Shown here: piece by piece, positions 1 to 64,000 of the stretch | How the letters are laid out: each line of letters starts with the position of its first letter | Numbering within the stretch: the stretch's first letter is position 1 | Assembly (NCBI GenBank): GCA_021786825.1 | Contig: JAJYMS010000134.1 | Span: forward strand, 2,470 to 66,469 | Direction of reading: 5' to 3' | DNA from: Bacillota bacterium | Lineage (GTDB): Bacteria; Bacillota; Sulfobacillia; JAMDAP01; JAJYMS01 | DNA: 64,000 bases | Program-made: the position numbers and the translations under genes | Notes under the pieces: generated by a model | The model's input: only the letters and a program-made list of their open reading frames with translations | Told to the model about the DNA's origin: nothing | Databases searched by the model: none

Positions 1-75
1 TGATAGCACAGCCAGGCGCCAAAGACAAGGTTGAACCGCCGCCATTCGCCCGCCGCTTTGCCGCGCCAGGCTTGC

Positions 76-105
76 TTGACGGCGCCGCTTGGGCGATGCT
101 ATGCT
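76..105 (+). promoter_or_regulatory. candidate sigma-A-type promoter of tRNA-Ser
   Basis: TTGACG (76-81), an 18-nt spacer, then TATGCT (100-105). The -10 element ends about 12 nt upstream of the mature tRNA 5' end at 118. Confidence 0.35.
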
Positions 106-117
106 GCAAGCAAAGTC

Positions 118-207
118 GGAGGAGTGCGAGAGCGGTTTAATCGAGCGGTCTTGAAAACCGTCGAGGGTGCAAGCCCTCCGTGGGTTCGAATCCCACCTCC
201 TCCGCCA
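118..207 (+). tRNA. tRNA-Ser (anticodon UGA), 90 nt with encoded CCA
   Basis: Acceptor stem GGAGGAG/CTCCTCC, anticodon stem GCGGT/ACCGT with loop CTTGAAA (anticodon TGA), long variable arm, T-loop TTCGAATC, discriminator G, then CCA. Confidence 0.93.
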
Positions 208-210
208 CCT
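150..210 (+). repeat. attL core (61-bp direct repeat, part of the functional tRNA-Ser)
   Basis: CTTGAAAACCGTCGAGGGTGCAAGCCCTCCGTGGGTTCGAATCCCACCTCCTCCGCCACCT is identical to 16594-16654. The flanking bases differ on both sides. Confidence 0.92.
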
Positions 211-263
211 ATCAACGTCTTGAGGTTCTGGCTCTTATTGGTAGAAAGCGTCCGATAGCCCAT

Positions 264-282
264 CTGCAAACATTTTGCAAAC
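264..282. promoter_or_regulatory. att-arm palindromic motif CTGCAAACATTTTGCAAAC (candidate recombination-directionality or integrase arm site)
   Basis: Inverted repeat TGCAAA-N3-TTTGCA located 54 bp inside attL. The same 19-mer with one mismatch occurs at 16456-16474, 120 bp inside attR. Confidence 0.4.
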
Positions 283-287
283 ATCGG

Positions 288-328
288 CAAAAGAATATGG
301 ACACCGGCACCCCTCAGTACCGGTGTCC
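288..328 (-). terminator. rho-independent terminator downstream of the integrase gene
   Basis: Hairpin GGACACCGG (299-307) / CCGGTGTCC (320-328). On the minus strand it is followed by ATATTCTTTT. Confidence 0.5.
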
Positions 329-344
329 ATGAAGAACCAGGGCC

Positions 345-1505
345 TCAGCTCTGGCGTATCTTCTGGGAAGCAGCCCGTAGCGCGGTGTCAATGCGGCGGG
401 CTGCTTCTTCTTGTAGGCCGGGGAGAACGTGGCTGTAGGTGTCCAGGGTGATCCCGACGGTGGAATGCCCGAGACGCTCAGAGACCACCTTGGGATGGAT
501 GCCTGCGCGAAGAAGCTGACTGGCGTGGCCGTGGCGGAGGTCATGGAAGCGGATGCCCGGGTAGCCGGCCCTCCGGACGACATACCTGAAGGCGTTGGTG
601 AGCGCGCCCGGGCTCCAGGGCTGGCCATCAGGCTGTGCGCAGACAAGGCCGTTGTCCTGGTAGCCCGGTCCCAGCAGAAGTTTTTGCTTCGCCTGCTCCG
701 CTTTATGGCGGCGCAAGCCTTCGACCGCCAATGGGGGAAGAGCGATAACCCGGCGGCTCTTTTGGGTCTTGGGCTGCTTGAAGCGGCACCCCTCCCGCGT
801 CTGCTCCATGGACTGGCGGACGGCCAACGTGCCCGCCCTCAGGTCCACGTCTTGCCACCGGAGGGCCAGGATCTCGCCGCGCCGCATCCCGGTAGTGGCG
901 GCCAACAGGACGGGGAGATACAAGCGGCCCCCTTTCACGGCCTCCAGGAGGCGGGCGGTCGCTTCTTCGTCCAAGGTGCGCGTCTCGTGCCGCCGGGGAC
1001 GCGGCGGTTCCACGGCGTCCGCAGGGTTCCGGGCGAGAAGTTGCCATTTCACGGCCTGACGGAGAGCCTCCCTCAGGACCCGGTGATGGTGGAGGACGGT
1101 TTGCGCCGACAGGCCGCCCTGACCGTCCCGGCGCCCTGACTGGAGGGCCTGGCTGTAATAGGTCTGAATATGCAGCGGCTGAAGACGGGCCAGCGGATGC
1201 CCACCCAAGGCCGGCGCCAGGTGAACCTTGACGATCTCCGCGTACCGCTCGGCCGTTTTGGGTGCCACGTTGGTCTTGGCGTAGTGCTCAAGCCACTGAC
1301 CCAGGTACTCGCTCACCGTGAACTTACTCGGCTCGACGTAGGCACCGGTGTTGAGTTCGTGCAGGACCCGCGTGAGTTCCCGCTCGGCATCCTTTCGCGT
1401 TCGAAAACCACCCTGCCACTTCTGCCGGCGCTTGCCGCCCGAACCCCGGCCAAGATCGAGAACGAAAACCCAGGTGCCCCCCCGCTGCCGGACGTGACCC
1501 TTCAC
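345..1505 (-). CDS. int: tyrosine-type site-specific integrase (phage integrase family)
   Basis: 386 aa. It has an N-terminal SAM-like/arm-binding region. The C-terminal catalytic signature is ...RRGEILALRW...HDLRHGHAS...LGHSTVGITLDTYSHV (R..HxxR..Y). It lies directly beside the target tRNA. Confidence 0.93.
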   Translation of the reverse strand: MKGHVRQRGGTWVFVLDLGRGSGGKRRQKWQGGFRTRKDAERELTRVLHELNTGAYVEPSKFTVSEYLGQWLEHYAKTNVAPKTAERYAEIVKVHLAPALGGHPLARLQPLHIQTYYSQALQSGRRDGQGGLSAQTVLHHHRVLREALRQAVKWQLLARNPADAVEPPRPRRHETRTLDEEATARLLEAVKGGRLYLPVLLAATTGMRRGEILALRWQDVDLRAGTLAVRQSMEQTREGCRFKQPKTQKSRRVIALPPLAVEGLRRHKAEQAKQKLLLGPGYQDNGLVCAQPDGQPWSPGALTNAFRYVVRRAGYPGIRFHDLRHGHASQLLRAGIHPKVVSERLGHSTVGITLDTYSHVLPGLQEEAARRIDTALRAASQKIRQS

Positions 1506-1509
1506 CTAA

Positions 1510-2592
1510 TCATTCGCCCCCTTTCGCGTTTGCGTTTGGTTTGCATTCTCCTGGCGATCCTTTGGTGACGCGGGTTTTAGGTGCCTCGCCGGATTGGGAA
1601 ACCGTCGAGGGACCGTTGTCTCCCCTCTCCCTGGGCGGCCCTGCCCTTCCCCTGCCGGCCTCCTCCCTCTTCTTTCGCCGGAACCGGCGCAGGCGCTCCG
1701 CCGCGGCGCATTCCTTCCGGCAATAGACCTGCTTCTCTCGGCTGGGCGAAAAGAAGCGGTGGCAGGCCGCATTGGCGCACTGCCTAACCGGAAGTGAGCC
1801 CGCCATGTCCAAGGAAAGCATCAGGTACATCGCTGCCAGAAGGTCCGAGGTTCTCCACGTCTGCACCGCCTCCCCGTTTTTGAACTCGAGGTCTGGCCAC
1901 ACGCGCCCCAGCAATTTCCTGCTGGTGAGGGCGGTTAGCAGAGCCTCTCCCCGCTCCAGGGGTGTCTCGGTTGAGGCTGCTCCAGGGCGGCCTTCAGCCG
2001 CTTGCGGCATGAGTCCTCGAAGAAAGGCTTCGTCCCTATCTTTGTGTGCTCGCCATATGCGAAGGGCCTGCCTCATCCAACGGACCTCCTCGCGGAAGTC
2101 CTCCAATCGCTCCGACCTCTCCGCCTTGAGCGAAACTATCGCTGCTTGAGCCAGACGGTTCCTAATGGTCTCCGCTTTCATCTCCTCTTCCAAGAGGTTG
2201 GACCGCTCGGCTTCAGGCAGGCCCTCCACAATCCGGACCAAGTGTGCGGTCGGGGCGTCAGCAAACCCCTCTTCCTCTATGGCCCTACCGAGGATAGAAC
2301 CAAGCGCCAAGGCGCGCCTGGTGTCGCGCCTGGCGGCCGCGATTACCTCGGTTTCCATTTCCTTGACCTTCCTGAGTTCGAGTCCCAGAAGGCCGTACCG
2401 GCCGACAAACGCCTTTATGGCCTCCTCGTCCTGATCGTCAAGCGATGCGAATTCGTAATGCAGGCCGGGCGCTTCTCCCCTTGGATGGTAGTGGTCAAAC
2501 GGATCGTACCTGTCTTGGACATGCACCAGGTGGATCCACCCGTCTTCGATGACCGCAACCCCACGCCGTTGTCCCATGGTGAACGGTTTCAT
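1510..2592 (-). CDS. hypothetical protein with C-terminal Cys-cluster (CGNR-like zinc finger) and basic tail, in the position of a lysogeny repressor
   Basis: 360 aa from ATG 2592, with GGGAGG 5 nt upstream (the ORF track extends to 2616). The C-terminus reads CANAACHRFFSPSREKQVYCRKEC followed by an RRFRRKKREE basic tail. The gene is divergent from the XRE gene. Confidence 0.7.
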   Translation of the reverse strand: MKPFTMGQRRGVAVIEDGWIHLVHVQDRYDPFDHYHPRGEAPGLHYEFASLDDQDEEAIKAFVGRYGLLGLELRKVKEMETEVIAAARRDTRRALALGSILGRAIEEEGFADAPTAHLVRIVEGLPEAERSNLLEEEMKAETIRNRLAQAAIVSLKAERSERLEDFREEVRWMRQALRIWRAHKDRDEAFLRGLMPQAAEGRPGAASTETPLERGEALLTALTSRKLLGRVWPDLEFKNGEAVQTWRTSDLLAAMYLMLSLDMAGSLPVRQCANAACHRFFSPSREKQVYCRKECAAAERLRRFRRKKREEAGRGRAGPPRERGDNGPSTVSQSGEAPKTRVTKGSPGECKPNANAKGGE

Positions 2593-2603
2593 GGCGGCCT
2601 CCC

Positions 2604-2618
2604 TTTTGCAACGCAAAA
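2604..2618. promoter_or_regulatory. candidate operator palindrome in the divergent regulatory region
   Basis: TTTTGC-AAC-GCAAAA inverted repeat between the divergent genes 1510-2592(-) and 2707-2994(+). It shares the TTTGCAA/GCAAAAC half-site with the att-arm motifs. A second palindrome, TTCGCGAA, lies at 2635-2642. Confidence 0.3.
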
Positions 2619-2706
2619 CGAGACTCTAGACAGTTTCGCGAACGCTCGTTACTCTAAAACTAGCACTCGAACAACGTGAAGTCAAGCAAAGGGGGCGTGG
2701 GTCTTG

Positions 2707-2994
2707 ATGCGTTTAACAAAAGAGCGAATTGCGAGGGGCTGGAGTAAGAACGTCCTCGCCCGGGAAGCGAAAATCACGCCGGCGGACATGTCAAAAATCG
2801 AGTTGAGGCGGATCATTCCGTACGCCGTGCAGTTGCGTAGAATTGCCGCCGCGTTGGGCTTTCCCCAAGAACAGGCTGAAGAACTGCTTCAAGACGTCAA
2901 GGAGGTTCAAAACGATGCAATCGGCGCGGCTCGAGGATCTGCCGGAGGTGCTGACCCCTGCCGAAGCCGCCCGAATCCTGCGGCTGGGGCGTAA
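2707..2994 (+). CDS. XRE-family (Cro/CI-type) helix-turn-helix transcriptional regulator
   Basis: About 95 aa. The sequence MRLTKERIARGWSKNVLAREAKITPADMSKIELRRIIPY is a typical HTH_3 pattern. An AAAGGGGG RBS lies upstream of ATG 2707. Confidence 0.75.
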   Translation: MRLTKERIARGWSKNVLAREAKITPADMSKIELRRIIPYAVQLRRIAAALGFPQEQAEELLQDVKEVQNDAIGAARGSAGGADPCRSRPNPAAGA

Positions 2995-3106
2995 CAGCAT
3001 TTATACCGCCCTGGCCCGGGGGGATATCCCCTCGCTCAGGGTCGGCCGCAAACTGCTCGTTCCCCGGGCGGCCCTCGAACGGCTGCTCAAGGCGGACGCC
3101 CGATGA
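2915..3106 (+). CDS. excisionase-type (MerR-like HTH_17) DNA-binding protein
   Basis: 63 aa from ATG 2915, with AAGGAGG 8 nt upstream. The sequence LTPAEAARILRLGRNSIYTALARGDIPSLRVGRKLLVPRAALERLL matches the helix-turn-helix excisionase family pattern. Confidence 0.75.
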   Translation: MQSARLEDLPEVLTPAEAARILRLGRNSIYTALARGDIPSLRVGRKLLVPRAALERLLKADAR

Positions 3107-3357
3107 TGCTCGGGCCGGCCTTGGCGGCCAGGAGACGGCGGCTGCTTCGCATTTTTTACCCCGTGCCCGACCCCTTCGACTCCGCAGAAAGTTGGGCGCA
3201 GTTCGCTCACCAGGACCTGGCGGCGATGGCCCGGGCCAACCTGCTCAGGGAACGGGACCGGGTGAGATTCGTGTTACTTTTCGACGATAAGCCCGACTCG
3301 TGGTACCTCGAGCGCTTGGTTGAGATCACCGCCCGGTTGGAGGAACAAACCCCGTGA
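3103..3357 (+). CDS. hypothetical protein
   Basis: 84-aa ORF. It overlaps the stop of the upstream gene and the start of the downstream gene by 4 nt each (translational coupling). No motif was recognised. Confidence 0.55.
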   Translation: MMLGPALAARRRRLLRIFYPVPDPFDSAESWAQFAHQDLAAMARANLLRERDRVRFVLLFDDKPDSWYLERLVEITARLEEQTP

Positions 3358-5900
3358 TGCGTGAGAATGCAGTCAACCCAAGAGCGTTGCCGCGTGGCGT
3401 ACGCGCCGATGCCGACGAGGTACGCGAAGCCGCTTGTGGTCACTGGCTCGACATCCTGTCTGCGCTTGGGCCGGCTTTGGCGGAAGCCTGCGGCCGAGTT
3501 GGCAAACACGTCCCCTGCCCAGTCCACGGTGGCAGGGACGGCTTCAGGCTGTTCAGTGACGCAGCGCAAACTGGCGGTGGTGTTTGCAACACATGTGGCG
3601 ACCGGGCGAACGGCTTCGCGGTGCTGCAGTGGGTCAACAACTGGGACTTTCCGCGAACCCTGGAGGAGGTGGCCGGATTCCTCCGCCTTGGTTGCGCCGC
3701 CGTCGCGGTCAGGTCCGCGCCCCGCCCGGCGGAAGCGCAAAGAGAAGCGGGTGATGAGGCCGCACGCCGGCGACGGCTGGAGGCCCTCTGGGGCGAAAGT
3801 GAGCCCGACCCCGGCCGGGTGGCCGAATACCTGCGGCACCGCGGCCTGGCCGGAGTAGTGCCCTGCACCCTTCGCTTGCACCCTGCGCTGGGCTACTTCG
3901 ATGACAAAGCGCAGCACCTCGGCAACTTTCCGGCCGTCCTCGCCCAGGTGCAGCGGCTGGACGGAGAAGTAGCAGCAATCCTGCGAACCTACCTGGACCC
4001 GGCCGGCCCGGGCAAGGCCCCCGTGGACAAACCAAAGAAGCTGACCCCCTCTGTCCGGGCCGGGGCCACACGAGGCGCTGCAATCCACCTGGCCGAGCCA
4101 GGCGAAACCCTGGCCCTGGCCGAGGGGATCGAAACGGCCCTGGCGGTCATGGAGGCCACGGGCGTGCCCGCTTGGGCCGGGGTCAGCGCGGGCGGCCTGG
4201 AGGCCGTCGAACTCCCGCCCCACGTCCACCAGGTCAAGGTATGGGCTGACCACGACGCCAGCGGGGTGGGCCAGCAGGCGGCCGCATCCCTGGCCGCCCG
4301 GCTACACGCCAAAGGGAAAAGGGTGTTGATGATGGTGCCACCCAGAGAGGGCGAAGATTGGCTTGACGTGCTAAACGAGGCGGGCCCGGACGCACTGCGG
4401 GCCGCCCAGGCAGGGGCGGTCCCCTGGGAGCCCGGAGACGGCGCAGAGGCGGAGGACGCGGCCGGCGAGGAAGAGGCCCCGCCAGGGGTTGCCGGGGAGG
4501 ACGTGGCCCCGCTTCCAACCGAAGTCCTGCCCGGCATGTTGGCCCGGTTTGTTGAAGAAGCTGCAGAAGCCATCCCGTGCCCAACGGATTTCGTTGCGGT
4601 GCCCCTCTTGGCCCTGGCCGGCGCGGCAATAGGGACAAGCCGCGTGTTGCAAATCAAACCCGGCTGGCGTGAAGGGCCGCGCCTTTACGCTCCCATCGTG
4701 GCCGACCCCGGCAGCGGGAAAAGTCCGGCCCTCGACCTGGTGGCCCGCCCGGTGTACGAAAGGCAAAAAGTCCTGGCCGGGCAGTTCGAGGTACTGGAGC
4801 ACGCTCACAAGGACGAGATAGCCCGGTACGAGGTTGAACTGCGCACGTGGGAAGAGCGGGCGCGGCTGGCTGCAAAGGGCAAAGGCGCGGATCCCGGGCC
4901 GAAGCCCGAGGAACCGGCAGGCCCAACGATGGCCCGGGTCTTCACGGGCGATACGACCGTCGAGGCCCTGGCCGGCCTCATGCGGGATAATCCCCGGGGT
5001 TTGGCCTTGATCCGCGACGAACTGACCGGCTGGGTACGGGGAATGAATCAGTACAAAGCCGGCAAGGGCGCCGACAAGCAATTCTATCTCTCCGCCTGGA
5101 GCGGCGCCCCTTACCCCGTAGACCGCAAAAGCGGCCCGCCTGTCTTGCTCTTCGACCCCTTCTTGAACGTGGTTGGGTGCATCCCCCCCGACCTGCTCGA
5201 CGAGCTGACCGACGAGCGGGGCCGTGAAGACGGCTTCGTGCACCGCCTGCTGTTTGCCTACCCAGACGCCGTGCCCCGGCGCTGGACCGAGACCACGGTT
5301 TCCGAAGAAGCCCAGAACGCCTGGCGTCGGGCACTGGATGCCCTGTGGCGTCTAGAACCCGCGGTGGACCGCGACGGGAAGCCTGAACCCGTGGCGCTTC
5401 CCTTCAGTGAGGAAGGCAAACGGGCCTGGGTGGAGTTTTGCGACGCGCACTACAGCAAGTTAGCGGACCCGTCTTTCCCGGTCCACCTGCGGGGGGCCTG
5501 GGCGAAACTGGACGGCTACTGCGCCCGCTTGGCGCTGATTCTCCAGGAATTGCGCCGCGCCTGCGGCGAGGCCAATAGCGAGGCCGTGGACACGGTCAGC
5601 GTCACGGGTGCGTGGGCCCTGGTGGACTATTTCAAGAACCACGCCCGGCGGGTGTACCGCCGTCTGCGGGCCGACGCCGATGACAAGCGAGCCGAGGGCG
5701 CGGCCAACTGGATCAAGGCTCGGGGTGGAGAGTGCCGGGCCAGGGACCTTATCGCCTATGGCGTGGCTGGGGTCAAGAAAGCGTCCCAGGCCCAGAAGTT
5801 GTTAGAAGACTTGGTTGATCGTGGCCTGGGGAGGCTCGAAGAGCGACCGCCACGCGGTGGACGAGGGAGACCCTCAACATGGTTCGCGCTCGCGCAGTGA
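3354..5900 (+). CDS. primase/helicase-like replication protein (zinc-binding + Toprim-like + DUF3987-like P-loop region)
   Basis: 848 aa. It has an N-terminal zinc motif (CPVHGG...CNTCG), a central Toprim-like segment (LAEGIETALA...VWADHDASG) and a C-terminal degenerate Walker A (ADPGSGKS), as in P4-alpha/DUF3987-type primase-helicases. Confidence 0.88.
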   Translation: MMRENAVNPRALPRGVRADADEVREAACGHWLDILSALGPALAEACGRVGKHVPCPVHGGRDGFRLFSDAAQTGGGVCNTCGDRANGFAVLQWVNNWDFPRTLEEVAGFLRLGCAAVAVRSAPRPAEAQREAGDEAARRRRLEALWGESEPDPGRVAEYLRHRGLAGVVPCTLRLHPALGYFDDKAQHLGNFPAVLAQVQRLDGEVAAILRTYLDPAGPGKAPVDKPKKLTPSVRAGATRGAAIHLAEPGETLALAEGIETALAVMEATGVPAWAGVSAGGLEAVELPPHVHQVKVWADHDASGVGQQAAASLAARLHAKGKRVLMMVPPREGEDWLDVLNEAGPDALRAAQAGAVPWEPGDGAEAEDAAGEEEAPPGVAGEDVAPLPTEVLPGMLARFVEEAAEAIPCPTDFVAVPLLALAGAAIGTSRVLQIKPGWREGPRLYAPIVADPGSGKSPALDLVARPVYERQKVLAGQFEVLEHAHKDEIARYEVELRTWEERARLAAKGKGADPGPKPEEPAGPTMARVFTGDTTVEALAGLMRDNPRGLALIRDELTGWVRGMNQYKAGKGADKQFYLSAWSGAPYPVDRKSGPPVLLFDPFLNVVGCIPPDLLDELTDERGREDGFVHRLLFAYPDAVPRRWTETTVSEEAQNAWRRALDALWRLEPAVDRDGKPEPVALPFSEEGKRAWVEFCDAHYSKLADPSFPVHLRGAWAKLDGYCARLALILQELRRACGEANSEAVDTVSVTGAWALVDYFKNHARRVYRRLRADADDKRAEGAANWIKARGGECRARDLIAYGVAGVKKASQAQKLLEDLVDRGLGRLEERPPRGGRGRPSTWFALAQ

Positions 5901-5904
5901 TTAC

Positions 5905-6115
5905 TCGACCCAGCACACTACACAAATGCCTGGCGCTTACAACCACAAGGGTTATAAGTGCTGACGCCCACCCAGCACGCACCCAGCAGTTTTCCGGTGT
6001 GGCCGGGAGATAGAGAAAAGTGCTGGTTAAGTGCTGGGTAACTGCTGGGTACCGTTCAGCAGGTATAGCCCTAGAGCCACAAGGGTTTGGGGTAAGTTGC
6101 AGGGTGCTGGGTTGA
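5905..6115. repeat. iteron cluster, candidate replication origin of the element
   Basis: CCCAGCAC/G appears at 5909, 5971 and 5982. Its complement GTGCTGG(G/T) appears at 6020, 6031, 6043 (CTGCTGGG) and 6104. Three of these form 11-bp tandem units at 6018-6050. CCACAAGGGTT is repeated at 5943 and 6077. A locally AT-richer segment lies around 6005-6035. The cluster sits immediately 3' of the primase-helicase gene. Confidence 0.5.
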
Positions 6116-6148
6116 GTAGTGAGGGAAAAAACGGCGGAGGTGATCCTC

Positions 6149-6586
6149 GTGGGTAAGGGATTGGACATGTTCCGGGCACTGAAAGCCCAGCAGAGCCTCT
6201 TGGACATCGCAAGGGCCGTCCCCATCCCTCCGTCCTCCCCGCTGGCGGCGCCGGCCGAAGCACCAGCGCAAGGCCCTCTTTACACCGAACGGGACCTGGA
6301 GGCGATTCGCGCTTTGTTTCTGCCCATGTGCTCCGGGGCCGCCTACCTGGCACAGCCCACCCCGCAACATGACGTTTGGGTGCTGCGCGAAGGCGGCCGG
6401 TGGGCGGCCTGGGCCGGGTGGCACCCCTGGCGGCATGCCGAGGAGGAAGGCCCCCGGGTGCCGGCCAAGGAGTGGGACTTGTACCAGGGCCCCGACTTCC
6501 GCAGGGCGTTGAGGGCAGCGGCCGTGTTCGCCGCCGGGGCCACCAGGTGGCAGAAACCGCCCCGCCGGGGACGTGGGCCGGCGTGA
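6149..6586 (+). CDS. hypothetical protein
   Basis: GTG 6149 has GGAGG 8 nt upstream (the ORF track starts at 6119). The third codon position is GC-rich throughout. No motif was recognised, and the start is uncertain (ATG 6167 is an alternative). Confidence 0.45.
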   Translation: MGKGLDMFRALKAQQSLLDIARAVPIPPSSPLAAPAEAPAQGPLYTERDLEAIRALFLPMCSGAAYLAQPTPQHDVWVLREGGRWAAWAGWHPWRHAEEEGPRVPAKEWDLYQGPDFRRALRAAAVFAAGATRWQKPPRRGRGPA

Positions 6587-6636
6587 ACGCCTGCGGCGGG
6601 GGATCGGGCGGCCAGGCGAAGAACGAAGGAGGAACG

Positions 6637-7050
6637 ATGATCGTGACGCGAGACGAGCTACAAAAAGAACTGGAGGAGGCCCAACGCCTTCGGGCCGACC
6701 TGGAACGCAACTTGGCGGCCCTGGTGCCGGCGCTGGACCTGGAGCGAGACCTTCTCCCTCCGGCCACCGTCACCCAGGTGGTGAACCGGTTGGCCGCCTT
6801 GGGGTCTAAGAGGGCCGCAATCCACGCTAAACTTGAAGCATGCCAGTTCATCGAGTCCCAGCTTGCGGCCGGCCTCGAGCGGCTGGAGGCTACCGAAAAG
6901 GCGGCCGCCACCAAGGCCCGGGAAGAGGCCCTGGCCGCCCAGGGCCGGGAGGCGCTTGACGCCCTGCGCCAGGCCAGCAGCCCGGTTGAGCAGGCGGCCG
7001 CCTTGCACCGCCTCAGCAAAATCAGAACCGCCCAAGGGAGCGTGAAGTAG
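6637..7050 (+). CDS. hypothetical coiled-coil protein
   Basis: 137 aa from ATG 6637, with a GAAGGAGG RBS. The sequence is heptad-like and Ala/Glu/Leu/Arg-rich (ELQKELEEAQRLRADLERNLAAL...). The longer ORF-track version (6376) has an Arg/Gly/Pro-rich, non-protein-like N-terminus. Confidence 0.6.
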   Translation: MIVTRDELQKELEEAQRLRADLERNLAALVPALDLERDLLPPATVTQVVNRLAALGSKRAAIHAKLEACQFIESQLAAGLERLEATEKAAATKAREEALAAQGREALDALRQASSPVEQAAALHRLSKIRTAQGSVK

Positions 7051-7239
7051 GTGCCCAATCTCAATAATCTGCACCGCGAAAAGCAAGGAAAATGTCTCGT
7101 CCTAATACCCGCCTCGAGTCTGCCTGGTATCTGCGCCGTGCAAGGCCACGGCCGCGAACTGGCCCTGGTCCTGCAAGGTGCGCTGATCAAGATCGAGGGC
7201 GAGGTGTTCCTGGAGGTTCACAAGATCGAACTCAAATAA
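7051..7239 (+). CDS. hypothetical small protein
   Basis: 62-aa ORF starting at a GTG immediately after the upstream stop codon. Its composition is protein-like, unlike the overlapping frame 7092-7313. Confidence 0.4.
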   Translation: MPNLNNLHREKQGKCLVLIPASSLPGICAVQGHGRELALVLQGALIKIEGEVFLEVHKIELK

Positions 7240-7313
7240 GCAGCCCCCTCCTGGCCGGTGGTGCCTCCACGGGCCGGGGGGCAGCCCCAAAAAAAGAAAG
7301 GTGGTTTGGTGCA

Positions 7314-8249
7314 ATGAACGGCGAGCATTCCCGCGACGACCTGTCCCGGCAGTTGAGCGCTTTGCAAGACCAGTTCGCCATCTACCAACGCGACCAGGAG
7401 TACCTCCAGTCGGTTGCCGACATGAAACGGGCCTGGCTGGAGCGGGGAGAAGACAACGTAGACGCCAGTCACCCCTTGGTGCTGGACCTTTACATTCCAC
7501 CCGAAACCAAGAAGGTCAAACGCGCCTTCCTGCGGCTCAGGCTGAAGCCGTTTCGGGCGTACAGTACCGGAGCGGCCTCGGGCGGCGGGGCGGCCGTCAC
7601 CAGTTCGGCGAGCGGGGTCCATCGCCACAGGATGTTTGCCCTGGAGGGCCTCAGTGACCTAGAGACTGTTGCCAGCGCTGGTGCCGGTGGACACGGTCAC
7701 ACCACTGACTCCGCGCCCACCCACAATCATGGGGTCACCGGCGGGACACTGCTCGCCACCGGAACGAGTGACCCCCATCCTACCGTTACCTGGGTAGAGA
7801 GCGGGGCACACTCCCACGCGACGGACGCTGTCGCTGACCACACCCATACCTACTTTAAGCCGAAACGGGCAACGACCTATCACGCCCTGATCGACCCCGG
7901 CAAACTGCAATACGGCATAGTGGCCTTCAGTGAGGGCTACTCTGCTGTCAACGCTTTCGATCTCTACACTTACGATGCTGCGGCCAGTCACGACCACGCT
8001 GTCGCGATCCCAAGTCACACCCACGGCATGACCTATGGCATCTATGCATCCACAACAGCGAGTGCCGTGCAGGTCGCCATCAACGGGACCAACCGCACGG
8101 CGGCGTTGGGTGGGCCATTCAGCACTGACGCCGACTCGCTGGATATTACCCAGTACCTGACCCCGACGGGTTGGAACACCGTGGAGTTGGGCTCCGCCAC
8201 CCTGGGGCGTCTCGGCGCGACCGCGTTTGTAGAACTCTATCTTCCGTAG
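7314..8249 (+). CDS. His-x-His repeat protein, candidate fibre/receptor-binding (tail-collar-like) protein
   Basis: 311 aa from ATG 7314 (AAAGGTGG RBS). It carries seven HxH motifs (HRH, HGH, HNH, HSH, HTH, HDH, HTH), e.g. AIPSHTHGMTYGIY, then a beta-rich C-terminal domain. The pattern recalls metal-binding HxH repeats of phage fibre tips and tail-collar proteins. Confidence 0.72.
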   Translation: MNGEHSRDDLSRQLSALQDQFAIYQRDQEYLQSVADMKRAWLERGEDNVDASHPLVLDLYIPPETKKVKRAFLRLRLKPFRAYSTGAASGGGAAVTSSASGVHRHRMFALEGLSDLETVASAGAGGHGHTTDSAPTHNHGVTGGTLLATGTSDPHPTVTWVESGAHSHATDAVADHTHTYFKPKRATTYHALIDPGKLQYGIVAFSEGYSAVNAFDLYTYDAAASHDHAVAIPSHTHGMTYGIYASTTASAVQVAINGTNRTAALGGPFSTDADSLDITQYLTPTGWNTVELGSATLGRLGATAFVELYLP

Positions 8250-8316
8250 TTCCGCCTCATCAACGAGGCGCCGCAGTCAACACGCTGATCGCCACCCTGG
8301 AAAGGGGAAGTAACTC

Positions 8317-11300
8317 ATGCCCTTCACACCTGAGGGCAAGCGGAGGCCGTGGACACCCGAAGAACTCGCTCAACTCCAGGCCAAGCGTGCCCCTACCGCG
8401 CCGTTGCCTGCGAGCACGGCTCCCAAGCCGTCGGAGCCCGCCCCCTTCGCCAAGGCCGCCAAGGCCCTGGCCGCCCGACTGGCCGAAATCCAACCGGCCT
8501 CCGAGGTGCCCGAGTTGCCGGAACCGACCCCGGCCAGCTTCGGCGCCCTCCGCCAAGTTGAAGCGCCGACGGGTCCCGAGGAGACCTTCCTGGAGCGGGT
8601 GGGCGACCGGATCAAGGAACTATACGAGGGGACCAGGGAGGTCGGCCAGTACCTCGTGAGCGGTGCCTCTGGGTCCCTGAGGGTGCCCCAACTGGCCCGC
8701 TCCGCCGCCAAGCACAACGTCACCGGGGCCGAGGGGGTTCTGCCGCCGCAGGAGGTCACCGGGTCCCCGGACTACGGGAACCTCAACCCCGCCTACTTTG
8801 GCATCAAGCCGGTGGAGGAGGCCAGGCACATCCCGCAGTGGGTGGCTGAGATGGCCACGGGTGCCGGCGAGGTCGCGCCCTACGTCCTTGGCGGGGCAGT
8901 GTTGGGCACTCTGGGGGCCGGTGCGGAGGCCGTCGGCGGTGAGGGAGCCGCCAAACTGTTGACCAAGGTGGCCCCGCGTCTGGCCCGGGCGCGGGCCGGC
9001 CAGGCGCTGACCGGCCTCGTTGGCCCGGCCGTCAGGGTCGGCGCCGAGATGGCCGCGGTCACCGCCGGCCAGAAGCTCGCCGACCTGGCGACTCAGGATC
9101 GGCCTATCACCGGTCTCGACCTGGCCGGCGCAGGCAAGGAGATCGCCGGTGGCTTCCTGGCCGGCGCGGGCCTGGGTGTCGCCGGGAGGGTGGCTGGCGA
9201 ACCCGTCCGCAAGGTCCTGGGGAGGAGCCTGGGGGGTGCCACAACATCCGGAATCGAAGGAGCCGTCCGCCGCGGGACCGTCGCCGCCACGGGCGGCGCG
9301 GCAACCGGTGCTACGCTGGCCGTCCTGAACACCGGCTTCCAGGCCCTGGCGCATCCCGGGCAGTTCAACGCCGGGCAGGCCACTTCCACCGCCCTGCGCG
9401 AAACGGCGTTCTTCGGGTTACTCGACGCCGTGATGTCGGCCATGCAAGGGTCCGTACCGAAAGCCGGGGCGTTCAAGTTCAGGCCCGGGGAGGCACCCGT
9501 GCCCGTTGGTGCGGGTGGCCCTCGCCGCGAAGGCTACACCGAAGTCCGGCCTGGGGTTTGGCTGAAGGCCGATCCCGCGACCGGCCGCCCGGCGGAAGCC
9601 ATAGTGGAACCGGCCAGGTACGGGGACTGGCGGACCAGGGAGGCCGCCGAACCGGGCGCGTCCGCCACCGCCGGGGTGGAGTCCGAGCTGGGCAGGCGCG
9701 TGGATGAGGTGGTGGGCGACATCGCCCCCCCGGCCGGCTTGTCCGTTGAACTCGTGGGGGGGCCGGGCCCCCGCCAGACGGAGGACGGCTTTGCCTTCTC
9801 AAACCCCGAGATCGAGGCCCGCTACCAGGCGGCGCACGGTGTCCGCGCCCCCGGCCTGGGGGCGAAGGCGCGGGAGCTTCTGGGGTCACTCTACCGCAAG
9901 GCCACCCGCGAATACGAGTGGCTTCCGCACACACCCGAATTTGCCCCCCTCCGCTTTAACCTGCTGCGCCTGAGCAAGCAGAAAGGCGTGGCCGGTGATA
10001 GAACCCTCAGGCTTCAGCAGGGGATCACCATCGGCCTGAAAGGCGACCCCAAGGGGTTCAGCCTGTTCGAGCGCAAGGTTCTCCTGGACGACCTGGCCGA
10101 GGAGGCCGAGGCCGGACACGACCTGCCCTTCGGGTTTAACCGCGAGGTCCTGGCGGCGGACAAGGCACGCCTTGACGCCGAGGCAGCAAAGAACCCCGCG
10201 ATTGGGGAGGCCGTCGCCCAGCGCCGGCAGGTCTGGGAGGCGATCAAGGGGGACTACATCGAGGCCATGCAGGCCGTGGGGTTCGATGTCGCCGACCGTT
10301 TCACCCGGGAGAACTACTTCCGCCATCAGGTCTTGGAGTACGCCAACGTCCGGGGGCTGTCCGGTACCGGCGGCAAGCTCCGGACGCCGACGGGGAGAGG
10401 CTTTCTTAGACAGCGGGAGGGCAGCGCCTACGACATCAACACCAACTACCTTCAGGCCGAGCACGAGGTCATGGCGCAGATGCTCTATGACATCGAAGTG
10501 GCCAAGGTGATCAAGTTTGTCGGCGACAGGTACAACATCGCCCCCCTGCTCAAGGCCGAGGGCACCGACTGGAGGAAGTCTATTCCCGCCGGGTACACGG
10601 CCTGGCAGCCCGGGGAGGGCAATACCTTCTACTTCGCCGACTCCGTCCCGGCCCGGGTGGCTGAACGGCTTTACTCCGGCGCCCTGAAGGAAATCGGCGT
10701 CGGCGCCGACGAGTTGCGGCGCGTGCTGGCCTTGGGTCAGCGTTTCCCGGAGATGGTGGTCAAAGAAGAGGTCGCCAAGACGCTCGACAACCTCACCAGG
10801 AGCCGCCCGGCCGACCCGATCCGCGACGTGGCCCGGGGCCTCCTCACCAGGTGGAAGATCTGGCAACTAATCAACCCGCTGCGGTTCCTCAAGTACAACT
10901 TCAACAACCTTTCCGGCGACGCGGACGCGGTTTTCGCCGGCAACCCCTCCACCTTTAAGAAGGCTCCCCAGGCCGCCAGCGAACTGTACCGGGTTTTCGC
11001 CGGGGACGGCGCCATGTCTGACGAGATGCGCGAGTGGTTCAACCGCGGCGGCATGCAGTCTACCCTCCAGGTCCAGGAGCTCGGGGACATCAACCAGCTT
11101 CGCATGTTCCAGGACCTCCTCGACCAAAAGGGTTCGTGGCGAGAGGTCCCGACCCGGGTCTGGCAAGCTTACTGGAAGAAGGCGCGGCTGTCCACCGACT
11201 TCCGGGAGGCCATTCTCCGGTACGCGGCTTACCTCGATTACCTCGAACAGATGCAGGGACGCGGCGGCCGGCCCCGGAACTTCGGGGCTTCAATCCCATC

Positions 11301-12465
11301 GGAGATCATGGCCCTCGACGACATCCGGGACCGGGCCTTTTGGCTCTCCAACGACCTGCTGGGCGCTTACGACAAGGTGTCCGTGCTGGGTCAGGGGTTG
11401 CGGGAGTATTGGTATCCCTTCTGGTCGTGGAAGGAGATCAACTTCAAACGGTATGTCCAACTGATCAAGAACGCGGCCTGGGACGAGGGACTGGCGCGGG
11501 TCACGGCCGCCAAACTGGTGCCCGTGCTGGCCCGGCGGTCCCCGGTGATCGCCCTCAGGGTCGGGGCGTTCGCGCTCCGGGCGGCGGGACTGGTGGCCCT
11601 GCTTTCGGCCTGGAACCATCTGCGGTATCCTGACGAAGAGGAAAGACTGCCGGCAGACGTCCGTGACCGGCCGCACCTGATCCTGGGGACGGACGCCAAG
11701 GGCAACATCAGATACACGGACCGGCTGGGGGCCCTCCCCGACTTCTTGCAGTGGTTCGGGCTGGAGAGCCCGCGGGCGCTCGTCCGCGACTACCTGAACG
11801 GGCACAAATCGGTCGCCCAGGTTGCAGTCGAGATGGCGAAGGCCCCTGTGAACGTCCTGGTGCAGGGGTTTGGGCCGCAAAAGACGCTGGTCGAGGTGGT
11901 CACCGGCAAGAGGCTGTACCCGGACCTGTTCGAGCCGGGCCCCGTCCGCAACGCCGGCCTTCACATCGCCCAGAGCCTCAGCCTGGGGGACGTATACTCC
12001 CGGCTGAAGGGGCTGCCGACCCGTCCGTTTGACCCCGGAAGCCTCCTCCATAAGGTGGCGGATCCGGGCGAGGCGGCGTACTACGACATTCTCGACGCCA
12101 AGCAGGAATTCCTGAAGAGCAAGGGCAAGCCGGGCGGGTACCGGGGGTCGGTGAGCCCCACCAGCCAGGCGCTGTACTACCTGAAGCTGGCCGCCCGCTA
12201 TGGCGACCGGGAGGCGTTTGGGAAGTACCTGCTCGAGTTCGCCAACCTCGGCGGTTCGGCCAAAGGACTGGGGACATCACTCCGGAACCTGAACTCCCTG
12301 GATGGCCTGACGGCCCCCGAAGCCCAGGAGTTCATCACCAGGTGGCTTGACGCTGAAGGGCGCCAGCGGCTGGCAACGGCAGAACGGTTTTACAAGGAGA
12401 CCCTCCTGGGCAACACTGCCCGATTCTTTCAAGAGGCGGTCCGAAAGAGGAGCGCCCGCCCCTGA
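8317..12465 (+). CDS. giant hypothetical protein (1382 aa), unassigned function
   Basis: Single uninterrupted ORF with RBS GGAAAGGGGAAG. It has a Pro/Ala-rich N-terminal linker and a long Gly/Ala-rich hydrophobic stretch (GAGEVAPYVLGGAVLGTLGAGAEAVGG...). A large helical C-terminal part carries motifs such as RENYFRHQVLEY and INPLRFLKYNFNNLSGD. There is no P-loop or any catalytic motif I can name. Confidence 0.9.
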   Translation: MPFTPEGKRRPWTPEELAQLQAKRAPTAPLPASTAPKPSEPAPFAKAAKALAARLAEIQPASEVPELPEPTPASFGALRQVEAPTGPEETFLERVGDRIKELYEGTREVGQYLVSGASGSLRVPQLARSAAKHNVTGAEGVLPPQEVTGSPDYGNLNPAYFGIKPVEEARHIPQWVAEMATGAGEVAPYVLGGAVLGTLGAGAEAVGGEGAAKLLTKVAPRLARARAGQALTGLVGPAVRVGAEMAAVTAGQKLADLATQDRPITGLDLAGAGKEIAGGFLAGAGLGVAGRVAGEPVRKVLGRSLGGATTSGIEGAVRRGTVAATGGAATGATLAVLNTGFQALAHPGQFNAGQATSTALRETAFFGLLDAVMSAMQGSVPKAGAFKFRPGEAPVPVGAGGPRREGYTEVRPGVWLKADPATGRPAEAIVEPARYGDWRTREAAEPGASATAGVESELGRRVDEVVGDIAPPAGLSVELVGGPGPRQTEDGFAFSNPEIEARYQAAHGVRAPGLGAKARELLGSLYRKATREYEWLPHTPEFAPLRFNLLRLSKQKGVAGDRTLRLQQGITIGLKGDPKGFSLFERKVLLDDLAEEAEAGHDLPFGFNREVLAADKARLDAEAAKNPAIGEAVAQRRQVWEAIKGDYIEAMQAVGFDVADRFTRENYFRHQVLEYANVRGLSGTGGKLRTPTGRGFLRQREGSAYDINTNYLQAEHEVMAQMLYDIEVAKVIKFVGDRYNIAPLLKAEGTDWRKSIPAGYTAWQPGEGNTFYFADSVPARVAERLYSGALKEIGVGADELRRVLALGQRFPEMVVKEEVAKTLDNLTRSRPADPIRDVARGLLTRWKIWQLINPLRFLKYNFNNLSGDADAVFAGNPSTFKKAPQAASELYRVFAGDGAMSDEMREWFNRGGMQSTLQVQELGDINQLRMFQDLLDQKGSWREVPTRVWQAYWKKARLSTDFREAILRYAAYLDYLEQMQGRGGRPRNFGASIPSEIMALDDIRDRAFWLSNDLLGAYDKVSVLGQGLREYWYPFWSWKEINFKRYVQLIKNAAWDEGLARVTAAKLVPVLARRSPVIALRVGAFALRAAGLVALLSAWNHLRYPDEEERLPADVRDRPHLILGTDAKGNIRYTDRLGALPDFLQWFGLESPRALVRDYLNGHKSVAQVAVEMAKAPVNVLVQGFGPQKTLVEVVTGKRLYPDLFEPGPVRNAGLHIAQSLSLGDVYSRLKGLPTRPFDPGSLLHKVADPGEAAYYDILDAKQEFLKSKGKPGGYRGSVSPTSQALYYLKLAARYGDREAFGKYLLEFANLGGSAKGLGTSLRNLNSLDGLTAPEAQEFITRWLDAEGRQRLATAERFYKETLLGNTARFFQEAVRKRSARP

Positions 12466-12501
12466 GCCGGGGGAAGGTCTGCGGAAAGAAGGTGAGCATT
12501 G

Positions 12502-12825
12502 ATGCCTTACAAGGATCCCGGCAAGCGGCGGGACTACGCCCGGGAATACGGCCGGCTTCGGAGAGCGGGGGGGCGTCAAACCCCTGGTCAAACCCTGGTG
12601 CCCCTGCCCTTCCGACTGCGCACCGCTCACGACATCCTGGCCCTGCTGGCGGAGCAGGTGGCCGCCGTCAGGGCCGAGGCGGACGCCGGGACGTTGGAGA
12701 AGGCCCGCACCGTCGGCTACCTCTCGGGAATCGCCCTGAAAACCGTCGAAGTGACCGACCTGGAGGCCCGGCTGAAAGTGCTCGAGGACCGGCTCGCCCA
12801 AGACGTCAAGTTGCGGCGGGCGTGA
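12502..12825 (+). CDS. hypothetical protein (basic N-terminus PYKDPGKRRDYAREYGRLRR, helical C-terminus)
   Basis: 107-aa ORF from ATG 12502, with GAAAGAAGGTGAG upstream. It has better protein-like composition than the overlapping frame 12492-12830. Confidence 0.6.
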   Translation: MPYKDPGKRRDYAREYGRLRRAGGRQTPGQTLVPLPFRLRTAHDILALLAEQVAAVRAEADAGTLEKARTVGYLSGIALKTVEVTDLEARLKVLEDRLAQDVKLRRA

Positions 12826-12830
12826 CAACG

Positions 12831-13319
12831 ATGGAGGTGGAGAACGTAGGTTTGAAGCGGCGGATCGAGCGTCTTGAAGTTGCCGTCCGGGGCGCGGCCG
12901 CCGGCCTCTGCCCGGTCTGTGGCGGCCGGCCTTTCGTCATTCTCCCCGCGGCTGAGGTTGAGCGCCGACTCGCGGAGTTGGGCGACGCAAAGGGCAGCCC
13001 GCATGGGGACACCCCCATTTGTCACTGCCTCGTGCTGGGCCCCGAGGAGGTCGACCGGCGGATTGCGCTGCTCAACCTCGAGCCAGTCGCGGAGCTCCCC
13101 CCAGGCCCTGCTGAGCGCGAGCCCGAACCCGCCGTGACCGCCCCTGACCAAGCGCGGCCAGCAGTGCCCCGGCGAGAGGCAGAGCCGCCGGTACGGGCCC
13201 CCGTGGCCGTGGCCAGGGAGGCCCAGGCCGAGAAGGCCCGGCCGCCCGCCCCCCAGGCCGACAGAAGCCCTCAGGGCGAACAGGACGACGATCATCCCGG
13301 GGTGGGGTTTCGTTGGTGA
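12831..13319 (+). CDS. hypothetical zinc-ribbon-like protein with Pro-rich C-terminal half
   Basis: 162 aa from ATG 12831, directly after the upstream stop codon. It has a CPVCGG...CHC cysteine pattern followed by a PEPAVTAPDQARPAVPRREAEPPVRAP low-complexity tail. Confidence 0.55.
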   Translation: MEVENVGLKRRIERLEVAVRGAAAGLCPVCGGRPFVILPAAEVERRLAELGDAKGSPHGDTPICHCLVLGPEEVDRRIALLNLEPVAELPPGPAEREPEPAVTAPDQARPAVPRREAEPPVRAPVAVAREAQAEKARPPAPQADRSPQGEQDDDHPGVGFRW

Positions 13320-13520
13320 GGAAGGGGACAAGTGGCAACTTACCGCCTCCAATGACCTTCTCCGCGTTGTCTCAATGTGGCTGGGTAACAGGGGGGTGCT
13401 CGCGTGGGGCGCGACGGCGACCAACAAGGCGGCCTGCAGCACCGTCCGGGTTAGAGGAATATCACACCGCGGTCGGGAATAGTCGCCCACCGAGGTCTGC
13501 TGAAAGAGGGGGCGCAAGGG

Positions 13521-13910
13521 ATGAAACGGCTGGTGGTACCGAGCATTCTGGTGGTGCTGCTTCTCTTGGCCATGGCATTTCGATGGACGCCTTGGCGCAC
13601 CTTGTTTACCTCTTCCCAGTCCCCAAACCAGGTGAGTTACCGCGAAGATCGCTGGAGCGGGCGGCGATGGGTACTACTGATTGGCATGGCGGGTCCGGAT
13701 AACGAAAAGCAGCTTGTCGCGTTGGAGCGTCCCGCCCTCCGCCAAGTTGTCGCCCCCGAGAAGGTGCGCGAAACGGAACAGGCGATCGCTACAACTAGAG
13801 ACCGCTGGACACAGGCCTGGTGGGGAGCTCTCCTTGCGGCGGCGGTGTGGTTACGCATCGCTGTGCGGCAACAGCGAAAGGTGTCCCGAGTCGAGGAGCC
13901 ACCGGCATAG
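13521..13910 (+). CDS. hypothetical membrane protein (N- and C-terminal hydrophobic helices)
   Basis: 129 aa with an AAAGAGGGGG RBS. The N-terminal segment is MKRLVVPSILVVLLLLAMAF and the C-terminal segment is WWGALLAAAVWLRIAV. Confidence 0.65.
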   Translation: MKRLVVPSILVVLLLLAMAFRWTPWRTLFTSSQSPNQVSYREDRWSGRRWVLLIGMAGPDNEKQLVALERPALRQVVAPEKVRETEQAIATTRDRWTQAWWGALLAAAVWLRIAVRQQRKVSRVEEPPA

Positions 13911-13944
13911 GAAGGAAAAGCCCTCGAGGTGAAACCCCGAGGGC
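13911..13944 (-). terminator. rho-independent terminator for the reverse-strand cargo genes
   Basis: Hairpin 13920-13944 (GCCCTCGAGG/CCCCGAGGGC), followed on the minus strand by TTTTCCTTC. It lies between convergent genes. Confidence 0.45.
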
Positions 13945-14045
13945 AGGGGCGAGTTATAAGTATCGAGCCCGGTACACCACCTTCGCCAGCCCGTGCCGCG
14001 GATCTAACGCCCCCGGCCAAGTCGACTCCACACAGGTCTTGGGAC

Positions 14046-14729
14046 TTAGGGAACGTACTTCGTCCCGACGAGAAGGCGGCCTCTCTCGCGGCTGCCATTG
14101 CCGTCCAACTCGATGTCGACCCACTGCCTGCGTTGATCATCCCACCTTCCGATGGTGCGGTACTGCCGGTTGAATACATCTAGATACACTACTTCCAAGA
14201 GCGTGCCGTAATCTTCCGCTGGTGTGCATAGTTGGCCCCCGGTCCGACTCCGAACGACCTCGGTGCGATCGGACTTCGGGGGGACCAGCCCTATCAATGT
14301 TTCGAAGAGTGTTCTAGCACTTCCATCCCAAAGGCGAACCAGCACGTCCAACGCCGGACCGGGCCCACAATTGTCGACCTGTAGACACTCGCCGGCGCGC
14401 CCAAAGGGCGAGTGCGTTAATACCCTACCTGGTTCCTGCAACTGAGGAGCCCCAAACGGGACAATGATTGGGCGCACTGCAGCCCACCGCTCCTCGCGCA
14501 TTTCGTTTAAGGCGCCCTCAGCCGCTCTAGCCTGTTTCCGCTGAGCTACCGCTTGCACTTGTGCCCATACAACCACCGCGGCGGTAACAAGTAGATTGCC
14601 CACGGTCGCGAGGGCCATGACTACGGCGGATTTCTGTTCAAGCCAGGAGAAGGCAGCGGCGACCGGTGACCACACTGACCATAACAACCCCACTGCACGC
14701 TCCTCTCTCGGGAGACGGACTGTGCGCAC
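14046..14729 (-). CDS. hypothetical membrane-anchored protein (two N-terminal hydrophobic helices, beta-rich C-terminal domain)
   Basis: 227-aa ORF in a segment that looks lower in GC than its surroundings. The helices are LLWSVWSPVAAAFSWL and AVVMALATVGNLLVTAAVVVWAQV. The start codon is uncertain (GTG 14729 has no clear RBS). Confidence 0.6.
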   Translation of the reverse strand: MRTVRLPREERAVGLLWSVWSPVAAAFSWLEQKSAVVMALATVGNLLVTAAVVVWAQVQAVAQRKQARAAEGALNEMREERWAAVRPIIVPFGAPQLQEPGRVLTHSPFGRAGECLQVDNCGPGPALDVLVRLWDGSARTLFETLIGLVPPKSDRTEVVRSRTGGQLCTPAEDYGTLLEVVYLDVFNRQYRTIGRWDDQRRQWVDIELDGNGSRERGRLLVGTKYVP

Positions 14730-14794
14730 TTGGGGGGGGCCAGTCCCCTTAGAATGGCTTGCCTGGAGTTTGAGGTCCTGGTGAATGAGCCAAC

Positions 14795-15040
14795 CTAGAC
14801 GGCGTTTCTCCGGACTGGCCGCCCCCCCGCAGGGGCGGCTTCCGTTTCCTTTTGATCCCGCTCCAGCTTTCGCTCCCAGTCCTTCCCCAGGTACTCGTCG
14901 AGGTCGGCCCGCCGGATGTAAACTTGGCGCCCGAACCGAGTCGCCGGGAGTTTCTCTTGGCGGGCCAATTCGTAGACCCTGTCGCGAGTCAGTCCGGCGA
15001 GTTGAGAAAACTCTTTGGCCGTAAGCAGTGCTTTCTTCAA
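14795..15040 (-). CDS. excisionase-type HTH_17 DNA-binding protein (paralog 2)
   Basis: Starts at TTG 15040 with AGGAGGTG 8 nt upstream (the ORF track extends to 15127). The sequence LLTAKEFSQLAGLTRDRVYELARQEKLPATRFGRQVYIRRADLDEYL matches the family pattern. Confidence 0.68.
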   Translation of the reverse strand: MKKALLTAKEFSQLAGLTRDRVYELARQEKLPATRFGRQVYIRRADLDEYLGKDWERKLERDQKETEAAPAGGRPVRRNAV

Positions 15041-15220
15041 AGCTGCTGCACCTCCTGTTTGTGGCTTTTTCGGCCCCTTAGCATGGCCCTGGAAGCGGGG
15101 CCAGCCGACTTCGGACCCTCTGGTCAAGTTCTGCGCGCCCTCACACTCTTCTTGTCGAATCCCACCAAGAGAGTCCCCCCTCTCTGTGCGGGAGGGGGAA
15201 GGCCTGCTCGGGTGAGCACC

Positions 15221-15442
15221 TTATTTCGTCCGGCCCTTGCCCTTGGGCAACGGAGCCAGCAACGTGTCGAGTTCATCTTGTCGGTAGCGCTTGTCGTCGG
15301 TGCCCGCCAGGGCGTAGGGTATGATCCTGCCGTCACGCACCATCCGGTAGAAGGTGGCCTTCGATATTCGGAGGTGCTCCATAGCCTGCTTAGGGGTCAT
15401 CCATACTGGTGCCAATGCTTGCGCCTCCTCGGTCTCCATCAT
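15221..15442 (-). CDS. excisionase-type HTH_17 DNA-binding protein (paralog 3)
   Basis: Starts at ATG 15442 with GAGG upstream (the ORF track extends to 15529). The sequence MTPKQAMEHLRISKATFYRMVRDGRIIPYALAGTDDKRYRQDELDTLL matches the family pattern. Confidence 0.68.
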   Translation of the reverse strand: MMETEEAQALAPVWMTPKQAMEHLRISKATFYRMVRDGRIIPYALAGTDDKRYRQDELDTLLAPLPKGKGRTK

Positions 15443-15587
15443 ATCAGCCTCAAAGGGGTTCGTAAAGAGTCTTAAGGTCTCACTGGGTATTGACCTGGGT
15501 GATTCTATATGATACCATAGGACACGCAACAGCCATGCGGACGCGGACTTGGTACTTCCGGCGTGAGCACGTGGGGGAGGTAGGAAG

Positions 15588-15752
15588 ATGAATCTAGAAA
15601 CCGGCCATCAACCCAAGATTTCCGGCGATGGAGTCCTGACTGTGGTGGAGGATCCGGAGCTGAAATCAATTCAGTACATCCTGCTGGGCGCAACACTCGT
15701 CATCGGGTCATCTGCATCAGAACAGGAGGGCAAACAAAATGCCGAAGCCTGA
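15588..15752 (+). CDS. hypothetical small protein (54 aa), paralog of the next ORF; below the ORF-track length cut-off
   Basis: ATG 15588 is preceded by GGGGGAGGTAGGAAG. The translation is MNLETGHQPKISGDGVLTVVEDPELKSIQYILLGATLVIGSSASEQEGKQNAEA. It shares the core VV(E/R)(D/E)PELKSI with ORF 15739-15978 and overlaps it by 14 nt. Confidence 0.45.
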   Translation: MNLETGHQPKISGDGVLTVVEDPELKSIQYILLGATLVIGSSASEQEGKQNAEA

Positions 15753-15978
15753 CGCCGGCGAGGTCAAGATCGACCAGAAGCTCGAACTGCCCGGGGGAGA
15801 GACGCTGTTTGTGGTAAGAGAGCCCGAGCTAAAGTCAATCGCGTTCATGGTGGCCGGTTCCGCGGTTTACGTGTCGCCCGGAATTGACCCGGAGAGCGAA
15901 GCTGCCCTGGAGGCCGCGCTGGCAGAATCCTACCCGCACGCTGGAATCAAGGCGTCCGGAGGGCGGCTGACGGTCTAG
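15739..15978 (+). CDS. hypothetical small protein (79 aa)
   Basis: ATG 15739 has a GGAGGG RBS. A strong terminator follows. It is paralogous to the 54-aa ORF upstream. Confidence 0.55.
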   Translation: MPKPDAGEVKIDQKLELPGGETLFVVREPELKSIAFMVAGSAVYVSPGIDPESEAALEAALAESYPHAGIKASGGRLTV

Positions 15979-16002
15979 CATCGCCAAAGCGGCAAGCATC
16001 AA

Positions 16003-16037
16003 GGGAAGGGGCCGGGACCCCTTCCCTTTTTGTTTTT
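16003..16037 (+). terminator. rho-independent terminator
   Basis: GGGAAGGGG (16003-16011), loop CCGGGA, CCCCTTCCC (16018-16026), then TTTTTGTTTTT. Confidence 0.78.
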
Positions 16038-16455
16038 GCGGCGCAAAGCCGTCCCACCCTGTTGGCCACGCCTACCCCCAGGCCCCGAGACCCGCGTCAC
16101 TCCGCTTTTTTCGTAACGTCCCAACTTTCCCGAGCCCCGGAAACTGCGTCATGCCGCTTTCTTCGTTTAATTCGTTTCTTTCGTACTGGAGGTGACGCTT
16201 AAAATGGACCTTGAACCCGGGACTCGCCAAGTCCATCCCGGTCCCCCAGGCCGGCAGAAATCCCTGAGGTGGGGACGCCCGGCTTTTCACCGGAGGTCGG
16301 TGAGAAGCCCCCGGCGGTCGACCGGGAGACGCCAGGTTTTCACGAAGCTCGTAAAAAACCCCAAAGAGGCCGGCCGGGCAACACCGCGCCCCCTTGGGCC
16401 GAGCGGTTGGCCCCTCGAAGCGCCGGGAGGTCTCTACAAGTTTCGTCCGGCCCCC

Positions 16456-16474
16456 CTGCAAACGTTTTGCAAAC
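16456..16474. promoter_or_regulatory. att-arm palindromic motif CTGCAAACGTTTTGCAAAC (partner of 264-282)
   Basis: 18 of 19 positions are identical to 264-282. It lies in the 550-bp non-coding arm next to attR. Confidence 0.4.
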
Positions 16475-16593
16475 CAACGCCGAGGGACGAGCCGGTTTTT
16501 GACGGGACCAAAGAGGACGTGCGCGGCCCCGTGGCCTTACAGGGTAAGGCTTTCGGGGACCAAGAGGGACGAAGCGGGACGGCGAACATCGCA

Positions 16594-16654
16594 CTTGAAA
16601 ACCGTCGAGGGTGCAAGCCCTCCGTGGGTTCGAATCCCACCTCCTCCGCCACCT
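16594..16654 (+). repeat. attR core (displaced 3' part of tRNA-Ser, not a functional tRNA)
   Basis: 61 bp identical to 150-210. It lacks the acceptor 5' strand, D arm and 5' anticodon stem. Confidence 0.92.
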
Positions 16655-16667
16655 TTCGCTTGCGCCA

Positions 16668-16701
16668 GAAAGCCCCGGGCCGGCGCCCGGGCTTTGTTTT
16701 T
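16668..16701 (+). terminator. native tRNA-Ser terminator, now separated from the gene by the insertion
   Basis: Hairpin AGCCCCGGGC/GCCCGGGCT (16671-16693) followed by TTGTTTTT. Confidence 0.7.
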
Positions 16702-16745
16702 GGCGCCCGACCCACGATATTGATAGTGAAAAGGGGGTGGCGTCA

Positions 16746-17009
16746 GTGATTCGACAGAACTTCGTGCTGGAACGGCGCCCTCTCTGCTACCTGCGGGAGT
16801 TGGGCGAGCGGGCTGACGGCGTCTGCGGGATCAGGACCCGCCTGGCGGGGACCGTACTGCGCGGACTCGGTCTCACCAGCGCCTGGGCACAGCGCGTGAT
16901 GGCCGCGGGCCGGGACCAGCTCGCCCTCTTCCCGTGGGGGCCGCAGGTTGCAATACGGCCGTCTGGCGCCCTCCTCTACCCCGTGATTCGCTCCAGCCCA
17001 CCCATGTAA
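16746..17009 (+). CDS. possible small hypothetical protein (87 aa)
   Basis: GTG 16746 has AAGGGGGTGG upstream, and the third codon position is GC-rich. Its 3' end overlaps the serS 3' end convergently by 34 nt. No motif was recognised. Confidence 0.3.
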   Translation: MIRQNFVLERRPLCYLRELGERADGVCGIRTRLAGTVLRGLGLTSAWAQRVMAAGRDQLALFPWGPQVAIRPSGALLYPVIRSSPPM

Positions 17010-18247
17010 GGACGCAAGGCCGCCGGCACGGTGACTGATCCGTCCGGCTCCTGGTAGTTCTCCAGAAGCGCCGCGACCGTCCTCCCCACGGCGACCCCCG
17101 AGGCGTTCAGGGTGTGCACGAACTCCAGCTTGCCCTGTTCGTTGCGGAAGCGGATGTTGGCGCGGCGCGCCTGAAAATCGCGGCAGTTGGACGCCGAAGA
17201 GATCTCCACGTGACGACCGTAGCTGGGCATCCACAGCTCCAGGTCGTATTTCTTTGCCTGGGTGAAGCCCATGTCCCCGGTGCACATCGCCAGGACGCGG
17301 TAGGGTAGCTCCAGCGCCTCCAGGACCTCCTCGGCGTGGCGGGTGATTTCCTCCAGAGCCTGGGACGACTCGGCGGGGGCGGCAAGCATCACCATCTCCA
17401 CCTTGTCGAACTGGTGCTGGCGGACGAGGCCGCGGGTGTCCCGCCCGGCGGCGCCCGCCTCCGAGCGAAAGCAGGGTGTGTAGGCGACGTACCTGAGGGG
17501 CAGGTCGGCCGCCTTGAGGATTTCGTCGCGGTGGAAATTGATCAGCGGCACCTCGGCGGTGGGGATCAGGGCATAGTCGGTATCCCGGATGGCGAAGACG
17601 TCGTCCTCGAACTTGGGGAACTGCCCGGTGCCGACCATGCTCTGGCGGTTGACCATCAGCGGGGGGGCGATCTCCCGGTAACCATGGCGCCCGGTGTGCA
17701 GGTCGATCATCATGGCGATCAGGGCCCGGGTGAGGCGGGCGGCCCCGCCCTTCATGACCACAAAGCGGGTCCCGGTGATTTTCGCGGCCCGTTCGAAATC
17801 GAGGATATCCAGCGCCGTTCCGACATCCCAGTGCGGCTTGGGATCGAAATTGAACCGCCGGGGTTCCCCCCACCGACGGATCTCCACGTTCCCCCGCTCA
17901 TCGGGCCCGACCGGGGCGTCGGGATCAGGCAGGTTGGGAACCGTCAGCAGGAGCCCCTGGAGTTCCTCCTCGGCCTGGCCGACCTGCTCATCGAGCGCCT
18001 TGATCTCATCTCCGACACGCCGCATCTCTTCCACGACGATGGTCGCGTCGCGGCCGGCTTTCTTCAACCTCCCGACCTGTTCGCTCACCACGTTGCGCTG
18101 GTTCTTCAGGCTCTCAACCTGGGCCAGCAGATCGCGCCGCTGTACATCCAGGGCCAGGATCCGCTCCAGATCGACGGCCACGTTTTTTTTGGTCATAGCG
18201 TCCCGCACGACGTCGGGGTTGGCGCGAATGAACTTCAGGTCCAGCAA
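16976..18247 (-). CDS. serS: seryl-tRNA synthetase
   Basis: 423 aa. It starts MLDLKFIRANPDVV..., has an N-terminal coiled-coil arm, and has a class-II aaRS core (FRSEAGAAGRDTRGL..., GSG.AVGRT). Confidence 0.95.
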   Translation of the reverse strand: MLDLKFIRANPDVVRDAMTKKNVAVDLERILALDVQRRDLLAQVESLKNQRNVVSEQVGRLKKAGRDATIVVEEMRRVGDEIKALDEQVGQAEEELQGLLLTVPNLPDPDAPVGPDERGNVEIRRWGEPRRFNFDPKPHWDVGTALDILDFERAAKITGTRFVVMKGGAARLTRALIAMMIDLHTGRHGYREIAPPLMVNRQSMVGTGQFPKFEDDVFAIRDTDYALIPTAEVPLINFHRDEILKAADLPLRYVAYTPCFRSEAGAAGRDTRGLVRQHQFDKVEMVMLAAPAESSQALEEITRHAEEVLEALELPYRVLAMCTGDMGFTQAKKYDLELWMPSYGRHVEISSASNCRDFQARRANIRFRNEQGKLEFVHTLNASGVAVGRTVAALLENYQEPDGSVTVPAALRPYMGGLERITG

Positions 18248-18253
18248 AGCGGC

Positions 18254-19372
18254 TCATTCCTTTCCCTGGTGGTCATGTCCGGGGCTCAGTTCCGGGGCGA
18301 TGGGGATCCCGCCCTCGAACAGGCGAAGAAGGGTCGCGTCGAAGGGAGGGTGGACGACCCCCTTCTCGGTGATGATTCCCGTCACATACCGGTGTGGGGT
18401 CACGTCGAAAGCGGGGTTGGCGACTTCGATGCCCTCGGGGGCGATCCGCACCCCTGCCAGGTGAGTCACCTCGGAGGGATCGCGCTCCTCGATGGGAATG
18501 TCCTGACCGGAAGCCAGGCTCAGGTCGATCGTCGGCGTCGGTACCGCGGCGTAAAAGGGGATGCCGTGCTCACGGGCCAGCACGGCCACGCCGTAGGTGC
18601 CGATCTTGTTGGCGAAGTCACCGTTGCGGGCAACCCGGTCGGCCCCCACCACGACCACCTGAATCAGCCCCCGACGCATCAGGCTGGCGGCCATGTTGTC
18701 GGTGATCAAGGTGGCCGGGATGCCGGCTTTGACCATCTCCCAGGCCGTCAAGCGGGCTCCCTGAAGCACCGGACGCGTCTCGTCGACGTAAACGTGCACG
18801 CGTTTCCCGCCCTCGTGGGCGGCGCGGATGACTCCCACCGCGGTGCCGTAGTCGACGGTCGCCAGGGACCCGGCGTTGCAATGGGTCAGCACCCCATCCC
18901 CGTCCCGGATGAGTTCCTGCCCGTAGCGTCCCAACCGGCGGTTGATATCCACGTCCTCCCGGGCCAGGGCGAGGGCCTGCTCCTCTACCGCCCGGGCGAT
19001 GTTTTCCGCCGGCGGCAGGCCCCGGGGCGCGCCGGCGGCGGCTCGCCTGGCGGCCTCCAGCACCCGGTCGATGGCCCAGAACAGGTTGACCGCCGTGGGC
19101 CGGGTGGCGCCCAGTTCCTCGGCGGCCAGGCCTAACCGCTCCAGGGCTTCCCGCGGCGGCGGGGGAGGGGCCTCCTGCGCCAGACGCCGCGCCTCCAGCG
19201 CCAGGCCGCAGGCGGCCGTCACCCCGATGACCGGGGCGCCGCGCACCGCCAGGTCCCTGATGGCCAGGGCAACCTGGCGGTAGTCCTTGAGTTCAAGGTA
19301 GACCTCGGCCGCGGGCAAGCGGCGCTGGTCGATCAGACGTACCGTGCCGTCGCGGAGCTCCACCGTCGCCAC
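18254..19372 (-). CDS. mtnA: S-methyl-5-thioribose-1-phosphate isomerase (eIF-2B alpha/beta/delta-like)
   Basis: 372 aa. Motifs are LIDQRRLP...RDLAVRGAPVIGVTAA...TRPTAVNL...THCNAG.LAT...VYVDETRP.LQGARLTAWE. Confidence 0.9.
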   Translation of the reverse strand: MATVELRDGTVRLIDQRRLPAAEVYLELKDYRQVALAIRDLAVRGAPVIGVTAACGLALEARRLAQEAPPPPPREALERLGLAAEELGATRPTAVNLFWAIDRVLEAARRAAAGAPRGLPPAENIARAVEEQALALAREDVDINRRLGRYGQELIRDGDGVLTHCNAGSLATVDYGTAVGVIRAAHEGGKRVHVYVDETRPVLQGARLTAWEMVKAGIPATLITDNMAASLMRRGLIQVVVVGADRVARNGDFANKIGTYGVAVLAREHGIPFYAAVPTPTIDLSLASGQDIPIEERDPSEVTHLAGVRIAPEGIEVANPAFDVTPHRYVTGIITEKGVVHPPFDATLLRLFEGGIPIAPELSPGHDHQGKE

Positions 19373-19375
19373 GGC

Positions 19376-20173
19376 CTAGCGGTCACCCGCCGCCTTGGCG
19401 CAGGGGCAGTGCCGTTCCTCCGGCAAGGCTTCGATCACCCGGTGCAACAGCCCGCGCAGTTGATCGTTATTGGCGTTGAAGACCCGCAGGACCTCCTCGT
19501 GGGTGACCGGCCTGATCTCCGGCTGGCCCTCCAGACCGGCATCGTAGTCCGTGATCAGGGCGATGTTGACGTAGCACAGGTTCAGCTCCCGGGCCAAAAT
19601 TGCCTCCGGGTACTGGGTCATGTTGATGACTTCCCAGCCCTGGGAGGCAAACCAGCGGCTCTCCGCCCGGGTGGAGAAGCGGGGGCCCTGGACGACCACG
19701 ACCGTTCCCCGCTCGTGCACCCTAATACCCAGGGCCCGCGCCTGCTCGGCGGCAACCGCCCGCATTTCGGGACAGTAGGGGTCCGCCGCCGAAACGTGCC
19801 GGACCACCGGACCCTCAAAGAAGGTGTCAGGGCGCCCCCAGGTGCGGTCCACAAGCTGGTCGCAGACGACAAAATCCCCCGGCTTCACGTCCGCCTTAAG
19901 GCTCCCCGCGGCGCAGGGACCGATGATCCGGGTGACCCCCAGGGCCTGCATCGCCCATACGTTGGCGCGGTAGTTCACAAGGTGCGGCGGGTGGCGGTGG
20001 TCCCTGCCATGACGTGGCAGAAAGGCCACCCGCCGCCCGCCAACCTCCGCCAGGGCGACCATGTCCGAGGGTGCACCATAGGGTGTCTCCACCCAAACCT
20101 CCTCGACGCGGTCGAGGAACCGGTAAAACCCTGAACCGCCGAAAATCCCGATTTCCGCTCGGTTGCTGGCCAT
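19376..20173 (-). CDS. mtnP: S-methyl-5'-thioadenosine phosphorylase
   Basis: 265 aa. Motifs are IGIFGGSGFY...FLPRHGRDHRHPPHLVNYRANVWAM..LGV..I...AAGSL, the typical PNP/MTAP family pattern. Confidence 0.9.
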   Translation of the reverse strand: MASNRAEIGIFGGSGFYRFLDRVEEVWVETPYGAPSDMVALAEVGGRRVAFLPRHGRDHRHPPHLVNYRANVWAMQALGVTRIIGPCAAGSLKADVKPGDFVVCDQLVDRTWGRPDTFFEGPVVRHVSAADPYCPEMRAVAAEQARALGIRVHERGTVVVVQGPRFSTRAESRWFASQGWEVINMTQYPEAILARELNLCYVNIALITDYDAGLEGQPEIRPVTHEEVLRVFNANNDQLRGLLHRVIEALPEERHCPCAKAAGDR

Positions 20174-20265
20174 GTTCCCTCCTGGTCCACGGGCCTATTA
20201 TCCTCGGCACGGGTGGCAGCCATACCCAGAATTCGGGTTGCCGGCCGGCAAATCCTGCGTGGCCG

Positions 20266-21849
20266 TCAGTCGATCGGCAAGTGAATCTTGCGGGCGGTGA
20301 GCATTCCGGGCACCTGGCGCACCGCCTCCAACACCTGCTCGCCCGGCTCGTCGTCGATCTGCAGCACCATCACTGCGTCGCCCCGGGCGGCCAGGCGAGC
20401 CACCTGCATGCCCGCGATGTTGATGTCCTTCTGTCCGAGGATCGTCCCCACCTTACCGATCATCCCGGGCCGGTCGTGGTGCTCCACCACGATCATCCAC
20501 TTGCTGGGGAAGAAGTCGGTCTGATAGCCATTGATGGCCAGAATCCGCAAGCCCCGGGGGGAAACGTGGCCGGCCACGGAGCGTTCGTGCTTGCCGGTCC
20601 GAAGCTTAAGGGTGATCAGGTTGGTGAATTCAGAGGCCTTGGTGGTAGCTGCCTCGCGCACCTCGATGCCCCGTTTCTTGGCCACCGGCCGGGCGTTGAT
20701 CAGGTTGATCGGCTCGTCCAGGCGGCCGGTCAGCAGGCCTACGATGGCGGCGTTGGTCAGCAGGGCCTTGGACCCGCCGTTGATGTCGCCAGCCAGGCTC
20801 AATTCAAGGGCGTCCACCGCCTCCGGCCAGGCCTGCGCGCCAAACTGACCAAGCATCGTCGACGCCTCCAGGTAGGGGCGTAGGGTCCGGGCTTCCTCGG
20901 GCCCCACGGTCGGCAGATTGACGGCCGACAGGACGGGCTCCCCGCGCAGGGCTTGCAGGACCAGCTCCGCCACGATGATGCCGTTTTGCTCCTGCGCCTC
21001 AACGGTGGAGCCGGCCAAGTGCGGGGTCGCGATCACGTTGCTCAAGTCGAAGAGAGGGTTGCGAGCGCGGGGCGGTTCCTCCGCGAAGACGTCCAGGGCC
21101 GCCCCCGCCAGGGCTCCGGCTTGGAGGGCCGCGAAGAGGGCGCCCTCGTCGACCAGGCCTCCCCGGGCGCAGTTCACCAGCCGCGCCCCGCGCTTCATCA
21201 TGGCGATTCGTTCCCGGGAAAGGATGTTCTCCGTTTCGGACGTCTTGGCCAGGTGCAAACTGACGTAATCGGCCCTGGCCAGCGTCTCCGGCAGGCCAAG
21301 CAAGCACACCCCCAGAGTTTCCGCCCGTTCGGGGGAAACGTAGGGGTCGTAGGCCACCACCTCCATGCCGAAGGCCTTGGCGCGCAACGCCACTTCCGTC
21401 CCGATGCGCCCCATCCCCAGGATGGCCAGGGTCTTGCCCCGCAGCTCGGAGCCCGCGAAGCGGGTGCGGCGCCATTGCCCCCCCTTCAGGTCCGCGTCAG
21501 CCTGGGGGATCTGTCTGGCCAGGGCCAGCATCAGCCCCAGGGCGTGCTCGGCGGCGGCCACGGTGTTGGCGCCCGGGACGTTGACCACCAGTATCCCCGC
21601 CTCGGTGGCCGCCCTGACGTCGATGTTGTCGACTCCCACGCCGGCGCGACCAATGACCTTCAGCCGGCGGCCGGCGGCAATTACCTCGGCGGTGGCCTTG
21701 GTCTCTGAACGAGTGACCAGGGCGTCGAATTCGCCGATTCGCCGGATCAGCTCCTCCTTGGGAAGCCCGATGGCGACCTCGACCTCGATCTCCCGGCGAA
21801 GCTTTTCGATGCCCTTCTCGGCGATGGGGTCAGCTACCAGTACGCGCAT
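20266..21849 (-). CDS. serA: D-3-phosphoglycerate dehydrogenase (long form with ASB and ACT domains)
   Basis: 527 aa. It has the NAD-binding motif GRIGTEVA and the catalytic region ...NCARGGLVDE...TPHLGAST. A C-terminal ACT-like segment is present. Confidence 0.93.
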   Translation of the reverse strand: MRVLVADPIAEKGIEKLRREIEVEVAIGLPKEELIRRIGEFDALVTRSETKATAEVIAAGRRLKVIGRAGVGVDNIDVRAATEAGILVVNVPGANTVAAAEHALGLMLALARQIPQADADLKGGQWRRTRFAGSELRGKTLAILGMGRIGTEVALRAKAFGMEVVAYDPYVSPERAETLGVCLLGLPETLARADYVSLHLAKTSETENILSRERIAMMKRGARLVNCARGGLVDEGALFAALQAGALAGAALDVFAEEPPRARNPLFDLSNVIATPHLAGSTVEAQEQNGIIVAELVLQALRGEPVLSAVNLPTVGPEEARTLRPYLEASTMLGQFGAQAWPEAVDALELSLAGDINGGSKALLTNAAIVGLLTGRLDEPINLINARPVAKKRGIEVREAATTKASEFTNLITLKLRTGKHERSVAGHVSPRGLRILAINGYQTDFFPSKWMIVVEHHDRPGMIGKVGTILGQKDINIAGMQVARLAARGDAVMVLQIDDEPGEQVLEAVRQVPGMLTARKIHLPID

Positions 21850-22951
21850 CCGCAGTCCCTCCTTGTCCCCGCAAGTCAGCCAGGACCTCGCGCAGGGCCT
21901 TGAGTCCGGCGCGCAGGTCGGCCTCGGTTACGTGACCCAGGTGTCCGATCCGAACGACGCTGTCCGTCAGTGGGCCCTGACCCCCGGCGATGATGACCCC
22001 CCGCTGCCGCACGGCCTTGCGCAGGGCGGCCGGTTCAATCCCCGGGGGAACGCGGATGGCCGTGACCGTGTCCGAATAGTAGCGCGGGTCGGCCAACAAC
22101 TCCAGGCCCAGGGCGGTGACGCCCTCCCGGCAGGCCCGGCCCAGGGCGGCATGCCGCGCTAGGACGGCCGCCAGTCCCGCTTCGCCGATCATCCGCAAGG
22201 CCTCCCGCAGGGCGTAATAGAGGGAGATGGCCGGGGTGTAGGGGGTCTGGAGCTTGGCCATCTCCTTGCGGAATCCGGCCCAGTCCCAGTAGAGGCGCGG
22301 CATCTTCGCCGTTTCAGCGGCCGCCCAGGCACGCGGGCCGACGCTCATCAGCGCCAGGCCCGGGGGGCACATCAGGGCCTTCTGCGACCCCGTGATCACC
22401 ACGTCGATTCCCCAGGCGTCGGTTGGCAGGTCGATGGCCGCCAGGGAACTCACCGCGTCCACCAGCAGGAGAGCGCCGTGCTCGCGCACGACCTCGGCCA
22501 GCCGGGCCAGGGGGTTCGTCACCCCGGTGGAGGTCTCGTTGTGGGTGATCAGGACCGCCTTGATCTGCCGGTCGCGGTCGGCCTGGAGGCGTTCCCGCAG
22601 GGTTGCTGGGTCGATGGCCTGCCCCCAGGGGGCGGCCAGGCGCTCCACGTCGGCCCCGTAGATTCCGGCGATCTTGGCGAAGCGATCGCCGAAGGCCCCC
22701 ATGGTGCAGGCCAGGACCCGGTCTCCCGGCGACAGGACGTTCACCAGGGCGGCCTCCAGTCCTCCCGTCCCGGCGGACGGGAAGATGATCACCGGGTTCT
22801 GCGTCTGGAAAACCGCTTGCAGGCCTTCCTGCACCTCCCGGGCGAGGGCGGTGAATTGCTCGCCGCGATGGTTGATCATGGGCTGTAACATGGCCTCGGC
22901 GACGCGTTCAGGAACGGGGGTTGGACCCGGGATCAGAAGTGTTTCCGGCAT
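21830..22951 (-). CDS. class-V pyridoxal-phosphate aminotransferase (serine-pyruvate / phosphoserine aminotransferase-like)
   Basis: 373 aa. It starts MPETLLIPGPTPVPERV... and carries the ...TGSQKALMCPPGLA... PLP-lysine motif. It overlaps the serA start by 20 nt. Confidence 0.88.
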   Translation of the reverse strand: MPETLLIPGPTPVPERVAEAMLQPMINHRGEQFTALAREVQEGLQAVFQTQNPVIIFPSAGTGGLEAALVNVLSPGDRVLACTMGAFGDRFAKIAGIYGADVERLAAPWGQAIDPATLRERLQADRDRQIKAVLITHNETSTGVTNPLARLAEVVREHGALLLVDAVSSLAAIDLPTDAWGIDVVITGSQKALMCPPGLALMSVGPRAWAAAETAKMPRLYWDWAGFRKEMAKLQTPYTPAISLYYALREALRMIGEAGLAAVLARHAALGRACREGVTALGLELLADPRYYSDTVTAIRVPPGIEPAALRKAVRQRGVIIAGGQGPLTDSVVRIGHLGHVTEADLRAGLKALREVLADLRGQGGTADARTGS

Positions 22952-22990
22952 CTGCCTCTCCTCCTGGGACCCGCCGGGGCGGGAGCGCGG

Positions 22991-23045
22991 GAAATGAATG
23001 AGGACCCCCGCTCCCCGGCGCGCCTAATTTGGGCCGGGGGCGAAA
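22991..23045 (-). terminator. T-box terminator 2 (or sequestrator)
   Basis: Stem UUUCGCCCCCGGC / GCCGGGG-A-GCGGGG. Its 5' arm overlaps the 3' arm of antiterminator 2. It is followed by UCCUCAUUCAUUUCC. Confidence 0.5.
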
Positions 23046-23096
23046 GCCCTGGTCGGTGCTTCCGCGGTGCCACCCCGCTCGGTCGCGCTGCTCCTC

Positions 23097-23137
23097 AACG
23101 CATAAGGCTCCCGTCCCCGGTACCAGGGACGGGAGCC
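23097..23137 (-). terminator. T-box terminator 1
   Basis: 12-bp stem GGCUCCCGUCCC / GGGACGGGAGCC (23106-23137). Its 5' arm overlaps the 3' arm of antiterminator 1. It is followed by UUAUGCGUU. Confidence 0.65.
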
Positions 23138-23344
23138 GTCTCCCGCGTTGCCACCCTTGTTGGTGCGCCTCAGCACAACCCTCTTTGCAGAGCTGTATCG
23201 GGCTCCAGCCGCTCGGGTCTCCCCGGCCCCTCAGGGGTGGATGCGCCTGCGACTTGCACCGGCTTGCACCGACCGCCGGTTCTCTTGGCAGTGGCCCGGG
23301 CGCGCTTCCCGTCATCAGGGGTGCGAAATGATCTATTGTCTGGG

Positions 23345-23374
23345 ATTATAAACGAGAACTCCCTCGGTTGGCAA
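23345..23374 (-). promoter_or_regulatory. candidate promoter of the T-box-controlled operon
   Basis: Minus strand TTGCCA (23369-23374), 18-nt spacer, TATAAT (23345-23350). The -10 element overlaps the pdxT stop codon. Confidence 0.45.
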
Positions 23375-23984
23375 GCCCCTTGTCCACCCGATCCGCCGCC
23401 AGCCGCAAAAAATACTCGTGAATCCGCCGGTCCCCAGTCAGTTCGGGGTGGAAGGCGGTCACCAGGTATTGCCCTTGCCGGGCCATCACGATGCGGTCCT
23501 CGTGGCGGGCCAGGACCTCGACCCCCGGCCCGCCAGAGACCACATAGGGTGCCCTGATGAAGACCCCGCGAAAAGGGGTCGGGCCCAGGACGGGGATGTC
23601 CAAATCCGTCTCGAAGCTCTCGCGCTGCCGGCCGTAGGCGTTACGGTGAGTGACGATATCCATCAGTCCAAGGCGGTACTGCCCGGCGGACCCGTCCGGC
23701 CGCAAGGCCGCCTCGCCGATGACTTCCCTGGCCAAGAGGATCAATCCGGCACAGGTGCCATACACCGGCACCCCGTCGGCAGCCAGAGCCGGAAGGGCCT
23801 GATCGAAACCGTATTGAACCATCAACTGACCGATGGCGGTGCTTTCCCCGCCCGGAATCACCAAGCCCTGAATCCCTTCCAATTGGACGGTCTGGCGCAC
23901 CGGAAAAGCCTCGGCCCCGCAGTCCTGCAGGGCCGAAAGGTGCTCCCGGAAGGCTCCTTGTAAGGCGAGAACCCCGATCTTCAC
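23346..23984 (-). CDS. pdxT: pyridoxal 5'-phosphate synthase glutaminase subunit
   Basis: 212 aa. Motifs are MKIGVLALQGAFREH...LVIPGGESTA...GTCAGLILLA...FHPELT, a class I glutamine amidotransferase triad pattern. Confidence 0.93.
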   Translation of the reverse strand: MKIGVLALQGAFREHLSALQDCGAEAFPVRQTVQLEGIQGLVIPGGESTAIGQLMVQYGFDQALPALAADGVPVYGTCAGLILLAREVIGEAALRPDGSAGQYRLGLMDIVTHRNAYGRQRESFETDLDIPVLGPTPFRGVFIRAPYVVSGGPGVEVLARHEDRIVMARQGQYLVTAFHPELTGDRRIHEYFLRLAADRVDKGLANRGSSRL

Positions 23985-24866
23985 CTACCACCCACGCTCC
24001 TGCATTCGCTGTCCCGGGGCGATGTTGGAGATTTCGACCCCCGGCATCGCCTCGCCCAAATCTTTGGAAACCTCCGCAAGGGTTTCCGGATCGTTGTAGT
24101 GTGTGGTGGCCCGGACGATCGCCCTGGCCCTGGCTTCCGGATGCTTTGATTTGAAGATGCCGGACCCGACGAAGACGCCGTCGGCCCCCAACTGCATCAT
24201 CAAGGCGGCGTCGGCGGGGGTGGCGATCCCTCCCGCGGAGAAATTGACGACCGGCAAGCGACCCTGTTTCTTGACCTCCACGACCAGTTCGTAGGGGGCT
24301 CCCATCTCCTTGGCCAGGGCCATCAACTCGTCTTCCGGCGCGTTGACCACCCGTCGGATATCGTCGTTGATCTGGCGCATGTGCCGGACGGCCTCCACCA
24401 CGTTCCCCGTGCCGGGTTCGCCTTTGGTGCGGATCATCGCCGATCCCTCGCCGATGCGCCGCAGGGCCTCACCCAGGTTGCGGGCGCCGCACACAAAAGG
24501 CACCTTGAAGTTGTGCTTGTTGATGTGGTAGAGTTCGTCGGCCGGAGTGAGCACCTCCGACTCGTCGATATAGTCGACGCCCAGGGCCTCCAAAATCTGG
24601 GCCTCTACAAAATGGCCGATCCGAGCCTTGGCCATCACCGGGATGGTGACTGCCTCCATGATCCGCGAAATCACCGTGGGGTCGGCCATCCGCGCCACGC
24701 CACCGGCGGCCCGGATGTCGGCGGGAACGCGCTCCAGGGCCATTACCGCCACCGCGCCGGCCTTCTCCGCGATGGTGGCCTGCTCCGGCGTGGTGACATC
24801 CATAATTACCCCGCCTTTCAGCATTTCGGCGAGGCCCTTCTTAACACGGAATGTTCCCTGCTCCAC
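23985..24866 (-). CDS. pdxS: pyridoxal 5'-phosphate synthase lyase subunit
   Basis: 293 aa from GTG 24866, with GGAGGA 6 nt upstream (the ORF track extends to 24911). Motifs are [34 protein letters not shown]. Confidence 0.93.
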
Positions 24867-24901
24867 TTCGGTTCCTCCACTCCCGACCGTATTTCGTAAA
24901 T

Positions 24902-24930
24902 ATGCTAACACCGCCTGTTGGCAGTGTCAA
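24902..24930 (-). promoter_or_regulatory. candidate pdxST promoter
   Basis: Minus strand TTGACA (24925-24930), 17-nt spacer, TAGCAT (24902-24907). Confidence 0.5.
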
Positions 24931-24936
24931 CGTTCG

Positions 24937-27378
24937 CTAGGCCTCCTCCTCCTTGCTCGCAACCCGGGCCACGGCCATGACCTGGTCCCCCTCGTCCAGA
25001 CGCATCAGGGTGACCCCCTGGGTGTCGCGCCCCAGGCGGGAGACGTCGGTCACCTGCATGCGGATCAGCACCCCGTTGGCCGAGATGATCATCAACTCGT
25101 CCCCTTCCCGGACCATCCTCACCCCGACCAGGGTTCCGGTCCGGCGGGTCAGGTGGATGGTGCGGATTCCCTTGCCCCCGCGTCCCGTGGCCCGGTACTC
25201 CGTCAGGGGCGTTCGCTTGCCAAAACCCTGGTCGGTCACCACCAGCAGGTCGGCCTCCTCATCGACCACCTCCATGGCCACGACCGCGTCGCCGCGGTCC
25301 AGACGCATCCCGATCACGCCCTGTGCGGCCCGGCCCATCGGCCGGACCGTGGCCTCCGAAAAGCGGATGGCCTGGCCATGGGCCGAGACCAGCAGCACCT
25401 CCGACTGGCCGTTGGAGAGGCGCACGCCGATCAGTTCGTCGCCCTCCTCGAGGTTGATGGCGATGAGGCCGGCGGCGCGGATATTGGCGTATTCCTCGAG
25501 CTTCGTCTTCTTGACCGTGCCCCACCGCGTAGCAAAGAAAAGGTGACGATCCGGCTCGGCTTCCCTGACCGCGATAACGGCGGCGACCTTCTCGCCGGTG
25601 CCGAGTTGCAGCAGGTTCACGATGGCCGTGCCCTTGGCCTGGCGGCCCGCTTCAGGGATCTCGTGGGCCTTGAGGCGGTAAAGCTTGCCTCGGTTGGTAA
25701 AAAAGAGGAGGTCGTGGTGAGTGGTCGCGACAAAGAGGTCTTCGACGAAGTCTTCCTCCCGGGTAAGGGTGCCGGTGATGCCGCGGCCGCCCCGCCGCTG
25801 GCTGCGATAGGTATCCAGGGGCAGTCGCTTGACGTACCCGAAGTGAGTGAGGGTAATCACTACCTCCTCCTCCGGGATGAGGTCCTCCACCTCCAACTCG
25901 TTCACCGCGGCGGTAATCCTGGTGCGCCGCTCGTCGGCGAACCGCTGGCGGATATCCAGTAGCTCCTTTTTAATGATCGCGTCAATCATCTTGTCGCTGG
26001 CCAGCACCGCCCGCAGGTACTCGATCTGCTTGAGCAGTTCGGCGTACTCTTCCTCGATCTTTTCCCGCTCGAGCCCGGTGAGCCGATGCAGTCGCATGTC
26101 CAGAATCGCCTGGGCCTGTTTCTCACTGAGGCCGAAGCGCTGCTGCAAGCCGGCCCGCGCCTCGTCGACGGTGCGGGAGGCGCGGATCAGGTTGATCACC
26201 TCGTCGAGACGGTCCAGCGCGATGCGCAGGCCCAAGAGGATGTGGGCCCGCGCCTCGGCGCGGTCCAGTTCAAATTGGGTCCGCCGGGTGATGACGTCCC
26301 GTTGGTGGAACAGGTAGTAATGAACCATCTCTTGCAGGGACAAGACGCGGGGTTTGCTGTCGACCAGGGCAAGCATGATCACGCCGAAGGTTTGCTGCAG
26401 GGGAGTGTACTTGTAAAGGCGGTTGAGGACCACGTTGGCGTTGGCATCCCGGCGCAGTTCGAGGACGATGCGAAGGCCGGTCCGATCGGACTCGTCGCGC
26501 AGGTCGGTGACGCCTTCGACCTTCTTGTCCCGGACTAGTTCGGCGATTCGTTCGATCAGCTTGGCCTTGTTGACCTGGTAGGGAATCTCGCTGATCAGGA
26601 TCCGTTCCTTGCCGCCCGCGCCGGTCTCGATCCGGGCCACTCCGCGCATCCGGACGGTGCCGCGGCCGGTCTCATAAGCCTCCTTGATGCCGTCCTTGCC
26701 CATGATCAGGCCGCCGGTCGGGAAGTCGGGGCCCTTGATGGCCTGCATCAGCTCCCGGGTGGTGACCGCGGGCCGTTCGATCATCATGACGATTCCGTCG
26801 ATCACCTCCCCCAGGTTGTGGGGAGGGATGTTGGTGGCCATCCCGACGGCGATGCCCGCCGAGCCATTGACCAGAAGGTTGGGAAAGCGCGAGGGAAGAA
26901 CCTTCGGCTCCTCTTCCTTGTCATCGAAGTTGGGCTGAAAGTCGACCGTGTCCTTGTCCAGGTCGGTCAACATTTCCACCGCCAGCCGGGAGAGGCGCGC
27001 TTCCGTATAGCGCATCGCCGCCGGCGGGTCGCCGTCGATGGACCCGAAGTTGCCGTGACCGTCCACCAGGAGGTAACGAATGGCGAAGTCCTGGGCCATC
27101 CGGACGAGGGCGTCATAAACCGCCGTGTCGCCGTGGGGGTGGTACTTGCCCAGAACGTCGCCGACGGTGCGCGCCGACTTCTTGTGGGGCTTATCGGGGG
27201 TGTTGCCCGCCTCGTGCATGGCGTAGAGGATCCGGCGGTGGACCGGTTTGAGGCCGTCTCTCACGTCGGGCAAGGCGCGGCTGACAATCACCGACATCGC
27301 GTAGTCGATGTAAGAGCGCTTCATCTCCTCCTGGATGTCGATCGGCACAATCCTTCCGGTTTCGTCGGGCATGCTCAA
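24937..27378 (-). CDS. gyrA: DNA gyrase subunit A
   Basis: 813 aa. Motifs are ...[29 protein letters not shown]...HPHGD.A.YDA. C-terminal beta-pinwheel repeats are present. Confidence 0.97.
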
Positions 27379-27388
27379 CCTCCGCTGC

Positions 27389-29362
<1,974 letters not shown>

Positions 29363-29614
29363 CTACGTCAAGTGGCAGGCCCGGCGCTTCAGTGCCCCGG
29401 GGGAAATGGGGGAAAGGAAAACGCGCTCCCGCATTACCACCAGCGCCTTGGGCTGGCCCCCGGCCAGGTCCGCGACCTGGTCGTGTTGGCGGGCGCGATT
29501 GAGGAATTCCTTGGTGGCTCCCGCCTGGGTCACACGGGTGTGGAAGATGCCGACCAGTTCCTTCCGGCGGACGATGGTATCCCCGCCCAGATGTACATAC
29601 ACCCCAAGCCTCAC
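29363..29614 (-). CDS. remB: DUF370 family protein (RemB/YaaB-like)
   Basis: 83 aa. It occupies the conserved recF-remB-gyrB position of Firmicutes. The sequence reads ...VHLGGDTIVRRKELVGIF.... Confidence 0.8.
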   Translation of the reverse strand: MRLGVYVHLGGDTIVRRKELVGIFHTRVTQAGATKEFLNRARQHDQVADLAGGQPKALVVMRERVFLSPISPGALKRRACHLT

Positions 29615-29620
29615 CTCCGG

Positions 29621-30745
29621 CTAATTGTTCCCTGGCGGCATCTCAAAGAGTCGGCCGGCCTGGACGCCGAACACGTTTGCCCCCCTCAGCCAGCCCGGGT
29701 CGAGGTCTGTCGTTTCGGTGGCAGTCATAAAGAGCTGGGCGGCGCTGGGCACAACCTGGAGCAAAAACCTGCGTCGCTCTAGGTCCAGCTCGGACGTGAC
29801 GTCATCCAACAAAAGCACGGGGGGTTCGCCCGATACCCGGGTAATGTAATGCAGCTCTGCCAGTTTGAGGGCCAGGACCGCGCTGCGCTGCTGGCCCTGG
29901 GAGGCGTAGAGGCGGGCGTCGCGGCCGTTCAGGTGGAGGGCGATGTCGTCGCGATGCGGGCCGACGAGGGTCGTCCGGCGGGCGAGGTCCTGGCGCCGCC
30001 GACGCAGCAACTCCGCCGCGAGGTGGCGGGCCGCGGCTCCCTCCTCGGCGGCGGGCTGCCAGCCGGGCAGGCCCGGCTGGTAGGAGACCTGAAGCTCCTC
30101 CCGCCCGGAGGTGACCTCGCGATGGTAATGCACCGCCTGTTCCCGGAGAGCCTCCACGGCGTCCGCCCGCCGCGCAAGCAACTGCGCCCCGTGTTGGGCT
30201 AGCTGTTCGTCCCAGACCTCCAACTCCCCGGCCGTCGGGGCAGGCTCCCTTCGCAGCAGAGCGTTGCGGTGCGACAAGGAGCGTGTATATTCCTGGAGGT
30301 GGTGCAAGTAGGGGCGGCTCGTCTGGCCGAGCTGGAGGTCTAGGAAGCGGCGGCGGAGTTGGGGCGACCCTTTGAGGAGTTGAAGGTCTTCGGGGCTGAA
30401 GAGGACCGCCTTGAGCTGCCCGACAAAATCAAGCAGGCGATTCTGAGCTGCGCCGTTAAGGCGGGCGCGTTTGCGCCGTTCCTGCAATTGCAACTCGACC
30501 GTGGAGGGACCGGCGGCCCGCTGGAGCACCGCCCGGGCGACCAGGCTTTCCTGCCCCCAGGTGATCAGTTCCTGGTCATGGCTGGTCCGGTGGGAACGGG
30601 TAGTGGCCAAAAAGAAGAGGGCCTCCAGGATGTTGGTCTTGCCCTCTGCGTTCCGGCCGACGAAGAGATTGGGGCCAGCGGCAAAGCGGACCTCGAGACG
30701 CGGGTAGTTGCGGAAGTTGTACAGGTGCAGGCTGGTGACGCGCAA
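29621..30745 (-). CDS. recF: DNA replication and repair protein RecF
   Basis: 374 aa. It has the Walker A motif GRNAEGKTNILEA and an SMC-type signature ...SQGQQRS..LALKLAE....LLLDDV.SELD. Confidence 0.95.
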   Translation of the reverse strand: MRVTSLHLYNFRNYPRLEVRFAAGPNLFVGRNAEGKTNILEALFFLATTRSHRTSHDQELITWGQESLVARAVLQRAAGPSTVELQLQERRKRARLNGAAQNRLLDFVGQLKAVLFSPEDLQLLKGSPQLRRRFLDLQLGQTSRPYLHHLQEYTRSLSHRNALLRREPAPTAGELEVWDEQLAQHGAQLLARRADAVEALREQAVHYHREVTSGREELQVSYQPGLPGWQPAAEEGAAARHLAAELLRRRRQDLARRTTLVGPHRDDIALHLNGRDARLYASQGQQRSAVLALKLAELHYITRVSGEPPVLLLDDVTSELDLERRRFLLQVVPSAAQLFMTATETTDLDPGWLRGANVFGVQAGRLFEMPPGNN

Positions 30746-30756
30746 GGCGCAGGCTC

Positions 30757-31869
30757 CTACCAGATTACGATCGGCAAGACGACGTAGAAGAAGTCCTCCT
30801 TCCCGGCCGGCCTCATCCGGCTGGCGGTGCGGCTGCCGGAGAATTCGAAGACCAGCTCGTCGGCGTCGATGACCTTCAGGCCATCCGCCAGAAAGCGGGG
30901 GTTGAGCCCGATTTCCAGCGGGCTTCCCTCCAGGGCGGCGGCGAGCTCCTCGTAGACCTGGCCAACCTCCGGGGTATTGGAGGTTATGACCGCCCCCCCC
31001 TCGCTCAGGGAGAGCTTGATGGCGTTGGAGCCTTCCCGGGCGATCAGGGACGCCCGCTCACAGGCATCGTGGAAGGCCGGGACGCTGAGGCGCATCGTCG
31101 TTTCGTATTGCTTGGGGACGAGGCGCAGGACATCGGGGTACTGTCCCTCCAGCAGCCGGGAGGCCAGGGTTACGCCGTCGAGGTCGAAGAAAATCTGGTT
31201 CGGGGCCAGGTGCACGGTCACCGGTGAGGCCTCGGCGCTGGTGAGCAGCCGGAGGAGTTCATTGAGACAGCGGGCTGGGATGACGAGCCGTTGCCCCGCC
31301 TGGTCCGGAATCTCGGGGAGCGACTGCCGGCGGAAGGCGATCCGCACACCGTCGGTGGCGACGACCTCCAGCAAGCCCGGCTGGATCGAAACGCACGCGC
31401 CCGTCAGAATCGGCCGGGTTTCGTCGTGAGAAGCGGCGAAGATGGTCTGGCGGATGAGGTTGCGCAGTTCGCCCTGGCCCAGGTGAAAGGTTGTGTCCCC
31501 GGCGGGATCGAGAAGTTGGGGAAATTGCTCTGCTGCCTGTCCGTGGATGGTGTAGTGGGACCTTTCCCAGAAGAAGGTGGCCGTGTAGTTGCTGGCGTCG
31601 ACCTCCACGCGCACCGGTCCATCGGGGAGGCGGCGAATGATTTCGGTAAGGTAACGCGCCGGGAGGACGATCTGGCCTTCTTCTTCAATCTGAGCGGGCA
31701 GGACCACCTGGAGCGCCACCTCCAAGTCGGTAGCCGCCACCTGGAGTCGATTCCTGTCCGTCTTTAGGAGGATGCCGGACAAGATCGGCAGCGTGTTTCG
31801 ACTGGATACGGCACGGGCGGCGATGCTTAGGCTCTGGGAGAGGTCCGACTGGGCCGCGGTAAACTTCAT
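30757..31869 (-). CDS. dnaN: DNA polymerase III beta sliding clamp
   Basis: 370 aa. It starts MKFT......L...L......V..RNTLPILSGILL... and lies between dnaA and recF. Confidence 0.95.
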   Translation of the reverse strand: MKFTAAQSDLSQSLSIAARAVSSRNTLPILSGILLKTDRNRLQVAATDLEVALQVVLPAQIEEEGQIVLPARYLTEIIRRLPDGPVRVEVDASNYTATFFWERSHYTIHGQAAEQFPQLLDPAGDTTFHLGQGELRNLIRQTIFAASHDETRPILTGACVSIQPGLLEVVATDGVRIAFRRQSLPEIPDQAGQRLVIPARCLNELLRLLTSAEASPVTVHLAPNQIFFDLDGVTLASRLLEGQYPDVLRLVPKQYETTMRLSVPAFHDACERASLIAREGSNAIKLSLSEGGAVITSNTPEVGQVYEELAAALEGSPLEIGLNPRFLADGLKVIDADELVFEFSGSRTASRMRPAGKEDFFYVVLPIVIW

Positions 31870-32135
31870 CGGTTGAGGACTCCTCCTTCAGGGTGGCTGG
31901 GAGAGAGATTCAAAATGGGGGGTGTTTTCTCCTGCAGCAAGTAAGGGGGCAAGTAGTAATAGAAATAGGGCCTGTGAATTTGTGGGTAAGGGGGAAAGAA
32001 TGAGGCGGGGCGTGGGTCTGAGCGGTGGATGGGGTTGTGGATAGAAAGGGTGGTAACGGGGAGAAAAGGTGTCGAAGGGTGGAGAAATAGATACCCCCAG
32101 GTTGTCAACAGGTTGTCCCCGGAGTTTTGCACAGC
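31870..32135. other. oriC part II (dnaA-dnaN intergenic region): degenerate DnaA boxes plus a short AT-rich stretch
   Basis: TGTGGGTAA (31981-31989) and TGTGGATAG (32036-32044) each differ by 1 mismatch from TGTGGATAA. TTGTCAACA lies at 32102-32110. The AT-rich stretch AAGTAGTAATAGAAATAG lies at 31951-31968. Confidence 0.55.
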
Positions 32136-33488
32136 TTAGCCGGAGCGGATCCGGGAGGTCAGGTGCTGGACGGTGAGGGCGAGGTCCTGATCCTGGGAGA
32201 TGTCAGCGGAGATCTTATCCCAGGCGTGGAGGACGGTGGTGTGGTCGCGACCGCCGAACTCCTCGCCGATACGGGGCAGGGAGGCATCGGTCAGTTCACG
32301 GGCGAGGAACATGGCGACCTGGCGGGGAAACGCCAGGGCCCGGGTCCGCTTGCGGACTTTGAAGTCTTCCTGTTGAAGTCCATAGTGCTCAGCCACGATG
32401 CGCTGAATCAGATCAATCGTGATGGGGCGCGGGCGCGCGTCGGGGAGGATGTCTTTGAGGGCCAGTTGAGCGGTGTCGATGTCGAGGGGGAGATGATGGA
32501 AGGTGGCGTGGGCGACGACGCGGTTGAGGGCCCCCTCAAGTTCGCGGATGTTGGTCTCGATGTTGGCGGCGATATAGGCGAGCACCGCGTCGTCCACGGA
32601 AAGGCGGTCGGTGGTGCACTTTTTGCGAAGGATGGCGATGCGGGTCTCCAGGTCGGGGGGCTGGATGTCGCAGATCAGGCCCCACTCAAAGCGGGAGCGG
32701 AGGCGCTCCTCGAGGGTAGGGATCTCCTTGGGAGGGCGGTCGCTGGAGATGATGATCTGTTTGGACGCCTCGTGGATGGCGTTGAAGGTATGGTAAAACT
32801 CCTCCTGGGTGCGCTCCTTGCCGGCGAGGAACTGAATATCGTCGATCATCAGGACGTGAACGTTGCGGTAGCGGTTCTGAAACTCGACCGTCTTGTTGTC
32901 GCGGAGGCAATTGATGAACTCGTTGGTGAAGGTTTCGGAGGAGACGTAAGCGACGCGGGCGGTGGGGTTGTGGGCGAGGACAAAATGGCCGATGGCGTGC
33001 ATCAGGTGGGTCTTGCCAAGACCGACCCCGCCGTAAATAAAGAGGGGGTTGTAGGCGCGGGCGGGACTCTCGGCGACCGCCAGGGAGGCGGCGTGGGCCA
33101 TCCGGTTGGAGCTGCCGACGACGAAGGACTCAAAGGTGTACTTCGGGTTAAGGGGCTTGAATAGGGCATCGGCGGGAGAGGTTGGCTGCAGGGTGCTGGT
33201 GGCGGCGACTTCGTCGAGGTAGGGCCGCTCAGGCAAGCGCGGCGGGAGGACGAAGTCGAGCTTGACGTCGCGGTGAGTGACGGTCCGGAAGACCTGCTGG
33301 ATCAAGCCCTGGTAGTGGCTCTCCAGGCGGGCGCGGGCGAGGTCGTTGGGGGCGGCGATGACGAGGGTGTCCTCGTAGAAAGCGACCGGGCGCGCAGGCT
33401 TCACCCACGTCTCGAAGCTGGGCTTCGGGATGGCGCGCTCGAGGTGTTCGAGGGCCTGCAGCCAGAGGGTTGACAGGTCAGTGCTCAT
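32136..33488 (-). CDS. dnaA: chromosomal replication initiator protein DnaA
   Basis: 450 aa from ATG 33488 ([16 protein letters not shown]...). The ORF track extends to 33626 through the DnaA boxes. It has the AAA+ Walker A motif [15 protein letters not shown] and a C-terminal DNA-binding HTH. Confidence 0.95.
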
Positions 33489-33876
33489 TTGGTCGGTCGC
33501 GGCCTCCTCCCTGGTTGTCCACAGGAAAAGTAGATGTGTGGATAAGCTGTGGGTAACGTTGGTGGGAGCGGGAAGGCGAAGGGGAGACGAATTTGCCGCG
33601 AGCTGGTGACTATTCGGCGCGAGCATAAACCCTGTGGAGGGAGGGGGGGTGAGGTGGAGAAGAGATCGCGGGCCGACTAGGCGGGGGACGGAAAGGGGTG
33701 GGGGAATCAGGTCGAGTTATAATCTGCAAACAAATTGTACACAGGAGTATCCACAAGGTGTGGATAAGACAAGCCAAGCCGCCCGCGGCGGCTATAGCTT
33801 CCGGTTTATGATAGCAAATCCTGGGGGGTTTATCAACAGGGTTAAGGAGGATCCAACGGGAGGACAGGAGAATTCC
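33489..33876. other. oriC part I (upstream of dnaA): DnaA-box cluster
   Basis: Perfect TGTGGATAA boxes lie at 33537-33545 and 33759-33767. One-mismatch boxes are TTGTCCACA (33515-33523), TGTGGGTAA (33548-33556) and GTATCCACA (33747-33755). The coding-strand switch occurs here. Confidence 0.75.
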
Positions 33877-33906
33877 TTGACAGTGAAAGTTGGGCTTGGA
33901 TATAAT
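33877..33906 (+). promoter_or_regulatory. rpmH promoter
   Basis: TTGACA (33877-33882), 18-nt spacer, TATAAT (33901-33906). Confidence 0.6.
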
Positions 33907-33942
33907 CGGGTGTGACTCTTTCGGAAACGGGGAGATGTAGGT

Positions 33943-34077
33943 TTGAAACGCACGTACCAACCGAAGGTGAGGAAACGCCAGCGCGTTCACGGCTTTTTAC
34001 GGCGGATGGGAACGCGAGGCGGGAGGAGAGTCCTGAAAGCCCGCCGGCTAAAGGGAAGAAAACACCTCTCTGCCTAG
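33943..34077 (+). CDS. rpmH: 50S ribosomal protein L34 (below the ORF-track length cut-off)
   Basis: TTG start. The translation is [44 protein letters not shown] (44 aa), the canonical L34 sequence. Confidence 0.9.
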
Positions 34078-34101
34078 GCCGCGGATCCGTGGCCTTTTTC
34101 T

Positions 34102-34482
34102 TTGTGTGGGGTGGGAACTGCGAAGAGGTCTGGGCGTCTGCGCCGCAAGAGCGAGTTTGACAGGGTCTTCGAGGAGGGTGCGTCCTTGGTAGGGCGGTTG
34201 GTCGTGGTGCGACTGCGGCTGGCCGAGGCAGAGACGCCCCGGGTCGGTTTTGTGGTTTCGCGCAAGATGGGGAAGGCGGTGCGGCGCAATCGGTTGCGGC
34301 GGCGTTGCCGGGAGGCGCTGCGCCGGCTGGAAGGGGAATTGCGAGGAGGGCTTGAGTTGGTGCTGATCCCACGGTCGGCGGCCGACTCGTGCGACTTTGG
34401 ACAGTTGTTGAGCGAGTTGCGGGACTTGCTTCGGCGAGGCGGAGGGCTGCGGGAGGAGGGCGGCGGTGGGGACGCTGGGTAG
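34102..34482 (+). CDS. rnpA: ribonuclease P protein component
   Basis: About 125 aa. The sequence [26 protein letters not shown]...[26 protein letters not shown] is the RnpA RNR motif. The start (TTG 34102 or GTG 34111) is uncertain. Confidence 0.88.
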
Positions 34483-34696
34483 GCTGCTCGCGCGCCTGAT
34501 GGAAGGTGGAATCCTGTTTTATCGACGCGTGTTGTCACCCTTGAAGGGGCCGACCTGCCGGTACTACCCGACTTGCTCCGAGTACGCCCTGGAGGCGGTC
34601 CGGCGGCACGGACCGGGGAAGGGGGCGTTCCTTGCCATTTGGCGGGTTTTGCGCTGTCACCCCTTCCACGCCGGGGGTTATGACCCCGTGCCTTAA
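34466..34696 (+). CDS. yidD: membrane protein insertion efficiency factor YidD
   Basis: 76 aa. The motif is [58 protein letters not shown]. Confidence 0.87.
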
Positions 34697-34760
34697 GCCG
34701 GTATAGGCAGGGCCCGGGTGAGGGCATGGTAGGGAGTGGAGGAAAAAGGAGGGCAGGTTC

Positions 34761-35429
34761 TTGATCGCTTGGTTGGCCAACCTGCTGCGGGAGTTTTTGG
34801 GATACTTTTTCTCGCTGACCGGTAACTACGGGGTAGCGATTATCATCCTGACAGTGGTGGTCCGGGTGATCCTGATTCCCTTCACCGTAAGCCAGATGAA
34901 GGCGATGCGGCGGATGCAAGAGATTCAGCCGATGGTGGAGGAGCTCAAGAAGAAGTTCAAGGGTGACCAGGCGCGAATCAACCAGGAGACCATGGAGATC
35001 TATCGCAAGCAAGGGGTCAATCCGGTGATGGGGTGCTTGCCCCTGTTGCTCCAGTTTCCCGTGCTGATCGCCCTGTTTCAGGCCCTGAACAACCCCGCCT
35101 ACACGCAGACGCCCCTCTTTTTGGGGCTGAACCTGTCTTTGCCGGACGCCACTCACGCGATCACCACCCTGGGACTCGGCTACTACGTGCTGCCGCTCCT
35201 GGCGGCGGTGACGACATACTGGCAGTCGGTGGTGTCGACCCCCCCGAGCAGCGATCCGTCGCAGCGGATGATGCTTTACCTGATGCCGTTGATGATTGGG
35301 TGGTTCAGCCTCCGTTTCGCGGCGGGTTTGTCCGTTTACTGGGTGGTCTCCAACCTGTTCAGCATCGCTCAAGCCTATCTTACACTCAGGGCGAAGCCTA
35401 GAGTGAGGGGGGGTGAAGTGGCGCGATGA
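34761..35429 (+). CDS. yidC: YidC/Oxa1 family membrane protein insertase
   Basis: 222 aa. Motifs are NYGVAIIILTVVVRVILIPFTVSQMKAMRRMQEIQP...YRKQGVNP..GCLPLLLQ.P. Confidence 0.9.
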   Translation: MIAWLANLLREFLGYFFSLTGNYGVAIIILTVVVRVILIPFTVSQMKAMRRMQEIQPMVEELKKKFKGDQARINQETMEIYRKQGVNPVMGCLPLLLQFPVLIALFQALNNPAYTQTPLFLGLNLSLPDATHAITTLGLGYYVLPLLAAVTTYWQSVVSTPPSSDPSQRMMLYLMPLMIGWFSLRFAAGLSVYWVVSNLFSIAQAYLTLRAKPRVRGGEVAR

Positions 35430-36046
35430 GGTCGGTGGAGAAGCGGGGGCGGTCGGTCGAGGAGGCGGTGGGGATGGCCCTCGCCGAACTCGGGGTAGAC
35501 CGCGAGGAAGCGCGGGTCGAGGTACTGGAAGAGCCGAGCAAGGGCCTTTTCGGGCTGATCGGAGCCAAGGAGGCTCGCGTGCTGGTGACCTGGGCTCCGG
35601 GGAAGCAGGAGGTGGCCGAGCGCCTCGTCCGCGAGATTGCCGGGGCGATGGGCCTCGTGGTCCAGGTCGTGGCGAGAGTGGAGGAGGATTACATCCACCT
35701 CGATGTGCAGGGACCGGACCTGGCGGTGCTGATCGGGCGCCACGGACAGACCCTGGAGGCGCTGCAGTACCTGGTGAACCTGGCGGTCTCCCGGGTTTCG
35801 GACGAGCGGCGACGCGTGCTGCTGGACGTCGAGGGATACCGGCGGCGGAGGGAGGAGACCCTGCAGCGGCTGGCGGCGAGGTTGGCTGAACAAGTGCGGC
35901 GCAGCGGGCAGAGCGTGGCGCTGGAACCGATGAGCGCGCATGAGCGGAGGGTGATTCACGTCACCCTGCAGGACCACCCCGGGGTGACGACGCGGAGCGA
36001 GGGAGAGGAGCCCTACCGGAAGATCGTGATATCGGCGAAGAAGTAG
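35426..36046 (+). CDS. jag: Jag/KhpB RNA-binding protein (Jag_N, KH, R3H)
   Basis: 206 aa. It has the N-terminal GRSVEEAVGMALAELGV, the KH motif LIGRHGQTLEALQYL, and the R3H motif ...MSAHERRVIHVTL. Confidence 0.88.
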   Translation: MRSVEKRGRSVEEAVGMALAELGVDREEARVEVLEEPSKGLFGLIGAKEARVLVTWAPGKQEVAERLVREIAGAMGLVVQVVARVEEDYIHLDVQGPDLAVLIGRHGQTLEALQYLVNLAVSRVSDERRRVLLDVEGYRRRREETLQRLAARLAEQVRRSGQSVALEPMSAHERRVIHVTLQDHPGVTTRSEGEEPYRKIVISAKK

Positions 36047-36050
36047 GGAG

Positions 36051-36078
36051 GCCACCCTCGAGGGTGGCTTTCTTCTTT
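36051..36078 (+). terminator. possible terminator/attenuator between jag and mnmE
   Basis: Perfect palindrome GCCACCCTCGAGGGTGGC (36051-36068) followed by TTTCTTCTTT. Confidence 0.4.
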
Positions 36079-36093
36079 CCGGGGGTGGCGGAT

Positions 36094-37467
36094 GTGGAAG
36101 AAACGATTGCGGCCGTGGCGACGGCACCGGGGGAGGCGGCCCTGGCGATCGTCCGGGTGAGCGGCCCCGAGGCACTGCCGATCGTCGCGCGGGTGTTTCG
36201 GCCGGAACGGACTTCGCGGGAGACCTGGCGGGAGTCCCACCGGGTGAGCCACGGGTGGGTGCTCGACGAGGGCGGGCGGGAGTTGGATGAGGTGCTGGTG
36301 GTGGTCATGCGGGCGCCTCGGACCTACACCCGGGAGGACGTCGTGGAGATCGGGTGCCATGGCGGAGTGGCGGTCTCCCGCGGGATTCTGCGGGCGCTGC
36401 TGGAGGCGGGCGCGCGTCTGGCCGCGCCGGGGGAGTTCACCCGCCGGGCTTTTCTGAACGGGCGGATGGATTTGACGCAGGTGGAGGCGGTGATGGACCT
36501 GATTTCGTCCCGCACGCGGCGGAGCGCGCGCGCGGCGGCGGCGAGGCTGGCCGGCAAGCTGGCGGAGCGCGTCCGGGAAGCGCGGCGGCTGGTGTTCGAC
36601 CTGCTGGCGGAACTGGAGGCGCGGATCGATTTTCCGGAAGAAGGCCTTGGTGAACTCCCGGCGGAATGGGCGCGGGAGACCCTGCAGGGAATTCGCGACC
36701 GGGTGGGCCGCCTGCTGGCGACAGCCGGGCGGGGGCGGGCGCTGCGGGAAGGGGTCCGGACGGTGCTGGCGGGAAGGCCCAACGTGGGGAAGAGTTCGCT
36801 GCTGAACGCGCTGTTGGGGGAAGACCGGGCGATTGTCTCAGAAATCGCCGGCACCACGCGGGACTACCTGGAGGAGAACCTGAGCATCGGCGGGGTCCCC
36901 CTGGTCCTGGTCGACACAGCGGGGATCGGGCAGGGCGGCGGCCCGCTCGACCAGCTCGGCGTGGAACGGGCGCGGCGGCTCATAAGGGAGGCCGACCTGG
37001 TGGTGGTGGTCCTGGATGACGCGGCCGGACTGCGGCCCGAGGACCGGGAAATCCTGGCCCTGCTCAAGGACCGACCGTGCGTGGTGGCCTTGAACAAGGC
37101 AGACCTGGGGCGCCAGGCGGTTGATGCGGCGGCGGTCGGAGAAGTACTGGACGACGCGCCGGTGGTGAGGGTTTCGGCGGCGACCGGGCAGGGGTTGAAA
37201 GAACTGGAAGAGGCGGTCCAGGCTCGGGTTGGTCTGGAGGGACCCGACGAGGCTGCGCTGGTGGGCAACCTGCGGCAGGAGGCGGCGCTACGTCGGGGGC
37301 TGGAGGCCTTAGACGGCGGTCTGGAGGCGCTCCGGGAGGAGCGGCCGTGGGACCTGGTAGCGGTGGATCTGCGGGAGGCCTATGAGGCCCTGGGCGAAGT
37401 CACCGGCGAGAGCGGCGGGGCTGATCTCGTGGCGGAGATCTTCAGCCGCTTTTGTATCGGCAAGTAA
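36094..37467 (+). CDS. mnmE: tRNA modification GTPase MnmE
   Basis: Starts ...[22 protein letters not shown].... The G-domain reads [15 protein letters not shown]...DTAG. The C-terminus is CIGK. GTG 36094 was chosen after the hairpin (the ORF track starts at 36064). Confidence 0.92.
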
Positions 37468-37501
37468 GAGTGGGGGCCCGCCGGAAAAAGGGAGTGGGGC
37501 G

Positions 37502-39385
37502 TTGAGGCGGCAGGACTACGAGGTCATTGTGGTGGGCGCGGGACATGCCGGGTGCGAGGCTGGGTTGGCGGCGGCGAGGATGGGGTGCCACACGCTGGTG
37601 CTGGCCACGAACCTGGAGACAGTGGCCCTGATGGCCTGCAACCCGTCGGTGGGAGGTCCGGCGAAGGCGCACCTGGTGCGCGAGATCGACGCCCTCGGTG
37701 GGGAGATGGCCTTGAATACCGACGCCAGCGCCCTGCAGACGCGGCGGCTGAACACGGGGAAAGGGCAGGCCGTCCAGGCCTTGCGCGCCCAGTGCGACAA
37801 GCGGTCCTACCAGCGGCGGATGCGCCTGGTGTTGGAGCGCCAGGCCGGCCTGGAACTGCGGCAGGGGATGGCGTCGGAGATTCTGCTGGAGGAGGGCCGG
37901 GTCCGAGGGGTGGCTACGCACACGGGGGTGGAATACGGCGCCCAGGCGGTGGTATTGGCCACCGGGACGTACCTGGAGGGCCGGACGATCACGGGAAACC
38001 ACCAGTTGGTGTCGGGTCCCGCCGGGCAGGTAGCGGCGCGGGGGCTGTCGGCGGCTCTGGCCCGGGCGGGGATTCGTTGGCGGCGCTTTAAGACCGGCAC
38101 GTCGCCGCGAATCGATGGCTCCACGGTGGATTACGCGCGGATGGTCGAGCAGCCTGGCGACGTGGAGCCGGAAGCGTTCTCCTTCCTTACGCGCCCGCGG
38201 CGCCGGCACCAGCTTTCCTGCTGGCTAACCTACACCACCGCCCGGAGCCATGAGCTGATCCGCCAAAACCTCTACCGGGCTCCCCTTTACACCGGGAAAA
38301 TCGTCGGTGTAGGGCCTCGTTACTGCCCTTCGATCGAGGACAAGGTGGTGCGGTTTGCGGAGAAGGGGCGGCACCAGATCTTTCTGGAGCCGGAGGGGCG
38401 GGACACGCGGGAGATGTACGTGGCGGGGCTGTCCACCTCGCTGCCGGAGGAGGTCCAATGGGAAGTGTTGCGGAGCATCCCGGGGCTCGAGCGGGCGGAG
38501 ATAATGCGCCCCGGGTACGCCATCGAGTACGATTGCCTGGATCCCCTGCAACTGCTGGCCTCGCTGGAGGTCCGGGGCATCCGGGGGCTCTTTTCGGCGG
38601 GGCAGGTGAACGGCACGTCGGGCTACGAGGAGGCGGCCGGGCAGGGGCTGCTGGCGGGAATCAACGCGGCGCTGCGAGTGCGGCGACGGGCTCCCCTGGT
38701 GTTGACCCGAGACCGGGCCTACCTGGGGGTGCTGGTTGACGACCTGGTGACAAAAGGAGCCGAGGAACCCTACCGGCTCTTGACCGCGCGGGCGGAGTAC
38801 CGATTGCTGCTCCGGGAGGGGAATGCCGACCTCCGTTTGACCGAGCTGGGGCGGGAGGTGGGACTGGTCGACGACGCTCGCTACGCGGCTTTCCTGGAGC
38901 GCCGGGAAGCGATCCGGCGGGAGCGGGAGAGGCTCGAACATACGATCGTCCCCGTCTCGGAGGGCGTCAACGAGGTGTTGGGAAGGGGCGGAGCCGCCCC
39001 GCTCTCCGCCCCGCCAAGTGCCGCCACGCTGCTGCGGCGGCCTCAGGTGGGCTACCGGGACCTGGTCGAAATGGGTGCGGGCGTGAGGGGACTGGGGTTG
39101 TCGGTGGAGCGCGAGGTCGAGGCGGCCGTGAAATACGCGGGCTACATTGCCAGGCAGGAGGGCCAGGTGGCCCGGATGCTGCGGCTGGAAGGAATGAAGA
39201 TCCCCGGGGACGTGGACTACTCAGCGATTCGCGCGTTGTCGAGGGAGGCGCGGGAGAAGCTTGCGGCGGCCCGGCCGGAGAATCTGGGCCAGGCCATGAG
39301 GATGTCCGGGGTATCGCCGGCGGATCTCAGCGTCTTGGCCGTCTACCTCGAGGCTCGCCGCCGGGGAGGTGGGCGCGATGTTTGA
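37502..39385 (+). CDS. mnmG: tRNA uridine 5-carboxymethylaminomethyl modification enzyme MnmG
   Basis: TTG 37502 with a GGGAG RBS. The sequence [24 protein letters not shown] is an FAD-binding motif. The ORF-track start 37382 lies inside mnmE. Confidence 0.93.
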
Positions 39386-40094
39386 GCGCGCGCTGACCCG
39401 AGGGGCGGCGGAGATCGGGCTGGCGGTCAGTGGCTCCCAAATCGAGTTGTTCAGGCGGTTCTACGAGTTGGTCCGGATCGGTAACCAGAAGATCAACCTG
39501 ACCGCCATCACCGGCGAGCGGGAGGCCGCGGTAAAGCACTTCGTGGATTCCCTGACCTGCTTGCTGGTGGTGGATCCGCCGCGCGGCGCGCGGCTCGCCG
39601 ACGTGGGGAGCGGCGCCGGGTTTCCGGGGGTGGTGCTGAAGGTGGCGCGGCCCGACCTGCAGGTCACGCTGGTCGAGTCGGTGCGAAAAAAGGCGGCCTT
39701 TCTGGAGGAAGCGGTGCGCGAACTGGCGCTGGCAGGGGTTCGGGTGGCGGGGCTCCGGGCGGAGGAGTTGGGGCGAAAGGACGGCGAGCGGGAGGCCTAC
39801 GAGGTGGTGACGGCCAGGGGCGTCGCCGCGCTGCCGGTGGTCTGCGAGTACTGTCTACCACTGGTCAAAGTGGGCGGGCATTTCGTATCCTTCAAGGGGC
39901 CGGACGTGGGGCGGGAGGTTGACGGCGGACGGCGGGCGGCCGGGAGGCTGGGCGCCGAACTTGAGGAATTGCATCGGGTGACGCTGCCGGAAGGGGCAGG
40001 GGAACGGGTCCTGGTCGTGTTCAGGAAGGTCGGCGCCGGCCCCGCTGAATATCCCCGGGATCCGTCGCGGGTGAAGCGAAGGCCGCTGGGGTAG
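39378..40094 (+). CDS. rsmG: 16S rRNA (guanine527-N7)-methyltransferase RsmG
   Basis: Motifs are ...[20 protein letters not shown]...[13 protein letters not shown]...ARGVA. ATG 39378 follows GGAGG. Confidence 0.9.
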
Positions 40095-40195
40095 CGAGCG
40101 GCGAATAACAAGTTTTTACTGAGCAGGAAGCCTTCTGGCGGCAGCGAATAGGTAGGTAGGCTGGGCGCCCCTAAGGGGCGCGGCGGAGGCGCAGG

Positions 40196-40972
40196 ATGGG
40201 ACGGGTAATCGCAATCGCCAATCAAAAGGGCGGAGTGGGAAAGACCACCACAACGGTGAACCTGGCCGCGGGGCTGGCGGAGCTGGGCAAGCGGGTGCTG
40301 GCCGTGGATATCGATCCGCAGGGCAACACCACCAGCGGGCTGGGCGTGGACAAGCGGTCCTTGAGTCAGTCCATCTACGATGTGCTGATCGAGGAGCTCC
40401 CGCTGAGCCAGGCGAGCGTCCGCACCGGCGTCCAGGGTTTGTGGCTGCTCCCCTCCAGCATCGATCTTGCGGGGGCCGAGATCGAACTCGTGCCCGCGAT
40501 TTCCCGGGAGACGAAGCTGAAGCGGGCGCTGGAACCGGTGCGGGAGGGGTATGACTTCGTGCTGGTAGACTGTCCGCCTTCGCTCGGCCTGCTGACCGTG
40601 AATGCCCTGACCGCGGCCGATTCGCTGCTGATTCCGATCCAGTGCGAGTACTACGCCCTGGAGGGGTTGAGCCAGTTGATGAACACGTTCAAGCTGGTCC
40701 AGGGGAACCTGAACCCCCGGCTGGAGATCGAGGGCGTGGTGCTGACGATGTTCGACGGGCGCACCAACCTGTCCATTCAAGTGGTGGATGAGGTCAAGCG
40801 GTTCTTCCGCGGCAAGGTGTACCGGAGCATTATTACGCGAAACGTTCGCCTCAGCGAGGCCCCGAGCCACGGGAAGCCGATCGGGATGTACGACCCCAGG
40901 TCGAAGGGGGCGGAATTGTACCGGGAGTTGGCACGGGAGGTGGCTGAGAGTGTCGCGGAGAGGGTTGGGTAA
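40196..40972 (+). CDS. soj: ParA/Soj chromosome-partitioning ATPase
   Basis: 258 aa. The deviant Walker A is IAIANQKGGVGKTTTTVNLA. Other motifs are ...DCPPSLG.LT.NAL.A. Confidence 0.93.
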   Translation: MGRVIAIANQKGGVGKTTTTVNLAAGLAELGKRVLAVDIDPQGNTTSGLGVDKRSLSQSIYDVLIEELPLSQASVRTGVQGLWLLPSSIDLAGAEIELVPAISRETKLKRALEPVREGYDFVLVDCPPSLGLLTVNALTAADSLLIPIQCEYYALEGLSQLMNTFKLVQGNLNPRLEIEGVVLTMFDGRTNLSIQVVDEVKRFFRGKVYRSIITRNVRLSEAPSHGKPIGMYDPRSKGAELYRELAREVAESVAERVG

Positions 40973-41840
40973 GGGTTTAGGGGCGCTGCTGCCGGAACTG
41001 GGGGAGGGGGAGCGGCCGGGAGCCCACGAGATTGAGATCCGGCGGATCAAGGCGAACCCGAGACAGCCTCGGCGCCACTTCGACGCCCAGCGGCTGGAGG
41101 AACTTGCCCAGTCGATCAGGGAGCACGGGGTGGTGCAGCCGCTGGTTGTGCGGCCGGTGGCGGAGGGGTTCGAACTGGTCGCCGGGGAGCGTCGCTGGCG
41201 GGCCGCCGGGATGGCGGGGCTGGCGGTCGTGCCCGCGGTGGTGAGGGAACTATCCGATGCCCAGGTCGTGGAGATCGCCCTGATCGAGAACTTGCAGCGG
41301 GAGGATCTGAACCCCATTGAGGAGGCGCAGGGGTTTCGACGGCTGATCGAGGAGTTCGGGCTGAGCCAGGAGGACCTGGCCCGCCGCCTGGGGAAGAGCC
41401 GCCCGCAGGTCAGCAACACGCTGAGGTTGCTCAACCTGTCTTCCGGCCTGCAGGAGCAGGTCGCCGGGGGCCAACTGTCGGTCGGGCACGCCAAAGTGCT
41501 GCTGTCCCTGGAGAGCCTCCGGGCGCAGGAGGAACTGGCCCTGAAGGTGGTGGCGAAGAACCTTTCGGTTCGGCAAACGGAGGAGGCGGCGCGCGGCTTG
41601 GCCCTTCGGGCGGCCAAGGGAGCGGCGGAGGCGGTGGCCGCGGCCGGGGCGCCGAGGCGGCAGACCGGCGCGGGCGGGCGCGACCCGGAGCTGGCGTCGC
41701 TGGAGGGGAGGCTGCGGGCGCGGCTGGGGACGCCGGTGACAATTATTTCGGGGCAGCCGAAGGGCCGGGTCGAGATAGCCTTCTTCGGGGCGGCCGACCT
41801 GGGCCGCATCATCGAGGTTCTCTTAGGCCCTGGGGCGTAG
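40950..41840 (+). CDS. spo0J: ParB/Spo0J chromosome-partitioning protein
   Basis: GTG 40950 gives MSRRGLGKGLGALLP.... Motifs are ...NPRQPR..FD...L.ELA.SI...G..QP..VR, ...GERRWRAA, and the HTH motif SQEDLARRLGKSRPQVSNTLRLL. Confidence 0.92.
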   Translation: MSRRGLGKGLGALLPELGEGERPGAHEIEIRRIKANPRQPRRHFDAQRLEELAQSIREHGVVQPLVVRPVAEGFELVAGERRWRAAGMAGLAVVPAVVRELSDAQVVEIALIENLQREDLNPIEEAQGFRRLIEEFGLSQEDLARRLGKSRPQVSNTLRLLNLSSGLQEQVAGGQLSVGHAKVLLSLESLRAQEELALKVVAKNLSVRQTEEAARGLALRAAKGAAEAVAAAGAPRRQTGAGGRDPELASLEGRLRARLGTPVTIISGQPKGRVEIAFFGAADLGRIIEVLLGPGA

Positions 41841-41856
41841 GGCGGTAGGCGGGCCG

Positions 41857-41882
41857 GGGGGCGTTCCACGTGGAACGCCCCC
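41857..41882. promoter_or_regulatory. parS-like palindrome that also forms the spo0J terminator stem
   Basis: 26-bp perfect palindrome GGGGGCGTTCCACGTGGAACGCCCCC. Its core GTTCCACGTGGAAC (41863-41876) differs from the parS core GTTTCACGTGAAAC by one symmetric change. TTCAATTT follows. Confidence 0.45.
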
Positions 41883-42125
41883 TTCAATTTCGGGCAAGAA
41901 GACCAACCCCCAGGGGGGGGCACTATCCCCAGGCTGGCGAACGTATGCTCGGATCGCGACGGGGCACCCCCCGGGGCGCCGGACCGGATTCGCCTCGTGC
42001 CGCCCGCCTGATTTCCTTCGCGCCGTCCCCCAGACGCGGAAAGGAGTTGTCGAAAACGCCTCGAATACTATTTTGTCGCGCCGTCGGTGCGACGACTTCT
42101 TGATGGCGGGAGTGAGAGCCCGAGC

Positions 42126-42650
42126 ATGAACTGGCTGAACGCCTTCGATCCCCTCTCATGGCTTACCGCCTACCAGCCCCTGGTCTCGCTGGCCGCGGCA
42201 GGGCTCGGCCTGATGGGCTGTGCCCTGGCGCTCGCCTGCCTCCGGGGAAACCGCCGCGCCGCTCGCAGATACCGGCACCTTCTGGCCGGTCCGACCGGGG
42301 TAGACCTCGACTCCGCCCTCGTGCAACAGGCGGACAGGATCAATTCCCTGTCGAAGGCGGTCGCGGACGTGGGACAACGCGGCCGGGCCCTCGAAGAGGC
42401 CTCCCGGACTCATCTTCAGCATATCGGCGTGGTGCGTTATAACGCCTTCGATGACGTGGGCAGCGACCTCAGCTTCTCCATTGCGATCGTAGACGGCGAG
42501 GGGGACGGCCTCGTCATCTCCAGCCTCTACGGCCGGGACGAATCCCGCGCCTACGCGAAGCCGGTGCGCAGGGGAGAATCCACCTATCCGCTGTCCCCGG
42601 AGGAGCGCCGGGCCATCGCGGGCGCGCTTGAACGGCAGGCCCACCGCTGA
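42126..42650 (+). CDS. DUF4446 family protein
   Basis: It has an N-terminal TM helix, then ...GVVRYNAFDDVGSDLSFSIAIVDGEGDGLVISSLYGRDESRAYAKPV..GES.YPLSPEE..A. It occupies the conserved position after spo0J in Firmicutes. Confidence 0.8.
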   Translation: MNWLNAFDPLSWLTAYQPLVSLAAAGLGLMGCALALACLRGNRRAARRYRHLLAGPTGVDLDSALVQQADRINSLSKAVADVGQRGRALEEASRTHLQHIGVVRYNAFDDVGSDLSFSIAIVDGEGDGLVISSLYGRDESRAYAKPVRRGESTYPLSPEERRAIAGALERQAHR

Positions 42651-42750
42651 GCTTTTTCCCGGATTGTGTCTCTCCCGGCAGGAAGGTGGCAAAAATATGG
42701 CGAAGCTCTCCTAGGCCCTGGACTTTCCAGGGCCCAGGTGGTGACAAGCG

Positions 42751-43860
42751 ATGTGGAGGAAGCGGGAAGCGACCAAACGCCCTCCTGACCGCAAACGGTA
42801 CTTTACCATCATGCTGGTCCCCCACTCGGAAAAGGCGGTCCTTAGCTTTCGCATTCCCTGGTATTTCCTCGAACTTCTTTTCGCGCTGCTGGGCGCCGCG
42901 GCCATTGCGTTGCTGGTCTTTACCAATTCCTATCAGAAGATGTCGTCGGACCTGTTCCAGTTGCAGCAACTGCGACGGCTTTCGCAGGAGCAGAAAGAAC
43001 AGATTGACTTTCTGTCCCAGCAAGCCCAGGAGGTCCAGCAGAACCTGCGCAAAGTGGAGGAACTGGAAACCCAGGTCCGCAAGCTGATGAAACTGGACGC
43101 CTCCGCCGCTCAACCGCCCCCTGGGAGTGACACCCTGGCCGCCTCGGACCGGGTGCTCCCGGACCTGCGGGAGCGGCTCCTATCCGGCGATTCTGGCGGC
43201 ACCACGCGCTACCGCCCCGACGCTCGCGACTTCGCCCGCGGGGGCGACCTTGGGGTCGGCGGCCCGGCGCTGGCGTCGGCCCGCTCCGGCGCGGCCCTGG
43301 ACCTGGCCAGCGTGGCCAGCCTCTACCAGACGCTGGCCAGCCTGTCCACCGGCCAGCAGGCCCTGGAGGCGCAACGGGACTTCCGGCAGGCCCAGCAGCA
43401 AAGCCAGGCGCTGGTGGATAGCCTGCAAAAGCTCAAACAGGCGGTGGCCGAACAGCAGGCTTTCCTTGCCGCCAAGCCGAGCCTGTGGCCGACGGCGGGA
43501 GAGATCAGTTCGGGCTTCGGCTACCGCAGCAACCCGTACGGATGGGGTAGCGAATTCCACTCCGGAGTGGACATCGCCGCCCCTTTCGGCACCCCGGTGC
43601 TGGCCACGGGTGACGGAACGGTTGAGTTTTCCGGCTGGGCGCCGGGCTATGGCCAGAAGATCGAAATCAGCCACGGATACGCATTTGGCACTGCCTACGG
43701 CCACCTATCCCGGCGGCTCGTCCGGGTGGGAGACCACGTGAGGAAGGGGCAGGAAATAGGCTTGGTGGGGTCCACCGGCCGCAGCACGGGGCCGCACGTG
43801 CACTACGAGGTCCTGATCAACGGCCAGTTTACCAACCCGGTCAACTACCTGAGCGAATAA
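42751..43860 (+). CDS. M23 family metallopeptidase with N-terminal TM helix and coiled coil
   Basis: 369 aa. Motifs are ...FHSGVDIAAPFGTPVLATGDGTV...GHLSRRLVRVGD.V.KGQEIGLVGSTGRSTGPHVHYEV. Confidence 0.88.
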   Translation: MWRKREATKRPPDRKRYFTIMLVPHSEKAVLSFRIPWYFLELLFALLGAAAIALLVFTNSYQKMSSDLFQLQQLRRLSQEQKEQIDFLSQQAQEVQQNLRKVEELETQVRKLMKLDASAAQPPPGSDTLAASDRVLPDLRERLLSGDSGGTTRYRPDARDFARGGDLGVGGPALASARSGAALDLASVASLYQTLASLSTGQQALEAQRDFRQAQQQSQALVDSLQKLKQAVAEQQAFLAAKPSLWPTAGEISSGFGYRSNPYGWGSEFHSGVDIAAPFGTPVLATGDGTVEFSGWAPGYGQKIEISHGYAFGTAYGHLSRRLVRVGDHVRKGQEIGLVGSTGRSTGPHVHYEVLINGQFTNPVNYLSE

Positions 43861-43877
43861 GTGGGGGGCGAGCCAAC

Positions 43878-44267
43878 ATGTTCGGCAAACGTGAGCTTGA
43901 GGGATCGGCCGACCGGGTCGAGACACTGTTGGGGAGGAGCACCGAATTCCGCGGTGCTCTGATCTCCAGCGGCCACGTGCGGATCGACGGCAAACTCGAG
44001 GGAGAGATCAGCCACGCCGGAGAGCTGATCATCGGTGAGTCGGCGAGCGTCACGGCCAACATTAAGACCAAGTCGCTGACCGTGGCCGGGCACGTCAAAG
44101 GGAACATCGATTGCGAAGGGCGGCTTGAACTGGTCAACACCGCCCGGATCTTCGGGGACATCAAGGTGGGGCAACTGGTGATCGCCGACGGCGCGGTTTT
44201 CCAGGGGGTAAGTTCCATGCGCTCGGCGGAACCAGCCGCGCCGCGCCCCAACCCCAAGCCGGCCTGA
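43878..44267 (+). CDS. bactofilin (polymer-forming cytoskeletal protein)
   Basis: 129 aa. It has a beta-helix repeat pattern: G.V.IDGKLEGEI...GELIIGESASVTANIKTKSLTVAGHVKGNI.C.GRLEL...A.I.GDI. Confidence 0.85.
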   Translation: MFGKRELEGSADRVETLLGRSTEFRGALISSGHVRIDGKLEGEISHAGELIIGESASVTANIKTKSLTVAGHVKGNIDCEGRLELVNTARIFGDIKVGQLVIADGAVFQGVSSMRSAEPAAPRPNPKPA

Positions 44268-44285
44268 CCCGGGCGGGACGGCGGC

Positions 44286-45167
44286 ATGAGGGTCTGCTAC
44301 GTCGTCAACCCGGCAGCCGGACGGGGCCGCACAGAGAAGCTTTGGCCGCCGCTGGGCCGCCGGCTTCAAGCGGAAGGTTATGAATTCGACGTCCTCTACA
44401 CCAGTCGACCCCGCGAGGCTACCGAATTGGCCCGCCAGGCGGCCCGGGAGGGCTACGACCGCGTGGCGGCGGTCGGCGGCGACGGTACCGCCTGTGAGGT
44501 CGGGGAAGGGTTGGTAGGAAGCGACGCCGCGCTGGTGCTTGTCCCCTGCGGGACGGGAAACGACCTGCGCAAGCCGCTGGGGGTGCCGAAAGACCCCCTG
44601 GCGGCGGCCCGCTTGGCCTTCATGGGCGCGCCACGGCCGATGGACGTCGGCCAGGTTGGTGCGCGTTACTTCCTGAACGTCGCCGGCGTCGGCTTCGACG
44701 CCGAGGTGGCGCGAGAGGTCAACCGCCTGCCGAAGTATTTTGGGGGGACTGTCCCCTACCTGTGGGGGGTAGCCAAGAAGCTCACCAGTCACCGTTCGGT
44801 TCCGATGCGAATCGACGCCGACGGGCAGGTCATCGAGGAGCGCGTGTACCTGCTGGCCCTCGGCAACGGTCAGTGGTACGGGGCCGGAATGAAGATCACC
44901 CCGGACGCGGTCATCGATGACGGCCTCTTTGACGTGGTGTACGCGGTGGACTTCAACGCCTGGGACGCGATCCTGACCGTGCCAAAGGTATATTCCGGGG
45001 CGCACCTGGGCCATCCCAAGCTCCGGCAACTGCGGGCCCGGCGGGTGCAGATCACCGCCGACCAGCCGGTGGCCTACCACATCGACGGAGAGGAACAAGG
45101 TTACCTGCCGGCCACCTTCGGTATCATCCCCCGGGCCCTCCAGGTCGTCGTCCCCCCGACCCCGTAG
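44286..45167 (+). CDS. diacylglycerol kinase family lipid kinase (YegS/BmrU type)
   Basis: 293 aa. Motifs are ...VVNPAAGRGR...DRVAAVGGDGTACEV..GL...LVLVPCGTGNDL. Confidence 0.85.
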   Translation: MRVCYVVNPAAGRGRTEKLWPPLGRRLQAEGYEFDVLYTSRPREATELARQAAREGYDRVAAVGGDGTACEVGEGLVGSDAALVLVPCGTGNDLRKPLGVPKDPLAAARLAFMGAPRPMDVGQVGARYFLNVAGVGFDAEVAREVNRLPKYFGGTVPYLWGVAKKLTSHRSVPMRIDADGQVIEERVYLLALGNGQWYGAGMKITPDAVIDDGLFDVVYAVDFNAWDAILTVPKVYSGAHLGHPKLRQLRARRVQITADQPVAYHIDGEEQGYLPATFGIIPRALQVVVPPTP

Positions 45168-45178
45168 TTCGCGCAGCC

Positions 45179-45796
45179 CTACGGCCGGGCCTCCCACCGC
45201 TCCCCGCGGGGTGGGTCCAGCCCAGCCGCCGCTTCCCGGATAGCTTCGGCGATCACGCGGGCCATCTTGACGACCAGGTTCAGACGGGTATTCTGAAGGA
45301 TAAAATACTCCATGAACCCGCCCACGTTAACCACTCCGGTTAGGTAGACGTCACCCACCGCCGGCAGGTTCTTGTTCACCCCCGCCCCGGGGCGCAGGGA
45401 CCCGCGGCCGACGGTCACCGTGCCCACCGAATCAACGCGCCCCAGGCAGGCGTCCACGGCGGCGATCACCGGGGTGGTGGGCCGGGCGGCGAGCGAGGCC
45501 ACGGCCTCATCCAGGTTGGACGCGTGCACCGGCTGGTCGAGGGTGCCAAATACGTGCAGGCCGGGCGGCTTGGCCTCCGTGAGGAAGGTGCCCACCAGCG
45601 GCCCCAGCGCATCTCCGGTGGAGCGATCGGTGCCGATGCAGAGCACCACGAATTCGGACCGGGGACCGGCCAGTTCCCCCAGCCACGCACGCAGCGAAGC
45701 GGCGATGCAACTCGCCGCCGCCGGGGCGTCGTAGGCCACCTTGAGCTCGTTGGCTCCGGCTTGAGACAGCCGCAAGCAGGCCGGCCTTTCCGGCAC
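45179..45796 (-). CDS. yyaC: spore protease YyaC-like protein
   Basis: 205 aa. Motifs are ...VVLCIGTDRSTGDALGPLVGTFL...AVDACLG...G.V.VG.G.L.PGAGV.K.LP.VGD. Confidence 0.82.
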   Translation of the reverse strand: MPERPACLRLSQAGANELKVAYDAPAAASCIAASLRAWLGELAGPRSEFVVLCIGTDRSTGDALGPLVGTFLTEAKPPGLHVFGTLDQPVHASNLDEAVASLAARPTTPVIAAVDACLGRVDSVGTVTVGRGSLRPGAGVNKNLPAVGDVYLTGVVNVGGFMEYFILQNTRLNLVVKMARVIAEAIREAAAGLDPPRGERWEARP

Positions 45797-45920
45797 CGGT
45801 CATCCCTCCCGCCGCTTCGAGGGTATTACCAGTATACGAGCGCCTGAGCCAAAATATACGGCGCCCCCGAGCGGCAGGGAATTCCTGGGGGAACGGCGAA
45901 ATGGACTCCAGGAGGTTGAC

Positions 45921-46640
45921 ATGCACGGTTTCAACTGGGTCGACTGGGTCATCATCGCCTTGCTCGCCGGGGGGCTGGTGAGCGGTTTCGGACGCGGACT
46001 GGTGGGCATCGTAGCCGGACTGGGGGCGGCGGTAGCGTCCTGGTACCTGGCTGCCCGTTACGCTCCCGCTCTGGCCCTCTGGATCGACCGGCGCCTGGGG
46101 CTCGTCAAAGCGACCGCCCAGGCCATCGAGGGACGGCTCCACCTGGGACCCGTGCTGAGCGCGATCCCTGCGAGCGCGGTGAGCGGCGGATTCCCACCCG
46201 AGGCCAGCCGCCAGGCCCTGACCACGCTGGGCGGTCAACTCGGCCTCCCGCCCTTTCTGCAGCCGTTCCTGACCAGGGGCCTGGGGGCTGCCGGCGTGCC
46301 GGGGGCGGGGTCGATGAATCTGGGCGAGGCTCTTCCGTACCAGCTGGCCCTGCTCCTCTGGACGGCCATCTTTTTCGCTCTGACCGCCTGGGTGATCAGT
46401 CGTTTGATCACCTTCGTGGCCCGCCAGGCGGGTGACCTGCTCTCCCGGGCGGGGCTGTCCCTGCCGAACCGGCTGGCGGGCGCACTCCTGGGAGCGGTTG
46501 AAAGCGGCCTGTTCCTGGCCGTCCTCCTGGGCGTGGTAGCGCCGGTCATCAACCTGCGCGGCGCGGTGCCGGCCCTGGGTACCTCGCGCCTCGCGGCGCT
46601 GGTGGTAAGCTCCTTCTCCTGGCTGCTCAAGGCTCTGTAG
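45921..46640 (+). CDS. cvpA: CvpA family membrane protein
   Basis: 239 aa. It starts NWVDWVIIALLAGGLVSGFGRGLV and has four or more hydrophobic helices. Confidence 0.72.
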   Translation: MHGFNWVDWVIIALLAGGLVSGFGRGLVGIVAGLGAAVASWYLAARYAPALALWIDRRLGLVKATAQAIEGRLHLGPVLSAIPASAVSGGFPPEASRQALTTLGGQLGLPPFLQPFLTRGLGAAGVPGAGSMNLGEALPYQLALLLWTAIFFALTAWVISRLITFVARQAGDLLSRAGLSLPNRLAGALLGAVESGLFLAVLLGVVAPVINLRGAVPALGTSRLAALVVSSFSWLLKAL

Positions 46641-46654
46641 CGAGGGACCACGCC

Positions 46655-47440
46655 GTGCCACAATTCCTGGAAACCTCGAACCTCTACGCCATCGGGCACG
46701 CGCTGCTGCGGATCGTGGCCATTCTGGCGACGGCCCGCGTCGGGCTCGCGGTGGGCAACGCCCTCATCGGGCGCGCCCTGAAACAGGCTCCCCCCAGGGG
46801 CGACGGCTACGAGCGACGGGCCCTCACCCTGGCGGCCATCCTGCGGAGCGCCCTTCGCTACGCCGTGAACCTGCTGGCCCTGCTGCTGCTCTTGCAACCC
46901 TTCCTCGACATCCGCCCTTTGCTGGCCGGGGCGGGAGTGCTGGGGCTGGCCATCGGCTTCGGTGCCCAGAGCCTGATTCGTGACGTGATCAGCGGCTTCT
47001 TCATCCTCTTTGAGGACCAGTTTGCGGTCGGTGACTACATTGCGCTGGGCGAAGCCGCCGGCCTGGTTGAGGAAGTGGGCTTGCGCATTACCCGGCTCCG
47101 GGATTCCGGGGGGCAGTTGCACATCATCCCCAACGGACGAATCGAGCGGGTCACCAACCACTCCAGGGGTCCGCAGCGAGCCCAGGTCGACATCACGATC
47201 GCGCGGCAGGAGAACCTGCAGCGCGCCCTGGAGTCGCTGGAGCAGGCTTGCCGGGAGACGGCCGTCGCCCTGCCCGCGCAGGTGAAGGAGGGACCCAAGG
47301 TGCTCGGAGTCGTCGACCTGCGGCCAGCCGAGGTGCAGATCCGGCTGGTCGCCAGCGTCGCTCCCCTAACCCAGGGCGAGGTGGAGCGCGAGTTGCGCCG
47401 GCGCGCCAAGGAATCCCTGGACCGCCGGGGGGATAAGTAG
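46655..47440 (+). CDS. small-conductance mechanosensitive channel (MscS family)
   Basis: 261 aa. Motifs are ...GLAIGFGAQSLIRDVISGFFILFEDQFAVGDYI...G.VEEVGLR.T.LR...G....IPNG. Confidence 0.85.
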   Translation: MPQFLETSNLYAIGHALLRIVAILATARVGLAVGNALIGRALKQAPPRGDGYERRALTLAAILRSALRYAVNLLALLLLLQPFLDIRPLLAGAGVLGLAIGFGAQSLIRDVISGFFILFEDQFAVGDYIALGEAAGLVEEVGLRITRLRDSGGQLHIIPNGRIERVTNHSRGPQRAQVDITIARQENLQRALESLEQACRETAVALPAQVKEGPKVLGVVDLRPAEVQIRLVASVAPLTQGEVERELRRRAKESLDRRGDK

Positions 47441-47441
47441 C

Positions 47442-47666
47442 GTGGACCGCTACGGCATCGGCGACGTCGTGAGGCTGAAAAAACAGCATCCCTGCGGATC
47501 CGATTGGTGGCAGATCACCCGCACCGGGATCGACTTCGGCCTGAAGTGCCTGGGCTGCGGCCGGCGGGTGATGATCCCACGGCCAAAGTTCGAGAAGGCC
47601 GTGCGCGAACACCGCCCGGCCGGTCACGGAGACGGGGAAAAACCGCAGGCACCGGGTAAACCTTGA
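47442..47666 (+). CDS. DUF951 family protein
   Basis: 74 aa. The motif is GDVVRLKKQHPCGSDWWQITRTGIDFGLKCLGCGRRVMIPR. Confidence 0.8.
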   Translation: MDRYGIGDVVRLKKQHPCGSDWWQITRTGIDFGLKCLGCGRRVMIPRPKFEKAVREHRPAGHGDGEKPQAPGKP

Positions 47667-47692
47667 AATAGCCGGATCTGGAATGCTATAAT
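47663..47692 (+). promoter_or_regulatory. candidate rpsF-ssb-rpsR promoter
   Basis: TTGAAA (47663-47668), 18-nt spacer, TATAAT (47687-47692). A structured leader of about 105 nt follows. Confidence 0.5.
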
Positions 47693-47801
47693 TGACCGAG
47701 TTGAACGCCGGAGTACGCTCCGGCCGTTCTCCCTGCCCCTCATTGATGTGGGGCCGCCCCGGCGCGAGCGGGGGACAGTCCGTAGGGAGGAGGTGAACTC
47801 C

Positions 47802-48089
47802 GTGAGGGCTTACGAGTTGGTTATGATCACTCGGCCCGAACTGGAGGAAGAGGCTCAGATCGCAGTCGTGGACAAGTTCACGGGCCTCATTCAAAACCAG
47901 GGCGGGACCGTCGAATCCGTCGACAAGCTGGGCAAGCGCCGCCTGGCATACGAAATCAAGGGCTTCCACGAGGGTCTGTACAACGTGATTTCCTTCAAGG
48001 CCGATCAGAAGGTGCCGCGGGAACTGGACCGGGTGCTGAAGATCGCCGATGAAGTGGTCAAGCACATGATCGTCGCCAAGGACGAATAA
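47802..48089 (+). CDS. rpsF: 30S ribosomal protein S6
   Basis: GTG 47802 follows GGAGGAGG. The sequence reads RAYELVMITRPELEEE...DKLGKRRLAYEIKGFHEGLY. Confidence 0.92.
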   Translation: MRAYELVMITRPELEEEAQIAVVDKFTGLIQNQGGTVESVDKLGKRRLAYEIKGFHEGLYNVISFKADQKVPRELDRVLKIADEVVKHMIVAKDE

Positions 48090-48128
48090 GCGGCCGGGTC
48101 ATACCAGGCCGGCAAGGGGTGAATCTGG

Positions 48129-48521
48129 GTGCTCAACCGGGTGTTTCTGATCGGTCGGCTGACCCGCGATCCGGAGTTGCGGTACACCCCCGGCGGCAAG
48201 GCCGTCGCCAACTTCACCCTGGCCGTTGACCGCAACCGTGGCGGGGCTGCCACCGAACGCGAAGCGGACTTCATCGACATCGTGGTCTGGGAGAAACAGG
48301 CCGAGACGTGCGCCAACTACCTCAACAAGGGCCGTCAGGTCCTGGTCGAAGGCCGGCTCCAAATCCGGAGCTACGAAACCCAGGACGGCCAACGCCGCAA
48401 GGCGGCGGAGGTGGTTGCCCAGACGGTGCGTTTCCTCGACCGCGCCAAGGGCCAGGCGACGAGCAGCGAACCGTCTGACCTGGGGACCGAGATACCACCG
48501 GAGGACGACGTACCTTTCTGA
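48129..48521 (+). CDS. ssb: single-stranded DNA-binding protein
   Basis: 130 aa. The sequence reads MLNRVFLIGRLTRDPELRYTPGGKAVANFTLAV.R..., with the acidic C-terminal tip DDVPF. Confidence 0.93.
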   Translation: MLNRVFLIGRLTRDPELRYTPGGKAVANFTLAVDRNRGGAATEREADFIDIVVWEKQAETCANYLNKGRQVLVEGRLQIRSYETQDGQRRKAAEVVAQTVRFLDRAKGQATSSEPSDLGTEIPPEDDVPF

Positions 48522-48553
48522 GCCGCCAACCGGTCTAACGAAGGAGGATTTAG

Positions 48554-48784
48554 ATGCGGCATGAACGCGGCCGCAGGCCCAAGAAAAAGGTCTGCAGCTT
48601 TTGTGTAGACAAGGTGGAGAGCATCGACTACAAGGACCCCGTGCGCCTCAAACGCTTCGTCAGCGAGCGCGGCAAGATCCTTCCGAGGCGCATCTCCGGG
48701 AACTGCGCCCACCATCAGCGGCAGTTGACCCTCGCCATCAAACGGGCACGCGCCATCGCGCTGCTGCCCTTCACGGTAGACTAG
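48554..48784 (+). CDS. rpsR: 30S ribosomal protein S18
   Basis: 76 aa. Motifs are ...[18 protein letters not shown]...[29 protein letters not shown]. Confidence 0.93.
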
Positions 48785-48799
48785 GGGCTCGCGCCGCGC

Positions 48800-48831
48800 G
48801 GGGCTTCCCCCAGGGGGAGGCCCCGTTTGCG
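48800..48831 (+). terminator. possible terminator after rpsR
   Basis: Hairpin GGGGCTTCCC / GGGAGGCCCC (48800-48824) followed by GTTTGCG. The U-tract is weak. Confidence 0.4.
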
Positions 48832-48938
48832 CGCCTCCAAGGGCCCGCCGTCCAGGGGCAGGAGTTGCCCTGGCGGCCACCGAATACAGGAGAACCCAAA
48901 GGCTTCAAAGGCGGAACCGCCAGGGGAGGGGTGCGATT

Positions 48939-49385
48939 GTGAAAGTCATCTTGACCCAGGAAGTGAAGAATATCGGGCCCAAGGGTGCCCTGGTCGAAGT
49001 GGCCGAGGGCTACGCCCGCAACTACCTGATCCCACGCGGACTGGCCGTCGCCGCCTCGCAGGGCAATCTGAAGCGCCTGGATCAGGAGCAGCAGCGGCGG
49101 CAACTCCGCGCGCAGCGGGAGGCGGCCGGCGTCAGGGCCGCGGCGGAGCAGCTCCGGGCTGCCTCCGTGCGCATCCCCGCCCGCGCCGGCGAGGGAGGCA
49201 AACTCTTCGGCTCGGTGACCGCCAAGGACATCGCCGAGGCGGTCCGGGCCCAACTCCACCTGGACCTTGACAAGCGCAAGATCGAGCTCAAGGAACCCCT
49301 GAGGACCTTGGGGGAACACGACGTGACCATCCGCCTGCACGCCGAGGCCACCGTGCCGCTTCGCGTGGTGGTGGACAAGGAGTAG
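48939..49385 (+). CDS. rplI: 50S ribosomal protein L9
   Basis: 148 aa. The sequence reads MKVILTQEVKNIGPKGALVEVAEGYARNYLIPRGLAV. Confidence 0.92.
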   Translation: MKVILTQEVKNIGPKGALVEVAEGYARNYLIPRGLAVAASQGNLKRLDQEQQRRQLRAQREAAGVRAAAEQLRAASVRIPARAGEGGKLFGSVTAKDIAEAVRAQLHLDLDKRKIELKEPLRTLGEHDVTIRLHAEATVPLRVVVDKE

Positions 49386-49391
49386 CCACCG

Positions 49392-51371
49392 ATGGGCAAC
49401 CTTTTGGAAAGGCTCGCGATTAACGCCAGCGCCCCTTTCGGGCCTGAACTGGCGCCGGACGCTCTGCGGCGCCAGGTGGAGGCTCTCTTTTCCGTGCTCG
49501 GGAACCTCTACGGCCCCGACCGGCTGGTGCTGAAGGCCGGCAAGCTCGAAGCGCTCCAACTGATGCGCTCCGGCCACCTGGGAGAGCAGGTCCTCGCCCT
49601 GCAGCGCATCGTTAACGAGGACCCGACCCTGGAAGGGCTGCCAGGCTCAGCCCAGATCCCGGAGATTCTGGATCAAATCGAGGACCAGGTCGCCGACCTG
49701 ATCGCCCGGCGCTCGGTCGAGGAGCGGATCGAAAAGAAGCTGAACGAACGGATACAGCAGCGCCACGAAGACTACGTGCGGGAACTGCGGCAGCAGATTC
49801 TCAAGGAGGATGCCGGGCCGGAGAACGCCCAGACGCTCAAGCGGTATGCGATTTTGGAGAAGATGGAGACCCGCCGCCTGGCCACCTCCGCCCTGGACGT
49901 GCTGCGGCCGAAGTCGCTGGCCGAGGTGGTCGGACAGGAGCAGGCCATCGCCGCCCTCCTCACCCGATTGGCCTCTCCGTTCCCGCAGCACGTGCTGCTC
50001 TACGGGCCCCCGGGAGTGGGCAAGACCACCGTGGCGCGACTGGTAATGGAAGAGACCAAACACCGGGCGCACACCCCTTTTCACTCCGACGCCCCCTTCG
50101 TCGAAGTCGACGGCAGCACCCTGCGCTGGGATCCGCGCGAGGTCACCAACCCGTTGCTGGGTTCGGTCCATGACCCCATCTACCAGGGCGCGCGACGCGA
50201 CCTGGCGGAGGGGGGGGTACCCGAACCGAAGCCCGGGCTGGTCACTGACGCACACGGCGGGGTGCTCTTCATCGACGAGGTCGGGGAACTCGACCTGATG
50301 CTGCAGAACAAGCTGCTGAAGGTCCTGGAGGACAAGCGGGTCCGGTTCGACTCGTCCTACTACGACCCGGCCGATACCGCCATCCCGAAATACATCAAGA
50401 AATTGTTCGAGGAGGGGGCGCCCGCCGACTTCGTCCTGATCGGCGCCACCACGCGCTCTCCGGAGGAGATCAACCCGGCGTTGCGCTCTCGCTGTACGGA
50501 GGTCTTCTTCGAACCCCTTTCCCCCGGCCAGATCGCCGCGATTGTCGACGGGGCCGCGGCCAAGCTGCAGGCCACCTTGCAGCCCGGCGTCGCCCGGGAG
50601 ATCGCCGAGTACACCACCGAGGGGCGCAAAGCCGCGGGACTGGTGGCTGACTGCTACGGGGCCGCCCTGGAGCGCCTCCACCGCGAGGGGAACCTCCCCG
50701 CGGCGGAGGTGGCAAAGGCAGGTGGATTGCCCCTGGTGGCGGTGGCGCTGGCGGACCTGGCCGAAGTGCTGCAGGCCCGACGCCTATCGCCCGCCCGCAC
50801 CCGGCGGGGTTCGGATGCCCCGCAAGTGGGGAAGGTCTTTGGCCTCGGCGTCTACGGCTACCTCGGTTCGGTCCTGGAGATCGAGGCGGTCGCCTTTGCC
50901 GCCCGCGAGCCGGGCAAGGGGAGCTTGCGCTTCAATGACGCGGCGGGGTCCATGTACAAGGACTCGATCTTCAACGCCGCGTCGGTGCTGCGCCGGGTGG
51001 CGAACCTCGACCTGGCCGACTACGACGTCCACTGCAACGTCGTCGGGGGGGGGAGAATCGACGGACCCTCGGCCGGAGCGGCGATCTTCGTCGCGGTCTA
51101 CAGCGCCCTTACGGGGCGGCCGGTCCGCCAGGACACCGGGGTCAGCGGCGAACTCTCGGTCCAGGGGGCGGTGCGGCCGGTCGGGGGGATTGTCGAAAAG
51201 ATTTACGGGGCTCGGCGGGCGGGCCTCACCCGGGTGATCCTGCCGGCCGAGAACCGGCCTGACCTGCCGCCCAACCTGCACGGCCTGGAGGTGCTCCTGA
51301 CCGAAGACATTGAACGGGTGATCGACTGGGCGACCGCGTCCCCGGCTCAGGCAACGGAGCGAGCGGTATGA
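49392..51371 (+). CDS. lonC: Lon-family ATP-dependent protease, LonC-like (sporulation-associated type)
   Basis: 659 aa. The AAA+ Walker A is LLYGPPGVGKTTVARL. The C-terminal Lon protease domain reads IDGPSAGAAIFVAVYSALTG...GE.S..G.V.PVGG. It lies between rplI and dnaB, as in clostridial endospore formers. Confidence 0.85.
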   Translation: MGNLLERLAINASAPFGPELAPDALRRQVEALFSVLGNLYGPDRLVLKAGKLEALQLMRSGHLGEQVLALQRIVNEDPTLEGLPGSAQIPEILDQIEDQVADLIARRSVEERIEKKLNERIQQRHEDYVRELRQQILKEDAGPENAQTLKRYAILEKMETRRLATSALDVLRPKSLAEVVGQEQAIAALLTRLASPFPQHVLLYGPPGVGKTTVARLVMEETKHRAHTPFHSDAPFVEVDGSTLRWDPREVTNPLLGSVHDPIYQGARRDLAEGGVPEPKPGLVTDAHGGVLFIDEVGELDLMLQNKLLKVLEDKRVRFDSSYYDPADTAIPKYIKKLFEEGAPADFVLIGATTRSPEEINPALRSRCTEVFFEPLSPGQIAAIVDGAAAKLQATLQPGVAREIAEYTTEGRKAAGLVADCYGAALERLHREGNLPAAEVAKAGGLPLVAVALADLAEVLQARRLSPARTRRGSDAPQVGKVFGLGVYGYLGSVLEIEAVAFAAREPGKGSLRFNDAAGSMYKDSIFNAASVLRRVANLDLADYDVHCNVVGGGRIDGPSAGAAIFVAVYSALTGRPVRQDTGVSGELSVQGAVRPVGGIVEKIYGARRAGLTRVILPAENRPDLPPNLHGLEVLLTEDIERVIDWATASPAQATERAV

Positions 51372-52711
51372 ACGCCCCCCTGGACCGCCTTCCACCCCAG
51401 AACGAAGAAGCGGAGCAGTCGGTGCTTGGTTCGATGCTCCTGGACCGCGAGGCGATCATTGCCGCCCAGGAGATCCTGCGCCCGGAGGACTTCTACAAGG
51501 AGTCCCACCGGGCGATTTTCGCCGCGGTAGCCGATCTCTTTAATCGTGGGGAAGCGGTCGACCTGGTGACGCTGTCGGAGGAGTTGCGCCATCGGGAGCA
51601 ACTGGAGAGCGTCGGCGGCCTCAGTTACCTCGCCACGGTGGCCGCGGTGGTTCCCTCCGCCGCCAACGTCGAACACTACGCCAAGATCGTTGAGGAAAAG
51701 GCCGTCCTGCGCTCCCTTTCAGCCGCTGCCACGCGCATTTTGAGCCGCGTCTACCAGCCCACCGAGGACCTGGAGGTGCTGCTGGACGACGCGGAGCGGC
51801 TGATCCTTGAGATTGCTCAGCGCCGCACGGTGCGGGGCTATGAATCCCTGAAAGAGGTCCTGCACCGGACCCTGGACCAGATTGAGTTCCTGTACATGAA
51901 CAAGGGGCAGCTCACCGGAGTGCCCAGCGGCTTTGCGGACCTGGACAACCTCACCTCCGGCCTGCAGCCTTCCGATTTGGTGGTCATCGCCGCCCGCCCG
52001 TCGATGGGCAAGACCCAACTGGGGCTGAACCTCGCCCGGTACGCGGCGGTGGAAAAGAACCTGGCGGTGGCCATCTTCAGCCTGGAGATGTCGGCGGAGC
52101 AACTGGCCATGCGGCTGCTGGCCGCCGAAGCGGGGGTGGACAGCCAGCGGCTGCGCACCGGCCAACTGAACGAGGAGCACTGGAAGCGCCTCGGCCAGGC
52201 CCTCGTCCGCCTGGGCGACGCCCCCGTCTATATCGACGACACGCCCGCCATCTCGGTAACGGAACTGCGGGCCCGGTCCCGCCGCATCCGGCAGGAGCAC
52301 CGGCTGGACCTGATCCTGGTGGACTACCTCCAGTTGATGCAGGGGCATGGCCGGGCGGAGAACCGGCAACAGGAGATCTCGGAGATTTCGCGGTCCCTGA
52401 AGGCCCTGGCCAGGGAGTTGCGAGTACCGGTAGTCGCCATGTCCCAGCTCTCCCGCGCCGTGGAGGCCAGGACCGACAAGCACCCGATGCTCTCCGATCT
52501 CCGGGAGTCCGGCGCGATCGAGCAGGACGCGGATTTGGTCGCTTTCATTTACCGGGATGACTATTATCACCGGGATTCGGAGAAGCCCAACATCGCCGAG
52601 GTGATCATCGCCAAGCAGCGCAACGGACCGGTGGGCGTGATCGAACTGCTCTTCCTGAAGGAGGTCGGCAAGTTCGTTTCCATCGACCGGAAGCATGATG
52701 TGAACGTTTAA
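51368..52711 (+). CDS. dnaB: replicative DNA helicase
   Basis: 447 aa. It starts LPPQNEEAEQSVLGSMLLD. Motifs are ...GFADLD..T.GLQPSDLVVIAARPSMGKT... and IAKQRNGP.G. Confidence 0.95.
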   Translation: MNAPLDRLPPQNEEAEQSVLGSMLLDREAIIAAQEILRPEDFYKESHRAIFAAVADLFNRGEAVDLVTLSEELRHREQLESVGGLSYLATVAAVVPSAANVEHYAKIVEEKAVLRSLSAAATRILSRVYQPTEDLEVLLDDAERLILEIAQRRTVRGYESLKEVLHRTLDQIEFLYMNKGQLTGVPSGFADLDNLTSGLQPSDLVVIAARPSMGKTQLGLNLARYAAVEKNLAVAIFSLEMSAEQLAMRLLAAEAGVDSQRLRTGQLNEEHWKRLGQALVRLGDAPVYIDDTPAISVTELRARSRRIRQEHRLDLILVDYLQLMQGHGRAENRQQEISEISRSLKALARELRVPVVAMSQLSRAVEARTDKHPMLSDLRESGAIEQDADLVAFIYRDDYYHRDSEKPNIAEVIIAKQRNGPVGVIELLFLKEVGKFVSIDRKHDVNV

Positions 52712-52744
52712 GAGTCACTCGGCGCTGAACGTTCGCCTTTTTGG

Positions 52745-52774
52745 TTGACACCCGCGGGGGCTCTTTGTTACAAT
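52745..52774 (+). promoter_or_regulatory. candidate purA promoter
   Basis: TTGACA (52745-52750), 18-nt spacer, TACAAT (52769-52774). Confidence 0.45.
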
Positions 52775-52836
52775 AAGCCCGGTTTTTTGGCCGGCCAAGC
52801 ACTGGACCGGTCTTAGATGTCTTGGGGGTGAGGGCC

Positions 52837-54120
52837 GTGCCCGCAGTAGTGGTCGTAGGCGCCCAGTGGGGAGACGAGGGGAAGGGGAAGATCGTTGATT
52901 TCCTGGCCGAACGCGCTGACCTGGTGGTGCGCTACCAGGGAGGAAACAACGCCGGTCACACGGTGGTGGTGGACGACCGGGAGTATAAGCTGCACCTGGT
53001 CCCCTCGGGGGTCTTCTACCCCGCGAAGCTTTGCGTCATCGCCAACGGGGTCGTTCTCGATCCCGAGGTTCTGGTCCACGAACTGGACTACCTGGCCGGG
53101 CAGGGAGTTACCCGCCCGAACCTCCGCATCAGCCCGGGCGCCCATGTGATCATGCCCTATCACATCAAGCTGGACGGGATCGACGAGGACCGCAAGGGTA
53201 AGCACAAGATCGGCACCACCCGCCGCGGTATCGGCCCGGCGTACATGGATAAGTTCGCGCGGGTCGGCATCCGGGTGGAGGACCTGCTGGAACGCCAGGT
53301 CTTTCTGGAGAAGCTGGAGCGCAATCTGGCCCAGAAAAACCCGCTCCTGGAAAAGGTCTACGGGGTCCAGGGATATACCGCGGACGAAATCGCCGGCCCC
53401 TACCTGGAGCATGCCGAGAGGATCCGCCCCTATGTGCAGGAAACGTCGGAGATCGTCAACGGAGCCCTCGACAACGGCAAGAACGTTCTGTTCGAAGGCG
53501 CCCAGGGGACATTGCTGGACATCGACTTTGGGACCTACCCCTACGTCACCTCGTCCCACCCGGTGGCGGGGGGCGCCTGCGTCGGGGCAGGCGTGGGACC
53601 CACCCGGATCAACCAGGTCATCGGCGTGGTCAAGGCCTACACGTCGCGCGTCGGGGACGGGCCTTTTCCCACGGAGTTGCTCGACGAGACCGGAAACTGG
53701 ATCCGCGAGCGGGGGCACGAGTACGGCACCACCACCGGCCGGCCGCGCCGGATCGGGTGGCTGGACACGGTCATCGTGCGCTACGCCGCGCGCACCTCGG
53801 GCCTCACCGGCCTGGCGGTCACCAGGCTGGACACCCTGGGCGGCCTCCCGACGGTGAAGCTTTGCGTGGGTTACCGCCTCGGGGGGCGGGTGACCCAGGA
53901 GTTTCCCGCCAGCCTGCGCGCCCTGGCGGAGGCCGAGCCCGTATACGAGGAATTGGAGGGATGGCCGGCAGACCTGGGCAAGCTCCAGGCGTACGAGGAT
54001 CTGCCCCCGTCGATGCGCCGGTACTTGGGGCGGCTGCAGGAACTCACGGGAGTGGCGGTGGCGATCACCGGCGTGGGGCGCGAACGGGTGCAGACGCTCC
54101 AGCTCAAGCCGGTCTTTTGA
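52837..54120 (+). CDS. purA: adenylosuccinate synthetase
   Basis: The sequence reads [42 protein letters not shown] 52837 follows GGGGGTGAGGG (the ORF track starts at 52822). Confidence 0.93.
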
Positions 54121-54161
54121 CTTGCCTTTCGGCTGAACGTCGGCTATAATAGTACCGCATT

Positions 54162-54235
54162 GCGGGTGTAGTTCAATGGTAGAATGAGAGCTTCCCAAGC
54201 TCTAGGCGTGGGTTCGATTCCCATCACCCGCTCCA
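54162..54235 (+). tRNA. tRNA-Gly (anticodon CCC), 74 nt with encoded CCA
   Basis: Acceptor stem GCGGGTG/CACCCGC, anticodon stem AGAGC/GCTCT with loop TTCCCAA, T-loop TTCGATT. A TATAAT lies at 54145-54150 with TTGCCT 17 nt upstream. Confidence 0.9.
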
Positions 54236-54249
54236 CTTTTCGAGGGAAA

Positions 54250-54277
54250 GGGCCTTCCCACCGCGGAAGCCCTTTTT
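54250..54277 (+). terminator. hairpin plus T-tract between the two tRNA genes
   Basis: GGGC(C)TTCC / GGAAGCCC followed by TTTTT. Confidence 0.55.
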
Positions 54278-54282
54278 GCCGG

Positions 54283-54357
54283 GCCGGCGTAGCTCAATGG
54301 TAGAGCAGCTGAATCGTAATCAGCAGGTTGGGGGTTCAAGTCCCTTCGCCGGCTCCA
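54283..54357 (+). tRNA. tRNA-Thr (anticodon CGU), 75 nt with encoded CCA
   Basis: Acceptor stem GCCGGCG/CGCCGGC, D-arm GCTC-AATGGTA-GAGC, anticodon stem GCTGA/TCAGC with loop ATCGTAA, T-loop TTCAAGT. Confidence 0.85.
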
Positions 54358-54368
54358 GCGCAAATGTA

Positions 54369-54396
54369 AGCCCCGCAAGGATTTGCGGGGCTTTTG
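54369..54396. terminator. bidirectional-looking rho-independent terminator
   Basis: AGCCCCGCAA / TTGCGGGGCT followed by TTT. It lies between tRNA-Thr (+) and the M20 peptidase gene (-). Confidence 0.7.
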
Positions 54397-54426
54397 GTCG
54401 TCTCTTTGAAGGCCCTGGCCGGAGGT

Positions 54427-55578
54427 TCAGGCGGGATGGCCGGCCTGTGACCACAACTCGATGAAGCGGGCCAGGGCCTTGGTGCGTTCGGGTAGCGAGT
54501 CGACCACCACGTACTCGTCGAGGCTGTGGGCCAGGTCGCCGCGTGGTCCCATTCCGTCCAAGGTGGGCGTGTACCGGGACGTGGTGTTGCCGTCCGAAGC
54601 CCCCCCGGTGGCCGCCTGCCTGACCGCGAAACCCACTTCCGCCCCGGCCTTCTCCAGCAGGCTGAAGAGAGCTTGCTGGCCGGGGCTGGCCGTCATCGGA
54701 TAGTGCTTGAACCCTCCGCTGAGGACCGCCCGGGTCCCCGGCACGCTCACCGACGCCGCGATCCGCCGCAGTTGGGCGTGCGCTCGCTCCACCGCCGCGG
54801 CCTCCGTCACCCGGACGTCGATCTGGCATTCAGCCAGGGCGGGCACCACGTTGGCGCGCTCCCCGCCCCGGATCACCCCGACGTTGACGCTGAAACCGGA
54901 GTCGCTCCCGTTCAACCCTTGCAACGCAACGACCTTCGTGGCCAGTTCGGCAATGGAGTTGGCGCCCAGTTCGGGTTGGGCACCGGCGTGGGCGGACTTC
55001 CCCTGGACGGTCAGGGTAAAGGTCCCCACCCCTTTGCGTTGGCTCACGTACTCCCCGCCTTGGCGGGCGGCCTCAAGGATACAGGCGGCGGCTGCGCTCC
55101 GGGCCTGTCCGGCGATCAGTTCCCGGGAGGTGTCCGATCCGGTTTCCTCGTCACTGTTGAAGACCAGGCGGACGCCCACGCTGTTCCAGGTTGCGGGACG
55201 CTTTTCCCTCAGGGCCTTGAGGGCGAAAAGGGCGACCACCAGGCCGCCTTTCATGTCGTAAACGCCGGGCCCGTAAGCGCGCTCACCCTCGATCCGGAAA
55301 GGGTGCGCCAAGGCGGAACCCCGGGGGTGGACCGTATCCAGGTGCCCGACGAGCAAGACATCGCGACCGGCCGTACCCGGCTTGTAGCCCAGGAGGTGAT
55401 TCCCGACCTCGTGCTGCGGAACCACCCGCACCTGCAGTCCGAGCTTCTCCAGTTCGCCGGCCAGGATACTACCGGCCGCGTCCACTCCCGGCTTGTTGAA
55501 GGTATCGGAATCGATGTCCACCAGCCGCCGGAGCAACTCCAGTTGCTCGGGCCCGACCGAATCCACGTAGGAAAACAT
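54427..55578 (-). CDS. M20 family metallopeptidase (carboxypeptidase G2-like)
   Basis: 383 aa. Motifs are ...LLVGHLDTVHP...YGPGVYDMKGG...NSDEE.GS..S. Confidence 0.87.
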   Translation of the reverse strand: MFSYVDSVGPEQLELLRRLVDIDSDTFNKPGVDAAGSILAGELEKLGLQVRVVPQHEVGNHLLGYKPGTAGRDVLLVGHLDTVHPRGSALAHPFRIEGERAYGPGVYDMKGGLVVALFALKALREKRPATWNSVGVRLVFNSDEETGSDTSRELIAGQARSAAAACILEAARQGGEYVSQRKGVGTFTLTVQGKSAHAGAQPELGANSIAELATKVVALQGLNGSDSGFSVNVGVIRGGERANVVPALAECQIDVRVTEAAAVERAHAQLRRIAASVSVPGTRAVLSGGFKHYPMTASPGQQALFSLLEKAGAEVGFAVRQAATGGASDGNTTSRYTPTLDGMGPRGDLAHSLDEYVVVDSLPERTKALARFIELWSQAGHPA

Positions 55579-55581
55579 CGC

Positions 55582-56592
55582 TTAGGGTAGGCTCGGCAAG
55601 GGATTGACCACCCGGCCGCCGCGGTGAAGCTCAAAGTGCAGGTGGGGTCCGGTCGCGTTGCCGGTCGCACCGACGTACCCGATCACATCCCCCTGGGCCA
55701 CCTCCTGCCCGGCGCCCACGGAAGACCGCGAAAGGTGGGCGTACAGCGTCCGCAAGCCTCCCCCGTGGTCAATCACCACGGCGATGCCGTAATCGTCCCG
55801 CCATCCGGCCGAGACCACCTGACCCGCGCGCGCCGCCACCACCGGGGCCGCGTAGGAAGCGCCGATATCGATCCCTTTGTGCAGGCGGCCCCAGCGCCAG
55901 CCGAACGGAGAAGTGATGGGACCGTTCGCGGGCCAGATAAAACCACTCAACCCGGAGGAGGACTCCCGGCTCACGCCGCGGGAGGCGATCTGCACTCGGC
56001 CGGCGGCAGGGGTTTCGGCACCCGGGATGATGATCTCCCGATCTGCCGCCAACCGGGCGGCATCCGTCAGACCGTTGGCGGACATGATGGAACTGGCGCT
56101 GACCGAATACCGCTCGGCGAGTTCCGAGAGGGTTTCCCCCGGTCGCACCCGGTAGATCAAACCCTTGCCGGTCAGGACCCGCAGCTTGAGCCCGATCGGC
56201 ACGATCCGGCCGGTGTCAAGCCCGTTGTTGGCCAGCAGGCTCGACACGTCGGTGCCGTACTGCTCGGCGATTCCCCAGAGGGTCTCGCCAGGTTCCACAA
56301 TATGAGTTACAACCTCGAGGCGGGAAGCGATGCTGCCTTCGGCAGTGCGTGCCCGTCGCGCCAGCTCCGGGTGAACGACGCGCTCCGCAAGAAACCCGCC
56401 CGAATTGTCGGTCGCCGCAGTTGCGGTGGCCTTGGCGCTCCGGCGGGCGGCGCTCCGAAACGACCACTCCCGCCAACCGGCCGCGGCCAGGACCAGAGCC
56501 AGAACCAGAGCCAGGGCCAAAGCCCCTCCCGCCGCCCGGCGCGGAAGCCGGAAGCGGCTAAGTTTGCCACGCTGCCACCCTTTCTGCTGCAT
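55582..56592 (-). CDS. LysM-domain M23 family peptidase
   Basis: 336 aa. It has an N-terminal TM helix and two LysM repeats (HIVEPGETLWGIAEQYG..., YRVRPGETLSELAERY...). The M23 core reads HKGIDIGA...GATGNATGPHLHFEL. Confidence 0.9.
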   Translation of the reverse strand: MQQKGWQRGKLSRFRLPRRAAGGALALALVLALVLAAAGWREWSFRSAARRSAKATATAATDNSGGFLAERVVHPELARRARTAEGSIASRLEVVTHIVEPGETLWGIAEQYGTDVSSLLANNGLDTGRIVPIGLKLRVLTGKGLIYRVRPGETLSELAERYSVSASSIMSANGLTDAARLAADREIIIPGAETPAAGRVQIASRGVSRESSSGLSGFIWPANGPITSPFGWRWGRLHKGIDIGASYAAPVVAARAGQVVSAGWRDDYGIAVVIDHGGGLRTLYAHLSRSSVGAGQEVAQGDVIGYVGATGNATGPHLHFELHRGGRVVNPLPSLP

Positions 56593-56786
56593 GGGTCACC
56601 TCCTGTAGAGTCGCCCGGTGACAAGTGCATTCAATTATACCATACACGTCACAGGCTTCCCAGGTGACAACCTGGCCAGTAACACGGTGGAACGGTTGGG
56701 TGGACTACCCCGTTTGGTATAGCATTATCCACGGGTGGGCAGACTGGGGAGTGGTGGATGAGTCTTCCGATGCCCACGGCGGGGAA

Positions 56787-58112
56787 ATGAAGGAGGAAAA
56801 AGCCAAAACGTGGCGAAATCCTCCAATCCCACCCGAACTGTCGTCGAGCAGCGGACCGACCTCGCCCCCCCGGGGCGAAGCTCCGGTGCAACCGACGGGG
56901 GGGCGAGGAGGTGGTCGTTTGCTGAAACGTCGCCGACAACTGTTAATTCTGACCGGCCTGGTGGTGGTCTTGCTATTCACCCTGGCCGCGTGGCGCTCCC
57001 TCAAGGGAGGCGACCGCGACACCTTTCCCAGCGCCGGCCCGGCGGCGGTTACCAAAGCACTCACCGCCGACCCTGTGCCCCTGGTGAAGGCCTACGTTAT
57101 TGCGGTCAACGGCACCGACGTCGTCGGGCTGGCCGACCGCGCCACCGCCGCCGGGGTGGTGTCCGACCTCAAGGAAAGCTACGCTCGCACCCTGTCGCAG
57201 GACGCCGTCCTGGAAGAGGTCCAGATCAGCGAGCGGATCGATATCGTCGAGCGGATGATCCCGGTCGAGAAACTGCGTAACGCCGACGAAGCGAAACGCA
57301 TTCTCCTTCGGGGCACGGACAAGTTGGTCTACTACACCGTCCAGCGCGGCGATACCCTGTGGACCATCGCCCAGAGCCGGAACATGCAGGTCGAGGACCT
57401 GCAGAAGGCCAACCCCGAGGCGGTGCCCGAGGCGTTGCAGCCCGGGGAGCAGCTCAACCTGGTGGTGGCTGACCCGTACGTCAACCTCCAGAGCAAACAA
57501 AAGGTCACCTACATCGAGAACATTCCCTACCCGGTGGACGAGGTCGCCGACAGTTCCTTGTATCCCTGGGAGTCCTTCGACGAGAAAAACGGCATCTACG
57601 GCAAGAAAGAGGTCGTCATCGAGATCGTCCGCCAGAATCAGCAGATCGTCGGCCGCCACTTGCTGAGCCAGCGCGTGCTGTCGGAGCCCGTGACGGCCGT
57701 CTACCGGCGGGGCACCAAACTGGCGCCCGAGCTGGGGACGGGAAGGCTCCAACTGCCGCTTGCCGGGCTGCTCACCTCGGGCTACGGATGGCGCGGCGGG
57801 GAGTTTCATACCGGTCTCGACCTTGCGGCCCCCTGGGGGTCGCCGGTGCAAGCGGCGGACTCCGGCACGGTGGTGGTGGCGGGCTGGGAAGGCGATTACG
57901 GCAACCGCATCATCATCGACCACGGTGGCGGGAAGCTGCAAACCCTTTACGGCCACCTCTCGTCCTTCGCCGTGAGAGTCGGTGACCGGGTCGGCAAGGG
58001 ACAGGTGATCGGGCGCGTCGGCAGTACCGGCCGCAGCACGGGCCCGCACGTGCACTTCGAGGTTCGCGTCGAAGGCCGGCATGTCAACCCGATGAACTAC
58101 TTCCCGAAGTAG
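56787..58112 (+). CDS. LysM-domain M23 family peptidase
   Basis: It has a TM helix (LLILTGLVVVLLF), a LysM repeat (YTVQRGDTLWTIAQSRN) and the M23 core FHTGLDLAA...GSTGRSTGPHVHFEV. The start is uncertain (ATG 56787; the ORF track starts at 56625). Confidence 0.85.
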   Translation: MKEEKAKTWRNPPIPPELSSSSGPTSPPRGEAPVQPTGGRGGGRLLKRRRQLLILTGLVVVLLFTLAAWRSLKGGDRDTFPSAGPAAVTKALTADPVPLVKAYVIAVNGTDVVGLADRATAAGVVSDLKESYARTLSQDAVLEEVQISERIDIVERMIPVEKLRNADEAKRILLRGTDKLVYYTVQRGDTLWTIAQSRNMQVEDLQKANPEAVPEALQPGEQLNLVVADPYVNLQSKQKVTYIENIPYPVDEVADSSLYPWESFDEKNGIYGKKEVVIEIVRQNQQIVGRHLLSQRVLSEPVTAVYRRGTKLAPELGTGRLQLPLAGLLTSGYGWRGGEFHTGLDLAAPWGSPVQAADSGTVVVAGWEGDYGNRIIIDHGGGKLQTLYGHLSSFAVRVGDRVGKGQVIGRVGSTGRSTGPHVHFEVRVEGRHVNPMNYFPK

Positions 58113-58125
58113 CGCGAACAGAGGA

Positions 58126-58159
58126 AGCCCCGCCCGGGATGGGCGGGGCTTTGCGTTTG
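58126..58159 (+). terminator. rho-independent terminator after the M23 gene
   Basis: AGCCCCGCCC / GGGCGGGGCT (58126-58150) followed by TTGCGTTTG. Confidence 0.65.
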
Positions 58160-58179
58160 TAACGCAAAACTAACCTTGT

Positions 58180-58196
58180 TGTAACACGCCTGTAAC
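58180..58196 (+). promoter_or_regulatory. WalR-type direct repeat TGTAAC-N5-TGTAAC
   Basis: TGTAAC (58180-58185), ACGCC, TGTAAC (58191-58196). This matches the published WalR/YycF consensus TGT(A/T)A(A/T/C)-N5-TGT(A/T)A(A/T/C). A further TGTAAC lies at 58158 and an inverted GTTACA at 58205. Confidence 0.4.
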
Positions 58197-58216
58197 GAGC
58201 GGGCGTTACACTGAAC

Positions 58217-58306
58217 TTGCAGTTGAGGAGTTTTGGTACCCCTCCAATTGCAGAATGACCCCCTCTATATAGTGTGGTCGGCCCTGCCGACCACACCTCT
58301 TTTTTG
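58217..58306 (+). ncRNA. candidate small RNA or leader: 12-bp hairpin plus strong intrinsic terminator
   Basis: Hairpin 58217-58253 (TTGCAGTTGAGG / CCTCCAATTGCAG). The terminator is GTGTGGTCGGC-CCT-GCCGACCACAC (58272-58296) followed by CTCTTTTTTG. The overlapping minus-strand ORF 58084-58296 was judged a shadow ORF, so there is no credible ORF here. Confidence 0.4.
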
Positions 58307-58408
58307 TCCGATCGTTGACATAATTTGGCCGTGGGAGCGACGCCGCCGCGCCGCTATAATTTAATAAGTCCGGATTTATGTCACGTCTTGCGCGGGGGAG
58401 GGGAACCG

Positions 58409-59305
58409 GTGGAGGTCAGACGGAGCATCCCCAAGGCAGGGATGTTGGCGATTCTGGGGTTGCTGGGCATCCTGGCGATGCCGGCCCTGGCGCCGGCTCT
58501 GCGGACCCACCCGAGCGGGTGGAGCCGGCTCTTTTACGCTGCCTACCGAACCCACGTCCGCGCGGCGTTTGCTGCCCGCCAGGACTTTCTCACCCGCGAC
58601 GACCAGCATTTTATCCTGAAGTACACGCGGGCCGACGCCGCGGTGGCCGGCGCGGTCCTGAGGCAGGCGGACTTGGCATACGACCGCGTGACGAAGGACC
58701 TGGACTACTCTCCCCCGGGCAAGGTTGTATTGGTTCTCTACCCCGACCGGGCGTCGCTGCAGCGATCCTTCGGCTGGTCCAGCCAGGACCAAGCCCTGGG
58801 CGTCTACTGGGCCGGGGTGATCCGCCTCCTTTCCCCCCGGGTATGGCTGCCGACCGGCGACGAGCGGCAGCTCGAGGCGGCCTACGGCCGCGAAGGACCG
58901 GTGACGCACGAGTTTACCCACCTGGTGCTGGATTACCGTACCGACGGCAACTACCCCTACTGGTTCACCGAAGGGTTGGCCCAGTGGGAGGAATACCGGT
59001 ATACCGGCTACCTGTGGCTGGAGCCCCAAAGCAGGCTGGACCAGCCTTTGTACAGCGTTGCTGAGCTTTCAACCTCGTTTCCCGCTTTGCCGAACCAGGC
59101 TCTCGCCTACCGGGAGGCCTTCCTGCTGGTGCGGATGCTGGACGGGGAAGAGGGGGACGGCGGGCTGCAACGGTTGGTGGGCCTGCTGGCGAAAGGCGTG
59201 AGCTGGGACGAGGCCCTCGACGAGGTGTACGGAATGGCGCCGGCGGGGTTGCAGAAGCGATTTACCGACTATCTCGCCCGGCCCGGAAGCGGCGGGGAGG
59301 ATTAA
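58409..59305 (+). CDS. membrane-anchored HExxH metallopeptidase-like protein (peptidase MA-like)
   Basis: GTG 58409 follows GGGGGAGGGG. It has a signal/TM segment MLAILGLLGILAMPALAPA and the motif HEFTHLVLD....YWFTEGLAQWEE (HExxH plus a downstream Glu). Confidence 0.72.
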   Translation: MEVRRSIPKAGMLAILGLLGILAMPALAPALRTHPSGWSRLFYAAYRTHVRAAFAARQDFLTRDDQHFILKYTRADAAVAGAVLRQADLAYDRVTKDLDYSPPGKVVLVLYPDRASLQRSFGWSSQDQALGVYWAGVIRLLSPRVWLPTGDERQLEAAYGREGPVTHEFTHLVLDYRTDGNYPYWFTEGLAQWEEYRYTGYLWLEPQSRLDQPLYSVAELSTSFPALPNQALAYREAFLLVRMLDGEEGDGGLQRLVGLLAKGVSWDEALDEVYGMAPAGLQKRFTDYLARPGSGGED

Positions 59306-59386
59306 GTCCCGCCGGTGCCGAAGAAGCCCGCGTACGCTCCCGGTCGCGGCTGGGGCGTCGCCGACCCTGTTACGGGGGGTTGAAGG

Positions 59387-60073
59387 GTGGCTGAGAAGAT
59401 CCTCGTCGTGGACGACGAGCACCCCATCGCCGACATCCTGAAGTTTAACCTGCAGAAGGAAGGCTACCAGGTCGTGGTCGCTCACAACGGCGAGGAGGCC
59501 CTGGAACTCTTTCGCCGCGAGCAGCCGGACCTGGTCATCCTGGATATCATGCTCCCAAAGGTTGACGGGCTGACCGTCTGCCGCATCCTGCGGCAGACTT
59601 CGCGGGTGCCGATCCTGATGCTCACCGCCCGGGAAGAGGAGGTTGACGTGGTCCTGGGACTGGAACTGGGTGCCGACGACTACGTAACCAAACCCTTCTC
59701 CCCGCGCGAACTGGTGGCGCGGGTTAAAGCCATTTTGCGCCGCTCCGCCCCTCCGCCGGAGGGACAGACTGGCCGCCTGCACTTCGACGACCTGGTCCTG
59801 GATCTGGACGCCTATGCCCTCTGGCGCGGGGAGCAGGAGGTGCCCCTGACCCCGCGAGAGTTTCAGCTTTTGCGCCACCTGGCGACCCACCCGGGGCAGG
59901 TCTTCAACCGCGACGGGCTGTGCCGCGAAGTCTGGGGCTACGACTACTTCGGAGACGGCCGGACGGTGGACGTGACCATCCGACGCTTGCGGGAAAAGAT
60001 CGAGCCCGATCCCGCCAGGCCGGAGTACATCAAGACCAAGCGTGGAATCGGCTACTACTTCCAACGCCCTTGA
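59387..60073 (+). CDS. walR: OmpR-family response regulator, WalR/YycF-like
   Basis: 228 aa. The sequence reads KILVVDDEHPIADILKFNLQKEGY.V..A.NGEEAL.......PDL..LDIMLP..DG, with a winged-helix C-terminus ...RTVDV.IRRLREKIE. Confidence 0.9.
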   Translation: MAEKILVVDDEHPIADILKFNLQKEGYQVVVAHNGEEALELFRREQPDLVILDIMLPKVDGLTVCRILRQTSRVPILMLTAREEEVDVVLGLELGADDYVTKPFSPRELVARVKAILRRSAPPPEGQTGRLHFDDLVLDLDAYALWRGEQEVPLTPREFQLLRHLATHPGQVFNRDGLCREVWGYDYFGDGRTVDVTIRRLREKIEPDPARPEYIKTKRGIGYYFQRP

Positions 60074-60088
60074 GGGCCAGGTGACCCG

Positions 60089-61885
60089 GTGCGCAGCATT
60101 CAATGGAAATTGGTCCTCGTCTACCTCTTGCTGATTCTGCTGGCGATGGAGCTCGGCGGGTTCTACGTGCTCCGCTCGCTGGAGCAGTATTACTTGGCCA
60201 ACTTCTCCAACACCCTTTACTCGCATGGCCAACTCACCGCGGCCTTCATGGCCCGCTACCTGGACAAGCCCGATCAAGCCACGATCCGAAACCTGGTGGC
60301 CGACTTCGGGCGGCAGATCCAGGCCGACGTGACCGTGCTAAACAGCAGCGGTGAGGTCATTGCCTCCTCGCACCCCTCCCGCTACCAGGCAGGGGCCCGG
60401 CTGGCGAGGGACGAGGTGACCCAAGCGGTGGCGGGCAGCAAGGGGGAGTCGAGCGGGCGGGACTCCGTCAGCGGTGAACGGCGGTACTACCTTGCGGTTC
60501 CGGTGCGGAGCGGGGGAAGGGTCACCGGCATCCTGGACCTCGCCGCCTCCCTGGAACCGATCTATCGCACCCTGGGCGACATCCGGCTGATCCTGCTCAC
60601 CGCGCTGGCAATCGCCCTCGTGGCGACCGCCGTGGTAGGTTACGCCCTTGCCAGCACGATCACCCGTCCGATCCAGGAGATCACCTCCAGAGCCGCGGAG
60701 ATGGCCGCTGGAAACTTCGAGCAGAAGATCCGGGTGCATGCCAACGACGAGATCGGCCAGCTCGGATCGATGTTCAACTACTTGACCCTTCGCCTCAAGG
60801 AGACCCTGGGAGAAATCTCGCAGGAGAAGTCCAAGGTAGAGGCGATCCTGGCCTACATGACCGATGGCCTGCTGGCTCTCGACCGGGAGGGGCGGATCAT
60901 CCTCTTGAATCCGGCGGCCGCCGCGATGATCTCGGTCCGGCCGGAAGACGTGATCGGACGGCGCGCCACTGACGCCCTGCCGATGCTCAAGCCGGAGGAA
61001 TTCAACCGGCGGGAGTTCCCTGCCTTGGAAACGGGCTCGCCGGCTTCGCGCGAAGTGCGGCTCGAGGGCCCCCCTGTCCGCCTGCTCCAAGCTGACCTGG
61101 CGCCCTTCCGGACCGGGGCCGGAGGTCCCGCGGGCATGGTCATCGTGCTTCACGACGTCACCGAAGAGCAGAAACTGGACCGCCTCCGCCGGGAGTTCGT
61201 GGCCAACGTCTCCCACGAACTTCGAACCCCCCTGACCACGATCAAGAGCTACGTGGAAACCCTGTTGGATGGAGCGTTGGCGGATGTGCAACTTTCCCGG
61301 CAATTCCTCGGGGTGGTCGACACCGAGGCCGACCGGATGACCCGGCTGCTGGCGGACCTGCTGCAGTTGTCCCAGTTTGACAGCCGGGTGGTCACCCTTG
61401 ACCTGGCGCCGCTGGACCTGGCGCCGACCATCAGGAAGGTGCTGGGCCGGCTGGAGGTGCAGTCCAACCGGAAGGGACTTCGTCTGGCGGCCGACCTGGC
61501 TCCCAATGTACCCCCGGTGCTGGCCGACCGCGACCGGATCGAACAAGTGCTGTTGAACCTGCTGACCAACGCGATGGAATTCACCCCGGCCGGCGGGGTC
61601 GTCACCGTTTCGCTGGAGGCGCGGGGGTCATACGCGGTCGTCTGGGTGCGGGACACGGGGATCGGCATTCCCCCCGACGACCTGCCCCGCATCTTCGATC
61701 GCTTTTACCGGGTGGACAAGGCCCGCTCCCGGGAACTGGGAGGCACCGGTCTGGGTTTGTCGATCGCGCGCGAAATCGTCGGCGCCCACGGGGGCGCGAT
61801 CAACCTGGAGTCAACTTTCGGCGAGGGCACCGCGGTCTCCTTTACCCTGCCCTTGGCCCCGGAGCCGATGGAGGCGGAGGGATGA
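60089..61885 (+). CDS. walK: sensor histidine kinase, WalK/YycG-like
   Basis: 598 aa. It starts SIQWKLVLVYLLLILLAM and has a second TM helix plus HAMP, PAS, and the H-box FVANVSHELRTPLTTI. N and G boxes (NLLTNAMEF, DTGIGI, GGTGLGLSIA) are present. Confidence 0.9.
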   Translation: MRSIQWKLVLVYLLLILLAMELGGFYVLRSLEQYYLANFSNTLYSHGQLTAAFMARYLDKPDQATIRNLVADFGRQIQADVTVLNSSGEVIASSHPSRYQAGARLARDEVTQAVAGSKGESSGRDSVSGERRYYLAVPVRSGGRVTGILDLAASLEPIYRTLGDIRLILLTALAIALVATAVVGYALASTITRPIQEITSRAAEMAAGNFEQKIRVHANDEIGQLGSMFNYLTLRLKETLGEISQEKSKVEAILAYMTDGLLALDREGRIILLNPAAAAMISVRPEDVIGRRATDALPMLKPEEFNRREFPALETGSPASREVRLEGPPVRLLQADLAPFRTGAGGPAGMVIVLHDVTEEQKLDRLRREFVANVSHELRTPLTTIKSYVETLLDGALADVQLSRQFLGVVDTEADRMTRLLADLLQLSQFDSRVVTLDLAPLDLAPTIRKVLGRLEVQSNRKGLRLAADLAPNVPPVLADRDRIEQVLLNLLTNAMEFTPAGGVVTVSLEARGSYAVVWVRDTGIGIPPDDLPRIFDRFYRVDKARSRELGGTGLGLSIAREIVGAHGGAINLESTFGEGTAVSFTLPLAPEPMEAEG

Positions 61886-63213
61886 CCCGTTCGGTGGTCT
61901 TGGGATTGTTGGTGGCCTTAAGCATGACCCTCTCGGTCCGGCTGTGGATGGGCGAGAACCAGTTGCCCAGCCCGAAGGCGCATGGTTCCACGGCCCCGGA
62001 CGACCTGGATGCCCTTCCTTCACCCGGAGAGGTCCTGGCCCCCCAGGGCGTGGTGGTGCACCTCGGACAGGGAAGGCATACCGGGCTTACGCCGGGCTCA
62101 CCTGCTTACGCCAGGCTCTGGGGGAAAGTGGAACCCCTTCTCGCCGGCCTCCCCGAGGCGATCCCGACCGCTCCTGAAAGTGGCGCGACGGCCCAGGAAG
62201 TGGCGGCGCAGAGGGACGAGCCGGGCCTGGAGGTAATCTTGCCCCTAGCCCTGCCGCTGGAGCAATGGGCGGACCTTTGGAACAGTGGGTGGTGGACTAC
62301 CCAGACGTCTCCCAGCACCACTCCCACCACTCGCCGCGTCTTGCTGGCGGCTGGCAAGAACCCGGCCGCCTACGTGTGGGTGGAGGGGTCCACCAGCGTG
62401 CTGCGCGCAACCCTTCCCGGAGGCCCACGTCTGGAGGCCATCCTGAAGGACGTGCGAACGCAACCGGGTTACGTCGAGCTGCCGCCCAGCCTGGACGGGC
62501 TCCGGATCGACCCAGGGATCTACGTCCCCGACCCGCCGCCCCGGCTGGCGGCGCTTCACGCGATCCGCCGGACATCCAACCCGGAGGAGTACGCCCGGCG
62601 GTTCTTCCTGGACCTCTCGGTCGTAAGGGTGATCAGGGAACGCGACAGCGCGGTCATCTTCACCGATGGACGGCAAGGGTTGAGGGTCTACCCGTCCGGC
62701 GCCAGCGAGTATACGTCGGCCCAGACCCTTCCCCCCGCAGGTGAACTGACCTTTCCGGAAGCCCTTCGCCAGGCGGTCGAGTACGCCGCCGCTCACGGGG
62801 GGTGGCCCCCGCAAGCGTACCTGGTCGGCGACCGGACGGTCGACGCGGCTCCGTCGCTGGAATTTACCTACCGCCTGGCCGGGCTGCCCCTGGAGGGCCA
62901 GCCGCCCCTGCAGATAACCCTCAACTCCGCCGGGGTAATCGGCTACCAGCGCTGGATGTGGAAGCCAAGCGACGACCAGGCCGCCCTGCAGCCCGCCATC
63001 GGAGCCAAGGAGGCGCTCGGGACCGTCCGACGCCACTGGCAACAACTCTTCCCGTGGAACCCGGATCCGCGCATCACCGACCTCCACCTGGCCTACCTCT
63101 TGCCGCCGCGCGGGGCCGAGGACTCCACCCTGCGTCCGGTCTGGGCGGTGACCGTCCACGGCGGTCACCGGACCTACGTCGATGCCCTGACCGGCGAACC
63201 GGCGGGCGGGTGA
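61882..63213 (+). CDS. yycH: two-component system regulatory protein YycH-like
   Basis: 443 aa with an N-terminal TM helix. It overlaps the walK stop by 4 nt. Its position and size match YycH, but sequence similarity was not verified. Confidence 0.7.
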   Translation: MTRSVVLGLLVALSMTLSVRLWMGENQLPSPKAHGSTAPDDLDALPSPGEVLAPQGVVVHLGQGRHTGLTPGSPAYARLWGKVEPLLAGLPEAIPTAPESGATAQEVAAQRDEPGLEVILPLALPLEQWADLWNSGWWTTQTSPSTTPTTRRVLLAAGKNPAAYVWVEGSTSVLRATLPGGPRLEAILKDVRTQPGYVELPPSLDGLRIDPGIYVPDPPPRLAALHAIRRTSNPEEYARRFFLDLSVVRVIRERDSAVIFTDGRQGLRVYPSGASEYTSAQTLPPAGELTFPEALRQAVEYAAAHGGWPPQAYLVGDRTVDAAPSLEFTYRLAGLPLEGQPPLQITLNSAGVIGYQRWMWKPSDDQAALQPAIGAKEALGTVRRHWQQLFPWNPDPRITDLHLAYLLPPRGAEDSTLRPVWAVTVHGGHRTYVDALTGEPAGG

Positions 63214-63217
63214 GACC

Positions 63218-64000
63218 ATGGACTGGTCACGGGCCCAGCGCATCCTGATCGGCGCCTTCTTGTTGCTGAACGCCTTCCTGACTTACCAGCTTTGGGGGCA
63301 ACCGTGGGAATACGGCGGCCGCCTGCTCGTTTCGACTGAGGAGCAGGTGCGGGAGATTCAGGACCAGTTGAGCCGGTCCGGCATCCGGCTGCAGGTTGAA
63401 ATTCCGCGCCGGGTTCGACCGAGGGCCTTCTTGAACGTGACCCGGGTGATGCCGGATCCGGCCGAGTTGGAGCAGCAGTTTCTGGGGGGCAAGGCCGCGG
63501 AGGAGCGGGTCGAGCCCAAGACGGGCTCGCTGACGATGGTGGGGGCGCGGGGGGTGTTGGTGATCGAGCCGGCAGGGGTGATCCACTATCGCTCCGCCGC
63601 CGGCCAAGGAGCGCCCTCGACCCCCGAAGCCCTCAGCGGGGTGGACCTTTCGGCCGCCCGCAGCGCCGCGGAGGAGTTCATCGCCTCCCACGGGGGCATG
63701 CCCTCCGATGCCCGCCTGGATGGAATTACGCTGGACAAGGAACGCAAGCTGGCAGTGGTGAATTATTTCCAGGAGTACCAGGGTACCCTCTTCTTTGGCA
63801 GCCACCTGACGGTAGGGCTGGCGGCGCGGCAGCCGGGGGGACCGTTGCAGGTGGAGTCCTACGACCGCCTCTGGGTGGAATTCGCCGGTTTGAACCGGGA
63901 CCCCAAGCCGTTGCTGCCCGCGACGTCAGCCCTCCTGCGGGCCGCCGGGCACCTGGAGAGCGCCGGCTATAAAGAAGCTGTCGTCACGGGTATTACCCTC
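63218..64000 (+). CDS. yycI: two-component system regulatory protein YycI-like (3' end cut by the window; absent from the ORF track)
   Basis: ATG 63218 gives MDWSRAQRILIGAFLLLNAFLTYQLWG..., the characteristic YycI N-terminus. The frame stays open to position 64000. Confidence 0.75.
   Translation, partial: MDWSRAQRILIGAFLLLNAFLTYQLWGQPWEYGGRLLVSTEEQVREIQDQLSRSGIRLQVEIPRRVRPRAFLNVTRVMPDPAELEQQFLGGKAAEERVEPKTGSLTMVGARGVLVIEPAGVIHYRSAAGQGAPSTPEALSGVDLSAARSAAEEFIASHGGMPSDARLDGITLDKERKLAVVNYFQEYQGTLFFGSHLTVGLAARQPGGPLQVESYDRLWVEFAGLNRDPKPLLPATSALLRAAGHLESAGYKEAVVTGITL

Follow-up and report, generated by a model that had tools for sequence, protein, structure and literature searches.

A 16.4-kb element in a tRNA-Ser gene with a giant podophage-type protein, possibly a satellite of temperate podophages

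Described satellites and the layout of the element

The PICI/SaPI islands and the P4 satellites are the closest described counterparts of the element reported here. Like it, they are about 16 kb long and integrated at a tRNA gene with the integrase at one end, they feature divergent regulators, an AlpA/Xis-type HTH gene and an iteron origin downstream of a primase-helicase, and they are without capsid, portal and large terminase genes. A TerS-like gene without TerL is the classical satellite signature. In the cf-PICIs the satellite makes part of the virion and the helper supplies the rest, the head being encoded (MCP, portal, protease, connectors and TerS) and the tails borrowed. We know of no described PICI, SaPI, P4 or PLE that carries virion-type ejection or fibre proteins, and literature searches found no satellite of these four types with helper-type virion proteins.

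In the 64-kb stretch of DNA analysed here (the window), a tRNA-Ser gene hosts a 16,444-bp (16.4-kb) mobile element bounded by an exact 61-bp repeat; its features are compiled in Table 1. We see about an even chance that this element is a satellite of temperate podophages that descends from them, probably parasitizes them and brings its own ejection and fibre-like proteins. It differs from PICI/SaPI and P4 in that it carries helper-type virion homologs (ejection/internal-virion and fibre-like), in that neither TerS nor a Sid/Psu/Delta or Cpm-like gene is detectable in it, and in that its presumed helper would be a podovirus; its primase-helicase is of the Toprim_3 plus DUF3987 type rather than the P4 alpha type. 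Compared with the cf-PICIs the sharing would be reversed, the head and tail tube being borrowed and the ejection and fibre-like proteins supplied by the element.

Table 1. Features of the element and its borders (window coordinates).
Feature	Coordinates	Strand	Evidence or remark
tRNA-Ser(UGA), intact, integration target	118..207	+	ARAGORN; Rfam tRNA, 53 bits
attL core, exact 61-bp repeat, starts in anticodon loop	150..210		repeat comparison
Tyrosine integrase with arm-binding domain	345..1505	-	Pfam PF00589/PF14659/PF14657; phrog_1, E 2e-83
360-aa protein, Cys-rich basic C-terminus, repressor position	1510..2592	-	phrog_30403 at C-end, E 7e-5
XRE-type HTH regulator, cro-like position	2704..2994	+	HTH_31, E 9e-9
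HTH_17 (Xis/AlpA-type) DNA-binding protein	2915..3106	+	PF12728, E 8e-13; gene call
84-aa ORF	3103..3357	+	no match in profile searches (Pfam, PHROG)
Primase-helicase	3354..5900	+	Zn_Ribbon_Prim, DUF7146, Toprim_3, DUF3987; phrog_510 primase, phrog_2373 helicase
Iteron cluster, putative origin	5902..6118		six exact ACCCAGCA(C/G) units, inverted groups, 11-bp spacing
145-aa ORF	6149..6586	+	GC3 0.81, SD sequence; no family match (Pfam, PHROG, PADLOC, NCBIfam)
137-aa helical (coiled-coil) protein	6637..7050	+	weak similarity to 128-aa protein of L016
62-aa ORF, candidate coding	7051..7239	+	gene call; low GC3, 0.67
HxH-repeat protein, phage virion/tail-region family	7314..8249	+	phrog_4311, E 1e-23; phrog_32822
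BIG, giant protein, 1382 aa	8317..12465	+	C-module family of podophage internal-virion/polyvalent proteins
107-aa basic/helical ORF	12502..12825	+	no significant match (Pfam, PHROG)
162-aa CxxC...CxC zinc-ribbon protein	12831..13319	+	sequence; homolog in L006, E 1e-9
129-aa membrane protein, N-terminal anchor	13521..13910	+	TM segment aa 1-24
215-aa membrane-anchored ORF, cargo	14046..14693	-	no match (PADLOC, Pfam, NCBIfam)
HTH_17 protein, cargo/regulator	14795..15040	-	PF12728, E 5e-12; phrog_66
Second reverse-strand HTH_17 protein	15221..15442	-	PF12728, E 2e-10
Two small ORFs, 54 and 79 aa	15588..15978	+	gene call
attR core, displaced 3' part of tRNA	16594..16654		host tRNA terminator and serS downstream

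The direct repeat (150-213 and 16594-16657) is exact over 61 bp (150-210 and 16594-16654) and diverges right after, and ARAGORN places the anticodon of the tRNA-Ser(tga) at 152-154. Only two copies of the att core are present in the window, where none is expected by chance, and a tandem or composite element is thereby ruled out. The original tRNA terminator lies just past attR, at 16674-16691. The borders are those of an insertion into the 3' half of tRNA-Ser(UGA), made by a tyrosine integrase and with perfect att cores, and the element falls, as PICI/SaPI islands do, within 8-20 kb, with att direct repeats and an integrase adjoining attL. The arm-site motif AGAGGRACG shows no enrichment near attR. 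Neither an empty attB, an attP nor any other copy of the att core was found in the JGI metagenomes or IMG/VR, a result that says nothing either way, since those collections do not include the host lineage; serS, int and the primase-helicase are singletons at 90% identity in the collections searched.

The integrase comprises Arm-DNA-bind_4, SAM_3 and Phage_integrase domains (Pfam), with a terminator-like hairpin beside its gene at 330-297. The 360-aa ORF on the reverse strand is divergent from the forward XRE gene, which overlaps the HTH_17 gene (2915-3106) by 80 nt and is followed by the primase-helicase and the iterons, the order of regulation and replication genes seen in PICI/SaPI. A Pfam search with the 360-aa protein gave no match. 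A 39% identical homolog occupies the equivalent position in a related locus, L006, which also encodes a 52% identical homolog of the XRE regulator; neither the primase-helicase nor the 360-aa protein has a close relative in IMG/VR. Six of the seven matches to ACCCAGCAS in the window lie inside 5908-6112, where chance would give 1.3 in all 64 kb. An earlier reading of the sequence alone had described the repeat, integrase, regulators, HTH protein, primase/helicase and iterons and had likened this front half to P4 and PICI; all of these parts were recovered where it had put them or nearby, and the integrase-regulator-primase/helicase-origin layout is indeed seen.

The co-directional late block extends from 6149 to 13910. 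It is followed by a reverse-strand block (14046-15442) of the 215-aa membrane-anchored ORF and two HTH_17 genes, and terminator-like hairpins are found beside the 215-aa ORF (13944-13920) and downstream of the 54- and 79-aa ORFs (16001-16028). The 137-aa protein is weakly similar to a 128-aa protein encoded upstream of the BIG homolog in locus L016 (28% over 71 aa, pairwise E 6e-5), and homologs of the 129-aa membrane protein adjoin BIG in L010, L016 and L021 and are present in L003 too. Apart from the integrase, the primase-helicase, the 360-aa protein, the HxH-repeat protein (HxH) and BIG, all ORFs are of 215 aa or less. None of the ORFs matched a capsid, portal, terminase or lysin in Pfam, PHROG or NCBIfam, so that the absence of head and packaging genes, first noticed by eye, survives profile searches; nor did any match TerS or another packaging PHROG, even at E<=5. 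The small ORFs showed no TerS, scaffold or defence functions in PHROGs (E<=5), PADLOC or NCBIfam, and Sid/Psu/Delta and a P4 alpha-type primase had no PHROG or Pfam match. The packaging and capsid interference genes of PICI/SaPI (TerS, Ppi, Cpm/Rpp) were not found, and no capsid-size-redirection gene or cos/pac feature is detectable. Structural and lysis genes are lacking in PICI/SaPI; here head and lysis genes are absent and BIG and HxH are of virion type. The element is not a complete prophage, as an HK97-fold MCP, a portal and a large terminase are without profile match and there is no second P-loop: the sole Walker A motif is at aa 450 of the primase-helicase, in agreement with the claim that the structural half contains no P-loop ATPase.

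The giant protein and the HxH-repeat protein

T7 gp16 and the polyvalent proteins (Iyer et al. 2017, PMC5512222) are, like BIG, very large and mostly helical and stand at the end of late operons, in the gp16-type position after tail and internal-virion genes and before fibre or lysis genes. BIG consists of a Gly/Ala-rich N-part (aa 1-~445) and a conserved all-alpha C-module (aa ~445-1382, ~940 aa). With full HMMER the C-module matched 2133 representative clusters (clustered at 50% identity) with up to 61% identity, always at the C-terminal end of giant phage "polyvalent" proteins of 900-5500 aa. The family is strongly conserved and uncurated, without a Pfam, PHROG or PDB counterpart, and is absent from about 50,000 deposited phage genomes. 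A word-indexed search with the whole 1382-aa ORF returned only itself, probably because the Gly/Ala-rich N-part swamped the word index, and the C-module alone returned 160 matches; similarly, scanning the genome collections with a single BIG protein gave nothing, and an alignment-based query gave 26 loci.

Most contigs with BIG are phage contigs of 35-65 kb. In locus L001 the genes for a tail protein, two internal-virion-protein PHROGs, a 530-aa ORF, the BIG homolog and a tail fibre follow one another in the order of T7 gp12 to gp17, with the BIG homolog at the position of gp16, as is seen for these giant proteins in podovirus contigs, and in 13 or more loci the genes upstream of BIG include tail-protein or P22 gp10-like ones. 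Polyvalent-type relatives have lytic transglycosylase, ART, DdrB-ParB, SNF2 and other effector domains fused N-terminally (their N-parts contain ART-PolyVal, SNF2, DdrB-ParB, SLT and NlpC/P60 domains), whereas no effector or enzymatic domain was found in the N-terminal 445 aa of BIG by Pfam, NCBIfam or PADLOC. BIG also differs from these proteins in that it has no gp16 PHROG or Pfam match, which makes the equivalence with gp16 positional only, and in that its C-module is not LPD38 (Pfam gave no match, and the A2 HMM misses the LPD38 giant of L003). Conservation of the C-module is far above that usual for ejection proteins. Because of this strong conservation an RNA polymerase or other enzyme identity was considered, and found no fold or profile support.

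The sequence-only reading had suggested AlphaFold models and Foldseek searches for all of the roughly 20 ORFs; structure prediction covered HxH and BIG, and neither gave a significant PDB match. In BFVD the BIG model (pTM 0.76) matched models of phage 'large polyvalent protein' in their C-terminal pieces, the lowest E being 4e-35. In the PDB there was no sequence match and no Foldseek match at E<0.1, T7 gp16 included, and only generic helical repeats were seen. Judged by its synteny, by the domains fused to its relatives and by its fold matches, which are to phage proteins themselves uncharacterised, BIG is most likely a virion/ejection-type protein. A satellite that supplies its own adhesin had been one of the earlier suggestions; the 1382-aa ORF is no adhesin of unknown family and belongs to the podophage internal-virion/polyvalent proteins. 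Of the 155 positions with 90% conservation or more, BIG keeps 143, which is inside the family range, and judging from its sequence it is not decaying.

The HxH model features an N-terminal helix, a β-sandwich built from both ends of the chain and a His-rich insert, and is poor in this His-rich middle (pLDDT <50 for aa 87-232). No sequence match was found in the PDB, and Foldseek gave nothing significant, only weak jelly-roll/CBM-like hits. Homologs are encoded in the tail (fibre) region of an SU10-like podophage contig and on IMG/VR phage contigs, and by these relationships HxH appears to be a fibre-like protein of a family otherwise found in podophage virion modules. The structural half had been described as having no hallmark virion genes recognisable by eye. 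This holds for the head genes; HxH matches a phage virion/tail-region family, and BIG belongs to the podophage polyvalent family.

These tailed-phage parts argue against one of the three options proposed at the outset, a non-tailed virus. An autonomous element of this kind (pleomorphic, membrane- or vesicle-borne) would have HxH as spike, BIG as a membrane-penetrating DNA delivery protein and the small membrane proteins in its envelope. We consider it improbable. The gene set is intact though capsid and ATPase genes are absent, BIG has one strongly hydrophobic segment besides its Gly/Ala-rich N-part, two ORFs are membrane-anchored and a small membrane protein is repeatedly linked to BIG, all of which would suit such an element; the BIG and HxH families, however, are embedded in tailed-podophage virion modules, the contigs that carry BIG are mostly of phage size, and no ORF has a homolog among the known pleolipovirus or plasmavirus proteins in PHROGs.

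Lower still we rate an integrative mobilizable element that would transfer by conjugation and take the polyvalent-type protein along as an effector. Polyvalent proteins are known from conjugative elements too (PMC5512222), and the DUF7146/Toprim region is weakly similar to the C-terminal region of TraI (E 1e-9, a long way short of the curated cut-off), but no relaxase, coupling protein or T4SS gene was found in the element (Pfam, PHROG, NCBIfam), a search of 72,556 plasmids gave no match to the C-module, and BIG relatives lie in phage late operons and include phage-type-only domains (DdrB-ParB, lysozyme, RelA/SpoT; PMC5512222).

Related small elements and the origin of the element

The sequence-only reading had proposed searching for the same gene set elsewhere, and small elements that combine integrase and/or replication genes with BIG and are without head genes were found in at least four independent lineages, with their BIG proteins at four or more separate places in the BIG family tree. 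Two Bacillota loci, L010 and L018, contain two HTH_17 genes, Toprim plus DUF3987 and a TerS-like gene, then BIG. L012, on a 330-kb MAG contig, has an integrase, a DnaG-like primase, a TerS-like gene and a 442-aa ORF before BIG, and L016 (Desulfotomaculum) has VapE, SNF2, RusA, an activator and ORFs of 201, 128 and 379 aa before it. L031, from a Planctomycetota MAG, is a 19,635-bp element at tRNA-Arg with an exact 52-bp repeat on both sides and genes for a 518-aa ORF, BIG, an FG-GAP protein, an AAA_25 helicase and an integrase. No capsid or terminase match was obtained for any of these five loci, and outside the replication proteins the only Walker A pattern is one match within the BIG of L031. 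L010 and L016 have only the pre-BIG/BIG/membrane-protein cassette in common, at 71-80% identity, and their replication modules are unrelated. TerS-like genes without TerL are present in L010, L012, L006 and L003. It is this recurrence, together with the TerS-like genes without TerL in some of the relatives, that leads us to favour a satellite; the retention of BIG is in part an ascertainment effect, as the elements were found by searching for BIG.

A defective prophage is a less probable origin: a temperate podovirus at tRNA-Ser from which the terminase-to-tail block and the lysin were deleted, immobile now or moved by accident. As in cryptic prophages, the map is that of a temperate BIG podophage minus the morphogenesis block. 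The temperate BIG phage L124 has the order BIG, lysis genes, int, immunity region and early genes, and the element repeats the order of such phages minus one contiguous head-tail block and minus the endolysin, which one or two deletions could give; since BIG stands between that block and the place of the missing lysin, loss of the lysin would take a second deletion. The element has no recognisable packaging-hijack gene, the set of relatives is biased by the search for BIG, and neither a helper phage nor an excision junction, an empty site or an encapsidated copy turned up in collections from which the host lineage is absent; nor is there a helper prophage elsewhere in the window (16.7-64 kb). 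Unlike a cryptic prophage, however, the element contains no gene debris: it is compact and about 87% coding, no gene fragments or pseudogenes are present, every ORF is intact, and the genes have SD sequences and high GC3. Its att repeat is perfect over the full 61 bp, the integrase and replication module are intact and BIG retains the conserved positions of its family, and the reduced design recurs in unrelated BIG lineages, two of the elements being delimited by tRNA genes and some relatives having TerS-like genes without TerL. Among the three options first proposed, the satellite is thus best supported and the degraded prophage weakened.

It is unlikely that the element and relatives such as the 19.6-kb tRNA-Arg element of Planctomycetota are capsid-less or membrane-borne transmissible elements independent of any helper, in which a podophage ejection protein was co-opted for DNA delivery with HxH or an FG-GAP protein as adhesin.

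For a satellite of podophages we infer the following life cycle. On infection by a helper podophage, or on induction, the element would be excised by Int and the HTH_17 protein, replicate from the iterons and be packaged into heads made by the helper, its 16.4 kb being roughly between a third and two fifths of the length of the contigs (35-50 kb) that most often carry BIG. BIG and HxH would be loaded into or onto the particle, BIG, which shows none of the toxic or effector N-domains of many phage BIG proteins, would mediate DNA delivery to the next cell, and the delivered DNA would integrate at tRNA-Ser. A satellite of this kind would take head and tail from the helper and contribute its own DNA-ejection and fibre-like proteins, a division of labour of which we know no description. 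What it controls would then be entry into the next host and not capsid size or packaging, and this would extend the range of functions known to be encoded by satellites. The C-module family is an obvious target for structural and functional work on the delivery of DNA and effector domains by podophages. Elements similar to this one are present in several uncultivated phyla, most of them anaerobic.

Boundaries and front half of the element

The layout of the attachment repeat, the displaced tRNA terminator and serS delimits the element cleanly as a 16,444-bp insertion. The sequence-only reading had placed an exact 61-bp repeat at tRNA-Ser(UGA), and this core was indeed found in only two copies in the window (attL and attR), against zero expected by chance. 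The exact repeat starts 2 bases ahead of the anticodon and ends 3 bases beyond the tRNA end, and the terminator hairpin of the tRNA now lies just beyond attR, followed by the seryl-tRNA synthetase gene serS, with the element sitting between tRNA-Ser(UGA) and serS. The G+C content is 64.8% in the element versus 66.2% in the remaining window, about 87% of the element is coding, and most of its genes show high GC3 and are preceded by a Shine-Dalgarno sequence. In a second assembly of the locus (L002), tRNA-Arg/Arg/Ser(GCU) genes form a cluster at 424-1106, immediately upstream of where the window begins.

The front half is what one expects of a satellite or a small prophage, and each of the features listed for it in the sequence-only reading, among them the integrase, the excisionase-type HTH and the primase/helicase, was borne out by Pfam and PHROGs. 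The XRE-type ORF, which shares 80 nt with the HTH_17 gene, was missed by the metagenome gene caller and is backed by an HTH_31 match and by a homolog in a related small element (L006). Directly downstream of the primase-helicase, the iteron units are arranged as two inverted groups (11-bp spacing), and this cluster holds six of the seven window matches to ACCCAGCA(C/G), for which 1.3 are expected per 64 kb; it is a predicted iteron-type origin. At the other end, imperfect short direct repeats with 52-nt spacing lie within a non-coding stretch of approximately 600 bp before attR and could be integrase arm sites; one candidate arm-site motif was tested in them and was not enriched. The reverse-strand cargo region has a G+C content of about 60%, compared with about 65% for the whole element, and its 215-aa membrane-anchored ORF has no match in PADLOC, Pfam or NCBIfam.

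Positions of features in the window and in the loci compared with the element
Locus	Feature	Position	Strand	Remarks
Window	tRNA-Ser(UGA)	118-207		ARAGORN
Window	Direct repeat	150-213 / 16594-16657		exact over 150-210 / 16594-16654
Window	Tyrosine integrase	345-1505	minus	arm-binding domain; Pfam, PHROGs
Window	360-aa protein	1510-2592	minus	Cys-rich C-terminus; divergent from XRE
Window	XRE HTH	2704-2994	plus
Window	HTH_17 protein	2915-3106	plus	Xis/AlpA-type
Window	Primase-helicase fusion	3354-5900	plus	Zn ribbon, DUF7146, Toprim_3, DUF3987
Window	Iteron cluster	5908-6112
Window	HxH protein	7314-8249
Window	Giant ORF (BIG)	8317-12465		1382 aa
Window	BIG C-module	9649-12462		aa ~445-1382
Window	BIG-neighbour membrane protein	13521-13910		129 aa
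Window	Two paralogous HTH_17 genes	within 14001-16000	minus	cargo region
Window	Short direct repeats	16077-16166, 16482-16577
Window	tRNA-Ser terminator hairpin	16674-16691
Window	serS	16976-18247	minus
L010/L018	BIG locus			Bacillota MAG; HTH_17 (two), Toprim+DUF3987, about 10 small genes including TerS-like 126-aa protein, 384/406/212-aa ORFs, BIG, reverse-strand membrane protein, then toxin-antitoxin-like cargo
L010	TerS-like gene	5277-5657
L010	BIG-neighbour membrane protein	14220-14648	minus
L012	BIG locus			330-kb MAG contig; integrase, DnaG-like primase, 617-aa protein, TerS-like 125-aa protein, 442-aa protein, BIG
L012	TerS-like gene	7706-8083
L016	BIG locus			Desulfotomaculum MAG; VapE, SNF2, RusA, transcriptional activator, 201/128/379-aa ORFs, BIG, membrane protein
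L016	BIG-neighbour membrane protein	12821-13309	minus
L031	Element, 19,635 bp	2440-22126		Planctomycetota MAG, 183-kb contig JACZRS010000006.1; 518-aa ORF, 1861-aa BIG, 233-aa ORF, 698-aa FG-GAP repeat protein, AAA_25 helicase
L031	Exact 52-bp repeat	2440-2491 / 22075-22126		overlaps tRNA-Arg(TCG) beside integrase
L006	TerS-like gene	6475-6885
L006	Three HxH-type genes	8154-9515
L003	TerS-like gene	9454-9957
L003	BIG-neighbour membrane protein	11881-12927	minus
L021	BIG-neighbour membrane protein	4234-4611	minus
MT837222.1	HxH C-terminal domain homolog	3792-4058

The giant protein and the HxH protein

The product of the giant ORF (BIG) has no match in Pfam, PHROGs, NCBIfam or PDB, and a word-indexed search with the whole protein returned no relative besides itself. 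Scanning IMG/VR with BIG gave one 44.7-kb contig (L001, 40% G+C) with 46% identity across aa 492-1367. A full HMMER search with aa 400-1382 yielded 2133 representative clusters (50% identity), 1561 of them with E<1e-30 and with identities reaching 61%; the matched proteins are 900-5500 aa long, and in all of the 150 best of the 2133 matches the matched region is the C-terminal end. In an alignment of 40 diverse members of this C-terminal module (C-module), 46 columns are invariant and about 130 nearly so, and the BIG of the element retains 143 of the 155 positions that are highly conserved, inside the family range. Its remaining N-terminal part is Gly/Ala-rich with no recognised enzyme domain. 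The N-terminal parts of relatives carry ART-PolyVal, SNF2 helicase, DdrB-ParB, SLT lytic transglycosylase, NlpC/P60, DnaJ and GNAT domains, a multi-domain make-up that is the hallmark of "polyvalent proteins". Injection of such proteins together with DNA was proposed by Iyer et al. (PMC5512222), who list DdrB-ParB, RelA/SpoT, LPD38 and lysozyme domains as confined to the phage-type members.

AlphaFold predicts an all-alpha C-module with fair confidence (pLDDT 76, pTM 0.76). The model has no significant match in the PDB, and in BFVD it matches 60 models at E<1e-3 (best 3.7e-35, TM 0.4-0.55). These represent the C-terminal pieces of proteins labelled "large polyvalent protein associated domain-containing", whose sources are uncultured Caudovirales, Cellulophaga phage phi19:3, Escherichia phage PTXU04 and Anabaena phage A-4L (a "tail protein"); several of the proteins have LT_GEWL, RelA/SpoT, Zeta-toxin or ART N-terminal parts. 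In L001 a tail protein (phrog_376) is followed by two "internal virion protein" PHROGs, a 530-aa ORF, the BIG homolog and a tail fibre; this matches the order gp12-gp13-gp14-gp15-gp16-gp17 of T7 and puts BIG in the position of gp16. In other loci BIG lies downstream of tailspike, CBM96 or P22 gp10-like genes and upstream of holin/endolysin and then integrase. Most IMG/VR contigs that carry it are 35-65 kb long, and across about 92 otherwise unrelated loci no gene but BIG is conserved at BLAST level. Gene order and the predicted fold thus point to BIG being a podophage internal-virion or ejection-type protein of a very large uncurated family, which is notable by itself, as it is strongly conserved and has neither a curated model nor a deposited phage representative.

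Among 50,697 GenBank phage records and 72,556 plasmids the C-module had no tblastn match, and its absence from the plasmids argues against transfer of the element by conjugative mobilisation, which we regard as highly improbable. Species-representative genomes gave 26 matches, all in MAGs of uncultured, mostly anaerobic lineages (Bacillota, Desulfotomaculum, Syntrophales, Desulfobacterales, Planctomycetota, Dehalococcoidia, Nitrospira and Synergistaceae).

The HxH protein aligns with phrog_4311 ("minor head protein", E 1e-23) and phrog_32822 ("virion structural protein"), in each case with the C-terminal part, and relatives were found by word-indexed search (19) and in IMG/VR (18 loci). Members of the family have an N-terminal helix, the conserved motif EDNVDATHPL and a conserved beta domain at the C-terminus, together with a run of HxH repeats that varies. 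In the AlphaFold model, which has no significant match in the PDB, both ends form one confident beta-sandwich and the His-rich insert is unmodelled. Homologs lie amid tailspike/fibre-region genes in an SU10-like podophage contig, next to a 2506-aa LPD38 giant protein in L003, and together with BIG and an integrase in the temperate contig L079. Fibres that bind metal through HxH motifs are known, and from this and the gene context the protein is probably a fibre or adhesin. Both large late proteins thus belong to virion families of tailed phages, and for this reason a non-tailed virus independent of any helper is an unlikely identity for the element.

Three consecutive genes of L006, a related small element without BIG, each end in the HxH-family C-terminal beta domain, with 39-63% identity to the window protein, and may form a cassette for paralogous fibre-tip-like proteins. 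The sole HxH match among deposited phage records is a homolog of this domain (32% identity, E 2e-4) in the unannotated record MT837222.1 ('Bacteriophage sp.', 7.4 kb, from human faeces).

Missing head and packaging genes, related small elements and probable origin

No ORF of the element matched a capsid, portal, terminase, protease, tail-tube or lysin family in Pfam, PHROGs or NCBIfam, and extending the PHROGs search for head, packaging and lysin families to E<=5 gave no match either. These searches agree with the earlier sequence-only reading, which had recognised no capsid, portal or terminase and no P-loop ATPase in the structural half; the sole Walker A motif of the element is that of the helicase. 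Of all the ORFs, only those for the integrase, the primase-helicase, the 360-aa protein, HxH and BIG exceed 215 aa. PADLOC found no defence systems in the element, and no phage genes were found in the window outside it.

Four further loci combine BIG with replication genes and lack head genes, two of them with integration genes; no capsid or terminase match was obtained in the L031 element. A fifth small element, L006, was left out of these four as it lacks BIG, and it shares with the window element the integrase (31% identity), the 360-aa protein (39%), the XRE protein (52%) and a zinc-ribbon protein. In the small elements Walker A motifs are absent outside the replication genes, save one pattern match within the BIG of L031. 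A TerS-like family of about 125 aa, which matches several PHROGs for the small terminase subunit at E about 1e-5, occurs in the four small elements L010, L012, L006 and L003, in none of which a large terminase was found; no member was detected in the window element. Neighbour joining on the C-module puts the BIGs of small elements in four or more separate places among phage BIGs. All that L010 and L016 share is a cassette of three genes (the end of the gene just ahead of BIG, BIG and the membrane protein) with 71-80% identity, and their replication modules are unrelated.

Temperate phages with BIG (L124, L078, L079 and L101) contain, in this order, tail genes, the gene just ahead of BIG, BIG, holin/endolysin, integrase, an immunity region and early genes. 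The element has the same circular order but lacks the whole terminase-to-tail block and also the endolysin. We give roughly an even chance to its being a satellite descended from such a phage, which would take heads and tails from a helper phage and would bring its own ejection protein and fibre-like protein. This is favoured because all genes are intact and the att sites perfect, because BIG is conserved, because independent lineages, one of them with a second tRNA-delimited element, show the same reduced design, and because relatives carry a TerS-like gene without TerL, a combination that is a classic mark of satellites. The same observations speak against a deleted prophage, that is, a temperate podophage that lost the terminase-to-tail block and the endolysin, which would in addition require two deletions. 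This origin nevertheless keeps a fair, if lower, probability: the comparison loci were gathered through BIG and form a biased set, the element has no recognisable hijack gene, helper, junction and particle evidence was not obtained, and the host lineage is unrepresented in searchable collections.

An element that has neither head nor terminase genes, yet encodes a fibre-like protein and an internal virion protein of ejection type, is unusual; literature searches returned no description of one, and to our knowledge none has been reported.

The 129-aa membrane protein of the element belongs to a recurrent family of BIG neighbours. Small, N-terminally anchored membrane proteins repeatedly adjoin BIG, often on the opposite strand, and may be its immunity or superinfection-exclusion partners.

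Follow-up and report, generated by a model that had tools for sequence, protein, structure and literature searches.

In the podoviruses T7 and P22, gp16 is the largest ejection protein and comes last, and T7 gp16 carries an N-terminal lytic transglycosylase. In cyanophage A4 (A-4L), the last gene of the ejection cassette encodes gp26, an all-α protein of ~1100 aa that has been modelled as an outer-layer component of the pentameric pre-ejectosome in contact with DNA, and that has a DNA-binding basic cleft (PMC12002296; PDB 9K3A chain A). In Escherichia phage PTXU04, gp25 (2198 aa) is essential for infection (PMC11879866) and includes LPD38 (PF18857), a domain with no assigned function (PMC5512222). 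Phage satellites (P4-like elements, PICIs and PICMIs) combine att repeats in a tRNA gene with an integrase, excisionase-type regulators and their own primase-helicase, and do without capsid, portal and terminase genes; in the literature, we found no ejection or polyvalent protein reported for the known satellite families.

Here we analysed a 1382-aa protein encoded in the window (the whole stretch of 64,000 nt from a Bacillota bacterium). With a probability of roughly 0.55, we read it as a polyvalent-class protein of the podovirus ejection type (internal-core, 'pilot') that is encoded on an element probably dependent on a helper. That the protein belongs to the ejection/internal-core superfamily is quite likely; that the element is a helper-dependent satellite using this protein is a more tentative proposal.

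The 1382-aa ORF and its parts

The ORF is organised as follows.

8299..8310, + strand: Shine-Dalgarno-like purine run GGAAAGGGGAAG, with the ATG of the 1382-aa ORF 6 nt downstream
8317..12465, + strand: 1382-aa ORF, stop codon included; ATG start, GC3 periodicity
8374..8601, + strand: Pro/Ala-rich N-terminal linker, aa 20-95
8707..9516, + strand: Gly/Ala-rich N-terminal domain, aa ~131-400, with 40-46% G+A and small-xxx-small repeats
9634..9798, + strand: short, weakly conserved pre-module segment, aa 440-494
9799..12462, + strand: conserved all-α C-terminal module, aa 495-1382, with a net charge of +19 and reaching the protein C-terminus
11539..11616, + strand: sole strongly hydrophobic segment (Kyte-Doolittle), aa 1075-1100, SPVIALRVGAFALRAAGLVALLSAWN, within the C-terminal module
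11626..12186, + strand: stretch aligned to the Pfam LPD38-covered part of PTXU04 gp25, aa ~1104-1290

As the initial annotation had described it, this is a single open frame without interruption, preceded by a ribosome-binding site. GC at codon position 3 is 0.79-0.91 over nearly the entire ORF and 0.69-0.76 in the last ~250 nt. Hence, the ORF is coding over its full length.

The Pro/Ala-rich linker was confirmed, with Pro and Ala making up 41% of residues 20-95 relative to 20% of the protein overall. The next stretch, annotated as Gly/Ala-rich and hydrophobic, kept only the first of these properties, since no 19-aa window in it exceeds a Kyte-Doolittle value of 1.4 and it holds no clear transmembrane helix. 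The sole alignable relative of the Gly/Ala domain is in protein P0213, where it is N-terminal too; 57% of family members, as well as the LPD38-type giant protein of locus L058, have a segment of similar composition. Domain searches recognised no enzymatic cargo or peptidoglycan hydrolase in the 1382-aa protein.

The C-terminal module defines a very large family

A first search with the full-length protein returned the query alone, as its Gly/Ala-rich part had overwhelmed the word index. With residues 495-1382, an exhaustive search matched 2145 protein clusters, 1563 of them at E ≤ 1e-30, and residues 440-1382 gave 161 matches with 42-55% identity and >90% coverage. The C-terminal 890 aa thus belong to an unnamed and very large family of podovirus "ejection/polyvalent" proteins, and a protein with 2145 representative relatives is not the orphan it had been called. 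Sequence searches of Pfam, PHROG, NCBIfam and PDB gave no match to the 1382-aa protein. In 40 relatives, the constant module likewise matched nothing in Pfam, and the window-type branch has no member among deposited phage genomes.

The module is C-terminal in every relative (proteins of 900-5500 aa, with a median of 5 residues beyond it). Upstream of it, relatives carry N-terminal cargo that includes SLT (PF01464), NlpC/P60, ART-PolyVal, PBECR3, ddrB-ParB and GNAT domains as well as SNF2, Sbno, methyltransferases and LPD3, and such cargo is typical of injected polyvalent proteins.

Module identity is about 45-55% across phyla, and the 1382-aa protein keeps 54/54 invariant columns of the A1 alignment (54 sequences). 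YxRHQVL, GD, RYxxYLxY and PFWS are near-invariant in the family, and the four motifs that had been picked out by eye rank among its best conserved (mean conservation 0.60-0.80 vs 0.48 for the module). A suspected resemblance to PLxRFG regions was lost on comparison, as no Pfam model matches and the family consensus at this site is SPRRxxKYN. Such high conservation, with many invariant polar residues, is unusual for ejection proteins and counts against the ejection reading; the module could serve a further function, perhaps an enzymatic one.

The C-terminal ~900 aa are predicted to be nearly all-helical, in line with the initial annotation, and the AF2 model of the protein's fold has a pLDDT of 74.8 and a pTM of 0.71. 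Searching this fold against BFVD gave 45 matches at E ≤ 1e-3 (TM 0.4-0.5 over ~1000 columns). Every one of them is the C-terminal part of a phage polyvalent protein, and PTXU04 gp25 and A-4L ORF26 (i.e. A4 gp26) are among them.

Profile homology leads to LPD38-type modules and onward to A4 gp26

Comparing profiles, we found the window-type module homologous to the LPD38-type module of phage polyvalent proteins such as PTXU04 gp25, both locally (97.2% probability, E 3.6e-11, 490 columns) and globally (99.1%, 746 columns; reversed controls 0.2%). Identity between the two is ~15%, and conservation within the window-type branch is far higher. PTXU04 gp25 resembles the window protein in its predicted fold (TM 0.50/0.44), in having a variable N-terminal cargo region followed by a ~900-aa all-α module to the C-terminus, and in its gene being the last large one of a podovirus late operon, as for the window-type family. 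The LPD38-type giant of L058 also shares the N-terminal Gly/Ala-rich segment and a partner protein with HxH repeats. With 189 positions, the Pfam LPD38 model spans only about one fifth of the module, and even at E ≤ 1 it finds neither the window protein nor any of 40 relatives, which counts against the ejection reading.

The LPD38-type and gp26 family profiles are in turn homologous (88% local, 97% global; control 0.1%). Direct comparison of the window-type and gp26 profiles is weak and not significant alone (E 2e-3, 13.6%), a point against the ejection reading; its alignment runs co-linear with the transitive mapping, deviating by no more than ~5 residues. In BFVD, the window protein matches the predicted structure of A4 gp26 with E 1.9e-7; the absence of the solved gp26 chain (9k3a_A) from the top 50 PDB fold matches counts against the ejection reading. 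The two share fold class and gene position; the window module is basic, and gp26 has its basic cleft. Unlike the window protein, gp26 consists of the module alone, without N-terminal cargo or a Gly/Ala domain, and A4 is a complete lytic phage whereas the window holds a capsid-less element.

In phages, the gene closes the podovirus ejection cassette

In complete phage genomes, the family gene is the last of a podovirus ejection cassette. At L051/52, Terminase_3, P22_portal, capsid and 64-, 286- and 449-aa genes precede the giant gene. At L050, the order is P22 coat, Phage_stabilise, a 255-aa gene that matches phrog_598 'DNA ejection' (E 1.3e-15), and the giant gene; at L055/57, it is SU10 adaptor, a nozzle-sized gene, a 546/393-aa gene, a 421-475-aa gene and the giant gene. 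L056 has a 441-aa gene before the giant gene and no adaptor match.

This gene position in podovirus-like genomes, together with the profile chain to A4 gp26, favours an ejection role. Among the three roles first suggested (virion scaffold, ejection/membrane protein, conjugation-like transfer), the ejection protein is the one that thereby gained support, and conjugative transfer found none in any context examined.

A tape measure protein of a long-tailed phage had also been considered, as the protein is long and helical with a Gly/Ala-rich segment, and one L051 neighbour has a weak TMP PHROG match (E 1.2e-3). However, no TMP family matches the 1382-aa protein, the surrounding genes are of podoviral type (P22 portal and coat, SU10 adaptor) with no tail tube, sheath or chaperone family reported there, the model is compact, globular and multi-domain rather than an extended coil, and the module is always in the last gene of the operon. 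These results effectively refute the tape measure reading.

The window gene lies in a 16.4-kb element that lacks capsid, portal and terminase genes

The 1382-aa ORF occupies 4149 nt, or 25%, of an att-to-att element of 16,444 nt integrated in tRNA-Ser, in agreement with the earlier estimate of a quarter.

150..213, + strand: attL, 64-nt direct repeat over the 3' part of tRNA-Ser (118-207)
345..1505, - strand: tyrosine integrase
1510..2616, - strand: 368-aa gene adjoining the integrase, with a Cys-rich C-terminus
2704..3106, + strand: two ORFs in overlapping frames, repressor-like HTH (2704-2994) and excisionase-like HTH (2843-3106)
3354..5900, + strand: primase-helicase with Zn ribbon, DUF7146, Toprim and DUF3987
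6119..7050, + strand: 155-aa gene (6119-6586) and a coiled-coil protein within 6376-7050; coding periodicity
7314..8249, + strand: HxH-repeat protein, upstream partner gene; the ORF opens at 7092 and the likely start Met is at 7314
12499..13910, + strand: same-strand downstream block of 108 aa (12499-12825), ~162 aa (12831-13319) and a 129-aa membrane protein (13521-13910)
14046..15529, - strand: 226-aa membrane protein (14046-14729) and two excisionase-type HTH genes (14795-15127, 15221-15529)
16594..16657, + strand: attR, second repeat copy, 98% identical, bounding the 16.4-kb element

No ORF of the element matches a capsid, portal or terminase, and the three genes directly downstream of the giant gene match no family. 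The tRNA-gene att repeats, the integrase, the excisionase-type regulators and a primase-helicase of the P4 alpha-like DUF3987 type are all as in phage satellites. Unlike satellites, the element has none of the hallmark hijacking genes detected (capsid-size redirection, small terminase, Psu/Sid/Delta-like); no helper is known, and the window holds no helper phage or capsid genes, which counts against the ejection reading. Equipped with an integrase, regulators and a primase-helicase yet lacking capsid, portal and terminase genes, the element is most likely helper-dependent. At least three other lineages (L002, L004 and L049) show the same reduced layout, with integrase and primase/helicase, and their replication modules differ.

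The sister element L059 has the integrase, the 368-aa gene (39% identity; at L049 this position has a DUF6076 protein), an HTH and the HxH gene in common with the window element and is without the giant gene. Hence, the giant gene may not be essential, which weakens the initial claim that it must be central to the element's biology. The missing gene in L059, the lack of a recognisable cargo enzyme and the lack of a clear Gly/Ala transmembrane helix count against the main reading.

The element could instead be a defective prophage, i.e. a temperate podovirus that lost its packaging, head and tail block and kept the giant gene as a leftover without a current role. Removing about 20 kb of structural genes from a full prophage would leave the same gene order (at L001, the giant gene is followed by lysis genes and an integrase), and the missing structural genes, sister element L059 and the split state of some Bryobacterales copies also fit. 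We consider such a remnant unlikely: the ORF is intact over 4.1 kb with full codon periodicity and all 54 family-invariant residues, the two att copies share 98% identity, the element keeps an intact integrase, primase-helicase and excisionase-type genes, and the reduced layout is recurrent.

It is generally known that satellites commonly interfere with their helpers (see PMC10085698), so the protein might act inside the cell without being virion-borne, either as a core-protein mimic that serves the satellite or the host by poisoning assembly or DNA ejection of an infecting podovirus, or as an in-situ polyvalent anti-defence protein. Its homology to a core component that must co-assemble is consistent with this, as are Bryobacterales chromosomes, where the family is multicopy and the neighbouring genes examined included no recognisable capsid gene. 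However, the gene is within the virion module in all complete phage genomes, and nothing in conserved residues or phylogeny sets small-element copies apart from phage copies, which makes an intracellular effector improbable.

The HxH-repeat protein combines an N-terminal helix with a confidently predicted beta-sandwich, and its HxH repeats form a run in the centre. Its homologs are on ~16-kb contigs, in one case adjoining an LPD38-type giant, and the giant/HxH gene pairing is found with two different module types. These features, along with the 16.4-kb size, the replication and integration genes and the lack of a recognisable capsid, would suit a new small capsid-less or vesicle-type virus in which the two proteins form or arm the particle, the giant being its main structural/fusion protein. 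We regard this as very unlikely because the module occurs in ordinary tailed phages, whose genomes encode HK97-type capsids, portals and terminases, and is homologous to an internal core protein, no complete (terminal-repeat) small contigs were found, and the strong membrane anchors expected of a fusogen are absent.

Proposed role of the 1382-aa protein

The results above establish which family the protein belongs to, its architecture, where the gene lies in complete phages, the profile links to LPD38-type modules and from there to gp26, and the boundaries and genes of the element. For the ejection protein that we favour, we infer incorporation into virions, channel or membrane activity, and helper dependence of the element. 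The constant all-α module would build the protein into the capsid core, where by homology it would correspond to A4 gp26 in the outer pre-ejectosome layer, touching packaged DNA. At infection, the protein would exit the capsid together with the DNA and enter the cell. Its N-terminal half, with the Pro/Ala linker and the small-xxx-small domain where relatives have peptidoglycan hydrolases and anti-defence enzymes, would be a minimal enzyme-less version, possibly membrane-active. A helper podovirus would supply the particles, into which the giant protein, perhaps with the HxH protein, would be loaded. If so, the element would be a satellite-like hitch-hiker supplying an entry protein of its own.

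Most characterised ejectosomes are from Gram-negative hosts, and the Bacillota host of the window, a host to which the nearest relatives point, counts against the ejection reading.

The likeness of the family to T7 gp16 and P22 gp16 is an analogy of role and position rather than demonstrated homology: the genes similarly follow tail and smaller ejection genes, some family members carry the N-terminal lytic transglycosylase (PF01464) as in T7 gp16, and solved T7 or P22 ejection proteins gave no sequence or fold match to the window protein. Marine family members have 1318 aa, coincidentally the length of T7 gp16.

The giant gene is coding throughout and lies in a small integrated element

The giant ORF lies in a 16.4-kb insertion bounded by 64-nt direct repeats, beyond which the host serS gene is found. 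The main features are as follows.

Features of the element (coordinates in the window, strand)
150-213 and 16594-16657: 64-nt direct repeat (att), first copy over the 3' part of tRNA-Ser
345-1505 (-): tyrosine integrase
1510-2616 (-): 368-aa gene adjoining the integrase, with a Cys-rich C-terminus (CANAACHRFF...YCRKEC)
2843-3106 (+), 14795-15127 (-) and 15221-15529 (-): excisionase/MerR-type HTH genes (phrog_66)
3354-5900: primase-helicase (Zn-ribbon/Toprim/DUF3987)
7314-8249 (+): HxH-repeat protein
8317-12465 (+): giant ORF, 1382 aa

The regulators are one repressor-like HTH gene and the three excisionase-type HTH genes, two of which are neighbours near attR. Two unknown genes and a few small unknown or membrane proteins make up the rest. 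For the mechanically called 275-aa ORF at 12492-13319 (+), codon-position GC fits a 108-aa ORF at 12499-12825 followed by a frame switch; it is probably not one gene and probably consists of this ORF followed by a protein of ~162 aa from near 12831. Promoter and terminator scans gave counts at chance level.

To establish that the giant ORF is genuine, we examined its start and base composition. The gene is a single ORF that starts with ATG, has a good ribosome-binding site (a Shine-Dalgarno-like purine run, GGAAAGGGGAAG, ending 6 nt upstream of the ATG) and fills 25% of the 16.4 kb, as the initial annotation had stated. GC3 is 0.79-0.91 nearly throughout (0.69-0.76 in the last ~250 nt), and codon position 2 has the lowest GC. 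Hence, the ORF is coding over its entire length and is not a high-GC artefact. The proposed Pro/Ala-rich N-terminal linker is also present (41% Pro+Ala over residues 20-95). For the Gly/Ala-rich hydrophobic stretch, the composition was borne out (40-46% Gly+Ala over residues ~131-400, with recurrent small-xxx-small spacing) but the hydrophobicity was not, since this region has no strongly hydrophobic 19-residue window; the only such stretch in the whole protein is at residues 1075-1100.

A C-terminal module defines a large family

The protein had been considered an orphan, and a full-length homolog search returned the giant protein alone. This was because the Gly/Ala-rich region swamped the word index of a search that scores just the 8000 candidates with the most words in common with the query. 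Using residues 440-1382 as the query, we found 161 matches with 42-55% identity and more than 90% query coverage, and an exhaustive HMMER search of 1.84 billion representatives found 2145 proteins at E<=1e-3 (1563 at E<=1e-30). Hence, the protein is not an orphan.

The conserved part, hereafter the module, starts at about residue 495 and always ends at the protein C-terminus (median of 5 trailing residues), and the proteins that contain it range from 900 to about 5500 aa; the window protein matches it end to end (42-61% identity, 92-99% query coverage) and in the same C-terminal position, which places it in this window-type family. The window protein retains all 54 invariant columns of a 54-sequence module alignment, many of them polar, and all 37 of a 40-sequence alignment, including YxRH, GD, RE..RY and PFxS; invariant polar positions include Y667, H670, D868, E921 and R963/E964. 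The four motifs singled out in the initial annotation rank among the best conserved in the family. Conservation of this strength is unusual and suggests that the module serves as a precise machine or has an enzymatic function.

Apart from a short pre-module segment and one relative of the Gly/Ala domain (protein P0213, E 1.5e-19, likewise N-terminal), the first 494 residues have essentially no counterpart. A Gly/Ala-rich segment of similar composition occurs at about residues 100-350 in 57% of members, irrespective of total length.

Pfam (E<=0.01), PHROGs and NCBIfam gave zero matches to the giant protein, PDB sequence searches (single sequence and profile) returned low-complexity noise only, and none of 50,697 deposited phages was matched by tblastn. 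The resemblance to PLxRFG proteins suggested initially was not borne out, as Pfam matched neither the giant protein nor the constant module of 40 relatives; the site reads NPLRFLKY in the window protein versus a family consensus of SPRRxxKYN. Separately, a head-protein anchor of the MuF type (SPP1 gp7/Mu F) was considered and dropped, as the Phage_Mu_F domain had no Pfam match in the giant protein or 40 relatives. Pfam, PHROGs and NCBIfam contain no model of this family, although it comprises more than 2000 clusters, extends over many phyla and is abundant in viral metagenomes; the window-type branch is very large and unmodelled, and its delineation is new.

The module is probably related to podoviral ejection proteins

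We modelled the module with AF2 from the family alignment and obtained a mostly helical, compact structure (pLDDT 74.8, pTM 0.71). A PDB fold search with this model found no resemblance (best E 0.4, TM <0.15). In BFVD, 45 viral models matched at E<=1e-3 (TM 0.4-0.5 over ~1000 columns), and all 45 are C-terminal segments of large polyvalent proteins, among them Escherichia phage PTXU04 gp25, Cellulophaga phi19:3, Arthronema TR020 and Anabaena A-4L ORF26. The predicted model of the last, which is cyanopodophage A4 gp26, matches the module at E 1.9e-7, and the Foldseek TM of the module to LPD38-bearing modules is 0.44-0.50. In the podovirus PTXU04 (PMC6563267), the gene for gp25 (2198 aa) comes last among the big late genes; Pfam LPD38 covers residues 1904-2081 of this protein, which CRISPRi-ART identified as essential (PMC11879866). 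In a cryo-EM model of the pentameric pre-ejectosome, gp26 belongs to the outer layer and contacts DNA (PMC12002296; PDB 9k3a_A).

Pfam LPD38 (PF18857) matched neither the giant protein (E<=0.01) nor any of 40 relatives (E<=1), and PTXU04 gp25, the positive control, matched at 1.6e-38. Single-sequence hhalign and hmmsearch comparisons with PTXU04 gp25 and A4 gp26, gp27 and gp28 gave nothing significant. Homology to LPD38-type modules, and through them to gp26, surfaced only with real profiles on both sides, which we built from 72 LPD38-type modules (IMG/VR) and 8 gp26 homologs (cyanopodophages).

Profile-profile comparisons (hhalign)
Window-type vs LPD38-type: local 97.2%, E 3.6e-11, 490 columns; global 99.1%, E 1.4e-17, 746 columns; reversed 0.2%
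LPD38-type vs gp26 family: local 88.1%, E 3e-6, 318 columns; global 97.1%, E 1.6e-10, 831 columns; reversed 0.1%
Window-type vs gp26 family (weak): local 13.6%, E 2e-3, 337 columns; global 0.1%, E 0.45; reversed 0.4%, E 0.14

The giant protein is therefore significantly homologous, by profile-profile comparison, to the superfamily of LPD38-bearing modules. The weak direct alignment to gp26 (window 320-706 to gp26 472-878) lies within ~5 residues of the two-step mapping at both ends, an agreement not expected of chance alignments; both steps of the mapping are significant. A real gap is that the solved gp26 chain, 9k3a_A, is not among the top 50 PDB fold matches of the module model; ejection proteins may adopt another conformation in the capsid, or the chain may be partly modelled.

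Taken together, we consider it likely (roughly 80%) that the giant protein belongs to a superfamily of podovirus ejection or internal-core proteins with polyvalent N-termini. Ejection and polyvalent proteins are already known as a kind; the homology link of the window-type branch to LPD38 modules and gp26 is new. Through this link, a role that can be tested is assigned to giant "hypothetical" phage proteins in the thousands, with the constant module as the capsid-core or ejection part and the N-terminus as injected cargo.

Database entries for members of the gp26 family disagree in their annotation ("tail fiber protein; host specificity", "tail protein" and "DNA-directed RNA polymerase"; L054 16766-20110, L225 301-3444 and the RefSeq copies of A-4L, Pf-WMP3/4 and PP). 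These labels are probably wrong, since cryo-EM puts gp26 inside the capsid.

Phage-borne relatives end the structural operon and carry cargo

In complete phage-like genomes of podovirus type, the family gene closes the series of large genes in the structural operon.

Gene order in phage-like loci
L051 and L052: Terminase_3, P22_portal, capsid, genes of 293, 975, 64, 286 and 449 aa, family gene
L050: P22 coat, Phage_stabilise, several further genes, one of 255 aa matching phrog_598 "DNA ejection" (E 1.3e-15), family gene
L055 and L057: SU10-type adaptor, nozzle-sized gene, 546/393-aa gene, 421-475-aa gene, family gene
L056: 441-aa gene, family gene; adaptor match absent
L001: family gene, lysis genes, integrase

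In P22- and T7-like phages, this position belongs to the last ejection protein. Relatives thus stand at the end of an ejection cassette, whereas the window has no portal, coat, adaptor or nozzle genes. No conserved upstream partner gene was found across family loci beyond close relatives. The tape-measure-like role suggested initially is most improbable: the protein has no TMP family match, its relatives occur in P22- and SU10-type podoviral contexts, and the predicted model is compact and multi-domain. Conjugation-like transfer fared no better, as T4SS or conjugation genes were seen in none of the contexts examined.

IMG/VR holds at least 99 family loci, mostly on contigs of 35-65 kb, and GTDB genomes hold 43, in MAGs from many phyla; some Bryobacterales contain as many as about seven copies. 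A BLAST-level classification of 139 loci by hallmark genes lacked the sensitivity needed to count phage contexts against those in small elements. In Bryobacterales MAGs (L031-L047) and a Desulfovibrionaceae MAG (L027/L044), copies of 2200-4400 aa with ddrB-ParB or LPD3 have ankyrin-repeat, OMP beta-barrel and IS110 transposase genes and no phage genes as neighbours, and several are broken into 2-3 ORFs (pseudogenes or long-read frameshift errors). Two contigs of 2.6-3.5 kb in Hadarchaeota and Methanosarcinales bins (L019, L020) encode members with 36-47% identity; this may reflect mis-binning or a module carried by archaeal viruses. In the phage at L055, an mtd-like protein (PF21916; 256-2742) adjoins a reverse transcriptase upstream of the adaptor genes, which looks like a diversity-generating retroelement.

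The N-termini of relatives carry SLT and NlpC/P60 peptidoglycan hydrolases, ART-PolyVal, PBECR3, ddrB-ParB, GNAT and DnaJ domains; the largest additionally have SNF2 or Strawberry-notch helicases, methyltransferases and LPD3. Proteins with such a repertoire are termed "polyvalent proteins" and were proposed to be injected along with DNA (PMC5512222). As defined by Iyer et al. 2017, they combine at least two domains of disparate biochemical activity in one polypeptide, and their genes lie with virion/late genes in the phage type and with T4SS genes in the conjugative type. Many relatives have a recognisable catalytic or cargo domain, but Pfam, PHROGs and NCBIfam reveal none in the window protein. 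Relatives in complete phages lie among virion/late genes, and the only virion-like neighbour in the window is the HxH protein, whose C-terminus has a PHROGs match to "minor head protein". Within a polyvalent-protein family, the copy in the window is thus a member without recognisable cargo. An intracellular interference role of this copy is improbable.

The family gene recurs in small capsid-less elements

We found the family gene in a reduced setting like that of the window in three further independent lineages.

Gene content of the reduced loci
L002, L003 and L008: excisionase-type HTHs, DUF3987 primase-helicase, small ORFs, 384-, 406- and 212-aa genes, family gene
L004 and L005: integrase, DnaG-type primase, 610-aa gene, 442-aa gene, family gene
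L049: integrase, DUF6076, HTH, primase, VapE, DEAD helicase, RusA, sigma-like gene, 379-aa gene, family gene

In an unbootstrapped NJ tree of the module, small-element copies are dispersed among phage-borne copies. Hence, there was more than one origin of the reduced configuration or more than one capture of the gene. This recurrent residence in capsid-less integrative elements is new relative to the searchable literature. The small IMG/VR contigs showed no terminal repeats.

The element in the window resembles phage satellites in being small and integrated and in having att sites, an integrase and a replication module of its own. Satellites lack capsid, portal and terminase genes and are packaged in helper particles; no ORF of the element matches capsid, portal, terminase, scaffold or tail families, and no helper phage lies within the 64-kb window. 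A decaying prophage could likewise have lost these genes and would make the case an ordinary annotation gap; with the intact module and the recurrence of the setting, we regard decay as unlikely. A new type of virus without a capsid is very unlikely. The most economical reading, which we hold tentatively, is that the element is helper-dependent: the conserved module would build the giant protein into helper capsids, and the protein would exit together with the DNA. This mode of action we infer, unlike the better supported membership of the superfamily.

For the HxH protein, ~19 relatives were identified, most of them on contigs of 13-20 kb. Both the N-terminal part (DNVDxTHPL...LRLRLxxFRAYSTGAASGGG) and the C-terminal beta-sandwich (VTVxINGTDRTAALGGPF...GWNTIEL) are conserved in this family, and the run of HxH motifs between them varies. 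Longer relatives carry extra fibre-like N-terminal repeats. The predicted model has an N-terminal helix, a disordered HxH middle and a confident beta-sandwich; a PDB fold search with the protein gave no significant match and only a weak likeness to GH2-type beta-sandwiches. Deposited phages gave no match of note, and PHROGs label matching C-termini "minor head protein/virion structural protein". The protein possibly serves in receptor binding. One relative (L058, 10001-10738) lies beside a 2506-aa LPD38-type giant with an N-terminal Gly/Ala-rich segment. Another, on a 16.1-kb contig (L059, 8829-9515), belongs to a sister element of that in the window, which shares the integrase (31% identity), the adjoining 323/368-aa gene (39%), an HTH gene (52%) and the HxH gene (40-63%). 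In the sister element, replication genes of another type (DUF3102, ORF6C) are present and the giant gene is absent.

Somewhat less likely than helper dependence as such is that these elements form an undescribed helper-dependent class, present in several phyla, with its own DNA-entry equipment. The element would supply a gp26-type ejection or pilot protein and the HxH-repeat, possibly receptor-binding, protein, and both would be loaded into a helper podovirus particle with the 16-kb element genome, exchanging the internal core of the helper, and perhaps its host recognition, for those of the element. Known satellites remodel the capsid, whereas this class would not. In literature searches, no relevant account of a satellite that carries an ejection or polyvalent protein came up. 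The recurrence in capsid-less integrase-plus-primase elements raises a possibility not described, that satellites may supply their own ejection protein.

The slot next to the integrase holds a DUF6076 protein in L049 and a homolog of the 368-aa gene in L059, and the 368-aa gene may be a conserved integrase partner of such elements. Outside the element, the host region has gyrA (24937-27378, -), a gyrB-sized ORF (27389-29323, -) and dnaN/dnaA-sized ORFs (region 24937-33626). Cumulative GC skew has its minimum near 25-26 kb and rises steeply after it (skew 0.15-0.30 over 31-42 kb), and the window probably spans the chromosomal replication origin.
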